Virus record (IMG/VR): IMGVR_UViG_3300011470_000007 | Reading direction: 5' to 3' (one strand) | Length of the DNA stretch: 64,000 bases | Origin: an uncultured virus (IMG/VR IMGVR_UViG_3300011470_000007) | Taxonomy: Duplodnaviria > Heunggongvirae > Uroviricota > Caudoviricetes | Shown here: positions 1 to 64,000 of the stretch, piece after piece | How positions within the stretch are numbered: position 1 is the stretch's first letter | Layout of the letters: the number at the start of each line of letters is the position of its first letter | The notes under the pieces: generated by a model | What the model was told of the DNA's origin: nothing | Seen by the model: only the letters and a program-made list of their open reading frames with translations | Database searches by the model: none | Translations under genes and position numbers: made by a program

Positions 1-436
1 TGGTGCATCCTGAACAAACTGCTATCTTAAAAGATAACAACGAGCGTATCTTTATCGGTTTGGCACAATTGTTATTTAACCCTTGGATTGTCGGTGTGGT
101 ATTGTCCGCTATTTTGGCGGCGGTCATGAGTACTCTCAGCTGTCAATTATTGGTATGCTCAAGCGCGATTACAGAAGATTTTTATAAAGGGTTTATTCGC
201 CCTACTGCCACGCAAAAAGAGTTGGTTTGGATTGGTCGATTCATGGTGCTTTTGGTCTCAGCGATTGCCATTGTCATCGCCCAAAATCCAGACAGCAAAG
301 TGTTGGGATTGGTCTCGTATGCTTGGGCAGGTTTTGGCGCGGCGTTTGGTCCTGTGGTGTTGATGTCATTATTTTGGCGACGTATGACTGGCACAGGCGC
401 GTTGGCAGGTATGCTTGTAGGCGCGTTGACGGTCAT
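1..436 (+). pseudogene. putP: Sodium/proline symporter, 5' part (starts before window), interrupted by Mu-like prophage
   Basis: SSS-family motifs LSAILAAVMSTLSCQLLVCSSAITEDFY and VLGLVSYAWAGFGAAFGP; the frame runs into the phage end and stops at 446. Confidence 0.92.
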
Positions 437-461
437 TGTGATTTGATACTTTATTTTAGAC

Positions 462-527
462 TTGGAAGGGTTGGAAAAAAGTGGGAAGAAATGGGAAGAT
501 GTTGGATATGATGGGATGGATTTGGTT
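462..527 (+). repeat. 10-bp-phased T(T/G)GGA(A/T) array, candidate pac region
   Basis: Copies at 462, 471, 482, 492, 502, 512 and a degenerate one at 522, between L1 and L2. Confidence 0.5.
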
Positions 528-598
528 TTTTTAAATGTAGTGGTAGTAAGGCATTGAGCAGTGGGTAATTGAATAGCTGATAAGAAAATTTTTGAAAA

Positions 599-628
599 AA
601 AGAGCCTCATCGTGTGATGGGGCTTTTT
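599..628. terminator. Probable bidirectional intrinsic terminator
   Basis: AAAGAGCCTCATC-gtgt-GATGGGGCTTTTT hairpin with A/T tails. Confidence 0.65.
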
Positions 629-699
629 ATATTTTATTTTAGACTAAATGTGGATAATTTTTTTTAGGGCGGTTTTTTTAGAAGTTATTTTAGACTAAT

Positions 700-924
700 T
701 TAATGTAGTTTTACTGGTAGAAGGGTGGCTTGGACGAGTTGAACCAAGTCAGATGTCGATGGCGCGGTTAGGATGATGCGTGAGCCTGTGACATGGTCGA
801 TGGTGGCGGTAAAGGCAGGCGTTGAATGGGCAGCTAAGTACCCAGCAAGTTCACGTTTTATACCGTCTGGCGTCGATTTTCCATTGTCGGAAATAACGTG
901 TAGTGGGTTGGGTTGTGCTGACAT
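700..924 (-). CDS. Hypothetical 74-aa phage protein
   Basis: AAGGAG RBS before ATG; downstream of repressor; followed by a terminator. Confidence 0.65.
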   Translation of the reverse strand: MSAQPNPLHVISDNGKSTPDGIKRELAGYLAAHSTPAFTATIDHVTGSRIILTAPSTSDLVQLVQATLLPVKLH

Positions 925-1183
925 TTTAACGCTCCTTTGCTATGTATTGGAGTGTTATGGTAGCAGATTCTAACGCTAAAAAAAGGATTGAAAACACGGT
1001 AGAAACACGGTAAACGTCAATATATGACGCTGTAATTAACTCCATATTTTTGCAAAGAATTAGGCAGTGCGGACAAAAATAATATGTATATATTTCAATG
1101 ATTTGCAAAACTAAGCAAAAATGATTTTTGCGAAATTGTTTTGCTTTAATCAACGTTAGAATGTTTTTTATTAACTTCTAACG

Positions 1184-1657
1184 TTAAGCGATTTTTAAAG
1201 TATCTTTGAGAGCTTGTTTTTGGTCATCGTCTAGCTCTGGCATGATGGCAAGCAGGTGGCAGACTTTGATAACGAGTTCTGCTTTATGCTCTGCGGTCAT
1301 GGTGCGATTGGTTTCCTCTAGGAATTCATCGACAAAGATGAGAGCTTCCATAAGTCTGCCCATGCTAATGTTCTGTATAGCTTGCTGGTGGTCATTGTAT
1401 TCCGGTGGCAGGTCTAGGGTAATAGTAGGAACTTGTGGGTTGCCCTGCCCTGTCTTGAGCCAATGAGCATTAAGCCCAGTTAACTTTGCCCATTTATCAA
1501 GCGTTTTGTCTAGTGGTTTAGCCCTACGTTCATAAGCACTTTGAAAAGAGCTTTTAGGAATACCATGTTGAGAAGCCCAAGAATAAGGGCTGTCCCCTAT
1601 TACGAGTTCCATTCTCTCCCAAAATTCCTCGCCAAGTTTTTTCTTATCCGCTTTCAT
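1184..1657 (-). CDS. Phage repressor (CI-like HTH)
   Basis: N-terminal HTH ending LNAHWLKTGQG; divergent from ner/A/B as in Mu. Confidence 0.8.
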   Translation of the reverse strand: MKADKKKLGEEFWERMELVIGDSPYSWASQHGIPKSSFQSAYERRAKPLDKTLDKWAKLTGLNAHWLKTGQGNPQVPTITLDLPPEYNDHQQAIQNISMGRLMEALIFVDEFLEETNRTMTAEHKAELVIKVCHLLAIMPELDDDQKQALKDTLKIA

Positions 1658-1783
1658 ACTTTTACTCCCAGTATGTAAGTGCGACCAAAAATTACATCTA
1701 ATGTATGTAAATAAATTTAATTATTAAAATCAATAAGTTATTAGAAATAAGAAAAATAATTACCTAAAAGTATGTTTTATCTA

Positions 1784-1812
1784 TTTACATACGTTCTTTT
1801 ACGTACTATCAT
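1784..1812 (+). promoter_or_regulatory. Early (Pe-like) sigma70 promoter
   Basis: TTTACA-17 bp-TATCAT upstream of ner. Confidence 0.6.
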
Positions 1813-1889
1813 AGTTAGAAATTGAGTACTCATGTTCTAACAACATTCTATTTTAAAAAATCAGCCGAGGCTGATTTGAGGTTTTTACA

Positions 1890-2207
1890 ATGGCTTTAAT
1901 TGATGATTATCCAATACTCAAGGGCTTTAGTAAGCAGCCTGATGGTAGCTATCATCCTGCTGATATTAAAGCGGAAGTAGAAAAACGTGGTACTACATTA
2001 ACCAAGTTATCGACCGATGCAGGATTGAATCCAAAAGCTATAAGCAATGCGCTGAAACAACCCCTAAAAAGTGGGGAAATTGCTTTAGCAAACTTCTTTT
2101 GCGTACCAGTTAAGTACCTTTTTCCAACACGTTGGGATATTAAGGGCAATCGAGTACGTCCACGTTATGCAAGCAAATATATCACAGTTGCAAAGGCATT
2201 GTCATGA
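1890..2207 (+). CDS. ner: Ner/Nlp-family DNA-binding protein
   Basis: HPADIKAEVEKRGTTLTKLS...LFPTRW motif; position before transposase. Confidence 0.88.
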   Translation: MALIDDYPILKGFSKQPDGSYHPADIKAEVEKRGTTLTKLSTDAGLNPKAISNALKQPLKSGEIALANFFCVPVKYLFPTRWDIKGNRVRPRYASKYITVAKALS

Positions 2208-4405
2208 AGAAGTTTTATAGCATCCAAGAAATTATTGAGCTGGGTCTATCATCCTTGCCTTCTACTCACCCTGCTTTAAATAGAAGAGCAAAGTTAGAAT
2301 CATGGCTTTGGAAAGAGATTAAAGCGAAAGGTGGTAAAAACGGAGTACGTAAAGAGTATATTTTACCAGATTATGCTTTAGCTGAATTAGTTAGTAACAA
2401 GCAAGATGAGTACTCAAAACAATTAGAAATTAAAGGTGACAATATAAATGTGGCTAATATTGTGCCAACTATTTCACCTGCCCTACTTGCTGACTGGCAG
2501 CGTGATTGCGGTACCGCTCGCCTTGCTATCGTGCGCCATGTCTTAGATATGGCTGACCTACTGGGCAAAACCAAAGCCGTCGAAAAATTCGCCACGGATA
2601 GCAAAAACGGTCAGCTAACCGCGACCCTAACCGATACTGTCCGCCAAGCTAATGCCAAGGCTGGAACTAAAACCCAAAACAGGGGCAATGCCAAAGTAAG
2701 CCGCGCCACGCTGTTTAATTGGCTAAAACTCGCTGAAAATGCAGGTGATAACAGTCTAGTAGCTGTACTTGCCCCTAAACACCGTGATGTAACCATGCCA
2801 GTGTGGGGTGCGACCTTGCTCAAGCTATGGGGGCAGCCGACTAAGCCTAGCCTATCGATGGTGATGCGTGAATTGGTCAATGTGATGGGCGGTGAAAATG
2901 TGCCTAGCTATGCTCAAGCTAGTTATTTTTTGCGTACCCATGTGGGCAATGTCGAATTGGAACGTGGGCGTATGGGGGCGCGTGAGCTTAAAAATATCCA
3001 GCCGTTTATTCGCCGTGATACGTCTGAGCTGTTCCCCACTGACGTGTATACCGCCGATGGTCATACTTTTGATGCCGAAGTGGCTCATCCCATATCGGGT
3101 CGACCATTTCGCCCAGAGATTACCGCCATTATTGATGTCGCAAGCCGAAAATTGGTCGGATTTTCGATTGATTTGGCAGAAAGCGGCTTGGCAGTACTGG
3201 ATGCAATTCGTACTGCGGTCTGTACCAACGGGGTAATGGCGCTGTTTTATGTCGACAATGGTAGTGGTTATAAAAACGCCATGATGAGCCGTGATGGGTC
3301 GGGCTTGATGGATAGACTTGGCTCAACCTTAACCCACTCATTGCCTTATAACAGTCAGGCTAAGGGCATCGTGGAACGCTCGCACCAATCAATATGGATA
3401 CAGGCAGCGAAGCGGTTGCCAACCTATATCGGCGTGGACATGGATAAGGAAGCCCGCCAAAAAGTGTTTAAGAAAACGCGTAAAGATATCGCAACCTTTG
3501 GCGAATCTAAGCTGCTACTGGCTTGGGATGATTTTATGACCCTATGCCATGACGAGATGCAGCGATATAACAACCGTCCACACCATGCGCATCCAAGACG
3601 CCATAACAAGTTGACAGGTCGCAAGGAGCATTTGACACCGCAACAAGTATGGGATGAAAAATTGACAATGATGGTCAATCTAGGCAAGCCACTGGTACAG
3701 GTGCATGAGGCGGATATGGTCGATTTATTTCGTCCATATATTGAGCGCAAGGTACTGCGCGGTGAAATCAAGATGTTTAACCATGTGTACTTCAGCCGCG
3801 ACCTTGAGCAGTACCACGGTGAGACGGTGCATGTGGGTTATGACATTCATGATGCCAGCCAAGTGTGGGTGCGTGATGTGGCTGGGCGACTGCTCGCTGT
3901 AGCGAAATTTGAAGCCAATACGCGGGCTTACTTTGCTCAACCTGTCATCGAACAGGCGCATGAGAAACGGGCATTGGGTCAGCTTAAACGCAATGATGTC
4001 AAGCGCAATGAAATTCTTGAAACGATGTCGCCAAGCCGTGTGCTTGAGCATATCGATACCATGCGACTACCTCAAGAGCAGATTGATAAGGCGTTTGCAA
4101 CCTTGAATAAAACTATCGAAGCTGAAGCGGTGGAAGTAATCTCAATGCCAAAGCCAATGATGACCAGTGCCGTCAATGATGTACCTGATATGAAAATCAT
4201 GACAGAAACGGATGATGACAGGTTTGAGCGGTGGTTGGCGTTAGATAGTCGCTACAAAGCTGGTGAAACACTGGATTCTAACGATTTTGATTTTCATGAG
4301 TTATTCGCTTTGTCGAAAACTTGGCGAATTAAGATGGCGCAACATGAAGCGCACTTAGAGCAACTTGAACGAGAGGAGGAAATAGCAAAACGTCTATCCA
4401 AGTAA
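2204..4405 (+). CDS. Mu-type DDE transposase A
   Basis: YTADGH, YVDNGSGY and KGIVERSH catalytic motifs; Mu C-terminal domain. Confidence 0.95.
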   Translation: MKKFYSIQEIIELGLSSLPSTHPALNRRAKLESWLWKEIKAKGGKNGVRKEYILPDYALAELVSNKQDEYSKQLEIKGDNINVANIVPTISPALLADWQRDCGTARLAIVRHVLDMADLLGKTKAVEKFATDSKNGQLTATLTDTVRQANAKAGTKTQNRGNAKVSRATLFNWLKLAENAGDNSLVAVLAPKHRDVTMPVWGATLLKLWGQPTKPSLSMVMRELVNVMGGENVPSYAQASYFLRTHVGNVELERGRMGARELKNIQPFIRRDTSELFPTDVYTADGHTFDAEVAHPISGRPFRPEITAIIDVASRKLVGFSIDLAESGLAVLDAIRTAVCTNGVMALFYVDNGSGYKNAMMSRDGSGLMDRLGSTLTHSLPYNSQAKGIVERSHQSIWIQAAKRLPTYIGVDMDKEARQKVFKKTRKDIATFGESKLLLAWDDFMTLCHDEMQRYNNRPHHAHPRRHNKLTGRKEHLTPQQVWDEKLTMMVNLGKPLVQVHEADMVDLFRPYIERKVLRGEIKMFNHVYFSRDLEQYHGETVHVGYDIHDASQVWVRDVAGRLLAVAKFEANTRAYFAQPVIEQAHEKRALGQLKRNDVKRNEILETMSPSRVLEHIDTMRLPQEQIDKAFATLNKTIEAEAVEVISMPKPMMTSAVNDVPDMKIMTETDDDRFERWLALDSRYKAGETLDSNDFDFHELFALSKTWRIKMAQHEAHLEQLEREEEIAKRLSK

Positions 4406-4486
4406 ATGAATAGACGCTATGACTAGGTGATAACTGGGGATTGCCGTCCTTTGTTATCGAAATACAGTAAATTTGGAATTTTTATT

Positions 4487-5269
4487 ATGAAAGAAAATGC
4501 AAAAAATGTCAATTCTGCTCCCCAGACGCATGTGCAAGCGGTGGGTGGGATTGCCCAAGTGACCAATGTGGCAGTACTGCATGATGCCATCGCTCGCACC
4601 ACTGACCGTCATCATAACTTGCCCGGTATCTGTGTGTTTTATGCGCCTAGTGGCTTTGGCAAGTCAGTGGCAGCGAGTTTTGTTGCGACACATACCCGTG
4701 CCTACTATGTGCAAGCATCAAGTATCGATACCAAGAAATCATTTCTTGAAAAAGTACTGCGTGAGATGAACATTGCGCCTGTGGGTACAGCGACTGGGAT
4801 GCTACAGCTAATCGCCGATGAGTTGGCAAAAAGTGGTAAGCCGCTCATCGTAGATGAGTTTGACCACCTAGCTACTGCCTCTGGGAAAGTTGAGATGATT
4901 CGGGATATTTATGAGTCTAGTCAAGGCACAATCATCATCATTGGTGAAGAAATGCTACCACGTAAGCTTGAGCGATGGGAGCGATTCCACGGGCGCGTTT
5001 TGAATTGGGTGCAAGCGCAACCTGCTAGCGTGGCGGACGCGGTGCTACTGGCACAAGTGTATAGCCCAAAAGTGGCGATTGATGAAAATGTGCTGGCTGA
5101 ACTTGTTGGCGCAGTGCGCGGCTCGACTCGCCGTGTGTGTACCAATCTTGAGATGCTAGCGCAACGTGCCTTAGAAAATGGGCAACGTAGCGTGGTGATG
5201 GAAGATTTGCGTCGTCTATTACCAAATGGCTTTATCACGGGTGAAAGCCCTAAACCACGGTCATTTTAG
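4487..5269 (+). CDS. MuB-like AAA+ ATPase
   Basis: Walker A APSGFGKS, Walker B LIVDEFD; follows transposase. Confidence 0.92.
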   Translation: MKENAKNVNSAPQTHVQAVGGIAQVTNVAVLHDAIARTTDRHHNLPGICVFYAPSGFGKSVAASFVATHTRAYYVQASSIDTKKSFLEKVLREMNIAPVGTATGMLQLIADELAKSGKPLIVDEFDHLATASGKVEMIRDIYESSQGTIIIIGEEMLPRKLERWERFHGRVLNWVQAQPASVADAVLLAQVYSPKVAIDENVLAELVGAVRGSTRRVCTNLEMLAQRALENGQRSVVMEDLRRLLPNGFITGESPKPRSF

Positions 5270-5278
5270 GAGGTAGTT

Positions 5279-6004
5279 ATGTGTTGTTGCTGTACTAAAA
5301 ACGATACTGAGCTGACTCCAAGCGTTGGAGTAGCTATGTTGGAGCAAAATCAAACCATCAAAAAATCACGTACATCCCGTCGTGATATCAAACAACAATG
5401 GCAGCGTAATCCTGCATTTGACTTCAAGCCATCTGCACCCGTCCGCAACATGCGTGAACAAGTGTGGGATTTGCTGCGCACAGGTAAAGAGCTAAGCGTG
5501 CAAGATATGGTGCTGACGCTGCCTTTCACCATCAAGCAAATCGAATATCTCATCAATGGTTGGGTAGCCACGGGTTATGTGCAAAAAAATAAAGGGATTT
5601 GGAAAAAATCCATACCGACCTTTGTTCTGATTAAAGATATCGGTCAAGAGCCACCGCGTGTAAACCGACAAGGTGAATATGTACCACAGCAGCTCAATGA
5701 AGCGGCTTGGCGTGCCATGCGCATCCAAAAAACATTTAACTCTCGCCAAATCAACGCCGTCATTGGACGCGCCGATCAGCTTGGGGCAATTGTTACTTAT
5801 CTGCGTCTATTGATGATTGCTGGTTATCTACAACCTGTGAGTGTGAATGCTAATGAGTTTACAACCTACCGACTAGTCGAAGATACGGGCTGTAAGCCAC
5901 CACAAATCCTGCGTGGTAAAAAAGTATTTGACCAAAATCTAGGCATCATCGTGTATGACCCAAAACCACAAAATCAAAATCAAGAGGAAACTGACCGTGA
6001 CTAA
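5279..6004 (+). CDS. Mu-like early protein, probable tandem winged-helix domains
   Basis: Internally duplicated motif ending DIGQEPP / DTGCKPP; AGGAGG RBS. Confidence 0.65.
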   Translation: MCCCCTKNDTELTPSVGVAMLEQNQTIKKSRTSRRDIKQQWQRNPAFDFKPSAPVRNMREQVWDLLRTGKELSVQDMVLTLPFTIKQIEYLINGWVATGYVQKNKGIWKKSIPTFVLIKDIGQEPPRVNRQGEYVPQQLNEAAWRAMRIQKTFNSRQINAVIGRADQLGAIVTYLRLLMIAGYLQPVSVNANEFTTYRLVEDTGCKPPQILRGKKVFDQNLGIIVYDPKPQNQNQEETDRD

Positions 6005-6365
6005 TACTTTAACTCCAAATACCACCCCAAGAATGGTTCAGTGGGTGGGCGACACGAAAAGAATTGATGACAAGCCCATACAAGCTTGTGCCATCTACCC
6101 AGTGCCAACCGATGAAGATAGTGAATTTCCACACCTGCAAGCACCCAAAAAACGTGTGCCGAATGATGGTAAGTCGATTGATGACTGGCTACGCAAACAG
6201 CGTATGACTAACGAATCCTTGTATCGCAATCAAGAAGTGCTTGATAGCGACATCATGAAGCTTGAATTTCAGATGCGTCATGTGATGAATCGTTTGCGCT
6301 GGCTTGAAGTTGTGGTGGTTTGCTTGGTGATTAGCTGTGGGGGACTGTTGGTATGTGTGCTTTAA
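5997..6365 (+). CDS. Hypothetical protein with C-terminal TM helix
   Basis: GTG start with GAGGA RBS; coiled coil and hydrophobic tail. Confidence 0.6.
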   Translation: MTNTLTPNTTPRMVQWVGDTKRIDDKPIQACAIYPVPTDEDSEFPHLQAPKKRVPNDGKSIDDWLRKQRMTNESLYRNQEVLDSDIMKLEFQMRHVMNRLRWLEVVVVCLVISCGGLLVCVL

Positions 6366-6718
6366 GAATCAGCCCTGTCACTGTCGATAACTGGATGGAA
6401 GCGGTCAAAGAAGAAGCGGAGCAAGATGGCTGTAGCCTGACGCTCATTGCTGAAAAAATCGGCTATGCCCGCCCTAGTCTGTCACTGGCTATCAGTGGCA
6501 ACTATGTGGGCAAGACTGACAAAATCCGTGATGCGTACATTGAGTACCGCAAGCAAGTGCTATGCCCATACATTGGGGAAACGGTAAGCCGTCAATATTG
6601 TATCGACCATGCAAACGGGGATGCGCCAACACATCACCCTGCTAAGCTGCGGCACTGGCAAGCGTGTCAGAAATGTGATTACTGTCCAAAAGCTAGTTGT
6701 CCGAAGGGGGATAGATGA
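6353..6718 (+). CDS. HTH protein with C-terminal Cys cluster
   Basis: IAEKIGYARPSLSLAISGNY HTH; CPY...C...CQKC. Confidence 0.7.
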   Translation: MCALRISPVTVDNWMEAVKEEAEQDGCSLTLIAEKIGYARPSLSLAISGNYVGKTDKIRDAYIEYRKQVLCPYIGETVSRQYCIDHANGDAPTHHPAKLRHWQACQKCDYCPKASCPKGDR

Positions 6719-7278
6719 AAACTAAATGCCCAAACTGTGGTGCGACCCACTCTCTTGATAGCCTTGTCATGGCTAACAAAGGCGGGGATGCGTTTTTGCA
6801 AGCGTTTGATGTACCACCAGAACTAAAAACGCCCATTATCCAGTATCTTGGACTGTTCCGCTCGGTGGGTCGTGACTTGAGTTTTGACCGTGTTGCCAAG
6901 CTATTGGCTGAGTTAAACCCAGTAGTAAAAGCTGGAAAAGTAACATTTGACCGTCACACGTTTGATACCCCAATCCCTGCGTGGGTATGGGCAATTGAGC
7001 AAGCCATCAAAGCCCGTGATGAAGGTCGCTTGAGCTTGCCACTAAAAAACCATAACTGGCTGTATGCCGTGATGCGGCAGTTTGATCCACGCAAAGATGC
7101 GCCTGCTAAAACCACCAATGCCAGTGCAGCGCATGGCGAGACAGTGGCATTTAACGGGGTGAAAAAGCCTGTATTTGCTGGGCGCACCCAGCAAGAAACT
7201 TGGGATATCGTCAACCAAGCACGAGAACCTGGGGAGTCCCTAGATGAAACCTATGAACGTATCAAATCCAACCACTAA
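6715..7278 (+). CDS. Conserved Mu-like hypothetical protein
   Basis: N-terminal CPNCGA; LPLKNHNWLY motif; operonic overlap. Confidence 0.7.
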   Translation: MKTKCPNCGATHSLDSLVMANKGGDAFLQAFDVPPELKTPIIQYLGLFRSVGRDLSFDRVAKLLAELNPVVKAGKVTFDRHTFDTPIPAWVWAIEQAIKARDEGRLSLPLKNHNWLYAVMRQFDPRKDAPAKTTNASAAHGETVAFNGVKKPVFAGRTQQETWDIVNQAREPGESLDETYERIKSNH

Positions 7279-7292
7279 CAAGGAGCAGCCAA

Positions 7293-7808
7293 ATGGCTAA
7301 AAAAGCAAAAATCAAAGCAGTCGCTACTATCATCGCTTGTCAGAGCCTTGAGCAAGTACAAGACTTTATCCGTCATATCGGCGACAAAAACCGCGAAGTC
7401 ATCCGTCTGCAAGCCAAGATGAATGACGAAGTGGCAGCCATTACCAACGGCTACACGGAATCTATCAATGGGCTAAAGCAAGAAATTGAGCAGATGACGG
7501 GTGCAGTAGAAATCTGGTGCGCTGCCAATCGTACCAAAATCCTAGAAAAAGGACTGAAAACGGCAAACCTAATCACGGGTGAAGTCTCTTGGCGATTTAG
7601 CCCACCGAGTGTGAGCCTGCGTAAGATTGAAGATGTATTGGCAAGTTTCAAAGAAAAGGGTTTGACCCAGTTTATCCGCGTCAAAGAAGAGGTGAATAAA
7701 GAAGCTATTTTGGCTGACCCACTAGCAGTAAAGGATGTGGCAGGTGTGACTATCAAAAGCGGTCAAGAGTTTTTTGAAATTAAACCGTTTGAAGTCGATA
7801 TTCAATAA
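7293..7808 (+). CDS. gam: Gam-like host-nuclease inhibitor
   Basis: KTANLITGEVSWRFSPPSV...FIRVKEEVNKEAIL signature. Confidence 0.92.
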   Translation: MAKKAKIKAVATIIACQSLEQVQDFIRHIGDKNREVIRLQAKMNDEVAAITNGYTESINGLKQEIEQMTGAVEIWCAANRTKILEKGLKTANLITGEVSWRFSPPSVSLRKIEDVLASFKEKGLTQFIRVKEEVNKEAILADPLAVKDVAGVTIKSGQEFFEIKPFEVDIQ

Positions 7809-7885
7809 TCAAAAACCGCTGCCAGTCGGTTACTGGCAACTAACCCAAACGGTGCGTAGAACGCACCCTACACAAGGAAAATATC

Positions 7886-8158
7886 ATGAACAAATCTGAA
7901 TTAATCGCCCGTATCGCTGAACAAGCTGGTATCAATAAGACCCAAGCCACTGCTGCCATGCAAGCTGTGGAAACGGGGGTTATCGACACGTTAGCAAATG
8001 GCGGCAAAGTTGAGCTAAAAGGCTTTGGTACTTTCTCAATCAAAGAACGCGCTGAACGTACAGGTCGCAATCCACAAACAGGCGAACCCATGCAAATCGA
8101 AGCGTCGAAAGTGCCAAGTTTTAAAGCAGGTAAAGCGTTAAAAGATGCTGTCAAGTAA
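7886..8158 (+). CDS. Phage-encoded HU-family DNA-binding protein
   Basis: MNKSELI...GFGTF...RTGRNPQTGE...PSFKAGKALKDAV. Confidence 0.95.
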   Translation: MNKSELIARIAEQAGINKTQATAAMQAVETGVIDTLANGGKVELKGFGTFSIKERAERTGRNPQTGEPMQIEASKVPSFKAGKALKDAVK

Positions 8159-8180
8159 ATGCAAATAAAAAGGAAAATCC

Positions 8181-8351
8181 ATGTCTGAATTTTTTATCGT
8201 TAAAAGTAATTTTAACCATAAGTTTTTAATTAATAGTGAGGCTCATGGTCGGACTTTTCACAAAGAACAAGCCAAACGATTTACGTTAAAAGAAGTTCAG
8301 ACATTGGGATATTTAAAAAATGGTCATTATCAAGTTTTAAAAGGAAAATAA
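8181..8351 (+). CDS. Small hypothetical protein, 56 aa (not in ORF track)
   Basis: AAGGA RBS, ATG 8181, open to TAA 8351 (MSEFFIVKSNFNHK...). Confidence 0.55.
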   Translation: MSEFFIVKSNFNHKFLINSEAHGRTFHKEQAKRFTLKEVQTLGYLKNGHYQVLKGK

Positions 8352-8352
8352 C

Positions 8353-8661
8353 ATGATCGATATAACTAAACTAACCCCCGAAATCCTAGAAAGCAAAATT
8401 GTTGGCGAACAATACCACCAATTTGATAACACAACAGTCACTGTCTGCTGTATGACCCTAGAAAATGGCTTTAATGTCATTGGCGAAAGTTCCTGTATCG
8501 ACCGTGCCAACTTTGATGCCGAAATTGGTAAAAAAGTCGCCCGAGACAATGCTTTTAAGCAACTTTGGAAACTATATGGCTTTAACGCCAAGCAAGAACA
8601 ACATCACGAAAAAGAATGGACGAATTTTGCACACGATAAAGCATACCCCAGTGCAGAATAA
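8353..8661 (+). CDS. Gp49/Sf6-gp66 family protein (candidate nucleotide-signal sponge)
   Basis: TVCCMTLENGFNVIGESSCID.ANFDAEIGKKVA..NA...LW.LYGF motif. Confidence 0.8.
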   Translation: MIDITKLTPEILESKIVGEQYHQFDNTTVTVCCMTLENGFNVIGESSCIDRANFDAEIGKKVARDNAFKQLWKLYGFNAKQEQHHEKEWTNFAHDKAYPSAE

Positions 8662-8672
8662 AACCACCCAAT

Positions 8673-8710
8673 AAAAAAAGGCGTGTTAGCCAGCCTGACA
8701 CGCCTTTTTT
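8673..8710 (+). terminator. Intrinsic terminator hairpin
   Basis: AAAAAAGGCGTGTTAG...CTGACACGCCTTTTTT. Confidence 0.65.
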
Positions 8711-8729
8711 GTAAGTGAAATAAGGAAAA

Positions 8730-9146
8730 ATGATGGCTACTATCAACAAAGAAATCAAAGAAGAAGTCTTGCAACAGCTTAACTACCGGTATGGTCAAGT
8801 TACACTTAAATGCGATAACGATGAAATCTGTCTGAAAATTGAACCTATTAAGGCATTAAAATTGGTGGTTGCTGTTTGGGTCAATGGGCAAATCAAAGGT
8901 CAGTGGCTAGGTGATAATACCTGCCCAGAATATAAATATATGCGTAAGTCTGAACGTTTTATTTATAAAGCAAGTTTTCGCCAAAAAGCTAAAAAAGAAC
9001 TTGGTGTTAGAAGATACAAATCAATGGGATATGATGATAAGACCACGGTTGTTTATCCCTGGTTTAATTCGGGAAAATCGGCAATTGACCATCTTTGCAA
9101 AGTTTGTGACAGTATCGAAGTTTTACATATTGGCTATAAGCTATAA
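8730..9146 (+). CDS. Hypothetical phage protein
   Basis: TAAGGA RBS, 138-aa ORF in operon. Confidence 0.65.
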   Translation: MMATINKEIKEEVLQQLNYRYGQVTLKCDNDEICLKIEPIKALKLVVAVWVNGQIKGQWLGDNTCPEYKYMRKSERFIYKASFRQKAKKELGVRRYKSMGYDDKTTVVYPWFNSGKSAIDHLCKVCDSIEVLHIGYKL

Positions 9147-9163
9147 TTTTGGAGTCATACAAC

Positions 9164-9601
9164 ATGAGCAAACTTACTAAACCCAAAACCAAAGCCCAGA
9201 TTGAGCGTGGTAAGCTCATTACTCTAATTCATGTCGCCAAAAATGAGTTGGCATTGGATGACAGTACTTACCGTGAAGTACTCAACAACACCGTGAGTAA
9301 AACGTCATCTAAAGACTGCACCATGCCAGAACTACGCAAAATACTCGACACGCTAAAATCCAAAGGTTTCACCGTTACACCCAAAGAGCCACAGCCTGAC
9401 GTCGTCAACCACAATCAGCCAATGCTGGATAAAATTGGTGCATTACTTGCTGATGGTGGCTACCCTTGGGCGTATGCCAAAGGTATGGCAAAAAAGATGT
9501 ATAACAAAGAAGATTTGCGCTTCTGCAATGGTGATGAATTGCGTGGTATTGTTGCTGCTTTAGAGTATAATAAAAAGCGTCAATCAACAAAACTTCAGTA
9601 A
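9164..9601 (+). CDS. GemA/gp16-like (DUF1018) protein
   Basis: LITLIHVAKNELALDDSTYR...SSKDCT..EL motif. Confidence 0.85.
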   Translation: MSKLTKPKTKAQIERGKLITLIHVAKNELALDDSTYREVLNNTVSKTSSKDCTMPELRKILDTLKSKGFTVTPKEPQPDVVNHNQPMLDKIGALLADGGYPWAYAKGMAKKMYNKEDLRFCNGDELRGIVAALEYNKKRQSTKLQ

Positions 9602-9633
9602 TTCTAACGGTTTATGAAAATCATGGAGCGTAT

Positions 9634-10032
9634 ATGACAGTCACCACCACCTATGAAAACATTGCTATGATAGTCGGGATTGAGGCGGCTCAAATAATCG
9701 TGTCTGAGTTTGGTGGTACTGAACTTTATATTCCCCATGTCGACAACCTAAAAAATGACCATAAACTGATTGGGTCACTGGGCATCGATACGGCAAAACG
9801 TCTATGTCGCTATTGGCATGGTCAAGTACTCAATGTACCCCTCAACAAAAAAGCCGAAATCGCCAAACGCAATCAGCAAATCATTGCCTTGGCAAAATCT
9901 GGTGAATGTCCCAATCGCCTTGCAACTAAGTTTACCTTACACGTGCGAACCATCCGCAAAATCATCGAAAAAGATATCAGAGATAGAGCTAATGCAGTCT
10001 ATGCTAGAAGTCAGTTTAGGCTGTTTGATTAA
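9634..10032 (+). CDS. Mor/C-family transcription activator
   Basis: FGGTELYIP and C-terminal HTH; lies just before lysis genes. Confidence 0.85.
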   Translation: MTVTTTYENIAMIVGIEAAQIIVSEFGGTELYIPHVDNLKNDHKLIGSLGIDTAKRLCRYWHGQVLNVPLNKKAEIAKRNQQIIALAKSGECPNRLATKFTLHVRTIRKIIEKDIRDRANAVYARSQFRLFD

Positions 10033-10047
10033 CTAATCATCGCCATC

Positions 10048-10085
10048 AAAACCGTTAGAAGTGAATAACTCTAACGGTTTTTTTT
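10048..10085 (+). terminator. Terminator ending early/middle operon
   Basis: AAAACCGTTAGA...TCTAACGGTTTTTTTT. Confidence 0.75.
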
Positions 10086-10109
10086 GCCTAAAATTTGGCA
10101 ATCAGAAAA

Positions 10110-10154
10110 TCGGAACTGTGCCACGTATTGCAAAAAACACCTGAAGCCTATGAT
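10110..10154 (+). promoter_or_regulatory. Late promoter 1 (TCGGAA-N3-TGCCAC box, -10 TATGAT 24 nt downstream)
   Basis: Motif recurs four times at late operon starts with fixed spacing. Confidence 0.75.
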
Positions 10155-10180
10155 AAGCAAAAAATGACGAAAGGGTACTT

Positions 10181-10639
10181 ATGTCTTATCAATTATCTAA
10201 ACGCAGTTTGAGCCGCTTGGCAGGTGTCGATGACAAATTGGTTGCCGTGGTAAAACGCGCGATTGAAATCTCACAGGTCGATTTTATGGTGCTTGAGGGT
10301 GTGCGCTCCAAAGAGCAGTGCATGATTAACTATGGGAAAGGGCGAACTGCCGCACAAGTGCAAGCAAAAGGTATCCCTGCACGCTATGCCAAGCCAAGCG
10401 CTGCAAAGGTTACTTGGCTTAATAACCCATTTGCAAGCAAGCACGTTACAGGTAAAGCAGTGGACTTAGTACCTTATCCTGTTGATTGGCATGACTTGTC
10501 CAAGTTCGACAAAATTGCTAAAGCCATGTTAACAGCCGCAAAAGAACTGAAGGTAAATATCCGCTGGGGCGCCGATTGGGATAATGATGGAAAACCTCGT
10601 GAGCGTGGTGAGTCTGATAGCCCCCACTTTGAAATTTGA
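10181..10639 (+). CDS. Endolysin, M15-family peptidase
   Basis: EGVRS, SKHVTGKAVD, IRWGADW, DSPHFE. Confidence 0.9.
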   Translation: MSYQLSKRSLSRLAGVDDKLVAVVKRAIEISQVDFMVLEGVRSKEQCMINYGKGRTAAQVQAKGIPARYAKPSAAKVTWLNNPFASKHVTGKAVDLVPYPVDWHDLSKFDKIAKAMLTAAKELKVNIRWGADWDNDGKPRERGESDSPHFEI

Positions 10640-10657
10640 TAATCTGATTGGTGAAAG

Positions 10658-10885
10658 ATGAAATTTGAGCTCGTACCAAAATGGCAAACTGGCTGGAAGT
10701 GGTTTAGTAACTGGGCATTTATGATTATTGTCTTTTTGGCGACCGTACCACTGCCCCCTGAAGTGGTGGCGATGTTACCACCGACTATCCAAAAATATCT
10801 CATTGCGATTGTGGCTGTCTGTGGCTTGGTATTGCGATTTGTTAAACAAAAACCGCCAGTAGGGTTTGATACCTATCATGACTGA
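10658..10885 (+). CDS. Probable holin
   Basis: 75 aa, two TM segments, adjacent to endolysin. Confidence 0.65.
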   Translation: MKFELVPKWQTGWKWFSNWAFMIIVFLATVPLPPEVVAMLPPTIQKYLIAIVAVCGLVLRFVKQKPPVGFDTYHD

Positions 10886-11075
10886 CATCATCGACCGCGC
10901 CAATGATGAGGCACAGCGCTGGCTAGATGAACAAATCGCAAAAAATCATCATGCAGCCACAGATGATACTGAGTGTATCGACTGTGGGGTACCAATCGGA
11001 CAACAACGCAAACAAGCTGTGCCTTGGGCAGTACGCTGTATCAGATGTCAAACCGCCCAAGAGCAAAAGGGATAA
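10878..11075 (+). CDS. TraR/DksA C4 zinc-finger protein
   Basis: DIIDRA...CIDCG..I...R.....AVRCIRCQ. Confidence 0.9.
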   Translation: MTDIIDRANDEAQRWLDEQIAKNHHAATDDTECIDCGVPIGQQRKQAVPWAVRCIRCQTAQEQKG

Positions 11076-11081
11076 GGGCAG

Positions 11082-11417
11082 ATGATGACACTGGAACTTG
11101 AAGGCTACCAAGCGATTATGCTTGCCATTACCATCGGTGGGTCAATCTTTGGGGCAGGTAAAGCATTTTTTGGACGTATTGAAACCTCACTAAAAGATCG
11201 TGATGATGGTCTGAAGGCTGAAATCGCCAAGGTTAATGACAATGTGAGTAAAGAGTCGGAAGCCATCCGCCAGCTTGACCGTGAAATCTTAAAACTAAAA
11301 GCTGAATTGCCCCGCGAATATGTTGCCAAAGAAGATTTTATTCGTTCATTTACGGTTGTTGAAGCCAAGATTGATGCCGTACAGACAACCTTAACCCAAT
11401 TTGCTAAAGAGAAATAA
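11082..11417 (+). CDS. Membrane-anchored coiled-coil protein
   Basis: N-terminal TM, LPREYVAKEDFIR motif. Confidence 0.7.
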   Translation: MMTLELEGYQAIMLAITIGGSIFGAGKAFFGRIETSLKDRDDGLKAEIAKVNDNVSKESEAIRQLDREILKLKAELPREYVAKEDFIRSFTVVEAKIDAVQTTLTQFAKEK

Positions 11418-11418
11418 C

Positions 11419-11733
11419 ATGAGTGTAGATTTGCTGAAAACTCGGCGTGCAGGTATGCGTTGGCATTTAATTAACGCCCTTGATAAAGCCCGTCCTATCG
11501 GAGCTTTGGATACTTTGCTGCTTGATGTGATGCGTGAAATCTATCCCGATGCGACAGCCAATGAGCTACACCAGCAATTATCCTACCTTGAACAAAAAGA
11601 TATGGTTGATATCAACCGTCAACCCTCTGGTCATTGGCATGGCTGCCTGACGGCTGATGGTGTCGATGTGGTCGAATATACCAGTGATTGCCCAAGCGGT
11701 ATCGCTCGTCCTGCTAAGTATTGGGTGGGCTAA
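11419..11733 (+). CDS. Mu gp26-like winged-helix protein
   Basis: LSYLEQK...LTADGVDVVEY...GIARP; precedes small terminase. Confidence 0.75.
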   Translation: MSVDLLKTRRAGMRWHLINALDKARPIGALDTLLLDVMREIYPDATANELHQQLSYLEQKDMVDINRQPSGHWHGCLTADGVDVVEYTSDCPSGIARPAKYWVG

Positions 11734-11736
11734 ATC

Positions 11737-11823
11737 ATGGAAATGCTTGGCGTGGGTGTATTGCTTGGCGGCATTGTTGGCTTTGTGATTGGTTATGTGA
11801 CTGCTGTAGCCTTGTGGCGGTAG
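11737..11823 (+). CDS. Possible 28-aa single-TM peptide (not in ORF track)
   Basis: MEMLGVGVLLGGIVGFVIGYVTAVALWR; fills the intergenic gap exactly. Confidence 0.45.
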   Translation: MEMLGVGVLLGGIVGFVIGYVTAVALWR

Positions 11824-11832
11824 GGGATAAAC

Positions 11833-12387
11833 ATGGGACGTGAAAGCGCGATTGATAGACTGCCACCAGATATCAAGAAACTGTTAGATGATAAGCTGTT
11901 TGATAATGGCTTTAATGGCTATGTTGACCTTGAAACATGGCTACGTGAGCAAGGTTATGAGATTAGCAAGTCATCAATTCATCGCTATGGACAAAAGGTA
12001 GAGCGCAAATTAGCGGCTGTCCAAGCGTCAACACAAGCGGCAATGATGATAGCCGAGCAAGCACCTGATGACGCGGATGTGCGTAGTCAGGCGGTGTTGT
12101 CGTTGGTACAGACTGAACTGTTTAACGCACTCGTTGATTTTCAATCCGTGGTTGAAGAGGATGAAAAAGCGATGAGTCCTGCTGACCGTATCAAGCTGTT
12201 TGGTCAAGCAGGTAAAGGCATTGCCAATGTCACCACGGCGTCCGTCAATCAGAAAAAATGGCAGGTTGAAGTACGTGACAAGGCGCAAAAGGCAGCAGAT
12301 GCGGTAGAAAATATCGTGTCAAAAGGTGGATTATCGGGTGATACCGTCCAGATGATTAGAAAAGAGATTTTGGGGATTGCAGAATAA
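11833..12387 (+). CDS. Terminase small subunit (DUF3486, Mu gp27-like)
   Basis: MGRESAIDRLP...ISKSSIHRYG...IRKEILGI. Confidence 0.88.
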   Translation: MGRESAIDRLPPDIKKLLDDKLFDNGFNGYVDLETWLREQGYEISKSSIHRYGQKVERKLAAVQASTQAAMMIAEQAPDDADVRSQAVLSLVQTELFNALVDFQSVVEEDEKAMSPADRIKLFGQAGKGIANVTTASVNQKKWQVEVRDKAQKAADAVENIVSKGGLSGDTVQMIRKEILGIAE

Positions 12388-13943
12388 TGCCAAGTAAAAA
12401 TCCACCACTACTAGATAGCACCGCCAGTATCGTTGCGCCTGCGGTGTTATTGCCGTATCAGCAGGCATGGGTGGCGGATAAAAGCCAGCTTAAAGTCGCT
12501 GAGAAGTCTCGTCGTATTGGTCTGACGTGGGCAGAGGCTGCCGATGATGTGCTAATCGCTGCCAGTGATAAAAAAAGTGGTGGGCAAAACGTCTATTATG
12601 TCGGCTATAACCAAGACATGACAATGGAGTTCATCGAAGCCTGTGCGATGTGGGCACGCTCGTTTGATTATGTGGCAAGCGAAATCGAAGAAGGATTGTG
12701 GGAAGATGAAGACAAGCAAATTAAAACCTTTACCATCCGCTTTCCTAATTCAAAGCACCGTATCACTGCCCTATCTAGTCGCCCATCTAACTTGCGTGGT
12801 AAGCAAGGCGTGGTGGTCATCGATGAGGCGGCATTCCATGAAGACCTTGCTGGCTTAATCAAGGCGGCACTGGCACTACTGATTTGGGGTGGTAAAGTCC
12901 GTATTATCTCAACGCACAATGGTGATGAGAACCTATTTAACGAACTTATCAATGAGATTCGTAGTGGCAAGCGCAAAGGCTCGGTGTTTCGCTGCGACTT
13001 TCATGAAGCTGTCATAGATGGGCTGTACAAGCGCGTTTGTCTGCGGCGTGGTATCAAGTACGATGCGGATGAGGAAAACAAGTGGGTCAAGGAAGTCTAT
13101 GACTTCTATGGCGATGATGCCGACGAGGAGCTTGATGTTATCCCATCCCAAGGCTCTGGGCGTTGGCTATCCACCGCCCTACTTGAGAAATTGGCGGATG
13201 AAAATTCACAGGTCGTGACCTTTACTGCCCCCAAAGGCTTTGATACGTGGACAGAAGAAGCACGCACTACAGAGGTAGAGACTTGGCTAAAAGCAACGGT
13301 TGAACCGCTGCTAGTGGGCTTGCAACCGCAAGATACGCATTTTTATGGGCTAGATTTTGCCCGTAAGCGCGATGCGTCATCGATGTGGGTACAAGGTCAA
13401 CGGCTGAACCTAAAGCGTTACTGTCCGTTTGTGCTTGAGATGATTAAAGTTCCGTATAATCAGCAAAAGCAAATCCTTTCCCATGTAACAGACTGTTTGC
13501 CACGTTTTGCCAAAGGCGCACATGATGCCACAGGTAACGGTGGTTATCTGGCGGAGCAGATGCAAATCAAGTGGGGTGAGCGTGTCGAGGCAGTGATGTT
13601 GTCTGAAGGGTGGTATCGAGAGCATACACCACACTTTAAAGCCAGTCTTGAAGATGGCATGATTGAAAATATGCCAGCCAACAAAGACATCCGTGATGAC
13701 CACTTGCTGTTTCGTAAGGTCAAAGGGGTGGCAAAAATCCCTGACCAGCGCACCAAGTCCGAGGATGGTAGTAACAAAAGGCATGGTGACTCAGGCATTG
13801 CGCATTTGCTGTGTGATTATGCCAGTACCATGCCTGTGGGGGCGATTGATTGGACGCCTGCACCAAGCCCCAGTGATGTGCCAAAAAATATGCAAGATAT
13901 GTTTGATGATTGGCATATGGGTGGTATGCAGGGGTTTTGTTGA
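12387..13943 (+). CDS. Terminase large subunit (Mu gp28-like)
   Basis: LLPYQ, EKSRRIGLTW, VVIDEAAFH, GLDFAR, RHGD. Confidence 0.95.
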   Translation: MPSKNPPLLDSTASIVAPAVLLPYQQAWVADKSQLKVAEKSRRIGLTWAEAADDVLIAASDKKSGGQNVYYVGYNQDMTMEFIEACAMWARSFDYVASEIEEGLWEDEDKQIKTFTIRFPNSKHRITALSSRPSNLRGKQGVVVIDEAAFHEDLAGLIKAALALLIWGGKVRIISTHNGDENLFNELINEIRSGKRKGSVFRCDFHEAVIDGLYKRVCLRRGIKYDADEENKWVKEVYDFYGDDADEELDVIPSQGSGRWLSTALLEKLADENSQVVTFTAPKGFDTWTEEARTTEVETWLKATVEPLLVGLQPQDTHFYGLDFARKRDASSMWVQGQRLNLKRYCPFVLEMIKVPYNQQKQILSHVTDCLPRFAKGAHDATGNGGYLAEQMQIKWGERVEAVMLSEGWYREHTPHFKASLEDGMIENMPANKDIRDDHLLFRKVKGVAKIPDQRTKSEDGSNKRHGDSGIAHLLCDYASTMPVGAIDWTPAPSPSDVPKNMQDMFDDWHMGGMQGFC

Positions 13944-14594
13944 TTATTTCTTTGATTCTTCTTTTTGATAATCGGCAGATGCTTGTTCTGGCGTCATATT
14001 AACCCTTGACTTGCATTTCGCGAACTTTTCATCAAAACGTGCTTTGCGATACCTGATTTGTTTACGACTATCGGCATTGTTATGTGTCAAATCGTTAGAA
14101 TAATCAAATAACAAAGACTGCAATTCAACATACGCATTATCACAAGCGTAGTATGGGGCTAGTGTGTATTCGGGGTCGTCGCCATAAGCATTAAAAGAAC
14201 CAATCGCACGTTGAGGTAACGTGGTGGTGAGCTTGACCAAGGTATTTTTTTCACCATGTTGATAGGCATCTAAAATATAGGTGTTGTTTTCATTGATTTG
14301 CCGATAGATATCTTTGGCAAACTCATGAGCAGTAACGATATTTTTGGTGGAGTTATCACTTGGCACAACATCGGGTTTTGGCTGTGCTACAGGTTGAACT
14401 TGTGCGACTGGTTGAGGTTCTGCCATAGGTTTTTTATCATCATACATTCCTGTGAGATAAGCGATGGGTATCATGAGTAGCATACTAATCATAAACCCCC
14501 ATGCAAAGGGTTGGGCTACTTGTTTTTTCTTACACTGTAAGCCTGTGATAATCCATAGAGCAATCCATAAGCCAAAAAATATATAAATCGTCAT
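13944..14594 (-). CDS. Moron: membrane-anchored hypothetical protein
   Basis: Two N-terminal TM helices, PQPVAQ linker, two Cys; AAGGGA RBS; opposite strand. Confidence 0.75.
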   Translation of the reverse strand: MTIYIFFGLWIALWIITGLQCKKKQVAQPFAWGFMISMLLMIPIAYLTGMYDDKKPMAEPQPVAQVQPVAQPKPDVVPSDNSTKNIVTAHEFAKDIYRQINENNTYILDAYQHGEKNTLVKLTTTLPQRAIGSFNAYGDDPEYTLAPYYACDNAYVELQSLLFDYSNDLTHNNADSRKQIRYRKARFDEKFAKCKSRVNMTPEQASADYQKEESKK

Positions 14595-14628
14595 AATTAA
14601 TCCCTTAACAAAATTCTAACGGCATAAA

Positions 14629-14673
14629 TCGGAATAATGCCACATTGCTGAATTAATGACAAACAAATACACT
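14629..14673 (+). promoter_or_regulatory. Late promoter 2 (box plus -10 TACACT)
   Basis: TCGGAAtaaTGCCAC, 24 nt, TACACT; upstream of portal. Confidence 0.75.
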
Positions 14674-14700
14674 CAAGGCTAAAATCTTGAGGACTACCCT

Positions 14701-16344
14701 ATGTCATGGTACAACCAACCCCTTAACGCCATTGCTGCTCTAAAAAACATCCCCAAACTCTTTAACAAAGACCAACTCACCCAAAGCCAAACCGAAAACC
14801 GCAGCATGACCGCATACGGTGCAGAGTTTGAACACCCTGCCATCGGACTCACCCCGCTTAAAGTCCATGCCCTACTCACTCAAGCTGAAGCGGGAAACAT
14901 GAATGCCATGCTTGCCCTATTTGAAGACATGGAAGAGCGTGACTTGCACCTGCTCGCTGAGATGAGCAAGCGTAAACGCACAGTTGCCAAGCTGGACTGG
15001 TCAATCAAAGCCCCCAAAAATGCCGATGCCAATGAGCAAAAATATACCGAAGTTATCAGTGAGTTAATCGGTATTATCGAAAACTTTGAAGACATTATCA
15101 CAGATAGCCTAGATGCAATTGGTAAAGGGTTTAGCTGTCATGAGCTACACTGGGTGCGTGAAGGTAACGTATGGCTAATTAATGACATGCAGTGGCACGT
15201 GCCGCAGCGGTTTATCATTGATCCATTTAATCAACGTGAGCTGCTCTTGGCGGGTAATGGCTTAGGTGATGATGAGCCGCTCTGGGAAAATGCGTGGCTG
15301 GTGCATACCCACAAAGCCAAATCGGGCTACTTGGTGCGTGGTGGACTACACCGAGCGTTGGTATGGTCGTATGTGTTTAAAAATTACAGTGTGCGTGATT
15401 TGGCAGAATTTCTTGAGATTTATGGGCTGCCGCTACGCTTGGGTACTTATCCTGCTGGGGCAACGGATGGGGAGAAATTGACCTTGCTCAGGGCAGTGAT
15501 GGAAATCGGACACCGTGCAGCAGGGATAATTCCACAAGGCATGATGATTGATTTTAAAGAGGCTGCTAAGGGTAGCAGTGACCCATTTATGGATATGATT
15601 AAGTGGTGTGAGATGTCGCAGTCTAAAGCCATCTTAGGCGGTACGTTAACATCACAGGCAGATGGCAAGTCATCAACTAATGCCCTTGGCAAAGTACATG
15701 AGGAAACACGCTTAGAAATCCGTGACAGTGATGCCAAACAGCTTGCTAGTAGTATCAGTCGTGACGTGATTGGGGCATTAATGCGGATTAACTATCCGAA
15801 TGTATCGCCACGTCGCTATCCAAAGTTTGTCTTTGACTTGGCAGAAACGGAAGATATTGGGGTGTATTCTGAAGCCCTGCCAAAACTGGTCGGTATTGGT
15901 ATGCAGATACCTGCCCCTTGGGCGCATAAACGCCTTGGCATTCCAATGGTCAGCGGTGATGAGCCTGTATTGTCAATGGCGCAAGCCAACCAACCAACCA
16001 ACCAAGCGCCACTCACCGCTCAACTGCCAGCGGTTGCTATGCTAAATCAAGCGACTGATACGGCTATCCCTGCCGAAACTACCGCAGAAAGCCAACGTAT
16101 GGCGTTAGAAACTGGGCTTGACGCTGTGCTATCTAACGATATGCTGGGGCAAATTGGGCAGCGTCTAACGGCTGGTATGGTCGAAAAACTGCAAGGCTTT
16201 GATAGTTTTGAAGAAGCCTTGGGGTATCTATCTGACAATGTGCCAGATAATCCAGAACTTTTGGCATCGCTTACCCAGATGATTGCTATCAGCACCGCAA
16301 TGGGCATAGATGACCAATTGACTGCTAGAGGTAGCAATGCCTAA
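14701..16344 (+). CDS. Portal protein (DUF935, Mu gp29-like)
   Basis: LFEDMEERD, FLEIYGLP.RLG.Y, SKAILGGTLTS. Confidence 0.95.
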   Translation: MSWYNQPLNAIAALKNIPKLFNKDQLTQSQTENRSMTAYGAEFEHPAIGLTPLKVHALLTQAEAGNMNAMLALFEDMEERDLHLLAEMSKRKRTVAKLDWSIKAPKNADANEQKYTEVISELIGIIENFEDIITDSLDAIGKGFSCHELHWVREGNVWLINDMQWHVPQRFIIDPFNQRELLLAGNGLGDDEPLWENAWLVHTHKAKSGYLVRGGLHRALVWSYVFKNYSVRDLAEFLEIYGLPLRLGTYPAGATDGEKLTLLRAVMEIGHRAAGIIPQGMMIDFKEAAKGSSDPFMDMIKWCEMSQSKAILGGTLTSQADGKSSTNALGKVHEETRLEIRDSDAKQLASSISRDVIGALMRINYPNVSPRRYPKFVFDLAETEDIGVYSEALPKLVGIGMQIPAPWAHKRLGIPMVSGDEPVLSMAQANQPTNQAPLTAQLPAVAMLNQATDTAIPAETTAESQRMALETGLDAVLSNDMLGQIGQRLTAGMVEKLQGFDSFEEALGYLSDNVPDNPELLASLTQMIAISTAMGIDDQLTARGSNA

Positions 16345-17641
16345 AACTGGATTTGATTTTAAATCACCGCCACAAGATGCTATCCGCTACCTTGAGCAAA
16401 AATTCCCAAAAGCCAGCTGGGCATATACTGATTTGCTGGACAATGCCCATGACCGCGCCTTTGTCGTGGCTAAGATGGTGGATGTGGATTTGGCAACCAC
16501 TGTACAGCGTAGCATCATTGATGCCATGCAAGAGGGTAAGGGCTATAAGGCGTGGGCAAAGGATATTGATAAAGTACTGGCAAAATCTGGCTGGTACGAT
16601 GGACAAATCAATGTGGATGCTCAAGGCAATGCCAAAAAAGTCGTCACAGGTGGACAGCACCGCCTTGAGACCATCTATCGCACCAATGTGGCAGCGGCGT
16701 ATGAGGCAGGGCGACAACAAGTTATCTTTAATGACCGTGACGATGATCCATTCGGCTATGTGATGTATTCCGCCATCATGGATAACCGCACTCGTCCAAC
16801 GCATAAAGCCTTGCATGGCAAGGTCATGGAAAAATCTGACCCTGCATGGTCATCTATCAGCCCACCAAACGGCTATAACTGTCGCTGTACTATCGTGGAG
16901 CTGACACAGGGACAGATTGACCGCTACGGCTACAAAGTGAGCAAAAGTGAGGGCAAACTATCTACCCAAGTGGTAGAACTGCCCAATGGCAAGGAAGCCC
17001 AGCGGACGCTGTTTGAGCTGGATAATGGGGCGGTGTTTAAAACAGATGTGGGCTTTAATCACGCACCAAAGATACTGCCCATGCAGACGTTATTTGATAA
17101 GGCAATATTGGCAGAGCCAAAATTTGCCAGTCGTGTGGTGAGCCAAGCGCTGGCACAGCCACGTATAAAAACTCAAGTTAATCAAGAAGTAAAAACATGG
17201 GTGCAAGGCGTTGATACCAAATATGCCAAAGGTGAATTTCGTCATGTAGGGGTGATTCCCAGTGTATTCATTGAGGCTTTGGCAAGTGAAAAAAACTTTG
17301 AACTACAAACAGCGGTGATTACCTTGCATGACCGTATTAGTCTGCATCATCTGGCTCGTGAGCATAAAACCCATAGCCAAGACTGGGTAGAAAATATTGT
17401 CGAGAATTTGACAGGCAAATATGCCCTGTATTGGGATAACAAAAAAAATTATCCTGTGTTCATCTTTGATGTGCCAAACTCAAAATATCGGTTAGTCATG
17501 CGCTTGAATGAAAACATCAAAGGTCACAATGTCTTTAATGAAAAACAGAAATTTACAGGCAATGTGATACGGACAATCACGGTAGATACGATAGAGAATA
17601 TCGAAAATGGCAGTCATTACGCGTTAATGACGACAAATTAG
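16337..17641 (+). CDS. MuF/gp30 minor head protein with ~190-aa C-terminal extension
   Basis: RLETIYRTN, D.RTRPTH, PPNGYNCRC, then an extra domain. Confidence 0.92.
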   Translation: MPKTGFDFKSPPQDAIRYLEQKFPKASWAYTDLLDNAHDRAFVVAKMVDVDLATTVQRSIIDAMQEGKGYKAWAKDIDKVLAKSGWYDGQINVDAQGNAKKVVTGGQHRLETIYRTNVAAAYEAGRQQVIFNDRDDDPFGYVMYSAIMDNRTRPTHKALHGKVMEKSDPAWSSISPPNGYNCRCTIVELTQGQIDRYGYKVSKSEGKLSTQVVELPNGKEAQRTLFELDNGAVFKTDVGFNHAPKILPMQTLFDKAILAEPKFASRVVSQALAQPRIKTQVNQEVKTWVQGVDTKYAKGEFRHVGVIPSVFIEALASEKNFELQTAVITLHDRISLHHLAREHKTHSQDWVENIVENLTGKYALYWDNKKNYPVFIFDVPNSKYRLVMRLNENIKGHNVFNEKQKFTGNVIRTITVDTIENIENGSHYALMTTN

Positions 17642-17724
17642 GTGGCATTGGGTGGGACTCGAACCGCACATTACACGGATAAGACAAGCTTAACCGAGCT
17701 CCTTCCTATTGAGTACACAATGCC
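17641..17724 (-). ncRNA. tRNA-like structured RNA, non-canonical anticodon arm
   Basis: GGCATTG/CAATGCC acceptor stem plus ACC, D-like arm, GGTTCGAGTCC T-loop, own promoter. Confidence 0.8.
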
Positions 17725-17732
17725 ATACTTGC

Positions 17733-17761
17733 ATTGTATGGCTTATTATTAACAAAATCAA
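17733..17761 (-). promoter_or_regulatory. sigma70 promoter for the tRNA-like RNA
   Basis: TTGATT-17 bp-TACAAT; -10 ends 8 nt before the acceptor stem. Confidence 0.75.
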
Positions 17762-17769
17762 GGCATGAT

Positions 17770-18246
17770 ATGACCATCAATCTTGACACCAGCGAACTTG
17801 AGCGAGTATTACACAATGCCGCCAATCACCTGACCCATACTGCCCCACTGATGGAAGACATTAGCCGTGCGCTACTATCTGAAACCATGATGAATTTCCA
17901 GCTTGGGGGGCGTCCTGCATGGGCTGGGTTATCGCCTTTAACCATTGCTAGACGTCGTGGCGGTGCAGGTGCGATATTACAAGATACTGGCGAACTCAAA
18001 CGCAGTATCAAAGCCACTCATACCAATGATACTGCAACCATAGGAACAAACCTTGTGTATGCCCCAACCCATCAATTTGGGGCTAAGATGGGTCAATATG
18101 GGCATACTGCTAAATCCCCCATACCGTGGGGTGATATTCCAGCCCGTCCTTTTATCCCAATAGATAAAAATGGCGATATCAGTCATGACGGATTTTTAGC
18201 AGTACGTGAGGTGGTCAATGGTTATTTGGCAGGTAGCTTTGGCTAA
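17770..18246 (+). CDS. Virion morphogenesis protein (Mu gpG-like)
   Basis: ILQDTGELKRSI, GTNLVYAPTHQFG, IPARPF. Confidence 0.9.
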   Translation: MTINLDTSELERVLHNAANHLTHTAPLMEDISRALLSETMMNFQLGGRPAWAGLSPLTIARRRGGAGAILQDTGELKRSIKATHTNDTATIGTNLVYAPTHQFGAKMGQYGHTAKSPIPWGDIPARPFIPIDKNGDISHDGFLAVREVVNGYLAGSFG

Positions 18247-18376
18247 CGCTATCAAATATCCATTTAAACCCCGTTAGGCATACGTTAGATTTTATTCTAA
18301 TAGCGCGGTTATGTCTTTGTGCCATAGACATAAAAAAACGCCTGTAAAGGCGTTATAAAGCGAAATCGATTTTTAG

Positions 18377-18586
18377 TTATTTTTTGGGTGAGTTGTCATT
18401 GTCTAATTGGTCGATATGCTGACCGATTAATTTTATCATAAGTGCATTAAACGACCCATCGAATTTTTTGTTTTCGACAAAGTCTGCTTCCTTTGGGTGG
18501 GTATCTGGGTTAATCACCACCTCCTTTTTTATTGTCTTCTTGCGATAGTTGCCTGTCGCACGATGTTGCGCCTCGGTTATCGGCAT
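18377..18586 (-). CDS. Small putative DNA-binding protein (moron)
   Basis: AGGAGG RBS; TEAQHRATGNYRKK basic N-terminus. Confidence 0.65.
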   Translation of the reverse strand: MPITEAQHRATGNYRKKTIKKEVVINPDTHPKEADFVENKKFDGSFNALMIKLIGQHIDQLDNDNSPKK

Positions 18587-18754
18587 ACTTACCTCCTGTC
18601 ATTGGTTGGCTTGGTGGGTTAATCATAGCACGTGGGCGCCCAGCGCCTTGTAAAAATCTTGGCTTCATTGTATCTGCCTGTATTAATGACTTTGATTGGT
18701 TATCGTGATAGTTAATTAGGTCACATTCACACATAAGTGCCTCGTTGGTAGTGT

Positions 18755-18798
18755 TATATACATGAATATAATTATATATACATGAATATATAATGCAA
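18755..18798 (-). promoter_or_regulatory. Moron promoter with two 16-bp direct repeats
   Basis: TTGCAT-16-TATAAT on minus strand; TATATACATGAATATA at 18755 and 18775. Confidence 0.65.
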
Positions 18799-18836
18799 TA
18801 ACCATTCATCGGATTTTATCGAATACTTTTTAAAAC

Positions 18837-18881
18837 TCGGAAACTTGCCACCTAATTTCTCAGTTGGTTTCTTGCCAAGAT
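18837..18881 (+). promoter_or_regulatory. Late promoter 3
   Basis: TCGGAAactTGCCAC, 24 nt, CAAGAT; upstream of protease/capsid operon. Confidence 0.7.
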
Positions 18882-18920
18882 ATACCCTATCTCATGTGAT
18901 TTAAAAAATTGGATTATCAA

Positions 18921-19136
18921 ATGAAAATTATTCATTTAGAAGTCGCTTGGCGTAAAGCTCCCAGTTGGGCTAAGTGGGTTTCAAGAAATGAAGACGGAAT
19001 TTGGTACTGGTCAAAGTATGAACCTTATCCTACAGATGACGGATATTGGATTATCAGTGGACAGAAAGAATTAGCTTTTTGTGAAAGTAAAACTGATGGC
19101 TACCAATTAGTTAAATTTTCAAAACCTAATATTTAA
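18921..19136 (+). CDS. Hypothetical Trp-rich phage protein
   Basis: W.KAPSWAKWV...DG.WYW...P motif. Confidence 0.6.
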   Translation: MKIIHLEVAWRKAPSWAKWVSRNEDGIWYWSKYEPYPTDDGYWIISGQKELAFCESKTDGYQLVKFSKPNI

Positions 19137-19218
19137 AAAGTGAAAGGTGTGGGAGGTAGTTATGTAGTCCATCAATCCATCTAAATGACCCTAAACTTAA
19201 ATAAGTGACTAATTAATT

Positions 19219-20319
19219 ATGAAACTATCCGCCTTATCCCTTGCCCTAAGCCAAACAGGTGTACCAGCCAATCATTTTTTGATTTTCCCTGAAGGTGATG
19301 CGGTCAAAGCCAAAGACGGCAGACCATTTGACGCGCCTGCTTGGATTATGAAGAAAGATAATGGCATGGCATTGGCGGCATCGCTTAATCAATCTGCCAA
19401 AGATTTGGTGATTGATTATGAACACCAAACTATCTTGTCAAAAGAAAATGGTCAGCCTGCACCTGCGGCAGGTTGGCTAAAGGCTGGCAGTTTTTTGTAT
19501 GTCGATGGTGTGGGCTTGTGTAGCAATAACTATGAGTTCACTGCTAAAGCCAAAGACTACATCGACAATGGCGAATACCGCTTTAAGTCGCCTGTGGTTT
19601 TGTACAACAAAGCTGGCGTAGTGCTAGGACTACATAGTGTAGCGATTACCAATGACCCTGCATTATCTATCCTTGATGAATTAAAGCCTGCACTCCTGAC
19701 CGCAGCTATCACCATTCCACAAACCAAACCTCAACAACAGGAAAACAGCATGAATCCATTGTTAGCTTTAATTTTAGCCAGTCTTGGCTTACCCGAAACC
19801 ACCACCGAAGCGGACGCAATCGCTGCGTTAAATCAGCAATTTGTGACTATCAAAGACAAAGCAACTGCTAAGGGTATGACGTTAGATGATGGCAAAATCT
19901 TAGCCAGTCTAACAACTGAAATTGATAAGGTCGATGAAAAATTTGCAACTGCTCAAGCACAAGAACCAGACCCAGCCAAATATGTACCGATTGAAGTGGT
20001 TAATGCCTTAAATGAGCAAATCGCCCAATTACAAGGCAATCAAAAAGACCCTGCCCAAGAAGTGGTACAAGAAGCATTAAGCAACGGACAATTACTTCCT
20101 GCTCAACAAAACTGGGCGATGCTGTATGCCCAAAAAGACCTACAAGGTTTTAAAGACTATTTAAGCCGCCAACCAAAAATCGCTGCACTGACCCAAAGCC
20201 AAACCGCAGGTAAACCAGTCTCAACTGCCACCACAACAGTTGCCTTGACTGCTGATGTCAAACTGGTAGCGGCACAATTGGGTGTTGATGCCAAAGACCT
20301 AGCAAGTTCAATGGCGTAA
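19219..20319 (+). CDS. Prohead protease/scaffold (Mu gpI/Z-like)
   Basis: VIDYEHQT, APAAGW, EYRFKSPV, VAITNDPAL. Confidence 0.92.
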   Translation: MKLSALSLALSQTGVPANHFLIFPEGDAVKAKDGRPFDAPAWIMKKDNGMALAASLNQSAKDLVIDYEHQTILSKENGQPAPAAGWLKAGSFLYVDGVGLCSNNYEFTAKAKDYIDNGEYRFKSPVVLYNKAGVVLGLHSVAITNDPALSILDELKPALLTAAITIPQTKPQQQENSMNPLLALILASLGLPETTTEADAIAALNQQFVTIKDKATAKGMTLDDGKILASLTTEIDKVDEKFATAQAQEPDPAKYVPIEVVNALNEQIAQLQGNQKDPAQEVVQEALSNGQLLPAQQNWAMLYAQKDLQGFKDYLSRQPKIAALTQSQTAGKPVSTATTTVALTADVKLVAAQLGVDAKDLASSMA

Positions 20320-20356
20320 ACCGTCATCCCCTCTCATAACTTTTTAAGGAAAAATC

Positions 20357-20770
20357 ATGAAACAGACCCCTTACCGTGACGGTATTCGCATCCCCATGTT
20401 GGTGGGTGCTGCTGTCGCTATCACTGAAAGCCAAATGGTCGCCACCAACTCAAAAGGCTTTGCTGTGCCTGCCCATGATGCGACTGCCAAACTGTTTTTT
20501 GGTCGTGCTGAGCATGATGTTGACAACACGCAAGGCGCAGACGGTGCGGCTTATATCGCGGTGACGCGTAACCGTCACTTTATGCTCGCCAATGATGCCG
20601 CTGCTCCGCTGACTCAAGCAGATATCGGTAAGCCTGTGGCTATCACAGGCGATGGTACAGTGGGTAAAGCCACGCAAGGTAAACTCATTGCAGGTACGAT
20701 GATGGGGCTGGATGGTGGCACACACGTTTGGGTAGAAGTGATGGGTACACCGACGGGTGTGATGGCTTAA
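20357..20770 (+). CDS. Capsid cement/decoration-like protein
   Basis: Between protease and capsid; DNTQGADGA...VWVEV. Confidence 0.65.
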   Translation: MKQTPYRDGIRIPMLVGAAVAITESQMVATNSKGFAVPAHDATAKLFFGRAEHDVDNTQGADGAAYIAVTRNRHFMLANDAAAPLTQADIGKPVAITGDGTVGKATQGKLIAGTMMGLDGGTHVWVEVMGTPTGVMA

Positions 20771-20806
20771 TTCGTAAATATTGACATAATCTAAGAGAAT
20801 AAATTT

Positions 20807-21724
20807 ATGCAACTAACTCGTGAAAATCTACAAGCCATTGCCGCTGGTCTGAACATGACCTTTAACACGGCATTCAAAGAAACCGAAACCCAATGGCAAA
20901 AACTGGCGATGAAAGTGTCATCTGGTTCTGCCCAAAACACTTATGCATGGCTGGGTAAATTTCCCAAGATGCGTGAGTGGATTGGTGACAAAGTCATCCA
21001 TAAACTCGAAGCCCAAGGCTATACCATCCCCAACAAATCGTATGAATCCACCGTTGAAGTGCTGCGTGATGACATCGAAGATGACAATATCGGTCAATAC
21101 TCAAACATGGTGCAACAAGCCACTTGGTCAGGTGCACAGCTACCTGATGAAATGGTCGCAGCTCTGCTCAATGATGGCGATACCAACCTGTGCTATGACG
21201 GTAAGCCTTTCTTTAGTTCTGATCACCCTGTGACTGTCAGCGGTAAAGCGGGCAAAGCCAGTAACCTCGGTACAGCTAAATTATCTGTTGCCAGTCGTGC
21301 GGCAGCGGAAGCTAGCTATGGTAAAGCCCGTACCGCCATGCGTAGCCTAAAAGATGAAGATGGTCGGGGCTTAAAAGTACGCCCAACCGTGCTTGTCGTG
21401 CCCCCTGCTCAAGAAGACGTGGCTAAAACGCTGCTCACTGCGGACAAATTTGATGATAACAGCATCAACATCTACAAAGGTACGGCTGAACTGGTCGTGT
21501 TAGATGACCTTGAGGATGACAAAGCTTGGTACTTACTTGACCAGCATATGCCTGTCAAACCACTTATCATCCAAGAGCGTAAAAAGCTAGTGTTTGTGCA
21601 GCAAACCGATATCAATAGCCCAGATGTATTCAGCCGTGGTGTCTATAAATTTGGTATCGAAGCGCGTTATGGTGCTGGCTACTCATTCTGGCAGTTGGCT
21701 TATAAATCAACAGGCACAGCGTAA
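20807..21724 (+). CDS. Major capsid protein (Mu gpT-like)
   Basis: YAWLGKFPKMREWIG, DIEDDNIG, CYDGKPFF..DHP. Confidence 0.95.
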   Translation: MQLTRENLQAIAAGLNMTFNTAFKETETQWQKLAMKVSSGSAQNTYAWLGKFPKMREWIGDKVIHKLEAQGYTIPNKSYESTVEVLRDDIEDDNIGQYSNMVQQATWSGAQLPDEMVAALLNDGDTNLCYDGKPFFSSDHPVTVSGKAGKASNLGTAKLSVASRAAAEASYGKARTAMRSLKDEDGRGLKVRPTVLVVPPAQEDVAKTLLTADKFDDNSINIYKGTAELVVLDDLEDDKAWYLLDQHMPVKPLIIQERKKLVFVQQTDINSPDVFSRGVYKFGIEARYGAGYSFWQLAYKSTGTA

Positions 21725-21734
21725 CGAGTAGCCC

Positions 21735-22169
21735 ATGACCACTACCTACGCCACCATCGCTGCCATGATTACCCGTTTTGGGGTGCAAGACTTGACCGAA
21801 ATCACGGACAACGAACCACCCTACACGGGACAAATCAATGAAATCAAACTGCAAGCAGCAATTGACAGTGCCAATGCGGAAGTAGATGCGTATCTTGCTA
21901 AGCAAATGAGCGTACCGACGGTTTTGCAATCACCTTTTGTGCAGATGATGGCGTGCGACATCGCTCGCTATCATGTGGTGCTAGGGGCGAGTCGTGTCAG
22001 TGAGCGTGACGAAAAACGCTATCAACTGGCGGTTGGCAACCTAAAACAGGTCAATGATGGCAAAATCGGTATTGGGGCAAGCACCACCGCTACCAATGCT
22101 ATAGCAGCGACTAACTTGGCACAGATGACCAATGGTCGCCCCACGGTTTTTGGTAATGGGGGTTGGTAA
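21735..22169 (+). CDS. Head-tail adaptor (Mu gp36, DUF1320)
   Basis: YAT...RFG, EVDAYL, CDIARY. Confidence 0.88.
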   Translation: MTTTYATIAAMITRFGVQDLTEITDNEPPYTGQINEIKLQAAIDSANAEVDAYLAKQMSVPTVLQSPFVQMMACDIARYHVVLGASRVSERDEKRYQLAVGNLKQVNDGKIGIGASTTATNAIAATNLAQMTNGRPTVFGNGGW

Positions 22170-22780
22170 TGGCTACGCCTATTCTCACAGCGATTGAGCA
22201 AGGTATCAAAGACACGATTAAGGCTTATTATGACGTACACGGTCATAACGTGCGTCAGATTAAATCCTATGGTGGCGACTTTGATATGCAAAATCCTGAT
22301 GAGTTTGCCCAAGTCGTCAGTCAATTCCCTGCTATTTGGGTGACATTCAAGCAAGCCAAACCCCCAGTCAAAATCACCAACCGCTGCAAGGCTCGTGAGT
22401 ATGTATTTACTGTGCTTGTGGGTGCAAGCTCACAACGGGTGGAGGAGACGGCGCGGCAAGGGGCATTTGATAAAACTGGCAAAATGCTATCTGTGGGGAG
22501 TTATCAGCTTATTAGCGATGTAGAGCAAGCGTTAGAGCGTAGTCGACTGGGGTTACCAATTGAACCGCTAGAAGATGGATCAATCACTACCCTATTTAAC
22601 ACTCGCACCCAAAACGAAACCGTCAGCGTGCTAGCGTATGACTGGATTGTGACGGCAACGACATCGAGCGCGGCAGATGAAATAGATGAGCCGTGGCTAG
22701 ATGTGGTGGCGATAGATTATATCTTGGATGAAGCACACGGCTATCAAGCGATAGCCAGTGATATCAACAACTTAACTTAG
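22169..22780 (+). CDS. Tail terminator-like protein (Mu gp37, DUF1834)
   Basis: SYGGDFD, FPAIWVTF; synteny. Confidence 0.8.
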   Translation: MATPILTAIEQGIKDTIKAYYDVHGHNVRQIKSYGGDFDMQNPDEFAQVVSQFPAIWVTFKQAKPPVKITNRCKAREYVFTVLVGASSQRVEETARQGAFDKTGKMLSVGSYQLISDVEQALERSRLGLPIEPLEDGSITTLFNTRTQNETVSVLAYDWIVTATTSSAADEIDEPWLDVVAIDYILDEAHGYQAIASDINNLT

Positions 22781-22789
22781 AAGGATAAT

Positions 22790-23053
22790 GTGATGAGCAT
22801 TGGAAAAGTCCGCACCCCAGGTACTTATACTGAGATTAATACCAACACGCAGCGCACTGGATTGGCAGGTCAAAATCATAAAATTGTGATTGTCACTAAT
22901 GATGTGCCGCCATCGCCAATTACAACACCAGTTGCCATTTATGACAAGACCACTGCTAACAGTAAATTCGGATTAAATAGTGAAGCTGGTCGCATGATTG
23001 ATGCGATGGTGCAACTCTCGCAGGGGGTCAATGTTGAAGGGTTGGGAAAGTAG
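22790..23053 (+). CDS. Tail sheath N-terminal fragment (Mu gpL-like), ends at slippery site
   Basis: VRTPGTYTEINT and FGLNSEAGRM resemble the Mu-type sheath N-terminus; ends G GGA AAG TAG. Confidence 0.75.
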   Translation: MMSIGKVRTPGTYTEINTNTQRTGLAGQNHKIVIVTNDVPPSPITTPVAIYDKTTANSKFGLNSEAGRMIDAMVQLSQGVNVEGLGK

Positions 23054-23469
23054 CTGAGCCTGTCCATACTCTGTATGCCAGCCTTCTTTATCCAACGTTG
23101 ATTGCAAAAGAAGACGCGTATCAGCCGACAGTTAAGCCACTAGATATCACACTTAAAGATATTTTAAAGCAAGGCTATGGTGAAGACGCTTATCAGCCGA
23201 CAGTTAAGCCTCTTGATATCACCATGCGCGATATTGTGTTAAGTAAACAGATTGACGACAAAGACGCTTATCAGCCTACAGTGAAACCACTAGATATCAC
23301 GCTTAAATCAATCGTTAAAAGTGGGAATGTTGATGATAAAGACGCTTATCAACCAACGGTTAAACCGTTAGATATCACGTTAAAACGGGTGGTTGTCAGT
23401 AGCAATGTTGATGGCGATGCGTATCAACCAACAATTAAACCATTAGATATCACATTAAAAACAGTTTAA
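23044..23469 (+). CDS. Repeat domain (5x DAYQPTVKPLDITL), predicted -1 frameshift extension of sheath N-fragment
   Basis: -1 frame open from GGGAAAG; no RBS of its own; homologous to 51340-51762. Confidence 0.8.
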   Translation, partial: GKVAEPVHTLYASLLYPTLIAKEDAYQPTVKPLDITLKDILKQGYGEDAYQPTVKPLDITMRDIVLSKQIDDKDAYQPTVKPLDITLKSIVKSGNVDDKDAYQPTVKPLDITLKRVVVSSNVDGDAYQPTIKPLDITLKTV

Positions 23470-23478
23470 GGACATTTT

Positions 23479-24466
23479 ATGCAAGCAAATATGGGTATGG
23501 CAGGTGAGTTTCGCTGTGTGGTGAAACGAGCCGATGGAAGCGTTAAGACAGATACTGGCTATCAAAAAAATCTGATTTTAAATCAAGGTTTAGATTTTTT
23601 TGGTGGTGGTAATGGTTTAGACATGATGGCGTATTGCGTCATTGGCAGCGGCAATAGCCAACCAAGTTATACACAAAATAAATTAGACACTGCTATCACA
23701 GGGGTTAGTGGTAATAATTTTTCAACTAAACATGACTATGATGCGGCACGAGACGGTAGTCTATACAAAACAAATAGAGTGTGTAAGTACTCCTTTACGG
23801 GACTAAATAATGTCAATGTTAGCGAATTAGGTTTGGCGTCTACTTATAGTAATGCGACTACTTATTTTCTTTGTACTCGTGCATTAATTAAAGACAGTAG
23901 TGGCAACCCAACAACTATCACCGTATTAAGTGGGGAAATTTTAGAAATTTATTACAAGCTATGGGCAGTTTTTGATACCACTGATAAGATTGGTACACTC
24001 AACCTATTAGATGGAGTAGGTGGCAGTGCAACCTATAATTATACTGTTAGACCAGCAACAGTCGGTGTTAAAGACCCCAGTGTTGGTGGAAATTCCTTTG
24101 CTGATAATATAGGGAAGGTTATAAATTATTTATCCCGCTCACTCGAAAGAGGCTTCTATGTATCATCAAGCAGTATAAGTGCTATTGCCTCTTTACCTTC
24201 TAATTTAGTTTCATATGGTAGTGTTTATGAGAGCAGTTTTCCAGTCACTGGTAGTAGTTATACATCTGNNNNNNNNNNTAACATTAAATTGCCCAGTGGA
24301 TAAATTAAATCAGCAAATAGCCTCACTGTTTTTATATTCCACTTTTGGTTCATGGCAGATATCAATTAAATCAACTAATGATAATTTAGGTATTTCAAAA
24401 ACTTCAGCCCAAACCTTATCAATCCCTATTGAATTTTCATGGGGTCGTTACGAGGGCGCATTGTAA
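23479..24466 (+). CDS. Cassette protein 2 (~331 aa, probable virion/adhesin protein; spans N-gap)
   Basis: Collinear with 51772-52767; the 10 Ns replace 18 nt of that copy. Confidence 0.8.
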
Positions 24467-25062
24467 TGTTGCCGCAAGCCACTGACCTTGCAATCGTTGA
24501 GTCAACGGACAACGACAGCCTACTATCACCCCGTAGTAGAGCTTATCCGCTCACCGAGTCTTGGGAATCAGGTGGTGTTGGTTTATCCGACACCAGTCAA
24601 GGCTTAGTCTCGCATATATGGCGCGCATGGACAGATAGCAAGGCTATTTATATTCAGCGCAGTGATTTGCCAAAAGACACCGCAAAAACGCTGTTAGCAG
24701 CGCCCAACATCACCGAGCTTGACTTAACCTTTGACCAAAGTATGCGACCAGTTTTGACTTATGTATCAGGCGGTATCGCAAAACTGTACTGGTACGATAC
24801 GGTGAGTCAATCTCAAACCATCACCGACTTTCCAAATGTACAAAATCCACGTGTGTCGTTAGACGATAAGCGCGCTTTTAACACCGCCAATTCTGATGTG
24901 ATTTTTGCGTATATCAACAATGACCAACTTTGCTGTCGCTATCAACGTGAGCGTTACGGCATCGAGCATGTATTACACCAATTACCACCAAAAACCCAGC
25001 TAGTCAAAATCGGTATGGGTACTGCTAACCGTTTTTTGTTTGACACGATGATTCTAAAATAG
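24466..25062 (+). CDS. Cassette protein 3 (198 aa, probable virion protein)
   Basis: TAATG coupling; near-identical to 52767-53363. Confidence 0.8.
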   Translation: MLPQATDLAIVESTDNDSLLSPRSRAYPLTESWESGGVGLSDTSQGLVSHIWRAWTDSKAIYIQRSDLPKDTAKTLLAAPNITELDLTFDQSMRPVLTYVSGGIAKLYWYDTVSQSQTITDFPNVQNPRVSLDDKRAFNTANSDVIFAYINNDQLCCRYQRERYGIEHVLHQLPPKTQLVKIGMGTANRFLFDTMILK

Positions 25063-25071
25063 GAGAAATTA

Positions 25072-25869
25072 GTGACTATCCAAACCATACTACAACCCCT
25101 TGGACACAGCATCATCGCTCTGTCCTACCCCATCACCGATGAAGCGACTGCCAACGCATGGGTTGACCATCTTGACTTTGTCAGCTCGGCGACTGAACAG
25201 CACGATGCTATTTTAATTGTACCATTTAGCGACATCGACCAAGCGACGACGTTTGCACAATTTGCCAAAGTTAAAGCCTCATATCGTGTGGTTACTGTCT
25301 GCTACCACGGTGCGACAGGCTTTGAGCCAGAGATTGCCGCTGGTGTCGCCGCTGCTATCTCAGCAGAGCTAGACCCTGCCGTGCCATTTAATGGCATCAA
25401 ATTGCCAAATCTGCCTGTGGTCACAGCCGATAAGCGTTTGACTCGCACGCGCATTGAGCAAGCGCTCAATAAGGGCGTGGCAGTAATTGGCTTGGATGCA
25501 CAAGATGACCCTGCGATTGTACGCCTGATTAGCACCTACCAAGTGGATGCCAACGGCTCACCTGATGACTTACTGTTAGATATCAATGGGGCATTAGTCC
25601 TACGTTATGTCCGTCAAGATATTCGCACAGCTGTCATGGCAAACCCGCGGCGTAAAAACACCGAGGCAACTCGTAAAGACCTGCGTAGTCTGATGTTGTC
25701 ACGATGTATCAAGCTTGAAACTGCTGAAATTTTGCAAAATGTCACAAATCGACAAAAAGAGTTGACTGTGGTGCAAGACCCCAATGACAAGACGCGTGCC
25801 AATGCGAGAATCCCTGCGGATTGGGTACGTGGTATGCATATTGTCACTGCGACACTCGATGTGTACTAA
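25072..25869 (+). CDS. Tail sheath C-terminal fragment
   Basis: DPAVPFNG, IEQALNKGV, IVRLISTY, LLDIN...LRYVR; own AGGAG RBS; precedes tube. Confidence 0.88.
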   Translation: MTIQTILQPLGHSIIALSYPITDEATANAWVDHLDFVSSATEQHDAILIVPFSDIDQATTFAQFAKVKASYRVVTVCYHGATGFEPEIAAGVAAAISAELDPAVPFNGIKLPNLPVVTADKRLTRTRIEQALNKGVAVIGLDAQDDPAIVRLISTYQVDANGSPDDLLLDINGALVLRYVRQDIRTAVMANPRRKNTEATRKDLRSLMLSRCIKLETAEILQNVTNRQKELTVVQDPNDKTRANARIPADWVRGMHIVTATLDVY

Positions 25870-25995
25870 TCCCCGCGTCCGCAAAATCCTATTTAAAGGA
25901 TTTTGCCTTGCAAGCCTAAAATTGCGGTGCAATTTTTTAACGGCTCTCAGGTACGTGGTATGCATATTGTCACTGCGACACTTGATGTTTACTAA
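25824..25995 (+). repeat. 46-bp direct repeat of sheath 3' end flanking an 80-bp two-hairpin spacer
   Basis: 25824-25869 vs 25950-25995, 2 mismatches. Confidence 0.9.
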
Positions 25996-26016
25996 CCCAT
26001 AAACTAAGGAAAAACC

Positions 26017-26388
26017 ATGAACGATAATCAACTGGTAGGCGCTATCGTACTGTACGTCAATGGGCGTGAGTTTGACTGCAATAGTGTTAGCCCAAAAATC
26101 ATGGCAGGTCGCAAACCTGTGCCATCAATGAATAAAGAAGGACGTGTCCGCAAAAAAACCAAAACTATCAAGTCTATTGGCTTGTCGCTGGAGGTCTTTG
26201 TGGACGAAATGGAAGATTTTGACTGGGAAAGCGTCGAAGACGCGCGTGTTGTGGTAGAGAGTATTGATGGTGGCAAGCGTACTACCTATATTGACTGTAG
26301 TGTCACTGATGTGTCAGAGAGCTATAAAGTTGATGGTGAGGCAACCCGTAGCCTTGAAATGTTTGCATTGAATAAGATTGAGGAATAA
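26017..26388 (+). CDS. Tail tube protein
   Basis: 123 aa, between sheath and chaperone. Confidence 0.75.
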   Translation: MNDNQLVGAIVLYVNGREFDCNSVSPKIMAGRKPVPSMNKEGRVRKKTKTIKSIGLSLEVFVDEMEDFDWESVEDARVVVESIDGGKRTTYIDCSVTDVSESYKVDGEATRSLEMFALNKIEE

Positions 26389-26390
26389 TA

Positions 26391-26917
26391 ATGGCATTAT
26401 CACAACAAACTACCCTACCTATCGGCATTGAGATTGATGGCAAACGTCATAAAAATGTTACTGTCACTACCTTGACGGTGGCTGATAGCTACAAGGCGTT
26501 ATCCAATGCTAAAACTGATGAATTTATCGGATTGCTTGAGCTTGCGCAGATGACGGTGATTGACGACCTAGGTCGCAATCCTACCTATGATGAGCTAGCA
26601 GGAGCAAGTAGGCTCGATGGCGACCATCTTGCCAATGTGCGTTTTGATCTCGAAAAAAAAGAGATGGCACAAGCGAGCGAGTCAGTCTAGTCTTGGCACT
26701 CATGCGTCTGGGTGTCCCCTACACTGACGCATGGAATATGCCTATCTCATTAGCGTTAGAATTTGTGACTGTGGCAACAGAAAGACAGAAATCTAACGCT
26801 AAATCCAACCAAAATAATGCCACCATGCCTCAAGTCGATGTAGCAACATCGGAAACAGGGACAACCAAATTAATCGCTACACGTCGCAAGTCTAAGCAGG
26901 TGAAAGATGAGCAATAA
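26391..26917 (+). CDS. Tail assembly chaperone (26391-26690) and -1 frameshift extension to 26917
   Basis: A8 run at 26653-26660; -1 frame open into 26693-26917; precedes tape measure. Confidence 0.75.
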
Positions 26918-29078
26918 TAACACTGTCAATCTCAATATCCGTCTCACTGGCAATGCAGGGCGTGAACTACAACAGCTGACACAGCAACAAACCCGTGGTG
27001 TACAGCAAATCAATCAAGGTTGGCGACAAGTGAGTACCACGCAAGGTCAGTATGCCCGTGGACTCAATACGGCACGCACCAGTCAAGAGCAAATCAACCG
27101 TCTAACACAGCAAACAACTCAAAGCCTACAGGCTCAAAGGCGACAAAATGAGTTAATGGTACATCTACTCCGTCAAAATGCGGCTAATGCCAGACGGATG
27201 CAAGAGGCGATTAATAATATCAATCTTCGTAGAACGGTTGGCGATGCAGCAAGGCTCAATCAAAATTTAAATCAATCAATTGGCTTGCTCCAAAGAATGG
27301 GGCAAATGGCGAGAAATGGTTTAAATACTGGCACTGCTATTGTCGGGGGTGTTGCTGCTGGTGCGGCTGTGGCTAATACGGCAATTAAGCCAGCTCGCAG
27401 TTATGATGAGCAAATTGCTCGTGCCAATGCTACCGCAACTGCTGGGCAAGGGTTATCAATACAACAACGTCTTGCTAATAAAGCACAGATTGACCGTATT
27501 GTTATGCAGGCATCAAGAGATGGTGGTGCGACACGAGAGCAAGTACTTGAGGCAGCAAATACACTTTTAGCCAGTGGACAGTATGATACTCGCACATTAG
27601 GGCAGATTTTACCTAACACCTCGAAGGTCGCCTTTGCTAGTGGCGCCAATGCTACTGATGCAGCAAGCGTAGCAATGCAACTACAGATGTTTGGTATTAA
27701 AGATATCAAACGTGGACAAGATATGGCGGTGCGTGGCGGCGAGTTAGGTGGTTTTGAGTATAGTGACATGGCGCAATGGTTAAGTCGTCAGTTACCGCTT
27801 GCCAAAAATGCAGGTTATGCGGGGGAAGAGGGTCTCAAACAAATCGTACTCATGAATCAGTTGGCAAGGCGTGGGGCTGGTACGGCTGATGAGGCTGGGA
27901 ACAATGTGGTCAATTTACTCGCAAAGCTTAGTACCAAAGAGTTTGCTGATGCCATCGGTGATAATATCGATATTCGACAAGGGGATGCTACTAGACTAAA
28001 AGGCAAAGGTAAGAAAAAAACCGAAGTGTTTGACTGGGAGACTTATGCCCTTAGTGAACGAGCCAAAGGCGTGAACAAACTTGATGCCTTTATGAAGCTC
28101 CTTGATCGTGAAATGGCAAATAATGGCAAGTACCAAAAACTCAAATCCGATGCCCAATCTGCCAAAACACCTCAAGATGCTGCCATGAAATTTGCTGCAA
28201 TGGCGGATATGTTACAGGGTACCAAAGTCGGTAATATCTTAGTTGATCGCCAAGCTTTGCAAGCCGCATTGGCTTATCGTAACGGCAGCAGTGATAAGGA
28301 ACGCATTTTAAATGGCTTAAATGGTGCTGATGGTACAGTTGACGGATTGCATAAATTATTCTCTGGCGATGAATGGGCAAATTATCAAACTCGTCAAAAT
28401 GAGCAGATGAATATTAACTATCAAGCCTATCTCAATGTGAATGGTGCGTTAAATACCTTTAATACTGAAATGTCTGGATTTATGGAAAAGCATAGTGGGC
28501 TAGCCACCGCTGCCTATAGTGCCAGTGTTGCATTGGGCGTAGTAGCAGCTGCATCAATGGCAGGTAGTTTGCTTGGTAAGCTTGGCGGTGGCGCAGCAGC
28601 TGGCGGTATCGCTGGTACGGTGGCAAGTCGTGCAGGTGGCGGACTTAGTGGCTTAGTCACGGCAGGTCGTGTCCCTGTGGCTTCAGCAGGTGCAGGTGGT
28701 GTAGCAGGTGCGGTTGTGATTGGTGCGGCAGGTGGCTATGCGATTGGTACGCTAGTGTCAAAAGCTATTGAAGGTACAAAAGCAGGTGATTGGGTTGGTG
28801 AGAAAGTTACGCAATTATGGGCTGGTTTGGGTAGTGAGGAAGCCCAACATGCCTTAGAAGCTCAACAAAAATACGACCAAATGATTCAAGAGCAACAGCA
28901 AACTCGCCTAGCAATTCAACAGACTACCAATGCGATTAAGTCGATTGATTTTAGCCAAAATATCGTGCAGAACATTACCAATCCACAGCCTAATGTCCCA
29001 TTTTTTAACATCCCTGCCCCTACTCGCCCAGTTGCGGATTTGAAGCGGGGGGCGGTTATACCACTTTGGCTAAAGTAG
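26907..29078 (+). CDS. Tape measure protein
   Basis: Ala/Gln-rich 723 aa; GGFEYSDMA, DEAGNNVVNLLAK. Confidence 0.9.
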   Translation: MSNNNTVNLNIRLTGNAGRELQQLTQQQTRGVQQINQGWRQVSTTQGQYARGLNTARTSQEQINRLTQQTTQSLQAQRRQNELMVHLLRQNAANARRMQEAINNINLRRTVGDAARLNQNLNQSIGLLQRMGQMARNGLNTGTAIVGGVAAGAAVANTAIKPARSYDEQIARANATATAGQGLSIQQRLANKAQIDRIVMQASRDGGATREQVLEAANTLLASGQYDTRTLGQILPNTSKVAFASGANATDAASVAMQLQMFGIKDIKRGQDMAVRGGELGGFEYSDMAQWLSRQLPLAKNAGYAGEEGLKQIVLMNQLARRGAGTADEAGNNVVNLLAKLSTKEFADAIGDNIDIRQGDATRLKGKGKKKTEVFDWETYALSERAKGVNKLDAFMKLLDREMANNGKYQKLKSDAQSAKTPQDAAMKFAAMADMLQGTKVGNILVDRQALQAALAYRNGSSDKERILNGLNGADGTVDGLHKLFSGDEWANYQTRQNEQMNINYQAYLNVNGALNTFNTEMSGFMEKHSGLATAAYSASVALGVVAAASMAGSLLGKLGGGAAAGGIAGTVASRAGGGLSGLVTAGRVPVASAGAGGVAGAVVIGAAGGYAIGTLVSKAIEGTKAGDWVGEKVTQLWAGLGSEEAQHALEAQQKYDQMIQEQQQTRLAIQQTTNAIKSIDFSQNIVQNITNPQPNVPFFNIPAPTRPVADLKRGAVIPLWLK

Positions 29079-29085
29079 TTTAATA

Positions 29086-29130
29086 TCGGAAACTTGCCAC
29101 CTAACTATCAAACTCAAAACCTGTCAATCT
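29086..29130 (+). promoter_or_regulatory. Late promoter 4
   Basis: TCGGAAactTGCCAC, 24 nt, CAATCT; upstream of baseplate operon. Confidence 0.7.
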
Positions 29131-29163
29131 AGCAACATTGGCAGGTTTTTTATTGAGATAAGC

Positions 29164-30381
29164 ATGGCGTGGAAAGACACACTCTTTGAAGCAACATTCA
29201 GACAAATACCGTTTGAATGCACGGCGATGAATGAAACACGCTCAAAGTCTGTAGCTATCATGCAGTCACCTTATAGTGACAGTGCCTTTGTCACTGATAT
29301 GGGTAATGACGCACGTCGTTATTCGATAACTGCGTTTCTGGAAGGCGTAGATTATGAGATTTACCGAGATAATCTAATTATCGCCTTGGATATGCAAGGC
29401 AAAGGCGAACTGGTACACCCACTTTACGGGTCGCTTGATGTTCAAGTGCTAGACTACAGTGTCAAGCATGACCCTGATGTTGTTGATAGCTGCATGATTG
29501 ACATTAATTTTGTGATTGCAGTATCAGCAAGTGACAACAAAGCGCTGTTTATCCCTACACCTATCCCAGCGGTAGAAGAACAACCAACGGCTGTCATACT
29601 TGATAAACCAGCCGAAACGCTTGAAGTGTATCAACAGCAGCTTGAACAAATGAGCACGTCTGAAGCCGTTGAAATAAAGCGAACAATACCTGAGAAAATT
29701 CGTGCAGAAATCAAACGTGCCAGAGAGATATTGCAAGTCAATGGTCAACAGGTCAATGATTTATTTAACCCGCCTGATTGGCTAAATGGCATTGTCAATG
29801 ATACGATTGGACTCATGCACGATATACCGCTGGATGCCGACCCAATGGCAAACTGGCGCAGAGTCATCAATAAAGTCAAAAGCATTGGTGATATGTTTGG
29901 TGATACCGATATCGCGCCACTACGCTTTGTCGGTGCTGTGTTACCTGTAGCACTAGAATCTCAAACAGTGCTTGAACTTATCAAGTTAGACACGGCACAA
30001 AACGTGCTAACACCGTTAGAGCTAATAACGGCAAATAATGTCGTGCGTCAAAGTATCAATGACGCTATCACGTTGATTCGTCGAATTGACCCAGAGCCAT
30101 CCGTGACAATTAATGTCCCAAAAATCATATTAGATACACGTAAGCAGGTGGGTGCCCTTAAACAAGCAGCGGCAATCTTGCAGCAGCTTACCAATGATGC
30201 GGTCAATAAAAAGCCGCCACTGATACAGTACACCGTCAAGCGCAACACGACTTTAAGGCTTTTAGCTCATCGTCTCTATGCTGACCACAACCGTACTGAT
30301 GAGCTACTTAAACTCAATAAAAACATTGTCAACCCTGCCATCATTACCGCAGGTACTGAGTTAAATATTTATGTCAGATAA
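29164..30381 (+). CDS. DNA circularization protein (Mu gpN-like)
   Basis: MAWKDTL.EATFR..PF, GELVHPLYG, LAHRLYAD..R. Confidence 0.9.
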   Translation: MAWKDTLFEATFRQIPFECTAMNETRSKSVAIMQSPYSDSAFVTDMGNDARRYSITAFLEGVDYEIYRDNLIIALDMQGKGELVHPLYGSLDVQVLDYSVKHDPDVVDSCMIDINFVIAVSASDNKALFIPTPIPAVEEQPTAVILDKPAETLEVYQQQLEQMSTSEAVEIKRTIPEKIRAEIKRAREILQVNGQQVNDLFNPPDWLNGIVNDTIGLMHDIPLDADPMANWRRVINKVKSIGDMFGDTDIAPLRFVGAVLPVALESQTVLELIKLDTAQNVLTPLELITANNVVRQSINDAITLIRRIDPEPSVTINVPKIILDTRKQVGALKQAAAILQQLTNDAVNKKPPLIQYTVKRNTTLRLLAHRLYADHNRTDELLKLNKNIVNPAIITAGTELNIYVR

Positions 30382-31537
30382 TCAGCCAAGTACGACTGAT
30401 AGCACAGATAGTAGCCAAACATTGCAACGTCTTGGCAATATCATCTTGACCGTCGGTGATGTCGAATGCCGCCAATGGGACGATATTACTATTGATAGTG
30501 ACATTGGCATACCTGCCGATGGCTGGTCATTTGCATGGTTAGATAAAACTATCGCAAATTTGCCAGATAGCGTCAAAAGTGGTGCGGTGTGCCAGATTGA
30601 TATCGAAAACAAAGAGGTACGTGAGACCATATTAGTGGGTGTTATCGATAAAATACAGCAGACTGTAAGCCGTGGGCAGATATCTGTCGTAATATCTGGT
30701 CGAGACTTAGCAGGGCAATTGCTGGATACATCTGCACCCATCGCACAGGGTCAAAACATGACGCTAGAAGAGATTATCGGGCAGTTTATCCTAGGAGGTG
30801 ACTTAGGGTCATTGCCTTGGAACGTCAAAACCAATGAAAACTCATTAAAAGCCAAAACAGGCGTAGAAGACGGCGAAAGCGTTTGGGATGCTATCAATAA
30901 AGCCGCTGAAGCATCTGGACAATATGTTTGGATGTCATCGGATGGGGCTATCTGTATTGGTAATCCATTCGATGTTGAACAACCAAAAGAGCCGCCTGTT
31001 TTTATTTTAAATGAAGATAATGCTCATAATAACTGTTTAAATCTTAGCTACAGTGAGGATTTATCCAATGCTTATAGTATTGTCGAAGCCATTGGACAGG
31101 ATGATAAAGGCAAGAACTTTAGGGGCGCGGCTAATGATGACAGAATGACTATCAAACGTCGCAAAATTTTGAGTGACTCTCGTGCTGAAAACCAAAACGA
31201 TGCCATGCAGTATGCGCAAAAAGCCTTGAGAGATAGTTGGCTTGATGCTTATGAATGCTCAATTTTGACCAACCATTGGGGATGGATGTCTAAGGTATTT
31301 GCAACAGGTTGGAGGGTAAAAGTAATCAGCACTATCATGCCAAGAGCCAGTGGGGATTGGGTTATCTATGGTCGCACGCTCAAGCTCACTCGCAATGAGG
31401 GCAAAACCACCGAATTACGTCTTAAAAAATATCAAGAATGGATGCAACCTGTACAACATGTTGATTTGATTAAAGATGCTAAACCTAAGAAGTCGAAGAA
31501 GCAGACCACTATCAAATCAAAGCGGAGTAAGTCTTAA
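30371..31537 (+). CDS. Baseplate hub (Mu gpP/gp44-like)
   Basis: IDSDIGIPADGWSF, SGRDLAGQLLD.SAP. Confidence 0.88.
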   Translation: MSDNQPSTTDSTDSSQTLQRLGNIILTVGDVECRQWDDITIDSDIGIPADGWSFAWLDKTIANLPDSVKSGAVCQIDIENKEVRETILVGVIDKIQQTVSRGQISVVISGRDLAGQLLDTSAPIAQGQNMTLEEIIGQFILGGDLGSLPWNVKTNENSLKAKTGVEDGESVWDAINKAAEASGQYVWMSSDGAICIGNPFDVEQPKEPPVFILNEDNAHNNCLNLSYSEDLSNAYSIVEAIGQDDKGKNFRGAANDDRMTIKRRKILSDSRAENQNDAMQYAQKALRDSWLDAYECSILTNHWGWMSKVFATGWRVKVISTIMPRASGDWVIYGRTLKLTRNEGKTTELRLKKYQEWMQPVQHVDLIKDAKPKKSKKQTTIKSKRSKS

Positions 31538-31992
31538 TGATGAATGCGTTTAAACAAGTGCGCCAAGCCATGTATGGCTTTGTCAAACGCCGTGGCGAAC
31601 CACTACAAGTTAGTGGCTTATCCGATGAGATATTAGATGGCGTTAGATTGATGCAGCAAGTCGGCTTTGCCAGTGATTTGCCTGTTGATACACAAGTGGT
31701 GATGTTGCCTATTGGTGGACGTGCGACCAATATGGTCATTATTGCCAGTGGTGATGCCCCTGTGGCAGTCAAGGCAGGTGAAGGTGAAACGGTCATCTAT
31801 GACCAGTTTGGACATGAAATTCGCCTTGGTAAAGATGGTATCAAAATGATAGGCAATGTTGATATTGATGGCAATGTCACTGCTACAGGACAAGTCAGTG
31901 ATATACAAGGCTCATTGGCTGAAATGCGCCAAATCTACAATACTCATGCACACCCAAGTGATGGTGCAACACCAACTAACACGATGAGTTAA
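31537..31992 (+). CDS. Baseplate spike (Mu gp45-like)
   Basis: QQVGFAS, GETVIYD, C-terminal HAH. Confidence 0.88.
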   Translation: MMNAFKQVRQAMYGFVKRRGEPLQVSGLSDEILDGVRLMQQVGFASDLPVDTQVVMLPIGGRATNMVIIASGDAPVAVKAGEGETVIYDQFGHEIRLGKDGIKMIGNVDIDGNVTATGQVSDIQGSLAEMRQIYNTHAHPSDGATPTNTMS

Positions 31993-31993
31993 C

Positions 31994-32359
31994 ATGAAAA
32001 TTAACACTGTCACCCATGACTATATCGCAAGTAGGCTGACTGCACCACCTATCAAAGACGTGGTTGAAGCGGCTTACTTACGGCTATCTACTGAAAAAGG
32101 CAGTTATTTTACGGATAAAGATTTTGGTAGCGAGCTATATCGACTTAGACGCAGTAAAGATACACCGCAAATCCGTTTGCAAGCCGTAGCATGGGCAAAA
32201 CAAGCCCTAGAACCACTCAAACCAAGATACTTTTTAGCCAATATTGATGTGAGCCAAACCTTACCAACTACTAATGGCAAAATTCAGCTGCTAGTAAAAC
32301 TTGAACATCAAAGTGGGCAAATTTATACCACCACATTTACAGTCAAGGTAGCAGGATAA
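31994..32359 (+). CDS. Baseplate protein (Mu gp46-like)
   Basis: GSELYRL.RSKD...AKQALEPL. Confidence 0.85.
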   Translation: MKINTVTHDYIASRLTAPPIKDVVEAAYLRLSTEKGSYFTDKDFGSELYRLRRSKDTPQIRLQAVAWAKQALEPLKPRYFLANIDVSQTLPTTNGKIQLLVKLEHQSGQIYTTTFTVKVAG

Positions 32360-33405
32360 TGTACCCAATACCCACTTTCAACCAAATACGAGCAACTATT
32401 CTCAATGAGTATCTCAATCAAACAGGACTTGCTATTCCTGACGATAGCGATGCCAGTATTCGAGCGGATGGTACAGCGGCAATAGTCGAAGGGCTATACG
32501 CACACCAAAACTACATTGTACGTCAATTATTTGTGCAAACGGCAGATGAGCCATATCTCTATATCCATGCCGACCAAATTGGTCTACCGCGTCTTGGTGG
32601 TAGTATGGCAACAGGTCAAATCCAAGCCATTGCTACCACTACAGGAGTTGAAATACCTGTGGGCAGCCGTCTCACCGATGGTAAAGGCTACTATTGGAAA
32701 ACCACAAATAGCGCTATCACAACCGCAGGTAAGGCGGTCACACTACAAATTCAGGCGGATAATGTGGGCGCAAGCTACAATCGCCAAGGTAGTCTGATGT
32801 GGGTGAGTGCAATCACTGGTGTTATGCCAACTGTATCAATTACCACATTATCGGGTGGCAGTGACGGCGAAGACTTAGAACGCTGGCGTAATCGCCTATG
32901 GGAAGCAAAGAAATTAGGTAAGAGCCTATCACGCTACGAAGACCTACGCCAAGCGGTGCTAGGTGTAGCAGGTGTTGCCAATGCCTATATCTATCCACGT
33001 AGACGCGGTGTGGGTTCTGTCGATGTCGCTGTGACAGCCGTGGGGGCTAATGGCGCGACGTTGCCAAGTGATGAGTTGCTTACCCAAGCCCAATATGCCT
33101 TGCAACAGGCAGCGGTATTTTTTGAAGATATTAAAGCCTTTAAGCCTACTATTATTAGCTTAGATGTGACTGCCAAAGTGACAGGCGTAAACATTAACAA
33201 TGGTGAAATCTATAACATTATTGAGCGATATTTGACCGCACTTGCCCCAGCTGAAAGCTACCGTGAGTCGGTATTATCTGCATTGATTTTGGGCGTAACA
33301 GGGGTGACAGATGTGGTGCTCAATCCTAACCAAAACATTGACCCTACAGTAAGTATGGAGCAAGTTGGGTGGATAAGAGCAGGCACGATTAAGGTGACGC
33401 AATGA
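32359..33405 (+). CDS. Baseplate J-like protein (Mu gp47)
   Basis: QLFVQTAD..YL, GGSDGED, PRRRGVGSVDV. Confidence 0.9.
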   Translation: MYPIPTFNQIRATILNEYLNQTGLAIPDDSDASIRADGTAAIVEGLYAHQNYIVRQLFVQTADEPYLYIHADQIGLPRLGGSMATGQIQAIATTTGVEIPVGSRLTDGKGYYWKTTNSAITTAGKAVTLQIQADNVGASYNRQGSLMWVSAITGVMPTVSITTLSGGSDGEDLERWRNRLWEAKKLGKSLSRYEDLRQAVLGVAGVANAYIYPRRRGVGSVDVAVTAVGANGATLPSDELLTQAQYALQQAAVFFEDIKAFKPTIISLDVTAKVTGVNINNGEIYNIIERYLTALAPAESYRESVLSALILGVTGVTDVVLNPNQNIDPTVSMEQVGWIRAGTIKVTQ

Positions 33406-33938
33406 TAACAACCCAAGAACAGATTGCCGATGTTCTAATTGCCCACCTACCACACGGTGCTTATGATATGGCAATAGACACTTTATTGCACCAAGATATC
33501 ATGGCTCATGCCAAGCCTTTTGCTGACATTTTGGCAAAAGCAGACGTGATTTTAGGTAGCACCAACCGCATACCACTTGAGCTATTAGCAGAGTATGAAC
33601 GTGAGTATGGACTGCCTTTGGGTTGTGGTGTTGACAACACCCAACTCAATGAACAGACACGTTTGACAGAGCTTGAGCGCGTCATGCATGAAGGTCATGT
33701 TCTGCTTAATCGCCAAGGATTAGAGAGCTTATTTGCTCGTTATAATCAGCAAATTCTAAAAGTTAAGACATATAAACCAATGCAATCGACTGGCAAATGC
33801 ACTGACCCAGTTAACACTGAAAGACTAAGGTTAAAAGCCACAGTCACTGTTAAAGCGCCGCTCACTGTTTCATTGCCTTGCTTGGAGCGGCACTATCTAC
33901 CAGCTGCACTACGCATTGACCTCATTGTACAAGATTAA
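33402..33938 (+). CDS. Baseplate wedge protein (Mu gp48-like)
   Basis: LPHGAY, LLAEYEREYGLP; synteny. Confidence 0.8.
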   Translation: MITTQEQIADVLIAHLPHGAYDMAIDTLLHQDIMAHAKPFADILAKADVILGSTNRIPLELLAEYEREYGLPLGCGVDNTQLNEQTRLTELERVMHEGHVLLNRQGLESLFARYNQQILKVKTYKPMQSTGKCTDPVNTERLRLKATVTVKAPLTVSLPCLERHYLPAALRIDLIVQD

Positions 33939-33948
33939 AGGATAACCT

Positions 33949-34659
33949 ATGCACCGTATTGACTCTGCTACCGCCCGCCAAAACCTCAACGGGGCTGGCA
34001 AAAATGGCTTTCATGATAATGCTGATTTACCCAATCAAGACGCAACCTATCTTACCCCTGCATGGTGTAATACTGTGCAGGAAGAAGTTGCGAATGTCAT
34101 CGAAGGCTTTGGCGGTGCGTTAGATAAACTAGATAATAAGCAATTATTAAATATTCTAACGGCTACCTTTGCCAAAAACACTGCTCTACAAAATGCGGTT
34201 GATGACTATATTGATAAGTTTGCACAACAAGGTAGCCGAATCCTTGCTGTGGAGAATCGAATTTACGAAGATACTAAAGTTGGTGATGTCTTTGTTACCA
34301 CTACTCATTTCGATACGTCTGCTCAAGTTGCAATACATAAAGGCTATGGCACGTGGGAACGTGAGGCAGAAGGTCGTAGTATCGTGGGTTACTCAAGTAA
34401 AACGGATAGCCCAGAGTGGACTAAAACTAACGGAAATATATTTGGTGAATATGATCACCAGCTAAAAATAGATGAGATACCCAAACATGATTTTGAAATC
34501 AAATTTGTAAGTGGAACTATTGAAGGAACTGGCAGCCCTGCCACTGATAGTTCAAGTAATGCGCCACCTAATTTAAGAACCAATACTGTGGGTGGCGACA
34601 AAGCACATAATAATGTACAGCCTTCTAAAGTTTATAATGTCTGGAAGCGTATTGCTTAG
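33949..34659 (+). CDS. Short tail fibre-like protein (236 aa)
   Basis: MHRID...WCNTVQEEVANVIE N-terminus; AHNNVQPS...VWKRIA C-terminus. Confidence 0.8.
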   Translation: MHRIDSATARQNLNGAGKNGFHDNADLPNQDATYLTPAWCNTVQEEVANVIEGFGGALDKLDNKQLLNILTATFAKNTALQNAVDDYIDKFAQQGSRILAVENRIYEDTKVGDVFVTTTHFDTSAQVAIHKGYGTWEREAEGRSIVGYSSKTDSPEWTKTNGNIFGEYDHQLKIDEIPKHDFEIKFVSGTIEGTGSPATDSSSNAPPNLRTNTVGGDKAHNNVQPSKVYNVWKRIA

Positions 34660-34703
34660 TTACTCTAATATAAATTAAAAAACCCGCTTTTAATGGCGGG
34701 TTA

Positions 34704-34761
34704 AGTCTAAAATAACTTATAAAATCTAGTCTAAAATAAATTACAAATTAGTCTAAAATAA
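34704..34761 (-). repeat. Right-end transposase binding sites (AGTCTAAAATAA x3 at 34704, 34728, 34750)
   Basis: Reverse complement of the left-end 12-mer. Confidence 0.88.
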
Positions 34762-34775
34762 ATTCGCAAATTACA

Positions 34776-34940
34776 GTCATCGCTTGGAAACCATTAACCG
34801 GTAGTAGTCTGTATGAAATCGTACCAGGCTTTATTTTAGGCATGATTGCCATCTATGTGGTGTCGCTGTTAACGCCCGCATCTGACAAAGTTATGGCACG
34901 TTTTGATGATGCCAATAAAGCCTATAACGCAGCTCGTTAA
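34776..34940 (+). pseudogene. putP: putP 3' remnant
   Basis: Removing the phage and one TSD restores ...ALTVIAWKPLTGSSLYEIVPGFILG...AAR*. Confidence 0.92.
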
Positions 34941-34975
34941 TATTGCATGACAATTTAAATAGTAATTTAAATGAC

Positions 34976-35007
34976 AAAAGGGTGATACAGCTATCGCCCT
35001 TTTTTTG
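34976..35007 (+). terminator. putP terminator
   Basis: AAAAGGGTGATA-cagc-TATCGCCCTTTTTTT. Confidence 0.8.
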
Positions 35008-35128
35008 TTTTTCTTTTTCGTTATTTTTTTATCGTCAAATGACAAACAACAAAAAAGCCAAACATCAAAATGCTTGGCTTACTAAAATACTGGGCTTATA
35101 AAATAGCCCGCTTTAAGTTATTTGCAAA

Positions 35129-35157
35129 TGGTGGCGATGAAGAGACTTGAATTCTCT
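35129..35157 (-). other. tRNA 3'-end fragment, probable att site
   Basis: Minus strand reads TTCAAGTCTCTTCATCGCCACCA (T-loop to CCA) with no 5' half. Confidence 0.7.
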
Positions 35158-35321
35158 ATTTTTAGTAAAATTCTATTTATGGGCTATCAAAATCAATAAC
35201 TTACATTACATTACCCAAGATAATTAGTCCCATAATTAGCCCACGCAATATAAACAATTTCAGGAATATTTGAGTATTTTTAAGTATAAAACTGCTATTT
35301 TCAAAAATTTGACCCATATCA

Positions 35322-35608
35322 AAAAAAAAGGTGATAAGGTGATAATCTTATAAGAATTTATATAAATATATGATATTAATGAAAAAATACTAAAAATAAA
35401 AAGGTGATAAAAAAGTGATTTTAAGGTAATTTATCACTCTTATAAAAGGTGATAATTTTATTTCATAACTTATTAATTTTTATAAGTTTTTATTTTTATC
35501 ACCTTTTTTATCACCTAAAATTACCTTTAAAAGGTAATAAAAATTTATTATTGAAATCAATTACTTATTTATACTTTTTAAACACTTATCACCTTATTAC
35601 CTTTTTTC
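35322..35608. repeat. AT-rich array of direct and inverted GGT(G/A)ATAA repeats, candidate replication origin
   Basis: Many GGTGATAA/TTATCACC copies; the outer arms form an inverted repeat. Confidence 0.6.
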
Positions 35609-35760
35609 AACCAACCTATCAATCATTACGTTATTTAACTTCCCATAATTTCAAGCAGCAAAATGCACCAAACTGCAACAATGATTGGTAGCAACAACTG
35701 CTGATTTGCTTGGCATCCGCTAGTTTTTTACTGCATAAAAATAAGCCTTTTATGTATAAA

Positions 35761-35792
35761 GCATGCGCGTGGGAGGGAGCGCGAGCCGTGAC
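35761..35792. other. Candidate cos region
   Basis: GC-rich GCGCGTGGGAGGGAGCGCG island in AT-rich DNA just downstream of portal, preceded by TGCA repeats. Confidence 0.4.
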
Positions 35793-35854
35793 GACCATCT
35801 GACACAAAAAAACCGCTCATCAAGAACGGTTTTAGAAAAATATTTTTTTATGTT

Positions 35855-36850
35855 TTATGAATCGGTTATAGCAGTCAGTGAGTAATCATTAAATGTGATG
35901 AGCTCTTGGCCGACTTGGTTATTGATGTCCATGAGTAGGTTCTGCAACGGGTAAATTTCGTGCCAATAGAACACTTCAGCTGCTTTCTTAATATCACCAA
36001 AGCCACCTGTGTTATTGGGAACAATACCCATCAGCTGGGGCGGTACTCGATGCCCTGCCAACTGGTCATCACGGCTGGCGATTTTAATATTCATAAATTC
36101 ATCTTTGGCGGCAACTTCAGCCAGTGGGATGACCTTGACCCCGTCTGGCTTACCGTTGGGCACATACATAAATAGGTTCTTAAAGTTGCCAGCGCCCTTG
36201 CTTTCTTTGACCGCCTCCTCCAACTCATCCACGTCTTGCTGTGTTGTCAGAGCATCCGATAAATACAAGATGTAGCCCGCGTGAGCGCCGTTTTTATAAT
36301 ATTTACGGCGGAACAGTGTAGCGGCTTCATTGAGCAAAATTGCATTGACTGAGCTTAGATAATCTGGAATACCATACATATCCTGCTGAATGTCTGGATT
36401 GAAAACTTGGATAATCTCGTCAGGCTGAAATTCAATGGGATTGCCGCGATAATAATCGACATGATAGTAATTCCCATTAATACCTCTCCGGGTATGACGT
36501 GCCAGGCGCGCAGTTGCTTTGAGTACACTCCCAATTCGACTGCGTTGTACCTGCAGATAGCCATTATTAAAGACCAGAAAATTTTGCACCAACGACTCAA
36601 AATCACGACGGCTTAGTTTTTCGCTTGGCACAAATAAACTGGTCAGTACGTTACGCTTGGTTACCAGGGCAGACGTATGATGACTGGTGGCACGGTAGAG
36701 ACTTGCAACGGCAGCGATGTCATACGGATATTCGTAATAGTCGCCGACTTGGGGGCAATAGTCATACTCAAATAATCGGCGACCCTCAAGCACGGGTTCG
36801 GGTTCGCCAAAGCCACTCATGATAATTTTATTAGATACTTGGTTTTCCAT
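35855..36850 (-). CDS. Portal protein (P2 gpQ-like)
   Basis: YGIPDYL, ATLFRRKYYKNGAHAG, HRVPPQLMG. Confidence 0.95.
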   Translation of the reverse strand: MENQVSNKIIMSGFGEPEPVLEGRRLFEYDYCPQVGDYYEYPYDIAAVASLYRATSHHTSALVTKRNVLTSLFVPSEKLSRRDFESLVQNFLVFNNGYLQVQRSRIGSVLKATARLARHTRRGINGNYYHVDYYRGNPIEFQPDEIIQVFNPDIQQDMYGIPDYLSSVNAILLNEAATLFRRKYYKNGAHAGYILYLSDALTTQQDVDELEEAVKESKGAGNFKNLFMYVPNGKPDGVKVIPLAEVAAKDEFMNIKIASRDDQLAGHRVPPQLMGIVPNNTGGFGDIKKAAEVFYWHEIYPLQNLLMDINNQVGQELITFNDYSLTAITDS

Positions 36851-36858
36851 AGGATTCC

Positions 36859-38676
36859 TTAGCGGTGGACAGATATACGAGATTTGGTGGCGGCGGTGAC
36901 ATTTTCGGTACTAGCAAGCGGCGCATTGTCAATAGCGTGCATGATTGCCCAAGCAACATCGCTATGACCCGTTTCTTGTGAACGTTTTGAAACAAATGTC
37001 ATACGCCCCCCACCGTTGGTGACTTGTTTTTTGATGGCAATAAAGGCTTTGACAATATCAATATAGCCAGCGTCGAAATGCAGCTTGCGACGTTCAAACA
37101 ATTCTTTGGCACGCATCGCCATACGGGTTTTGACTTCAATGCTATAGTTAATCGGGGTATAGGCAGGATAGAACGCCTTGACGTGTTCGGCGACTGCAAT
37201 ACCCGCCCCTGTGGTATCAATGCCCAGATATTCAACTTGGTACCGATCACAGATTTTTTGGATATATTGCGCTTGCATGAGCGGTGACATGTGGTCAAGG
37301 TGCTTACGTTCGAGAACTCGATAAGGTTGACCCGGTCGACTTGGTGGTGCGACAACGGCCAAAGCTGGATGGTCGCCAGTAAATGACGGGTCGTATCCAA
37401 CCCAAACCGGTTTTTTATAAGGATTTGAACCAAGCGGTTTAAAGTCTTTCCACACCTCCCAGCTGTCAATCATATTTGGGCTTAGGATGGATAGCGGGAA
37501 ATAGCTTGAGCTGTCATCCAAAAACACGCACATAAACAGATTATCAAATCGGTCCGGTGTGTACTCAAGTTGCAGCTGATCAATATCAAGTTTGTCATAA
37601 CCGCCCCGCATTGCGTCGCGGACAGTAACCATGAGTCGCCACTTACCATCCATGCAAAGCGTTGGTGTTTTTAGCGTGGCATGGCTAACATCAATCTCAT
37701 GCTTATTAACGCTATCGGTACCCGTCCAGAATTTATACGCCTCATGCATAACAGAGCTAGGCGTTGATAAGTAAATCTGTTGGTACTGACTCTGCGATGC
37801 CATCCCCGATGCCACATCACGAAATTCTTTGAATTTACGAATCCAAAAGAACTCGTCAATAACCACATCACCATGTCGACCTTGTGCAGTCAGCGCGTTG
37901 GTACCCATGTAATAAAAATTGACTTGGGTATTATCTTCAAAGGATATGACAATCGGGTCGCCACCAATTTGTCTCCCAAGTACTTCAAAGATAAAGTTTT
38001 TGATGTATTCAATAAATTGGTAGGCTTGGGCTTTCGACGCCGATAAAAAGATTTTGTTTTTCTTGGTTCTTAAGGCATTGATGAGCGCCCAAATGGCAAT
38101 GACATACGTCGCCCCAATCTGTCGGCTTTTTAGCATCATAAAAATACGCGCAGGTGCGTACTTTTTCTTACCGTTGACCTTTTTACCATCAAGAATATCA
38201 ATCCATTCCTGTTGGAATGGATACAGCATGATTTTAAAGGCGTCCTCCAACGCCACAATTTCTTCTTCAGTAAATAAGTTTTTGACCTTTTCTTTACGGT
38301 CTTGCTTGTAACGTTCACGCAGCTTTGGATTTAAATCACCGCCATTGCCACTATCGTTATAATTTTGGATTTTGGCAATGCGCTCAAGCTGGCGCATCAG
38401 CTCATCGATTTCTTTATATTCCCCGTTTCCCTTTTTATCCATTCCAATCAACGACAACAAACGCGCTTTCATGGCTAGATTGACGTCGGTAAAAATGTCC
38501 GCGCGTACCCAGCCATCTCTTTTTTTCCAACTGGCAACCGTTGCCCGCTTTTCATCGAGCTGACGGGCGATTTGGGTCACGCCCAGTCCTTGGGCGTAAA
38601 GTAGCCTTGCTTGCTCACGTTTTTGGGTTAGCGATTGATTTTGAGTCGAGTCTAGGGCGGTATCAGTCATACGCAT
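36859..38676 (-). CDS. Terminase ATPase subunit (P2 gpP-like)
   Basis: LKSRQIGAT, FLSASKAQA, DEFFW, VWVGYDP, HSDVAWA. Confidence 0.95.
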   Translation of the reverse strand: MRMTDTALDSTQNQSLTQKREQARLLYAQGLGVTQIARQLDEKRATVASWKKRDGWVRADIFTDVNLAMKARLLSLIGMDKKGNGEYKEIDELMRQLERIAKIQNYNDSGNGGDLNPKLRERYKQDRKEKVKNLFTEEEIVALEDAFKIMLYPFQQEWIDILDGKKVNGKKKYAPARIFMMLKSRQIGATYVIAIWALINALRTKKNKIFLSASKAQAYQFIEYIKNFIFEVLGRQIGGDPIVISFEDNTQVNFYYMGTNALTAQGRHGDVVIDEFFWIRKFKEFRDVASGMASQSQYQQIYLSTPSSVMHEAYKFWTGTDSVNKHEIDVSHATLKTPTLCMDGKWRLMVTVRDAMRGGYDKLDIDQLQLEYTPDRFDNLFMCVFLDDSSSYFPLSILSPNMIDSWEVWKDFKPLGSNPYKKPVWVGYDPSFTGDHPALAVVAPPSRPGQPYRVLERKHLDHMSPLMQAQYIQKICDRYQVEYLGIDTTGAGIAVAEHVKAFYPAYTPINYSIEVKTRMAMRAKELFERRKLHFDAGYIDIVKAFIAIKKQVTNGGGRMTFVSKRSQETGHSDVAWAIMHAIDNAPLASTENVTAATKSRISVHR

Positions 38677-38710
38677 AGCTTATAGACAGTCAGCCCCTGC
38701 ACCACACAGC

Positions 38711-38741
38711 AAAAGACCGCAAGTGCTGATTGCGGTCTTTT
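38711..38741. promoter_or_regulatory. Palindrome AAAAGACCGCAA-N7-TTGCGGTCTTTT between divergent late operons
   Basis: Same arms recur at 46133-46163. Confidence 0.65.
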
Positions 38742-38832
38742 AAATATTGCTTACAACCTATACAGCCAACAAACTAAGGGCTACTTAACCAAATTTATAA
38801 GCCGATACATTTTCGCCGATTAATCTATTGGA

Positions 38833-39753
38833 ATGCCTATGCCAGATTTAGCAGGTCAACGCACCATCAAACGCTTCCGTGTCGCCCGTGAAGGCGTCAC
38901 TGTTGATGGCAGAGAAATTACTCGCCAACAAATTATCGATATGGCAAAAGACTATGATCCCGTTGAATATACTGCTCGCATCAATGTTGAGCACACGGGT
39001 GGGTGGAATTTTTTAGGTAATGCAGCCATTCCTGCATTGGGCGATGTGATTGCCTGTGATGCACAGTTAGATACTTATCAAGTTGATGGTAAAGACGTGC
39101 AATTAATGGGCTTATACGCCACTTTGTCCGCATTACCACAATTGGTTGAAGCCAATAAACAAGGCCAGAAACTTTTTACTTCCATTGAGTTCTACCCAAA
39201 ATTTACCGCAACAGGCCGAGCTTACTTAGTTGGTTTGGCAGTGACCGACATTCCTGCAAGTCGTGGCACAGAACCGCTTAAATTTAACAATACCGCAAAT
39301 AACACCCTTTTTTCTGAACATCAGGAACTCACCCTTATGACTACCCAACCCAACCAAACCCAAACACCAACCACCGCTCCTACCGAAGGTCAAGCCCCAA
39401 TCGAACAAGCACCCGTGCCCACTCAAACGCCACAGCCACCAGCTCAGCCACAACAACACAAAGCAGAAGATGGCTTTTTACAAAAAATGGCAAATATGTT
39501 TACCAGCAAATCATCAGGCATGACTAAAGATGAGCAGGACATGGTATTACAAGGGTTTAATACCCTAAATGAAAAAGCCGAATCTAACGCGGCTACCACT
39601 GCCCAAATCGCTGAAAGTGTCACCCAATTAACCGCCACGGTGAACCAGCTTAACCAGAGTTTTGCCAGCTTACAAACCAAGCTGTCCACCGAGCCTGTAC
39701 CGATGACGACCACACCGCCTGCAGGTGTCAGTCATGCCCTCGCCGACTGCTAA
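38833..39753 (+). CDS. Capsid scaffold/protease (gpO)
   Basis: FRVAREG.TVDGREI, QKLFTSIE, YLVGLAVTD.PAS.GTE. Confidence 0.93.
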   Translation: MPMPDLAGQRTIKRFRVAREGVTVDGREITRQQIIDMAKDYDPVEYTARINVEHTGGWNFLGNAAIPALGDVIACDAQLDTYQVDGKDVQLMGLYATLSALPQLVEANKQGQKLFTSIEFYPKFTATGRAYLVGLAVTDIPASRGTEPLKFNNTANNTLFSEHQELTLMTTQPNQTQTPTTAPTEGQAPIEQAPVPTQTPQPPAQPQQHKAEDGFLQKMANMFTSKSSGMTKDEQDMVLQGFNTLNEKAESNAATTAQIAESVTQLTATVNQLNQSFASLQTKLSTEPVPMTTTPPAGVSHALADC

Positions 39754-39792
39754 ACAAATTTTATCACCCTTAAAATCACACAAGGAAAACCC

Positions 39793-40800
39793 ATGGGAAG
39801 TTACGCTTTATCTGCTGCCACCCGTATTGCCCTGCAGCAATACACCCAACAAATTGCCACCATCAACGGTGCCGAAAACTTTGCCACCACCATTGAAGTG
39901 CAGCCCGCGCGTCAACAAACTTTGATTGAGCGTTACCAAGAGGTCACAGACTTTTTAAAACGTATCAACATAGTCACTGTGCAACAAGCGACAGGTGATA
40001 AATTGGGTCTTGGTAACGACCAACGTGTCGCCAGCAATACCGACACCCGCATCCATCCCCGTCGTCCGACGCCGATTGGCAATCTTGAGCATATCGATGA
40101 TTACGTCTGTACTCAGACAGACTACGACGTCGCCTACCTATGGGCAATCATCGACCAATGGGGTGCTTTCCCAGATTTCCAAAAACGCCTGCAAAACCTA
40201 GCCATTAAGCTGGTCGCCCAAGACAAGCAAATGATGGGCTTTAACGGTACTCACCGAGCGAAGACCACTAACAAAACCTTGTATCCAAAATTGCAAGACG
40301 TAAACGTTGGTTGGTTAGAAAAAATCCGTGCCTTTGCCCCAGAGCGTCATATTGATAGCTTAACAATTGGCGCAAGCAAAGAATTTAAAAATATTGATGC
40401 GCTGGTCGAAATGGCAGTCAATGACCTAATCGCCGAACAATTCCGCGACAATAGCGACTTGGTTGTCATTACCTCGCGCGGTCTGGTCACGGATAAATAC
40501 CAAAACCTTATCAATCAAACCTTAGCCCCAACCGAGCAGGTGGCTGCCAATGCCTTATATCAGAAAAAACAGCTTGGTACGTTGCCAGTCGATACACCTG
40601 CGTATTTCCCAGCTAATGGTTTGTTGATTACCAGCTACGACAATCTGTCTATCTATCAACAACGTGGCAGTATGCGTCGTCTTATCAAAGATGAGCCGGA
40701 ATGGAACCGCACCTCTGATTATCAATCAGTGAATGAGTGCTTTGTCGTCGAAGACTATGATAAATGTGCGTTCATCGAAAACCTTGTTATCGAAGCATAA
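39793..40800 (+). CDS. Major capsid protein (gpN)
   Basis: GFNG, LQDVNVGWL, DNLSIY.Q, VVEDY. Confidence 0.95.
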   Translation: MGSYALSAATRIALQQYTQQIATINGAENFATTIEVQPARQQTLIERYQEVTDFLKRINIVTVQQATGDKLGLGNDQRVASNTDTRIHPRRPTPIGNLEHIDDYVCTQTDYDVAYLWAIIDQWGAFPDFQKRLQNLAIKLVAQDKQMMGFNGTHRAKTTNKTLYPKLQDVNVGWLEKIRAFAPERHIDSLTIGASKEFKNIDALVEMAVNDLIAEQFRDNSDLVVITSRGLVTDKYQNLINQTLAPTEQVAANALYQKKQLGTLPVDTPAYFPANGLLITSYDNLSIYQQRGSMRRLIKDEPEWNRTSDYQSVNECFVVEDYDKCAFIENLVIEA

Positions 40801-40811
40801 AGGGGATATTG

Positions 40812-41546
40812 ATGAGCAGCTTACGAGACCATTTTGAACGCGTGCGTGCCGAAAAAGCGGCGCGTCAAGCCAATGCTGACCCCCGACTATCTGCCCGTGG
40901 TCGTCAGTTAAACCGCCCGTTAGGCAATACCATGACCCGTCAAACCGCCCCCGTGCAAGACGCTGAGTACCCCGACGATGATGGAAACCCAGACGCTGGT
41001 AGCCCCATTGAGCTTAAATTTTTCAACGATTGGGAGTCATTACAAGGCATCCAATCGCAGGCCAAAAAGAACGAACTAAAAGCCGACTTTTTACCCTTTT
41101 ACCTACCTTGGATTGATGGCACGTTAGCCGCAGGTGTGAGCGGTCAAAACGATATGCTAGTTCAATTGATGGTCTGGGCACTTGATACCCACGAGTTTGA
41201 TACCGCTACCCGCATTGCAGAGTTTGCGCTACTCAACGACATGGCGATGCCTGAACCCTTTACCCGTGACGTTGCGACGGTGTATGCCGAGCAATTGGCA
41301 TCTGAAGTGACAAAAAAAGCGGATAACCCAAGCGAACACACTGACATTCTGGCAAAAGCAATCGCAGTCACCAACGACCACGATATGCCAGACCCTGTAC
41401 GTGCCAAGTTGTACCGCGCTTATGGCGACGCGTTAAAAGCTGACAAGCCAACGGACGCCATTGCTGCTTATGAAAAAGCAATCGCAATTTACCCTGATGT
41501 TGGTTGCAAAACCGACTTATCAAAACTTAAAGCCGCTCAAGGCTAA
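40812..41546 (+). CDS. Terminase endonuclease subunit (gpM)
   Basis: LQGIQS...K..LK..FLP.Y.PWIDG, DMPDPVRAKLY. Confidence 0.9.
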   Translation: MSSLRDHFERVRAEKAARQANADPRLSARGRQLNRPLGNTMTRQTAPVQDAEYPDDDGNPDAGSPIELKFFNDWESLQGIQSQAKKNELKADFLPFYLPWIDGTLAAGVSGQNDMLVQLMVWALDTHEFDTATRIAEFALLNDMAMPEPFTRDVATVYAEQLASEVTKKADNPSEHTDILAKAIAVTNDHDMPDPVRAKLYRAYGDALKADKPTDAIAAYEKAIAIYPDVGCKTDLSKLKAAQG

Positions 41547-41651
41547 CAGACCCCACCACGGGTAAGGCGGCTTATTAAATTTGTCTGAAAAGTAAATTAA
41601 CTTTTACCAGCACTTTTTTAATAACTACCGCCTTTTTATTTTGGATAACCC

Positions 41652-42194
41652 ATGCTTATCAATCAGCAAATCAATCATGCCGAAGTACCAAATCCGATTA
41701 AGGGCTTGCCATCGGTCTCAACGACAGACTTGGTGCAAATGATGCGTATTGACAAGACAATGGGCAGCGACCGTATTGCAGGCTACATCAGTGATGCCTA
41801 TGACAATATTAATGCACAAATCCCTTACTTGGATGACGACCAGTTTGGCTTTGTTGTGGGCGGTACCTGCGTTTGGGAGTCCGCCCCTGCTTTGATTAGC
41901 CACCACCACCGATTATCATCGAATATTAGGTCAATATTACCCCGCTGGGCTGACGGATTTCTAACGCTTACCCAATTGGTTACTCACCATCGCTGGCAGC
42001 GCACTTATAAGCGCGCGGTTCTCAACGAAGCCGCCGCACTCATGGCCGATAACTACATGGACTTTGACACCATTGGTCAGGGCATCACCCGCGGCAATAA
42101 TGAACAAACCAAATCTGACGCCCTGCGCCGTATCGTCAACCATGCGATTGCTGACTTGACCGGCAAAAGCCGTAACCGTGTGAGGTTGTTATGA
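41652..42194 (+). CDS. Head completion protein (gpL)
   Basis: YKRAV...A.L...Y.DFDT, AIADLTG. Confidence 0.85.
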   Translation: MLINQQINHAEVPNPIKGLPSVSTTDLVQMMRIDKTMGSDRIAGYISDAYDNINAQIPYLDDDQFGFVVGGTCVWESAPALISHHHRLSSNIRSILPRWADGFLTLTQLVTHHRWQRTYKRAVLNEAAALMADNYMDFDTIGQGITRGNNEQTKSDALRRIVNHAIADLTGKSRNRVRLL

Positions 42195-42409
42195 CAATAC
42201 AACGCACCACAGCATCACAACAATTTGACACGCTCGACGCTATTGCTTATCGCTTTTTTGGTAATCAGTCAAACGCATACTTACCAAAAATCGTTGAATT
42301 AAACCCACAATTTACCCCGCTCGCTATTTTACCTATGCGGAGTACCGTGATTTTACCTTTTACGACAACCGTCGCCAACGTGCAGCAACGGTTAAAACTT
42401 TGGGATTGA
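42191..42409 (+). CDS. Tail protein X
   Basis: DTLDAIAYR..G...LNP...LKLWD. Confidence 0.9.
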   Translation: MTIQRTTASQQFDTLDAIAYRFFGNQSNAYLPKIVELNPQFTPLAILPMRSTVILPFTTTVANVQQRLKLWD

Positions 42410-42410
42410 T

Positions 42411-42869
42411 ATGTTAAAAAAATCTAGCCTAATTTTCGACATCATTGGCTGTATGCTTGGATGGAGTATTGTTGCTTTTCTTTGGCTGCTTGCCACGATT
42501 AATCCCGTCTTTGCCTATTCTAACCAGCTATTACCTATTTCTACCATTACCAACGCTATGCTAGTAGCAACGATTATCGGTGCGATTGGTGGTTACCTTG
42601 CATTCGGCGAAGATAAAAAATTCCCCCCATCTGCTACTAGCGTAGGACACGTGCTTTTAGGTTTGGGTGCAGGATTGTTCTTTACCCGTGGCAGTCTTGA
42701 GCTCATGGGTCGTAACAATTCAAGCGAAGACGTGGTTTTGTTCGTTAGCTTTCTTTGGGCTGTCGGTGGATATTTTATTTTGCGGCTATTAATCGCGGTT
42801 GCCAATTCTGATCGTATCAAAGCCATTTTGCCTGATTGGCTTGCCAAATTTATGGGGGTGGATAAATGA
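42411..42869 (+). CDS. Multi-TM protein, probable holin
   Basis: About four TM helices; lysis position. Confidence 0.6.
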   Translation: MLKKSSLIFDIIGCMLGWSIVAFLWLLATINPVFAYSNQLLPISTITNAMLVATIIGAIGGYLAFGEDKKFPPSATSVGHVLLGLGAGLFFTRGSLELMGRNNSSEDVVLFVSFLWAVGGYFILRLLIAVANSDRIKAILPDWLAKFMGVDK

Positions 42870-43195
42870 TTTACCTATTACACGTCGGTTTAATGCTTCT
42901 TAGCATGACCATTTTAACAGCGTTTTTATGGGTGACACGCCGCTATGATGACATCCTCTGGTGGGCACTGCGCTGTTTGTTGCTCCATAGTCTGGTTGCA
43001 GTTGTTTATATGGCATATGACGCCATGCATGCAGGGTTTACGATGTCATTGAGCCTGATTTTGATTCGCTCTGGCTTTGCCACCTTGACCATGGCATTAG
43101 CATTTTTGTGGTTTTTACTGCACTGCGAACGTAAAAATCATCGTCGCCAGCGATTTAATGACCGAATTCAGCAAATTTTTAAGGAGAGCCAATGA
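42866..43195 (+). CDS. Three-TM membrane protein (holin/antiholin candidate)
   Basis: Hydrophobic with basic C-tail; directly before endolysin. Confidence 0.55.
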   Translation: MIYLLHVGLMLLSMTILTAFLWVTRRYDDILWWALRCLLLHSLVAVVYMAYDAMHAGFTMSLSLILIRSGFATLTMALAFLWFLLHCERKNHRRQRFNDRIQQIFKESQ

Positions 43196-43797
43196 GCACA
43201 CCTGCCCACAAAAAAATAACCCTAGCCCAAATCAAAGCCTGTGCCGATAGTCTTGGCGTACCCTTAGCCGCCATGCGTGCTGTGCATGAAGTCGAATCCA
43301 AAGGCGAAGGGTTTTTGTCCACGGGTGAACCTGTGATTTTGTTTGAGCCACATATTTTTTATAAGCGGCTCACCAAAAAAGGCTTGCTTGATATCCGTGC
43401 AAAAGTGATGCGAGAACGTCCAGACCTTTGCTATTCAAAATGGAAACCAAAGTCATATGGTGATGAAGGTAGCTATCAACACCAACGCTTGACCGCCGCC
43501 AGTCAATACCACCGTGAATCTGCCCTCGAGTCTGCCAGCTGGGGATTGGGACAAGTGATGGGCTTTAATTGGAAAGACTTGGGATACCCAACGCTACAAG
43601 CTTTTATCAACGCCCAATACAAAGATGAAGGCGCGCAACTTGACACCATGTGCCGATTTATCCGCCAAAATAAACTTATTGATGCACTAAAAAACAAAGA
43701 CTGGTCAGCGTTTGCCTATCGATATAATGGCGAAAGCTACAGAGCCAATAATTATCATGGCAAACTTGCCGCCGCTTTTAAACAATTTAACGCATGA
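43192..43797 (+). CDS. Endolysin, N-acetylmuramidase (DUF3380-like)
   Basis: VESKG.GF, ILFEPH, SASWGLGQVMGFN, FAYRYNG. Confidence 0.92.
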   Translation: MSTPAHKKITLAQIKACADSLGVPLAAMRAVHEVESKGEGFLSTGEPVILFEPHIFYKRLTKKGLLDIRAKVMRERPDLCYSKWKPKSYGDEGSYQHQRLTAASQYHRESALESASWGLGQVMGFNWKDLGYPTLQAFINAQYKDEGAQLDTMCRFIRQNKLIDALKNKDWSAFAYRYNGESYRANNYHGKLAAAFKQFNA

Positions 43798-44204
43798 AAT
43801 ACCTAATCGATCTTAAAAACGACCTGCTGGCACAGTTTAAGCCGATTACCGCCGACAAAACCTTTTTACAGCTCGTCAACGGCAATCTGCCGCCAGAGAC
43901 GCAAACGGTCAGTTATATTGCCCGCTTTATTTTTACTGATTGCAAACTTGCCGAGCCGTTTGCCGTGTTGGCATTTATCCGTCAGTGGTTTGACGCACGG
44001 GGGCGCAGTGTTCCCGAGCTAAGTTTTGATTGCGATGTCATCGACTTGGAGTCTTACGACTTGCAGATTGATATTAGTCTAAACGACAAGCTCACTTTTA
44101 TTGCCATCGATACGGTAGCCGTTTGTCCTGAGCTGGTGTGGTCGGATGAAGCAGGGACGTTTATTAGCAGTAGTATTTTGGCAGGCGATTTTATAGATGA
44201 GTGA
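43794..44204 (+). CDS. Tail completion protein (gpR-like)
   Basis: Synteny; DLQIDISL motif. Confidence 0.7.
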   Translation: MKYLIDLKNDLLAQFKPITADKTFLQLVNGNLPPETQTVSYIARFIFTDCKLAEPFAVLAFIRQWFDARGRSVPELSFDCDVIDLESYDLQIDISLNDKLTFIAIDTVAVCPELVWSDEAGTFISSSILAGDFIDE

Positions 44205-44250
44205 TTTTGGATGAGTGATTTTGGATGAGTGATTTTGGATGAGTGATTTT
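44196..44250 (+). repeat. 14-bp tandem repeat GATGAGTGATTTTG x~4
   Basis: Units start at 44196, 44210, 44224, 44238. Confidence 0.95.
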
Positions 44251-44691
44251 AGCGGACTGACCGACTGGTTACAGCGGATTGACACACAGCTCGACGACGG
44301 TCAAAAACAAGCGTTAATGCGCCGCATTACCACCCGACTAAAACAACAATGGTCGCAGCGCATCCGCTCGCAAGTCGACCCAAGCGGCGCAGGTTTTATC
44401 CCAAGAAAAGCCAAGGGGCGTAAGTTTCGTAGCAAACGTGTCAAGACGGGTGCAATGTTTACCCGTGCTAGTCGTATGTTGAAAACCGCTTACAGCGCGC
44501 ATCATGCTGAGATTGGTTTTGCAGGGCGATTGGCACAGATTATGGCAGTGCATCAATACGGACAAGTCGCCAGACCGTCGCCGACCGTCCGCCCTGTCCA
44601 GTATGCAGTACGTGAAACGGTGGGATTTAGTAGCGAGGATGAGCAGCTTATCATCGAAGAATTTGAGAATTTTTTTATGAATCTTAACTGA
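44239..44691 (+). CDS. Tail completion protein (gpS)
   Basis: QRIRSQ.DP.G..F.PRK, AVHQYG. Confidence 0.88.
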   Translation: MSDFSGLTDWLQRIDTQLDDGQKQALMRRITTRLKQQWSQRIRSQVDPSGAGFIPRKAKGRKFRSKRVKTGAMFTRASRMLKTAYSAHHAEIGFAGRLAQIMAVHQYGQVARPSPTVRPVQYAVRETVGFSSEDEQLIIEEFENFFMNLN

Positions 44692-44699
44692 AGGAAAAT

Positions 44700-44891
44700 A
44701 TGCAAGATTATCGTTGCAATGTCTGCGAAAAATTACTTTTTCGCATGACTGGTGAGGCAGTGGTCGCCGTTAAATGTCCACGATGCAAGGCTTTAAATAC
44801 TTTCAAGAATGCCATCGAGCGTCCAAACCATGAGCGTCCAGAACGCCTTAATCAATCCAAAGGACGCAGTCATGACAAAAATTCCCTATAG
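44700..44891 (+). CDS. Com-family zinc-finger regulator
   Basis: RCNVCEKLL...KCPRCKALN; overlaps MTase start. Confidence 0.85.
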   Translation: MQDYRCNVCEKLLFRMTGEAVVAVKCPRCKALNTFKNAIERPNHERPERLNQSKGRSHDKNSL

Positions 44892-45711
44892 TAAAGCCCC
44901 GCTATCATTTATTGGGCAAAAACGTAATTTTATCAAAGCATTTCGCCATATTATTAACGCCAATATCATTGATGATGGTGAGGGTTGGACAGTGGTAGAT
45001 GTGTTCGGTGGCAGTGGTTTACTCGCTCATAACGCCAAGTATTTACTACCAAGAGCTACGGTGATTTACAACGATTTTGATGGCTATGTTGACCGCCTTA
45101 ATTATATCGAGGATACCGAGCGACTACGCCAACAAATTTATAGTGCCATTGAACATTTGCCACGGCAAAAAGCATTATCGCAAAATGACAAAGAAGTGGT
45201 TATTGGTATCATAAAATCCTTTGATGGATTTATTGATGTGCATAGCGTAGCAAACTGGTTATTGTTTAGTGGGAAGCAAGTCCGCACACTTGATGAATTA
45301 TATAGCAACACTTTTTATAACACCGTACGCCGTAGCCCCTATGAGCAAGCAACTGGCTATTTGGATGGATTGGTTGTCACGACAGAATCCTATACAACGC
45401 TAATGGCAAGATATAAAGACCAGCCAAAAACCCTATTTTTGCTAGACCCACCTTATCTTTACACAGGGCAAGGGGCATATAACCAAGAAAAATATTTTGC
45501 GATGGTCGACTTTCTATATTTGATGAGTTTGACTCGTCCGCCCTATATTTTCTTTAGTTCGACCAAGTCCGAGCTAATGGATTATTTGGATTATCTCAAA
45601 CAACTAAATAATGACGATTGGCAAAGGCTGGGATGTTTTGAGCGTGTCACCATTCAGGCTCATGTCAATCATGAACGAGCTTATGAAGATAATATGATTT
45701 ATCGTTTCTAA
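44872..45711 (+). CDS. DNA adenine methyltransferase
   Basis: KAPL.FIGQKR, DVFGGSG (SAM binding), DPPY. Confidence 0.92.
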   Translation: MTKIPYSKAPLSFIGQKRNFIKAFRHIINANIIDDGEGWTVVDVFGGSGLLAHNAKYLLPRATVIYNDFDGYVDRLNYIEDTERLRQQIYSAIEHLPRQKALSQNDKEVVIGIIKSFDGFIDVHSVANWLLFSGKQVRTLDELYSNTFYNTVRRSPYEQATGYLDGLVVTTESYTTLMARYKDQPKTLFLLDPPYLYTGQGAYNQEKYFAMVDFLYLMSLTRPPYIFFSSTKSELMDYLDYLKQLNNDDWQRLGCFERVTIQAHVNHERAYEDNMIYRF

Positions 45712-45859
45712 TCTTGTTTTTAACCAATAAAAACGTGTCGCAGTGGACACGTTTTTTATGCAAACAAGACTGGCTATCCTTTGCCACCAGAGTGATACTG
45801 TCGCTACACCCAACGGCAACCGCCTGAAATCGGAAGCCCTAAAAAAAAGGAAAACCACG

Positions 45860-46117
45860 ATGAAAACTTTAAAATCTAGCCAATATACCATTTACATTAA
45901 CGGCTCAAACGTTACCCTTGTAGACAACCACAGCCGACTACCACAGAGCCTATCAAACCTAATTATTTCTACCCACGACATTTTGTTTTATATGGCAACT
46001 CAAGCCATGAGCAACGACGAAAAAGCCGACCGCCTAAAACAGCTTATTATCGGTACGCACGATGATAACCTTGACCGACTGAACAAAATCACTTACCAAG
46101 ATTTTAAAATCGCCTAA
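45860..46117 (+). CDS. Hypothetical protein, 85 aa
   Basis: AAGGA RBS; upstream inverted repeat near 45729-45757. Confidence 0.55.
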   Translation: MKTLKSSQYTIYINGSNVTLVDNHSRLPQSLSNLIISTHDILFYMATQAMSNDEKADRLKQLIIGTHDDNLDRLNKITYQDFKIA

Positions 46118-46132
46118 TTATCCCTAACCATA

Positions 46133-46163
46133 AAAAGACCGCAATTATTGATTGCGGTCTTTT
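46133..46163. promoter_or_regulatory. Second AAAAGACCGCAA-N7-TTGCGGTCTTTT palindrome upstream of gpV
   Basis: Arms identical to 38711-38741. Confidence 0.65.
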
Positions 46164-46222
46164 GCTTATTTTACCCATTGCTCACTCATGCCACACTTTA
46201 CCCAATCCTTAGGTACTGAGCC

Positions 46223-46777
46223 ATGACTGCGCAAATTTTATCCGAACAACAACGCCGCTTACATAACATTGCCACCATTGGCACTGTGTTTGACGTCAAC
46301 CCAGACGACCAAACCATGCGCCTAGACGTCGGCGATAACCAAACCGACTGGCTGCCTATACCCGCCTTGGCGGCTGGACAAGTACGTGTATGGCGTTGCC
46401 CATCCGTTGGTGAACAATTTTTGTTAGTCAGTCCAAGTGGTGAGCTTGCCAACGCTATCCCTGTTTTATCGCTTTACAGCAATCAACACCCAAGCCCAAG
46501 CACAGATGAAAACGAAATTCGCGTCCAATTTAATGACCAGGATTATCTCAGTGTCAAAACAGACGATAGCGACCTTACTATCAAAATTACCAATACCACC
46601 ATCATTTCTGAAGGTAGTATCACGCTTGATACGCCAACTGTTACGATGACAGGAAATTTGGAAGTTGATGAATCCATCCATGCTAAAAAAGATATTGTTG
46701 CTGGCGTCATCAGTCTTATAAAACACTTGCACGGCAAAGTCATGGGCGGTAACTCTACCACAGGAGCACCGCAATGA
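46223..46777 (+). CDS. Baseplate spike (gpV)
   Basis: TDWLP...AG....W.CPSVGEQ...SPSG; HLH tip. Confidence 0.92.
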   Translation: MTAQILSEQQRRLHNIATIGTVFDVNPDDQTMRLDVGDNQTDWLPIPALAAGQVRVWRCPSVGEQFLLVSPSGELANAIPVLSLYSNQHPSPSTDENEIRVQFNDQDYLSVKTDDSDLTIKITNTTIISEGSITLDTPTVTMTGNLEVDESIHAKKDIVAGVISLIKHLHGKVMGGNSTTGAPQ

Positions 46778-47157
46778 TGGATATCAATTTTGCCATGGGC
46801 ATGAGCCGTACCACGGGCGCACTATTATCACCTGACAACCATCTAAAACAATCCATCTACGATGTGTTGATGACCCCGATTGGCAGCCGTTTGCTGCGCC
46901 GTGAGTATGGCAGTTTGATTCCGTTTTTGATTGACCAGCCAGTGAACCCAGCGACCAAACTAAAAATGATGGCAGCCATTGCCACCGCTATTATCAAATG
47001 GGAACCACGGGTCAAAGTACGTCAAGTCCAATTATCCATGAATACGGACGCTACCAATGACACAGGCAACACAGGCGTTAACGTATTACTAGATTTGCGC
47101 CGTAGCGACAATACCAAATTGCCTACCACTTTGACACTGGCACGGGGGGCATCATGA
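46774..47157 (+). CDS. Baseplate wedge (gpW)
   Basis: HLKQSI.D.L.TPIGSR..RREYGS, WEPR. Confidence 0.93.
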   Translation: MMDINFAMGMSRTTGALLSPDNHLKQSIYDVLMTPIGSRLLRREYGSLIPFLIDQPVNPATKLKMMAAIATAIIKWEPRVKVRQVQLSMNTDATNDTGNTGVNVLLDLRRSDNTKLPTTLTLARGAS

Positions 47158-48107
47158 GCGGCTATACCAACAGCTATAATGCCATCAATTTAGCAGGATT
47201 GCCCTTGCCAAACGTGCTAGAGCCGATAGACTTTGAGCTTGAGGTCACCCGTATTCGTGCCGAGCTATCTGCAAAATTTGCCGATGATCATCCCATTCAA
47301 GCCGCATTAAGCCTTGAATCCGAGCCGATTAACAAAATTATCGAAGTCCTCGCCTACCGCTATGTATTAAAGGTTAGCGAAATTAATCGCAAAGCCCGTA
47401 GCTTGATGTTGGCATTCGCTACAGGGTCAGACCTTGACCACATTGGCGTAACCTATTACCGCCTCGAGCGAAAACTCATTCAAGCCGAGGACAAAACCGC
47501 CATCCCACCAAAACCCGCTATTTATGAAAGCGATGACGACTACCGCTACCGCCTAGCCTTGTCCGTTGAAGCGATGACCATGGCAGGGTCTGCAGGTAGT
47601 TATGAATTTCATGCCTTGTCAGCCAGTGCCGAAGTGCACAGTGTGACCGTCTATAGCCCTGCTCCTACTGAAGTGGATGTTTATTTGGCGGGGCAAATTG
47701 ATGGCGACGTACTTGTGCAAGCAAACAAGACTGTAGGCGTGTCTGCCCAAGCGGTGACTGATGTATATAACGCGCTTGTCGCCGATGACGTGCGACCTTT
47801 AACGGATTTAGTGCGTGTCAACTCTGCTACCGCCAAAGCCTACCGTATCGATGCTGTCGTCTATGTCAAAAATGGGATTAGCCCACAGTTGATTTTGAGC
47901 CAAGGCATGACCGCATTACGCCAATATTTGACAGAAAATTTTAAACCAAACGCGCGCGTGGCAACCAGCCGTATCATTGGGGCGTTAGACGTGATGGGTG
48001 TTAGTCGCATTGAACTCAACGAACCAAAAACCGATGTCATGACCGCCATTGGCGAAGTGGCTCATTGCACAGGCTATAACATCATTGCCAAATCGGAGGG
48101 TACATGA
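47154..48107 (+). CDS. Baseplate assembly protein (gpJ)
   Basis: LESEP, ATGSDLD, AGSAGSYEFHA, VRPLTD. Confidence 0.93.
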   Translation: MSGYTNSYNAINLAGLPLPNVLEPIDFELEVTRIRAELSAKFADDHPIQAALSLESEPINKIIEVLAYRYVLKVSEINRKARSLMLAFATGSDLDHIGVTYYRLERKLIQAEDKTAIPPKPAIYESDDDYRYRLALSVEAMTMAGSAGSYEFHALSASAEVHSVTVYSPAPTEVDVYLAGQIDGDVLVQANKTVGVSAQAVTDVYNALVADDVRPLTDLVRVNSATAKAYRIDAVVYVKNGISPQLILSQGMTALRQYLTENFKPNARVATSRIIGALDVMGVSRIELNEPKTDVMTAIGEVAHCTGYNIIAKSEGT

Positions 48108-48676
48108 TTTATACCGCCGACCCTACCCAGCCACCAATGGCTATCAATGATCGCTATCAATCGCTACTCCCCGCCAATAGCCGTCAACTGGAGCATGCGC
48201 TAGCAGGCGCAACCGCCAAGCTTGAGCCAATACCAGTACCGTTTGACACTATCTGGGACGTAGACACCGCCCCCGATAGTTTGTTGCCTTACCTTGCCTA
48301 TGCTTGGAGCGTGGACGAATGGAACGACAACTGGACAGCCGAGACCAAACGCCAAGTCATCCGTGACAGTCTTTGGGTGCATGAGCGTAAAGGAACACTT
48401 AGTGCCGTCAAACGCTCACTGGCAGCCATGAATTATGACGCTAGCATCATTGAGTGGTTTCAAAAATCACCACGTGGCAAGGCAGGTACTTTTAGCGTCG
48501 AGGTACACCCCACCACGGGTATTATCGCTGACAATATTTTACAGATACGAGCCATGATAGACGCGGTCAAACGCTTATCCGCTCACTACGACGTTTATCT
48601 AGGTTACACCTTACCCGCTGTTATTGCTGCCTATGCCGTCCCCGTGGTCGGCGTTGAACTTACTGTTTCCACCTAA
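48104..48676 (+). CDS. Tail protein I (gpI)
   Basis: SLLPAN, LLPYLAYAWSVDEW, H.RKGT. Confidence 0.93.
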   Translation: MIYTADPTQPPMAINDRYQSLLPANSRQLEHALAGATAKLEPIPVPFDTIWDVDTAPDSLLPYLAYAWSVDEWNDNWTAETKRQVIRDSLWVHERKGTLSAVKRSLAAMNYDASIIEWFQKSPRGKAGTFSVEVHPTTGIIADNILQIRAMIDAVKRLSAHYDVYLGYTLPAVIAAYAVPVVGVELTVST

Positions 48677-48688
48677 CTAAAGGACTTT

Positions 48689-49114
48689 ATGATGTCAAAC
48701 TTATGTCAACCCCAAGGCGTTATTTTAGCCATTGCACTTGCTGTCGCTATGCCTTTTTATCCAATCGAATTCAAAGAAGACGGACAAACCACAATTCCAA
48801 ATCTAGTCAATATCGACGGCACAGGGCATTCAGGCAATGCCGAGCTGGTCGTCAATGACGGGCTATTACGCACCCATCAAGACAGCATGGTATTTGCGGT
48901 CGATAACACAGGTGGCGAAGAGCTTGCGCTCAACATCCATATCGCCAAACAACCGATTGTTGATATTGCCAAAGCCAATGCTGACAAAGCCAATTATTTT
49001 ATCGCAAGTTATCCACTAACCATTAAAGCTGACGAAAAACGTCACTTAGAACTACGACTTATCAATGGTCAATACGTGCTCAGTGACCGTGGCCTAGACT
49101 TACCAACCGTTTAA
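48689..49114 (+). CDS. Hypothetical protein between gpI and fibre
   Basis: AAGGA RBS, 141 aa. Confidence 0.65.
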   Translation: MMSNLCQPQGVILAIALAVAMPFYPIEFKEDGQTTIPNLVNIDGTGHSGNAELVVNDGLLRTHQDSMVFAVDNTGGEELALNIHIAKQPIVDIAKANADKANYFIASYPLTIKADEKRHLELRLINGQYVLSDRGLDLPTV

Positions 49115-49134
49115 TCAACTGACTTAATACGACT

Positions 49135-50661
49135 ATGAGCTATCAATTACTCTTAACAAACGCTGGCGCTGCCAAAATCGCTACCGCCAGTAATGCAGGT
49201 GGGACACCCTTGCATATTACTGACTTTGCAGTGGGACAAGGCGTTAATGTCGACTTCAGTACACGCCTTGACAAGCAAACCTTGGTCGCCAAGCGTTACC
49301 AAGGCAAGGTAGAGTCTGTCAATCTTGTCGCCCCAAACAAGTACGAGATTGTGTGTGTCGTCCCTGTCGATGTGGGTGGTTTTACCATTCGTGAGTTTGG
49401 ATTGATTGATAGTGATGGCGTATTGGTGTGGGTTGGCAGTCTACCAGAGGTACAAAAACCAGACGCTACCAGCACTGCCGCGGTTGATTATCGACTCAAA
49501 GCGGTGGTACAGATTGATAACCCTGCTGTGTCGATTGTCGTTGATACCAACGCTATCACAGCCACACAGTCGTGGGTCAATGCCAATTTTGCGGCCATTG
49601 GTCATAACCATCAGGATATGCTTGATCGCTTAACTGCCCTTGAAAATCGTATTTTTGAGGCGATTGCTGTTGGTGGCATTTACGCGACTGCAAAACTTTA
49701 CGCCAAGGGTCAAGATGTTCACGCCGAACTTGGCTATGGCGTTTGGGCACTTTACGCCCAAAGTAAAATTTTAGCTGGATTTTCAACCATTGCTACTGAT
49801 GATAATAAATTCAAAACGATGGGAAATGTTTTTGAAATTGGTTCAGAAATTGAGAATCAAAAAGCCATTGTGGCGCAATTTTGGAAGCGTTTGCCAAATG
49901 ACTACATTGCTCCAACGTTTGATATGTATTACACGTCAGACGAAGCAGGATTAAACCGCGTCACAGTTATTGGCGAAGAAACGCCGATTTATCTATGGTT
50001 AAACGTGACAAACGCCACTCAACCCATCCAAATAATCAGCTTCTTGTCAGATGCAAGCGGCACCATTCACTTAACCAATTCAAATATTAACCACCCAAAA
50101 ACCGTTAATAATGGCAAAACATTACTCGTCTCAATTCCACAGGATAATTACAGTGTAGATAACCCTGTCACGTTAAATTGGGGGTTCGTCTTAAACGACC
50201 CAACTGTCGATGTCGAGACAGCTATCAATGCACCGCTTGCGATTAATAATACAGTCAGTGATGCGCCTATTATAGATAGCAACCCTACAGTTACCACCAG
50301 AAGCATTGATGTAAATTGCTACGTTGAAGTAGGGGCATTTGGTGTGTCAAGCGAAGCAATTAGTTGGCGTGAAATTGGCGAAGTGATTGGTAATAATCCA
50401 GAAAATATTAGCCAGAAAGTAAACACTAAAAATGATGAAATCGTGTTAGTAGGCTTTCCGCAAATCAATACAGGTCTATCTGATTTATCAATTACACAAC
50501 ATCCAACAAAAACCGACTCAAGTTACACCTACCCAACAAATAATATTTCATTCGCGAACGGTCAGCTTCGATTGTTTAAAAACCCGATACCAAATGACAT
50601 CAAATTAGATGTGGTTGGTAAAACATTAATGAACACATTAACCATTACTTATAAAATTTAG
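49135..50661 (+). CDS. Tail fibre (gpH-like)
   Basis: LLTNAGAAK, VGGFTIREFGL N-terminal domain; beta-rich C-terminus. Confidence 0.88.
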   Translation: MSYQLLLTNAGAAKIATASNAGGTPLHITDFAVGQGVNVDFSTRLDKQTLVAKRYQGKVESVNLVAPNKYEIVCVVPVDVGGFTIREFGLIDSDGVLVWVGSLPEVQKPDATSTAAVDYRLKAVVQIDNPAVSIVVDTNAITATQSWVNANFAAIGHNHQDMLDRLTALENRIFEAIAVGGIYATAKLYAKGQDVHAELGYGVWALYAQSKILAGFSTIATDDNKFKTMGNVFEIGSEIENQKAIVAQFWKRLPNDYIAPTFDMYYTSDEAGLNRVTVIGEETPIYLWLNVTNATQPIQIISFLSDASGTIHLTNSNINHPKTVNNGKTLLVSIPQDNYSVDNPVTLNWGFVLNDPTVDVETAINAPLAINNTVSDAPIIDSNPTVTTRSIDVNCYVEVGAFGVSSEAISWREIGEVIGNNPENISQKVNTKNDEIVLVGFPQINTGLSDLSITQHPTKTDSSYTYPTNNISFANGQLRLFKNPIPNDIKLDVVGKTLMNTLTITYKI

Positions 50662-50806
50662 TTGAGCAAACAGATGACTAAAAACACTTATCACAATGCC
50701 ATCCGCGACCTTGTTGACCTAAGCAGTCGCAAGGGTAAAACAAGGCAATACATTCGTTATGAAATTGGCATTTAAATTAACCTATACACCATAACAAGGA
50801 GCTAAC

Positions 50807-51349
50807 ATGGCTTTACACCACGGCATCACCGCCCAAGAACTCACCCAAGGCATTTTGCCCATGCGCAATGCCAACATCAGCGTCATCGGTCTAATCGCCA
50901 CGTCAACCGATGCCGATGCCACCATGTACCCAGCCGATACCCCAGTATTACTAACAGGTATCACCAAAGACAATATTGATAAAGCAGGCACCCAAGGCAC
51001 GCTCAAAACAGCATTGCAGACCATCCGTGACATCACAAACCCAACCGTGGTTGTCATGCGTGTGAGCCATGCTGATAACATCGATGTGTTAGACGAGCTG
51101 CTCGCTTGTCAATCACGATTAGGGGTAATACCAAAAATCCTAGGTGCGCCTGAAATTGATACCCCTGCTATGGTGCGCAAGTTGGTCAGCATTGCCAAGC
51201 GCCGTCGCGGCTTTGTCTATGCGTCGCCACGCAAAGATGACGGCACATTGATTACTGATAAAACTGAGATTGCGGCATATCGCGATACCTTTGGCGACCG
51301 TGAATTGCATTTGATTGAAAATCAGTGGGGGAAGCCGCTGGGAAAGTAG
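50807..51349 (+). CDS. Tail sheath FI, N-terminal half, ends at slippery site
   Basis: HHGI, AGTQGTL, GVIPKILGAP, YRDTFGDREL match first half of P2 FI; ends G GGA AAG TAG. Confidence 0.9.
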   Translation: MALHHGITAQELTQGILPMRNANISVIGLIATSTDADATMYPADTPVLLTGITKDNIDKAGTQGTLKTALQTIRDITNPTVVVMRVSHADNIDVLDELLACQSRLGVIPKILGAPEIDTPAMVRKLVSIAKRRRGFVYASPRKDDGTLITDKTEIAAYRDTFGDRELHLIENQWGKPLGK

Positions 51350-51762
51350 CTGCTGGTAAGCGTGTTGTCTATGCCAGCCGTCTTTATCCAACATTAATTG
51401 AAAAAGAAGACGCGTATCAGCCGACAGTTAAGCCACTGGACATTACGCTTCAAGATATCTTAAAACGTGGTTATGGTGAAGATGCTTATCAGCCGAACAT
51501 CAAGCCGTTAGATATCACCATGCGGAACATTGTGTTAAGTAAACAGGTTGACGATAAAGATGCTTATCAGCCGACAATCAAGCCATTGGACATCACATTA
51601 GCTAAAGTATTTGATGGCAAGGTATATGTAGATGATGCGTATCAACCAACGATTAAACCGCTTGATATCACATTAAAACGAGTTGTGGTGAGTAGCAATG
51701 TTGATGGTGACGCATATCAACCAACAGTTAAGCCACTAGATATCACATTAAAAACAGTTTAA
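51340..51762 (+). CDS. Repeat domain (5x DAYQPT.KPLDITL), predicted -1 frameshift extension
   Basis: -1 frame open from GGGAAAG; homologous to Mu copy. Confidence 0.8.
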   Translation, partial: GKVAAGKRVVYASRLYPTLIEKEDAYQPTVKPLDITLQDILKRGYGEDAYQPNIKPLDITMRNIVLSKQVDDKDAYQPTIKPLDITLAKVFDGKVYVDDAYQPTIKPLDITLKRVVVSSNVDGDAYQPTVKPLDITLKTV

Positions 51763-51771
51763 GGAATTATT

Positions 51772-52767
51772 ATGCAAGCAAATATGGGTATGGCAGGTGA
51801 GTTTCGTGTTGTAGTGAAACGAGCCGATGGCAGTAAAAAGCTAGATACAGGCTATCAAAAGAATTTGATTCTAAATCAAGGATTGGACTTTTTTGGCGGT
51901 GACAATGGTGACAATATGACGGCGTATTGCGTCATTGGTAGTGGTAATAGTCAACCAAGTTATACGCAAAATAAATTAGATACTGCTATCACAGGAGTTT
52001 TTGGTGATTATTTTTCAACTAAATATGATTATGATGTAGCACGAGATGGTAATTTATACAAAGCCAATAAAGTAAAAAAATACTCCTTCAGTGGCTTAAA
52101 TAACATCAATATTAGCGAAGTTGGTTTAGCTTCCACTTATAGTAATACCTCAGATTATTATCTTTGTACTCGTGCATTAATTAAAGATAGTAAAGGCAAC
52201 CCCACAACGATTACTATTTTAAATGGTGAAATCTTAGAGATTTATTACAAATTATGGGCAGTTTTTGATACCACTGATAAGATTGGTACACTCAACCTAT
52301 TAGACGGAGTAGGTGGCAGTGCAACATATAATTATACTGTTAGACCAGCAACAGTCGGTGTTACAGACCCTGGGGTTGGTGGAAATTCCTTTGCTGATAA
52401 TATAGGGAAGGTTATAAATTATTTATCCCGCTCAATCGAAAGAGGCTTCTATGTATCATCAAGCAGTATAAGTGCTATTGCCTCTTTACCTTCTAATTTA
52501 GTTTCATATGGTAGTGTTTATGAGAGCAGTTTTCCAGTCACTGGCAGTAGTTATACATCTGGCTCATATAAAAAAACATTAACATTAAATTGCCCAGTGG
52601 ATAAATTAAATCAGCAAATAGCCTCACTGTTTTTATATTCCACTTTTGGTTCATGGCAGATATCAATTAAATCAACTAATGATGATTTAGGTATTTCAAA
52701 AACTTCAACCCAAATACTATCCATCCCTATTGAAGTTTCATGGGGTCGTTACGAGGGTGCGTTGTAA
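51772..52767 (+). CDS. Cassette protein 2 (331 aa)
   Basis: AAGGA RBS; homolog of 23479-24466. Confidence 0.85.
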   Translation: MQANMGMAGEFRVVVKRADGSKKLDTGYQKNLILNQGLDFFGGDNGDNMTAYCVIGSGNSQPSYTQNKLDTAITGVFGDYFSTKYDYDVARDGNLYKANKVKKYSFSGLNNINISEVGLASTYSNTSDYYLCTRALIKDSKGNPTTITILNGEILEIYYKLWAVFDTTDKIGTLNLLDGVGGSATYNYTVRPATVGVTDPGVGGNSFADNIGKVINYLSRSIERGFYVSSSSISAIASLPSNLVSYGSVYESSFPVTGSSYTSGSYKKTLTLNCPVDKLNQQIASLFLYSTFGSWQISIKSTNDDLGISKTSTQILSIPIEVSWGRYEGAL

Positions 52768-53363
52768 TGTTGCCGCAAGCCACTGACCTTGCAACCGTTG
52801 AGTCAACGGATAATGGCATCCTACTATCGCCACGCAGTAGAGCCTATGCACTCAGTGAGTCGTGGGAGCAAGGCGGTGTTGGCTTGTCCGACACCAGTCA
52901 AGGCTTAGCGTCGCATACATGGCGCGCATGGACGGATAGCAAGGCTATTTATATCCAGCGCAGTGATTTGCCAAAAGACACCGCAAAAACGCTGTTAGCA
53001 GCGCCCAACATCACCGAGCTTGACTTAACATTTGACCAAAATATGCGACCAGTTTTGACTTATGTATCAGGTGGTATCGCAAAACTGTACTGGTACGATA
53101 CGGTGAGTCAATCTCAAACCATCACCGACTTTCCAAATGTCAAAAATCCGCGGGTGTCACTTGACGACAAGCGCGCATTTAACACCGCCAATTCTGATGT
53201 GATTTTTGCCTATATCAACAATGACCAACTTTGCTGTCGCTATCAACGTGAGCGATACGGCATCGAGCACGTATTACACCAATTACCACCCAAAACCGCG
53301 CTAGTCAAAATCGGCATGGGTACTACTAACCGTTTTTTGTTTGATACCAAGGAGCCCAAATGA
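52767..53363 (+). CDS. Cassette protein 3 (198 aa)
   Basis: TAATG coupling; homolog of 24466-25062. Confidence 0.85.
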   Translation: MLPQATDLATVESTDNGILLSPRSRAYALSESWEQGGVGLSDTSQGLASHTWRAWTDSKAIYIQRSDLPKDTAKTLLAAPNITELDLTFDQNMRPVLTYVSGGIAKLYWYDTVSQSQTITDFPNVKNPRVSLDDKRAFNTANSDVIFAYINNDQLCCRYQRERYGIEHVLHQLPPKTALVKIGMGTTNRFLFDTKEPK

Positions 53364-53950
53364 CCCCAATTATCGCCACCGCCCTCGCCTTACGGGCAAA
53401 AATTGATGAGACCGACCCAGCCTCATTTACCAAGTCAATCAGCAATGTCGCCATCTCAACCGTTGATGGTATTTCATATCCACGCACATGGGACTTGGAA
53501 GACCCGGACACTGAAGTCGGTTACTTAAACGCCAATGAAGTCACCAGTCTCATCCAGCACGAAGGCTTTCGCTTTTGGGGCAATCGCACCTGTAGCGACG
53601 ACCCCCGCTTTGCCTTTGAGACCACCACACGCACCGCCCAATTTTTGCTTGATACCATCATTGCAGGCTGTTTTCCCTTCATTGACAAGCCGCTCACGCC
53701 TATTTTAGCCCGTGACATCATCGACAGTATCAACGCAAAGTTACGCCAATTCGTCGCCAAAGGTTGGCTCATCGGTGCAAGCTGCTGGTACAACGAAGAG
53801 ATTAACAATCCCCAAGATTTAAGCCAAGGCATTATGTATATCGACTACGACTATACCCCTGTGCCAACGCTAGAAAACTTGTTTTTGAACCAGCGTATCA
53901 CCGACCGCTATTTGGTTGACTTTAGCAAACTAATCGCCCAAACGGCGTAA
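53360..53950 (+). CDS. Tail sheath FI, C-terminal half
   Basis: ALALRAKID, GFRFWGNRTCSDDP, IDYDYTPVP.LENL; own AAGGAG RBS. Confidence 0.93.
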   Translation: MTPIIATALALRAKIDETDPASFTKSISNVAISTVDGISYPRTWDLEDPDTEVGYLNANEVTSLIQHEGFRFWGNRTCSDDPRFAFETTTRTAQFLLDTIIAGCFPFIDKPLTPILARDIIDSINAKLRQFVAKGWLIGASCWYNEEINNPQDLSQGIMYIDYDYTPVPTLENLFLNQRITDRYLVDFSKLIAQTA

Positions 53951-53960
53951 GGATAAAGAA

Positions 53961-54476
53961 ATGGCAAAACAACTCCCCGCCGTACTTAAAAACTACAACG
54001 TTTTTGTCGATAGCGATAGCTACGCTGGTACCGCAAAAACCATCGAACTACCCGAAATCGTCAAAAAAACCGAGAAGTACCGCGGCGCCGGTATGATTGG
54101 TGACATCGACCTTGATATGGGTTTTGAGAAAATGGAAAGCACCATCACCTACACGGGTGTTGACAGCCGTCACTTTGCACAGTTGGCAAAGTGTGGCGTC
54201 AGTGATTTACCAATTCGCTATGTCGGCGCTTATGAACGCCAAGATATTTGCAAGCACGTTATCCGCGAAGTCTATATGCGTGGCTCGCTCAAAGAGTTTC
54301 AGCTCGGCGAGATAGAGCTAGGCAGCATCAACGAGCAAGAGTTGCTGTATGGCGTCACTTATTTAAAAGTCGTCGATGACGGCTTTGAGCTATGCGAAAT
54401 CGACCTTGTTAACGGCATCTGTATTTTGGGCGGTGTTGACAAAACCAGCCAAATTAACGCCATGCTAGGCTTATAA
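53961..54476 (+). CDS. Tail tube FII
   Basis: LP.VLKN.N, YRGAGM.G, EIDLVN. Confidence 0.92.
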   Translation: MAKQLPAVLKNYNVFVDSDSYAGTAKTIELPEIVKKTEKYRGAGMIGDIDLDMGFEKMESTITYTGVDSRHFAQLAKCGVSDLPIRYVGAYERQDICKHVIREVYMRGSLKEFQLGEIELGSINEQELLYGVTYLKVVDDGFELCEIDLVNGICILGGVDKTSQINAMLGL

Positions 54477-54620
54477 ACCATCAATCAACGAGTAAAGTGG
54501 CTATTAGCTAGTTGGTGAAGTGATGGTTTACCAAGGCGGCGATGGTCAGATTAATACGAAGAATATTAATCACTCGTTTTTATTTAATATCAAAATTTTT
54601 CGCAACATAGGAAATTATGC

Positions 54621-55141
54621 ATGAAAGCCTACTCAAACGAACACGCCGATGAAGTCGCAGCATTGAATGCCGATGAAGAAAGCAAAAAACAATCACTACC
54701 ACAAGACCCAAACCTTGAAACCGTCACCCTTGACACCCCTATTGTCCGTGGCGACACCGTCATCAGTCAAATCACTATTCGCAAGCCAAAGGCAGGGTCA
54801 TTGCGCGGCTTATCGTTGACCGATGTACTCAAGCTAGAATTTGATGCCATTGCCAAACTCGTCCCCCGTGTCGCCTCCCCTGTACTCGTTGAGCATGACT
54901 TGGCGGATATGGACTTGGCAGACTTTACCAAGGTAGCCACAGCGGTGGTGGGTTTTTTCGCCAGTCCAGCGGAGCGAGCCAAGGTAAAAGCGAACCTAGA
55001 ATCCCAGTCAGCATAGATGACGTGATAGCAGACCTTGCCGTGGTGTTCCATTGGTCGCCCGATGTGTGCGACCAAATGGATTTAGCAGAGCTGATGATGT
55101 GGCACGACAAGGCAAGGGAACGTTCAGAAACCAAAAAATAA
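54621..55141 (+). CDS. Tail chaperone gpE (54621-55016) and E+E' -1 frameshift product to 55141
   Basis: T TTT TTC at 54953-54959; -1 frame gives IADLAVVFHWSP...ELMMWHDKA. Confidence 0.88.
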
Positions 55142-55157
55142 TCTTTAAAGGGGCACT

Positions 55158-57887
55158 ATGGCAAATCTAGATTTATCCGCGACACTCGAACTCATTGACC
55201 GTATTTCTGCCCCTTTGCAGTCTATCGTTGCTCAATCTGAGCGTTTGAACCAAGCTTTTGACAAAACTACAGCATCGGTTGAGCAATTCAACGAGACATT
55301 ATCAAAGGTTAATAGTAGCCGCCTAAACGGTCTTAACCAACCCCTCAATCAAACCAATTCATTATTTTCAAAAGCCCGTGAACACGCACGGGGACTTGCC
55401 AGTGATTTAAAACTGGTATTTAGTGCCATTGTAGGCGTGCAAAAAAAAGCGGACAGCTTATCAAAATCATTTGCCGATTACCGCAAAGGTCTGCGAGAGC
55501 AAGCGATGGGCAGTATCGCCAAGATGGGCGGCGCAGCTGTCGCAGGTTATCAAATGCTCAAACCTGCTATCGCATTTGATAAGCAAATGAGTGCCACGCA
55601 AGCGGTGCTTGAGCTAGATGCCAAGTCAAGTGAACTAGCCATGCTCCGCAATCAAGCCATTACTGAAGGAGCAAGGTCGGCTTTCTCCGCCAGCCAAGCC
55701 GCCCAAGCACAGTTTGAGTTGGGTGCAGCGGGTCTCAATAGTCAGCAAGTCTTTGAATCGTTAGCAGGTACATTGGACTTAGCTGCGGCAGGTCAATTGG
55801 AAGTTGCTCGTGCTGCTGAAATATCGGGTGGCGTACTCAATGCCTTCGGTATGCAAGCAAAAGAAATGGGGCGACTTGGTGATGTGATGGTATCCACCGC
55901 CAACAAAACATCTGTCGGCATCGAAGATATCGGCGAAGCCATGAAAATGGCAGCGCCTGTAGCTAAGATGTACGGAGCAAGCCTTGAGCAAACCCATGCG
56001 GCTATTGGACTACTTGGTAATGTGGGTATTAAAGGCTCAGACGCTGGTACAGGCATCAAAGCAATTATGGCGCGGCTTGCTACATTGCCAAAACCTGCTA
56101 AAGACGCACTTGACACAATCAAAGTTAACCCGGTCAATAAAGATGGCACAATGAAAGACTTTGGTGCCTTACTCAATGAAATACGCACCAAAACAGAAAA
56201 ACTATCAACTGACCAGCGCATGGATATCTTTAAAGGTATCGCAGGGCAAGAGCATTTTAGCAAGCTAGAACCGCTCGTTGCTGCCACAGGCGTACTTGAT
56301 AAAAACACAGGTCAAGTCGTCAATAAATTCACCGAACTGACTAAACAGCTAGAAAATTCTGCTGGCGCTGCCAAAAAGGTCGCTGATATCCAGATGGATA
56401 ACCTCGCAGGTGATATTGACCAGCTCAAGGGCGCATGGGAATCCTTTTCAATCGCGCTAGGCGGAAAAGGCGGCGTACTCAATGCTACCCTACGCTCATT
56501 TGTGCAAGGATTGACCGATACTATCAATAAAATCACGGCTTGGGCACAAGCTAACCCAGAGCTAGTCAAAACTATTGGTAGTTTGCTACTTAAATTCATC
56601 AAATTAAATCTGATTTTGTTTACTATCAAATACAGCGTGGCACTGGTACTAGGTTCATTTTTCGGTATGCTTGCTCACTTTATCAAGTTTGGTATAGCCA
56701 TAATGGTAGTCAACGCCATTCTTGCTCGTTTTGGTATCACATTCTGGGGTAAATTTCGCTTGATGGGGCAAGCGGTCATGATGTTTGCGCGGTTATTTGG
56801 TCGAGCGTTTATATTTTTGGCGCGTCAATCTATTCCATTTGTCATTACTGCTATTGGTCAATTAGCAACCGTATTGCTTACTACTCCCATTGGCTGGGCA
56901 ATTATGGCAATCGCCGTGGCAGCCTTATTGATTTATAAATACTGGGCACCTATCAAGGCGTTTTTTATCGGATTTTGGGACGGGTTTAAAGCAGGGCTTG
57001 CCCCATTAATGGTGACATTGTCAAGTCTGTGGTCAATGCTTGGGCAGATTTTTGCGCCGCTCAAACCTGTTATCGACGCCATTGTTTTTGCCATTGGGTG
57101 GCTTGCCAGTGCATTCATGTCGTTATTTGCCCCAGCACAAATGACCCAAGCCCAACTTGCAGGGGCAACTAGTGCGGGACAATCGTTTGGTATGATATTA
57201 GGCACAATTGTCGGACTCATTGGACAGGTGGTGGCAGGACTCGTCGGCGCCTTGGCTTTAGGACTGCAAACTATTGGTCAAGCTATCGGCACTTTCGCCG
57301 CGATGGTCGTCGTACATGGAGGGCAAGCGGTTGCCTATGTTGCAAGCCTACCCGGTCGATTTATGGCATTTTTAGCAGGGCTACCCGCTCAGATGTCAGC
57401 CATGGGCGGTCAGATTATGGATGGACTCAAAAACGGCATTATGAGCCGTATAAATGGCGTTGTCTCAAGCATACAATCCGCAGCGTCAAGGATAAAATCC
57501 GCTTTTGCAGGAATGATGGGTATCCACTCCCCTAGCCGTGTATTCATGGATTACGGCGACAACATCATGGCAGGGCTTAACAACGGCTTACTTGCCAACA
57601 ATGCCCCATTGCAGTCAATGATTCGCACGTCTGACAACTTACGCAACGCGATGGACACCAGCGCGATTAAGTTTGACAACCGCAAACCCATCACCGCAAG
57701 CATGGCAAACGGCTCACAAGGTTATGGCGGTCAGTCGGTAGCCCCAATCAACATCAACATCTACCCACAGCCCAACCAATCCCCTGCCGACATTGCCCAG
57801 CTAGTCGCCCAAGAACTGGCTAAAGCAAAACTAGGGCAAACCACAAATAACACCGCTTTATATGACTTACCACAGGCTTGGACATAA
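55158..57887 (+). CDS. Tape measure protein (gpT)
   Basis: TP901-type core (GIKGSDAGT, DNLAGD); GIHSPSRVF. Confidence 0.93.
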   Translation: MANLDLSATLELIDRISAPLQSIVAQSERLNQAFDKTTASVEQFNETLSKVNSSRLNGLNQPLNQTNSLFSKAREHARGLASDLKLVFSAIVGVQKKADSLSKSFADYRKGLREQAMGSIAKMGGAAVAGYQMLKPAIAFDKQMSATQAVLELDAKSSELAMLRNQAITEGARSAFSASQAAQAQFELGAAGLNSQQVFESLAGTLDLAAAGQLEVARAAEISGGVLNAFGMQAKEMGRLGDVMVSTANKTSVGIEDIGEAMKMAAPVAKMYGASLEQTHAAIGLLGNVGIKGSDAGTGIKAIMARLATLPKPAKDALDTIKVNPVNKDGTMKDFGALLNEIRTKTEKLSTDQRMDIFKGIAGQEHFSKLEPLVAATGVLDKNTGQVVNKFTELTKQLENSAGAAKKVADIQMDNLAGDIDQLKGAWESFSIALGGKGGVLNATLRSFVQGLTDTINKITAWAQANPELVKTIGSLLLKFIKLNLILFTIKYSVALVLGSFFGMLAHFIKFGIAIMVVNAILARFGITFWGKFRLMGQAVMMFARLFGRAFIFLARQSIPFVITAIGQLATVLLTTPIGWAIMAIAVAALLIYKYWAPIKAFFIGFWDGFKAGLAPLMVTLSSLWSMLGQIFAPLKPVIDAIVFAIGWLASAFMSLFAPAQMTQAQLAGATSAGQSFGMILGTIVGLIGQVVAGLVGALALGLQTIGQAIGTFAAMVVVHGGQAVAYVASLPGRFMAFLAGLPAQMSAMGGQIMDGLKNGIMSRINGVVSSIQSAASRIKSAFAGMMGIHSPSRVFMDYGDNIMAGLNNGLLANNAPLQSMIRTSDNLRNAMDTSAIKFDNRKPITASMANGSQGYGGQSVAPININIYPQPNQSPADIAQLVAQELAKAKLGQTTNNTALYDLPQAWT

Positions 57888-58318
57888 TGATTTTATCGTT
57901 AGGACAATTTGTATTTAGCGTCGACACGCTCACCTTTAACGAGCTACAACGCTCCCGCAGTTGGAGCTTTGCCAGCAACGATATCGCGCAAGGCAGACCC
58001 CAATACCAATTTACAGGCACGGGCGAAGAGACGATATCAATTCCGTTTTTGATATACCAGGAACACGGCTTTGGCAATCGCCAATCGGTGGATGATTTGG
58101 CAGAGATGGCAGATACAGGCGCAGGATATGTACTAATAGATGGCAGCGGCTATATTTATGGGGTGTTTGCCATTGATAGCATTGATGATAACCGTAGCTT
58201 TTTGACAATCAATGGTGTACCGCGCAAAGTTGACGGCACACTCAAATTGACACGGGTTGATGACAACCGCATCCAAGCGGACAAATCATCCGATATTCCA
58301 GAAAGCCAGCAATATTAA
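57887..58318 (+). CDS. Tail protein gpU
   Basis: LGQFVF...T...LQR, LIDGSG.IYG. Confidence 0.9.
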   Translation: MILSLGQFVFSVDTLTFNELQRSRSWSFASNDIAQGRPQYQFTGTGEETISIPFLIYQEHGFGNRQSVDDLAEMADTGAGYVLIDGSGYIYGVFAIDSIDDNRSFLTINGVPRKVDGTLKLTRVDDNRIQADKSSDIPESQQY

Positions 58319-58327
58319 GGTGATATC

Positions 58328-59371
58328 ATGCTAAGAACCCCCATCATCCGCCTAACCGCCGATAACGAGCCACTCGACGACGCCATCATGTCACGTTTGA
58401 TGGATGTATCTGTTACCGATAACAAGTCAGGCGATGCCGATGAGCTGTCTCTCACACTTGATGACCACGACGGCAAACTTGCCATGCCAAAGCGTGGCGT
58501 CAAATTGCAATGTTGGATGGGTTATATCGATGCCGGTGTCCATGACATGGGGATATATACTGTCGATAGCGTTGAATGGGGCGGCACACCCGACACCATC
58601 ACTGTAAAAGCCAAATCAGCCGATATGAAAGGCAGTCTTAAGTCTGGACGCACCCAAAGCTATCATGATAAAAAATTGGGCGAAATTGCCAAAGAAGTCG
58701 CCACTCGTCATGAGCTGGAACTTGCTATGACTGACTACTTGATGAACATTGAAGTCGGGCACATCGATCAGACTGATGAGTCCGACCTGCACTTACTGAC
58801 TCGCCTTTGTTGGCAGTTTGGGGCGGTCGTCAACGTCAAACACGGTAAGTTACTTATCTTTCAGCCTTACGAGAACAAAACTGTCTCTGGGCAACCGCTT
58901 ACCCTGACTGTACTAAAACGTGACAAGGGCGACCAGTTCCGTTTCAGTATTGAAGACCGACAAGGTGACGTTGATAACGTACAAGCCACTTACCATGACG
59001 CCAAGCAAGCCAAGAAAGTAACGGTCAACACCGACAAGGACGGGCAAAAAGCCAAAAGATTAAAGGGCAATTTTAAGGATGAAAAGACTGCTACCGCCGC
59101 CGCCAATGCTGAGAAAAAACGCATCGAGGGTGAACAAGGCAAATTTAGCATTAACTGTGCGTTTGGTTATCCAGCAATTAGTACTGAGTCGCCCATTGAA
59201 CTTCAGGGGTTCAAGGTTGAAATTGATAGTTTGAAATGGACAGTGGACAAAGCCACGCATAGCTATAGCAAATCGCAGGGATTGACCACGCAGCTTGACT
59301 TGACCGCACCGATAAATGGAGAGTTTGGCGCCAAACCTGTTGATAAAAAAGATAGTAAAGCCGCTATTTAA
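58328..59371 (+). CDS. Baseplate hub / late control gpD
   Basis: TDN....ADEL.LTLDD.DG, HIDQTDESD..LLTRL. Confidence 0.92.
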   Translation: MLRTPIIRLTADNEPLDDAIMSRLMDVSVTDNKSGDADELSLTLDDHDGKLAMPKRGVKLQCWMGYIDAGVHDMGIYTVDSVEWGGTPDTITVKAKSADMKGSLKSGRTQSYHDKKLGEIAKEVATRHELELAMTDYLMNIEVGHIDQTDESDLHLLTRLCWQFGAVVNVKHGKLLIFQPYENKTVSGQPLTLTVLKRDKGDQFRFSIEDRQGDVDNVQATYHDAKQAKKVTVNTDKDGQKAKRLKGNFKDEKTATAAANAEKKRIEGEQGKFSINCAFGYPAISTESPIELQGFKVEIDSLKWTVDKATHSYSKSQGLTTQLDLTAPINGEFGAKPVDKKDSKAAI

Positions 59372-59570
59372 CGAGTTTTTGTTAGCTATAATTATGCTAA
59401 AATAGTTATGCTTGGGTGTGTCGAGATAAGCCAACTTCCCAGATTGGACGAATAAGACTGCCGTCTCATCGTGTACGGATTTCAGCCCCAAGCACTTCAT
59501 CAAGCGATAATATGCACACTAACTTAGTCGTAACCTGCCAATCTAACACCACTCACATTTCAATACCACT

Positions 59571-60629
59571 ATGACCCCAGCCTCTCAAAAATTTAAAAAT
59601 GCCTTCCTTATATTTTTCGGTTGGTTCTTTGGTATTACCTTCATGTTTACCGCTATTGGTGGTATGGTTAACGGTAATATTATACCTGCACTCATTATTT
59701 TTCTAGGTTCGTCATTGTTTATTCCGAGTATCCGTCAATGGGTTATCAAAAAATTAAACCATAAAGTTACAAGTAAACCATTAGTGATTGGCGGAGTAAT
59801 TTCCACGGTTGTAGCGTTCGCTATGCTATCACCCCAAGAGCCTACCACAAACAGCCCTCACACTACTAATGTTAGCCAAACAGTACCACAGGCAGCAACT
59901 CAAGCTCTAAGTCAACCCAAGCCTATATCTGTCAAAGCTGAACCCATCTCTTCATCCCCTACTTCCCCACAGCAAGCAACCGCACCCATAGCACTAAACA
60001 CCCAAATGCAAGGCGATATAAGCTGTAAGGTGGTGGGAATTTCAGATGGTGACACACTCACTTGTCTCACCAATGACAAATCCCAAATCAAAGTACGTCT
60101 CAACCAAATTGACGCTCCAGAAAAATCACAGGCCTTTGGTACCGCCGCCAAGCAGGCATTATCGGGTTATGTGTTTGGCAAAACAGTTGGCTTAAAAACC
60201 AATGGTACCGATAAATATGGACGTACCGTCGCTGAAGTGTTTGTCGGCGATAAAAATATCAACAAAGCAATGGTCGCCGATGGTTATGCTTGGGCATATC
60301 GTGAATATATGACGGATAACGACTATGGTGACCTAGAGACTAGCGCACGCTCAAATACAAAAGGCTTATGGTCAGAACCTGACCCAATCTATCCGAGTGA
60401 TTTTAGACGGGGCAAACGTGGCGAACAAACCGCCCCTGTCCAAACGCAAACCATTACCCAACAAGTCGAGCAAAAAGCCGTTGCAGATTCAGGTGGTAGC
60501 TGTGGCTCAAAACGATATTGCAAACAAATGGCAACCTGCGCTGAGGCACGCCATTATTTGAATGATTGTGGGGTTAGTCGACTGGATAGAGATGGTGATG
60601 GTGTACCGTGTGAAAGTTTGTGTCAATAA
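59571..60629 (+). CDS. Membrane-anchored thermonuclease (SNase) with Excalibur domain
   Basis: N-terminal TMs; DGDT, VRL.QIDAPE, DKYGRT; LDRDGDGVPCE. Confidence 0.9.
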   Translation: MTPASQKFKNAFLIFFGWFFGITFMFTAIGGMVNGNIIPALIIFLGSSLFIPSIRQWVIKKLNHKVTSKPLVIGGVISTVVAFAMLSPQEPTTNSPHTTNVSQTVPQAATQALSQPKPISVKAEPISSSPTSPQQATAPIALNTQMQGDISCKVVGISDGDTLTCLTNDKSQIKVRLNQIDAPEKSQAFGTAAKQALSGYVFGKTVGLKTNGTDKYGRTVAEVFVGDKNINKAMVADGYAWAYREYMTDNDYGDLETSARSNTKGLWSEPDPIYPSDFRRGKRGEQTAPVQTQTITQQVEQKAVADSGGSCGSKRYCKQMATCAEARHYLNDCGVSRLDRDGDGVPCESLCQ

Positions 60630-60781
60630 ATATTATTATTTTGAATCAAAATTATTGTAGATAAAAACCATAGCCTCTCAACGCTTAGAAATCAGAGTGT
60701 TTTAATAAAAAATTTATTTTTTTTGTCTCGATATTCTAACGAAAAAAAGGTAATATAGGCGTTAGAATTGCGAGGTGTAGT

Positions 60782-61807
60782 ATGCAAATTGAAGCCGTTG
60801 ATCTGTTCTGTGGTGTAGGTGGTCTGACTGCAGGATTAATAAAGTCTGGAATTACTGTTAAAGCAGGTTACGACATAGAGCCAAGCTGCAAATTTGGCTA
60901 TGAGCATAATAATAAAGCGACTTTCGTTTTAAAGGACATTGCACAAGTTAGTGCAGATGAAATAAATTCTTGGTATTCGAAAGGAGCCATTCGTTTGCTT
61001 GCTGGCTGTGCTCCTTGTCAGCCATTTTCAAGTTATAGTAAAGGACGTGATGCGAAACTAGATAAAAAATATCCACTTCTCTACCATTTTTCAAGATTAA
61101 TTGAGGAAGTATATCCTGAATTAGTTACGATGGAGAATGTACCAGACGTTACTTCTCACCAAGTTTATCATGATTTTGTCTCTAAACTTGAATCTTTAGG
61201 ATATATCATTGCCGCTCAAAAAGTTGACTGTGTGAAATACGGCATTCCACAAACTCGCAAACGCCATGTATTACTTGCAACTCGTATTTCAGAAACAATA
61301 AGCTTGATTCCGCCCACGCATGATAAACCAGTTACAGTCAGAGAGGCTATTAAAGGATTACCTGTGCTATACGCAGGAAAACAAAATAAAAATGATCCAT
61401 TACATATTTGCTCTGAGCTTAGCGACCTTAATATGCGTCGCATTAAAGCGTCGAAAGCAGGTGGCACTTGGAAAGATTGGTCATCGGATTTAATCGCAGA
61501 GTGCCATAAGAAAGATTCTGGTAAATCGTTTAGAAGTGTTTATGGTCGTATGGAATGGGATAAACCAGCACCTACTATTACGACTCAATGCTATGGTTTT
61601 GGTAATGGTCGATTCGGTCACCCTTCGCAGCATAGAGCGATTTCAATGCGTGAGGCGGCAATCTTCCAGACATTTCCAGAAGATTACAAATTTACCGATG
61701 GTAAGGTGTTTATTAAAAAAGTGAGTAGAATGATAGGTAATGCTGTACCTGTTAGGTTGGGAGAAATTGTAGGACTTAGTTTTTTTACTAAACAAAACTA
61801 TCAATAA
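60782..61807 (+). CDS. DNA cytosine-C5 methyltransferase
   Basis: DLFCGVGG, PCQ, ENV, PQTRKR, IGNAVP. Confidence 0.95.
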   Translation: MQIEAVDLFCGVGGLTAGLIKSGITVKAGYDIEPSCKFGYEHNNKATFVLKDIAQVSADEINSWYSKGAIRLLAGCAPCQPFSSYSKGRDAKLDKKYPLLYHFSRLIEEVYPELVTMENVPDVTSHQVYHDFVSKLESLGYIIAAQKVDCVKYGIPQTRKRHVLLATRISETISLIPPTHDKPVTVREAIKGLPVLYAGKQNKNDPLHICSELSDLNMRRIKASKAGGTWKDWSSDLIAECHKKDSGKSFRSVYGRMEWDKPAPTITTQCYGFGNGRFGHPSQHRAISMREAAIFQTFPEDYKFTDGKVFIKKVSRMIGNAVPVRLGEIVGLSFFTKQNYQ

Positions 61808-63743
61808 GAGTCTTAATTTTGTCTGCCTCTTTTTCTTTGACCAAAAAATCAGCATATGCTGATTTTGCTTTTAGAAGCATTTCATCATAAGTTGAGATAG
61901 TATATTTGGCTGCCGCTAGCTTTGCCTCGTTCTCCTTTTGATCGCCTTCAATCCTATCACCTATCAAAAATACAACTTTGATTCTATCTTTACTGGCATG
62001 AGGATCTACTGCTTGCAAGCATTTAAATAAAGTTTCTTTATATAAATCACCTTGTCTCATCAAATCATATATATCTAACTTTTTTGGCAATTTAGGGCGC
62101 TTTAATTCGATAATAATATGGTCATCTCCAATATTCCTATATCGTAAGTCAAACCGTCCTTTTTGTTGTTCTGGGGTTAGTTTAGCTTTCACTTTTTCGT
62201 CAAAAGCTTTATGTATATTCTGTTCTTTGAGCTCACTCCCTGCTACCCTCTCCCAAGTTGGGTCAATTAGCCATAGATGAGAATAAATGAAATCTCTAAT
62301 TTTATTTTCGTAATCATTTTGGTTAATTTTATTTTCAATAATTTTTATTGTTTCCAATCTTGCTCTAACAACATCATGATAAAGTGAAATTTCATAAGAA
62401 TCATAACTAGAAAGTATTCTTATTAGTTCCGACGGTCCAGCATCTATAGCATCTGCAAGTTCAATGTTGCTTTTACTTAATCTTAATCTTTCAAATGCCA
62501 ATATGGTACTTCTAAATAATTCTTTTCTATCATTTTCCTTAGGTTCATCAATTTGGAGATTAGATACTGTTTCCAAAAGAGCTTCCGCTTGCTTTTGATG
62601 AGGTACAGGTAATTCTTCTATCCATTTTTTTAATTGGGGGTATTGTTTAACAACTTCTTCTTTATCAAATTTTTTTCTTTCAATCGACCAAATTTGATAC
62701 ATCTCGTTCATTAATTTCTTACCAAACTTTAACAAAGCTTGATATCGTACATCGTCTTCACGAACTCTTTGTCTATCACTAGTAGCAATATCTTCACCAT
62801 CATTTTCATCTAAGAAATCTGCTTGGATTACACCAGTAATGTAAGCTTTCATCAGCCTATTTTCAGATATTTTATCTAATATATTTTCTTGAAACACTCG
62901 TCCCCTTGAAATAACTGATATACCATTCAAATTACCCATATCATAAGTATTTAAATCCTTAGGTTTCAAAGCAGTTCCTAACCACCCATCAAAAGAGTAA
63001 ACTTGATTATCATATATAATTTGATGGTCCGAAAAATTAAAAATTTTTACATCATCAGGAAAATTTATAGAGTCATTATTAGAAAATTTCCAAGCAAATT
63101 GCAAATTGGTAAAATCATCCCTATCAGTTTGAACAATTTTCTCATTATTTATATATACATTAAAATTATCCTTGTCACCGATAACTGAAAATCGTCTTGC
63201 AATCCTTTTTTTCATAGCAGATATAGATTGTCCTAAACGACTCGTCAGAAGTCTTGATAATATAAATCTGGTACCGCTATTTTGTGTAAACTCTTCAACA
63301 TTAATCGGCATTGGATGATATGTTGTACCATTCGTTATATGATTTTTAAGTTGAGTTACATCAATACTTAAAGAATGGGCATCTTGGTTTTCTTTTTTAG
63401 ATGTAATTTCTACATATTCAGCTATTGAAAATAAAGCAAGTTTACCGATTCCTTTTCTTCCCATTACAGGTCTACCCTTTGGACTAAATGGGTGATTTAA
63501 TCTTCTTTTGTATGCAACCTTTAAAAATTTATTATTAAGATCATTTACTGACATACCATGACCATTGTCTGTAATAGTTATAATTGATTTATCATCACTA
63601 ATATTAATATGAACTTCAGTTGCATCTGCATCCCATGCATTCGCAATAATCTCTGTTAAAGCAGCTGCTGTATTGCTATAAAGATTTAGACCAAGATGTT
63701 CTACTGCCGCTAAATCAACAGAAAAAGTATATTGCTCAGACAT
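61788..63743 (-). CDS. GHKL/MORC-type ATPase with C-terminal PD-(D/E)xK-like nuclease
   Basis: EIIANAWDA, DNGHGM, GRKGIGK; RFDL...IIELKRP. Confidence 0.85.
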   Translation of the reverse strand: MSEQYTFSVDLAAVEHLGLNLYSNTAAALTEIIANAWDADATEVHINISDDKSIITITDNGHGMSVNDLNNKFLKVAYKRRLNHPFSPKGRPVMGRKGIGKLALFSIAEYVEITSKKENQDAHSLSIDVTQLKNHITNGTTYHPMPINVEEFTQNSGTRFILSRLLTSRLGQSISAMKKRIARRFSVIGDKDNFNVYINNEKIVQTDRDDFTNLQFAWKFSNNDSINFPDDVKIFNFSDHQIIYDNQVYSFDGWLGTALKPKDLNTYDMGNLNGISVISRGRVFQENILDKISENRLMKAYITGVIQADFLDENDGEDIATSDRQRVREDDVRYQALLKFGKKLMNEMYQIWSIERKKFDKEEVVKQYPQLKKWIEELPVPHQKQAEALLETVSNLQIDEPKENDRKELFRSTILAFERLRLSKSNIELADAIDAGPSELIRILSSYDSYEISLYHDVVRARLETIKIIENKINQNDYENKIRDFIYSHLWLIDPTWERVAGSELKEQNIHKAFDEKVKAKLTPEQQKGRFDLRYRNIGDDHIIIELKRPKLPKKLDIYDLMRQGDLYKETLFKCLQAVDPHASKDRIKVVFLIGDRIEGDQKENEAKLAAAKYTISTYDEMLLKAKSAYADFLVKEKEADKIKTLIDSFV

Positions 63744-64000
63744 AAAACCCTCAATATTTTTAAACTAAATTATTAGATAAGTATCATTTTGGACATCAAA
63801 AAGCCAATCAAGACTGATTGGCTTATGCAAAATTTTATTTATTTTCAAACATTGGAATAACTGATCTATTGGAAGAAACTAAAGTGTCAAAGTTTTGTTT
63901 AATATCTATTACACTACCATCTAAAAAATATATTCTACATGTAGAGCTATTTTCTTTATCTATACACAAAATATTATCTAAATTAATAAAAGTTTTTATA

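Follow-up and report, generated by a model that had tools for sequence, protein, structure and literature searches.

Split tail-sheath genes with a slippery heptamer and an exchangeable appendage cassette in two unrelated prophages of one bacterium

Two unrelated prophages of one bacterium, one Mu-like and one P2-like, each encode their tail sheath as separate N- and C-terminal open reading frames (ORFs), and between the two lies a three-gene cassette of ~2.0 kb whose copies are 88% identical. We propose that the sheath of these phages consists of two pieces and that a -1 frameshift lengthens the smaller one, which would then serve as an exchangeable adhesin or as an anchor for fibres, a reading that we consider correct with a probability of roughly two in three. 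Within the analysed stretch of 64,000 nucleotides (the window), the gene order in both prophages is sheath-N, repeat ORF, gene 2, gene 3, sheath-C:

22790..23053, + strand: Mu-like sheath-N, small piece, 87 aa (phrog_5292, E 1.9e-20)
23044..23050, + strand: slippery heptamer G_GGA_AAG, Mu-like, in the sheath-N frame (phased X_XXY_YYZ in zero frame), TAG directly after
23044..23469, + strand: -1-frame ORF (repeat ORF) copy A, 141 aa, consisting of a linker and a YASxLYP segment followed by five 14-residue repeats; first start codon at residue 19
23479..24466, + strand: gene 2 copy A, fibre protein of phrog_4176 type; 10 N at 24269-24278, frame differs across the N run
24466..25062, + strand: gene 3 copy A, 198 aa, phrog_4950 type, partial beta-propeller; dN/dS 0.15 versus copy B
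25072..25869, + strand: Mu-like sheath-C, large piece, 265 aa (phrog_165 positions 230-491, E 2.1e-49)
50807..51349, + strand: P2-like sheath-N, small piece, 180 aa (phrog_23, E 3.5e-19)
51340..51346, + strand: slippery heptamer G_GGA_AAG, P2-like, in the sheath-N frame (phased X_XXY_YYZ in zero frame), TAG directly after
51340..51762, + strand: -1-frame ORF copy B, 140 aa, with linker, YASxLYP segment and five repeats; open from the heptamer
51772..52767, + strand: gene 2 copy B, 331 aa (phrog_4176, E 1.7e-44)
52767..53363, + strand: gene 3 copy B, start at internal ATG 52767, giving 198 aa (phrog_4950, E 1.3e-48)
53360..53950, + strand: P2-like sheath-C, large piece, 196 aa (phrog_23 positions 286-472, E 3e-66)

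Besides its best family, the Mu-like sheath-N also matches phrog_165 (positions 11-82 of 493). The Pfam domain Phage_sheath_1C is found in the Mu-like (E 1.7e-9) and the P2-like sheath-C (E 3.3e-12), PF17482 exceeds its cut-off in both C pieces, and residues 215-381 of the pyocin sheath 3j9q align to residues 21-187 of the P2-like sheath-C (E 3.9e-23). Together, the P2-like pieces cover their unsplit relatives of 394-408 aa from end to end with nothing missing, the N piece corresponding to the first half in the alignment, and the Mu-like pieces align with single-ORF relatives of 356-374 aa, in which a loop of 10-25 aa connects the regions of the N and C pieces. The break falls at a different place in each sheath (87+265 aa versus 180+196 aa), and no placement of both on a common fold was obtained with hhalign (probability 0.3%). 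In each prophage both halves are separate ORFs with their own starts: the Mu-like sheath-C has a GGAG ribosome-binding site and a GTG start, and that of the P2-like phage an AAGGAG site within the last codons of gene 3, which overlap its ATG. The remaining structural genes are intact, and the context is that of two complete prophages.

The split extends well beyond this bacterium. Among 65 loci of the Mu-like clade, 38 are split with the N piece found, 12 more have a C ORF that starts at the match and 15 carry a single ORF; on the P2-like side, 7 of the 80 nearest loci are split. It is retained, with both halves intact, in relatives merely 41-60% identical. The gene order and split sheath reported in the preliminary description are thus borne out by the ORF coordinates of both prophages; its statements that the P2 halves make up nearly a full sheath and that the C halves have their own ribosome-binding sites agree with the alignments and motifs given above, and its impression that the split is functional gains support from the conservation of the split among Mu-like and P2-like relatives.

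Both sheath-N ORFs terminate in xxG_GGA_AAG_TAG. Relative to them, the repeat ORF is shifted by -1, and it is open from the heptamer onwards. In copy A, a -1-frame stop is located 3 codons upstream of the heptamer, and the earliest possible start is a TTG at residue 19 that lacks a Shine-Dalgarno sequence; in copy B, a GTG at 51325, upstream of the heptamer, could start the repeat ORF independently. The heptamer is invariant at 33 related sites (27 Mu-like and 6 P2-like, a count that includes several contigs fetched twice) and always phased X_XXY_YYZ in the zero frame, and the codon preceding it varies (TTG 20, GTG 5, CTG 5, CCG 2, GCG 1). A zero-frame stop follows 0-11 codons past it in 32 of the 33. 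An ORF of 120-449 aa is open in the -1 frame at 22 of 24 heptamer-bearing Mu-like loci, mostly ending 3-28 nt before sheath-C, and in the 11 relatives whose -1 ORFs were read the first in-frame start codon falls at residue 14-61 or is lacking altogether. None of nine unsplit relatives checked has the heptamer. It is also missing from 14 of the 38 split Mu-like loci, and in three of four such loci that were read, the slot holds large fibre genes with their own starts. Three loci keep the heptamer with short -1 ORFs (L009, 25 aa; L134, 64 aa; L107, 3 aa). At L015, L095/L111 and L107 the extension is in frame 0, and thus physically fused to sheath-N.

G_GGA_AAG is described as highly shift-prone in E. 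coli in the review by Atkins et al. (PMC5009743), and canonical chaperone frameshift sites are present in both prophages (A_AAA_AAA at 26654; G_GGT_TTT/T_TTT_TTC at 54950). No significant downstream RNA structure was found at the two window sites (z +0.86 and -0.33); a GC hairpin after a 5-6-nt spacer occurs in G001, L009, L010, L013, L089 and L090, with z of -1.6 to -3.4; all z values are relative to shuffles preserving single-base composition only. From the arrangement of frames and starts we infer that ribosomes shifting by -1 at G_GGA_AAG most likely link the repeat ORF product covalently to sheath-N.

The two cassette copies match by blastn from 23074-25043 to 51370-53344 (88.0% identity over 1987 columns), and an exact 14-mer is shared at 23043-23056 and 51339-51352. 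The slippery heptamer lies inside this 14-mer; neither it nor the -1 frame of the repeat ORF had been noticed in the preliminary description. On the right, the similarity between the copies stops within the final codons of gene 3. All three cassette genes are under purifying selection between the copies (dN/dS 0.18 for the repeat ORF in its -1 frame, 0.18 for gene 2 and 0.15 for gene 3). The gene 2 products are 88.6% identical over 263 codons; this gene has 456 homologues, and the model of its copy B (pLDDT 70) has 9h4p_BD as best fold match (Z 10.0). Gene 3 has 311 homologues, most of them called at 198 aa. By homology, genes 2 and 3 correspond to the two distal tail-fibre genes of Xanthomonas podophages, which are likewise neighbours in phage Pagan. 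Pfam and PHROG searches found no nuclease or transposase family in the cassette.

A predicted complex of the repeat ORF product, in the following termed the adaptor, with gene 3 scored 0.72, compared with 0.46 for the best of three controls; the mark used for such scores is reached by 116 of 157 solved complexes and by 2 of 215 mismatched pairs. At least 13% of the contacts agree between runs, with a pLDDT of at least 33 for the adaptor. The confident part of the modelled interface pairs adaptor residues 6-18 (copy B) with the C-terminal strand of gene 3, and in copy A these residues precede every possible start codon. For the adaptor itself the predicted fold is uncertain (pLDDT 33-37), and its repeats have no placement in the complex model. 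Gene 3 is thus predicted to sit on the adaptor segment just past the shift site. Going by homology and modelling, the cassette products would be present in virions and may take part in receptor binding.

The content of the slot is exchanged among relatives and differs even among nearly identical prophages. In the 33 related loci that share the heptamer layout, 29 extensions fall into 12 similarity clusters that are mutually unrelated, and two of these 12 families occur with both sheath types, Mu-like and P2-like. G002 is 96-97% identical on both sides of the slot and carries a different gene of 279 aa inside, also open in the -1 frame; G001 has a third cassette, in both of its phages. The Mu-like sheath-C genes of G001 and G002 start with ten codons native to the P2-like sheath. 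Other slots encode LRR_5 adhesin repeats or a SASA esterase.

Several proposals of the preliminary description concerned the cassette itself. The homology limits it drew correspond to the shared 14-mer and the last codons of gene 3, the fivefold repeat is present as a 14-residue motif in both repeat ORFs, and the cassette is, as it stated, without any matching Pfam or PHROG transposase or endonuclease family. Movement between phage families, which it had deduced, is reflected in the two extension families common to both sheath types and in the P2-native codons of G001 and G002. Its idea of a tail-appendage module that docks on the sheath holds for the appendage part, as the families matched by genes 2 and 3 (phrog_4176 and phrog_4950) are labelled "tail fiber" and the two correspond to adjacent distal fibre genes of pradoviruses. 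Mere docking probably does not hold; the first ORF lacks a start and its product is most likely linked covalently to sheath-N.

In the mechanism that we propose, the contractile sheath would be assembled from a small N and a large C polypeptide, each translated from separate signals, and the gap between their genes would serve as a slot for exchangeable appendage cassettes. Most ribosomes would terminate at the end of sheath-N, and a fraction would slip one base back at G_GGA_AAG and continue into the first cassette ORF, yielding sheath-N followed by a flexible linker and a variable extension. The extension in the window, with its conserved YASxLYP segment and five 14-residue repeats, would act as an adaptor recruiting the gene 3 product (a partial beta-propeller of lectin-like fold) and the gene 2 product (a variable fibre protein), so that the outer face of the tail would bear side fibres or adhesins on some of its sheath subunits. 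The anatomy of the genes, its conservation and the exchange of cassettes are observed; the frameshift product, its location in the virion and its adhesin function are putative. Phages residing in the same host would trade cassettes by recombining at short conserved flanks, which are the surroundings of the heptamer on the left side and, on the right, the ribosome-binding site together with the first sheath-C codons.

Alternatively, the gap might merely tolerate fibre genes or morons without any recoding, with the repeat ORF either using an internal or non-canonical start or remaining untranslated, and the fibre attached elsewhere, e.g., at the baseplate. This would fit the lack of a stimulatory RNA structure at the window sites, the genes with their own starts that occupy slots in L009 (a 216-aa ORF), L124 (a 744-aa SASA-domain gene) and L089 (whose slot ORF matches GT2 weakly, at E 5e-4 and short of the Pfam cut-off), and the presence of the same three-gene cassette away from sheath genes in L098 and L099, where it has an ATG of its own. 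We nevertheless regard it as unlikely, as it leaves unexplained a heptamer that stays the same at 33 sites while the codon before it changes, the long -1 ORFs lacking a start that 22 of 24 loci possess, the in-frame fusion variants, and the conservation and modelled binding of a segment upstream of the first start. The same fusion could also arise by transcriptional slippage, if RNA polymerase added or dropped a base, and a run of seven T does lie beside the heptamer or replace it in L013, L014 and L164. The longest runs in GGGAAAG are of three bases, however, and slippage-prone sites typically have far longer ones; moreover, the heptamer keeps its zero-frame phasing at every site, something that polymerase slippage does not need, making this route very improbable.

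The interrupted sheath ORFs and the frame change of gene 2 copy A across its N run could be taken as signs of a selfish gene-splitting insertion or of decay that left broken sheath genes and tail-defective prophages. To this we give still less credence, because the split is kept with intact halves in relatives of 41-60% identity, each C piece has a ribosome-binding site and a start, the cassette ORFs are under purifying selection without a nuclease, transposase or intron signature, and the other structural genes are all intact. An intron or intein, removed at the RNA or protein level to restore a one-piece sheath, is the least probable, with hardly any weight: no support for it was found, the cassette consists of three protein-coding ORFs under selection, the whole window has no Rfam match at gathering score, and the sheath halves are arranged differently in the two families. 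A homing-endonuclease, intron or intein insert is contradicted by the absence of such Pfam or PHROG families from the cassette and of Rfam matches from the window.

The proposed frameshift resembles lambda gpG/gpGT and other tail-assembly-chaperone frameshifts, in which a -1 shift near the end of a tail gene adds a C-terminal part; the G_GGA_AAG type of heptamer is used in the g-t genes of some viruses, as noted in the review (PMC5009743). The chaperone product, however, leaves the tail, whereas here the sheath N piece would shift and gain a variable, exchangeable appendage. Another parallel is offered by the C-terminal Ig-like extensions made by frameshifting on capsid or major tail proteins of T3, Lactobacillus phage A2 and Listeria phages A118, A500 and PSA; according to the same review, non-homologous recombination places such extensions in or out of frame at random (PMC5009743). 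A structural protein is made there, as would be the case here, in a short version and in a longer, frameshifted one that decorates the virion, and the chance framing resembles the mix of -1 and in-frame extensions at the sheath loci. Those proteins are capsid or tube proteins of single genes, whereas the extensions here include a multi-gene fibre module and sit mid-gene relative to one-gene sheaths, which leaves the gene in two parts and means that the C half must have a start of its own.

As in TssB/TssC (VipA/VipB) of type VI secretion systems, the sheath protomer would come from a small and a large polypeptide of adjacent genes; the differing split points and the variable cassette between the genes distinguish the phage pairs. 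An identity of the pieces with TssB/TssC was rejected, their matches being only to the phage families phrog_165, phrog_23 and Phage_sheath_1C in a prophage context. In Xanthomonas phage Pagan, a pradovirus, gp050 and gp051 of the gp049-gp051 region are homologous to genes 2 and 3 (26-30% identity), and gp049 ends, like the adaptor, in about five short repeats (counted by eye). In pradoviruses these repeats end an ordinary fibre protein anchored via a T7-type fibre, whereas the anchor here would be the sheath N piece. Free-standing homing-endonuclease cassettes of T4-like phages likewise split an essential gene into two expressed halves, but the present insert has no endonuclease, encodes structural proteins and has a proposed recoding link to the upstream half.

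Host-binding gear placed on the tail by the probable frameshift fusion to sheath-N would be a feature previously undescribed for phages. If true, the tail sheath would join the virion proteins decorated by programmed frameshifting, a phage sheath could work as two polypeptides, like that of type VI secretion, and contractile tails would have a second, exchangeable site of host recognition, a point of relevance for predicting host range and for engineering phages and tailocins; the slot would be a natural display position of tunable occupancy. A broader version, on which we are evenly divided, is that such "sheath display" represents a widespread, undescribed tail architecture, in which clades of Mu-like and some P2-like phages have a two-subunit sheath and the fixed slippery site sets the fraction of small subunits displaying, on the outside, an adhesin, enzyme or fibre anchor. 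The cassette would be traded between unrelated phages of the same host, and host-surface specificity would then reside along the whole tail in addition to the baseplate. The split also explains the labels "truncated sheath" and "hypothetical protein" given by gene callers in these phages, as found in the deposited record of Bracchivirus U2F1.

The window contains two complete prophages, as a gene survey of its content indicated:

about 1.2-35 kb, Mu-like prophage: repressor, transposases A and B, Gam, head genes, tube, tape measure and baseplate
about 35.8-59.4 kb, P2-like prophage: portal, terminase, scaffold, capsid, baseplate, 508-aa fibre, tube, tape measure and D-like genes

Our reading of the ORFs in each phage agrees with the layout given in the preliminary description, two sheath ORFs with three further ORFs in between. 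Judging by their matches to phrog_165, phrog_5292, phrog_23 and Pfam Phage_sheath_1C, the sheath halves are genuine; residues 21-187 of the P2-like sheath-C align with residues 215-381 of the pyocin sheath 3j9q (E 3.9e-23), and a sequence search of the PDB with the P2-like sheath-N returned no matches. The inserts (copy A in the Mu-like and copy B in the P2-like prophage) share 88.0% identity over 1987 columns (23074-25043 versus 51370-53344) and are preceded by an exact common 14-mer (23043-23056 and 51339-51352). Homology had been said to end at the tail of the third gene, and the alignment indeed stops in its last codons, where the copies have diverged and each provides its sheath-C with a ribosome binding site and a start codon (GGAG...GTG in one copy, AAGGAG...ATG overlapping the stop in the other). 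Within the spacer ahead of the Mu-like tube gene, a 50-nt direct repeat (25824-25873 and 25950-25998, 94% identical) duplicates the end of the sheath-C gene; it is single-copy in the related provirus G002, whose alignment with the window jumps over 25874-25949.

The anatomy described earlier was thus confirmed as to its ORFs, but it had overlooked a slippery heptamer inside the common 14-mer. Read in frame with sheath-N, this 14-mer gives xxG_GGA_AAG_TAG, where a stop comes directly after a classical -1 slippery heptamer. The repeat ORF (hereafter the adaptor) occupies the -1 frame in both copies, and this frame is open from the heptamer onward. In copy A a -1-frame stop is found three codons 5' of the heptamer, in sequence identical to that of the related genome G001, and the earliest possible start is a TTG at residue 19 that lacks a Shine-Dalgarno sequence. 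The residues ahead of this TTG are still conserved (the YASxLYPTLI segment) and lie within an own-ATG protein in the stand-alone cassettes of two Psychrobacter loci (L098 and L099). Copy B has a possible GTG upstream, which weighs against a start by frameshifting only, and structure prediction gave no significant downstream RNA structure at either window site. According to part of the review by Atkins et al. (PMC5009743), G_GGA_AAG is highly shift-prone in E. coli and is used in g-t tail genes.

Relatives with split and unsplit sheaths were surveyed for both types. Eighty loci were taken from the 598 relatives of the P2-like sheath-C, among which 72 have a single ORF, seven are split and one is cut by the locus end; the seven split loci are the closest relatives (65-99% identity), and the split falls in a loop of the unsplit proteins with nothing missing. 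An alignment query with the Mu-like sheath-C yielded 65 loci: 15 in which the sheath is one ORF of 356-374 aa, 38 that are split and have an identified N piece, and 12 in which the C ORF begins at the match with no N piece in the 4-kb flank. The heptamer is present in frame in 24 of the 38 split loci; 22 of these 24 contain a -1 ORF with a length of 120-449 aa, which in most cases stops 3-28 nt ahead of sheath-C. It occurs nowhere in the gene in any of nine single-ORF Mu-like relatives checked, where a Pro-rich loop of 10-25 aa joins the N and C parts. Across 33 pooled sites, which include contigs counted twice, the heptamer never varies, the codon giving its first G does (five codons, four amino acids), and a zero-frame stop follows within 0-11 codons at 32; at some loci that retain the heptamer, the -1 ORF is short. 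Read from these sequences, conservation of the heptamer is at the nucleotide level and not of Gly-Lys.

The remaining 14 split Mu-like loci are without the heptamer. Four of these were read, three having a 30-aa sheath-N tail and own-start fibre genes and one a 151-aa -1 ORF behind a hairpin with no canonical heptamer. Two loci (L013 and L014) have T_TTT_TTG with a GC hairpin, and in Bracchivirus U2F1 from a human skin virome (MF417929.1, locus L164, 1442-4070) the split sheath has T_TTT_TTG and G_GGA_AAG in tandem at the end of the first ORF; its annotation gives a 'putative major tail sheath' and two hypothetical proteins. Frame-0 extensions are found in L015, L095/L111 and L107. The co-occurrence of frame-0 and -1 extensions of sheath-N resembles the mixture of in-frame and out-of-frame landings described for Ig-like extensions in part of the same review (PMC5009743).

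An intron or intein, a homing-endonuclease cassette and decay of the sheath genes were each considered as explanations of the interruption and rejected. Rfam gave no matches at gathering score, and dN/dS between the window copies is 0.18 for the adaptor in the -1 frame, 0.18 for gene 2 (before a run of N in copy A) and 0.15 for gene 3. None of the assembled contigs of four sequencing runs joined across the cassette, which as contig data is no proof of the absence of a joined form or of expression; the best-matching runs contained at most 0.33 of sampled words, the middle of gene 2 (about 51960-52700) was barely covered, and loose contig ends gathered at the cassette edges (51314-51354 and 53359-53400). 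As to the place of the split, hhalign of the Mu-like C piece with an unsplit P2-like sheath gave a probability of 0.3%, and the two split points could not be mapped onto one fold. Positions 83-229 of phrog_165 are missing from the Mu-like family sheath, and, going by the domain boundaries of T4 gp18, the Mu-like split loop would be at the insertion-domain position of larger sheaths.

The slot between the sheath halves holds different cassettes in close relatives. On either flank of the slot, provirus G002 and the Mu-like phage are 96-97% identical; in G002 the slot holds one different gene of 279 aa, and the -1 frame runs open from the same heptamer into this gene. A third cassette, in G001, is a single -1-frame ORF with a Gly-rich linker, spanning from the Mu-like heptamer to the sheath-C ribosome binding site, with its first in-frame start codon dozens of codons in (read by eye); its end recurs identically before the P2-like sheath-C of G001. 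A gene 2 query matched neither genome. Since the Mu-like sheath-C of both G001 and G002 starts with ten codons (MTPIIATALA) native to the P2-like sheath, cassettes have been transferred from P2-like phages into Mu-like ones along with some flanking sequence. The 29 extensions fall into 12 similarity clusters, two of them on both sheath types. Pfam matched one of seven submitted -1 ORFs (LRR_5; BspA-type LRR repeats), and the slot of L124 encodes a 744-aa protein with a SASA carbohydrate-esterase domain; by their predicted domains, both would fit cell-surface binding. L124 (969-3985), like L120 and L109, belongs to a Mu-like subgroup in which sheath-N ends in a zero-frame tail of 30 aa, the heptamer is absent, and a slot of 2.2-3.7 kb holds an own-start protein of 730-757 aa and a second gene. 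In L089 (4423-4977) and L009 (4340-4990) the -1 extensions are short (125 and 25 aa) and an own-start ORF fills the rest of the slot; one of these ORFs weakly matches glycosyltransferase-2 (E 5e-4, short of the Pfam cut-off) and the other (216 aa) matched no family. In the two Psychrobacter genomes (L098, 2865-3524, and L099), an unannotated ORF of 219 aa, ending ...GELP, precedes the three-gene cassette, and holin-like and endolysin-like ORFs come after the cassette, which therefore also serves in a tail setting other than the sheath.

Genes 2 and 3 match phrog_4176 and phrog_4950, respectively, and no Pfam family was found for the cassette proteins. Homologues number 456 for gene 2 and 311 for gene 3, with Moraxella, Moraxellaceae, Enhydrobacter and Psychrobacter as named sources. 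The best 120 for gene 2 are 56-87% identical, with a variable region in the C-terminal half; among the best 120 for gene 3, the closest 68 are at 86-95% and a second group at 53-60%. In the genome collection, gene 2 alone as query gave 186 pattern matches and no relatives, and an alignment query gave five loci. Relatives of gene 2 occur in 98 phage records, all below 60% identity and mainly phages of Xanthomonas, Stenotrophomonas and Xylella. In phage Pagan, the homologues of genes 2 and 3 are neighbouring fibre genes behind a fibre protein with, by eye, about five short C-terminal repeats, as in the adaptor. Gene 2 of copy A contains 10 N (24269-24278) with different reading frames on the two sides, which may be either masking or a real defect.

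For the gene 2 model (pLDDT 70), one fold match stands out, with Z 10.0 against 5.0 for the next and rmsd 4.7 over 215 residues; it is to part of chain 9h4p_BD, which has 953 residues and comes from the tail of Haloferax virus HFTV1. Foldseek gave nothing at E <= 0.001, and the rows returned, with TM about 0.1, are meaningless. Gene 3 was modelled (pLDDT 70) as a partial beta-propeller with residues 1-48 disordered, the top match being the lectin SapL1 (Z 12.1); because Z 8 is reached by 140 chains, the support extends to the fold class only. When both proteins were folded together with the adaptor as the scored partner, the complex scored 0.72 and the best of three controls 0.46, on a scale whose mark was attained by 116 of the 157 solved complexes and by 2 of the 215 mismatched pairs (contact agreement at least 13%, partner pLDDT at least 33). 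The confident modelled interface lies between adaptor residues 6-18, the conserved segment right after the shift site, and the C-terminal strand of gene 3, and the model left the five repeats unplaced. With gene 2 replaced, the score was 0.46, consistent with an interface with gene 3, and the model supports putative binding by the adaptor.

We propose that the sheath protomer would consist of an N piece and a C piece, and that -1 frameshifting would lengthen a fraction of the N pieces by an extension that exits the fold at a loop. The extension would carry an adhesin domain directly or, in the window, an adaptor recruiting genes 3 and 2, and cassettes would be exchanged by recombination at the short conserved flanks. 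From sequence, this would be a frameshift-made virion decoration, a known kind, here joined with a two-piece sheath and an exchangeable cassette. No paper describing a phage sheath gene as split or frameshifted came up in full-text literature searches, the only mention of 'sheath' in 300,000 of the 449,034 characters of the Atkins review (PMC5009743) is unrelated, and the Mu-like C piece has no match above 34.5% among the cultured phages of the phage collection.

Both prophages also have canonical tail-chaperone -1 frameshift sites: at A_AAA_AAA (26654) an open stretch of 87 aa in the -1 frame extends to 26917, and at G_GGT_TTT/T_TTT_TTC (54950-54959) one of 62-63 aa extends to 55141.
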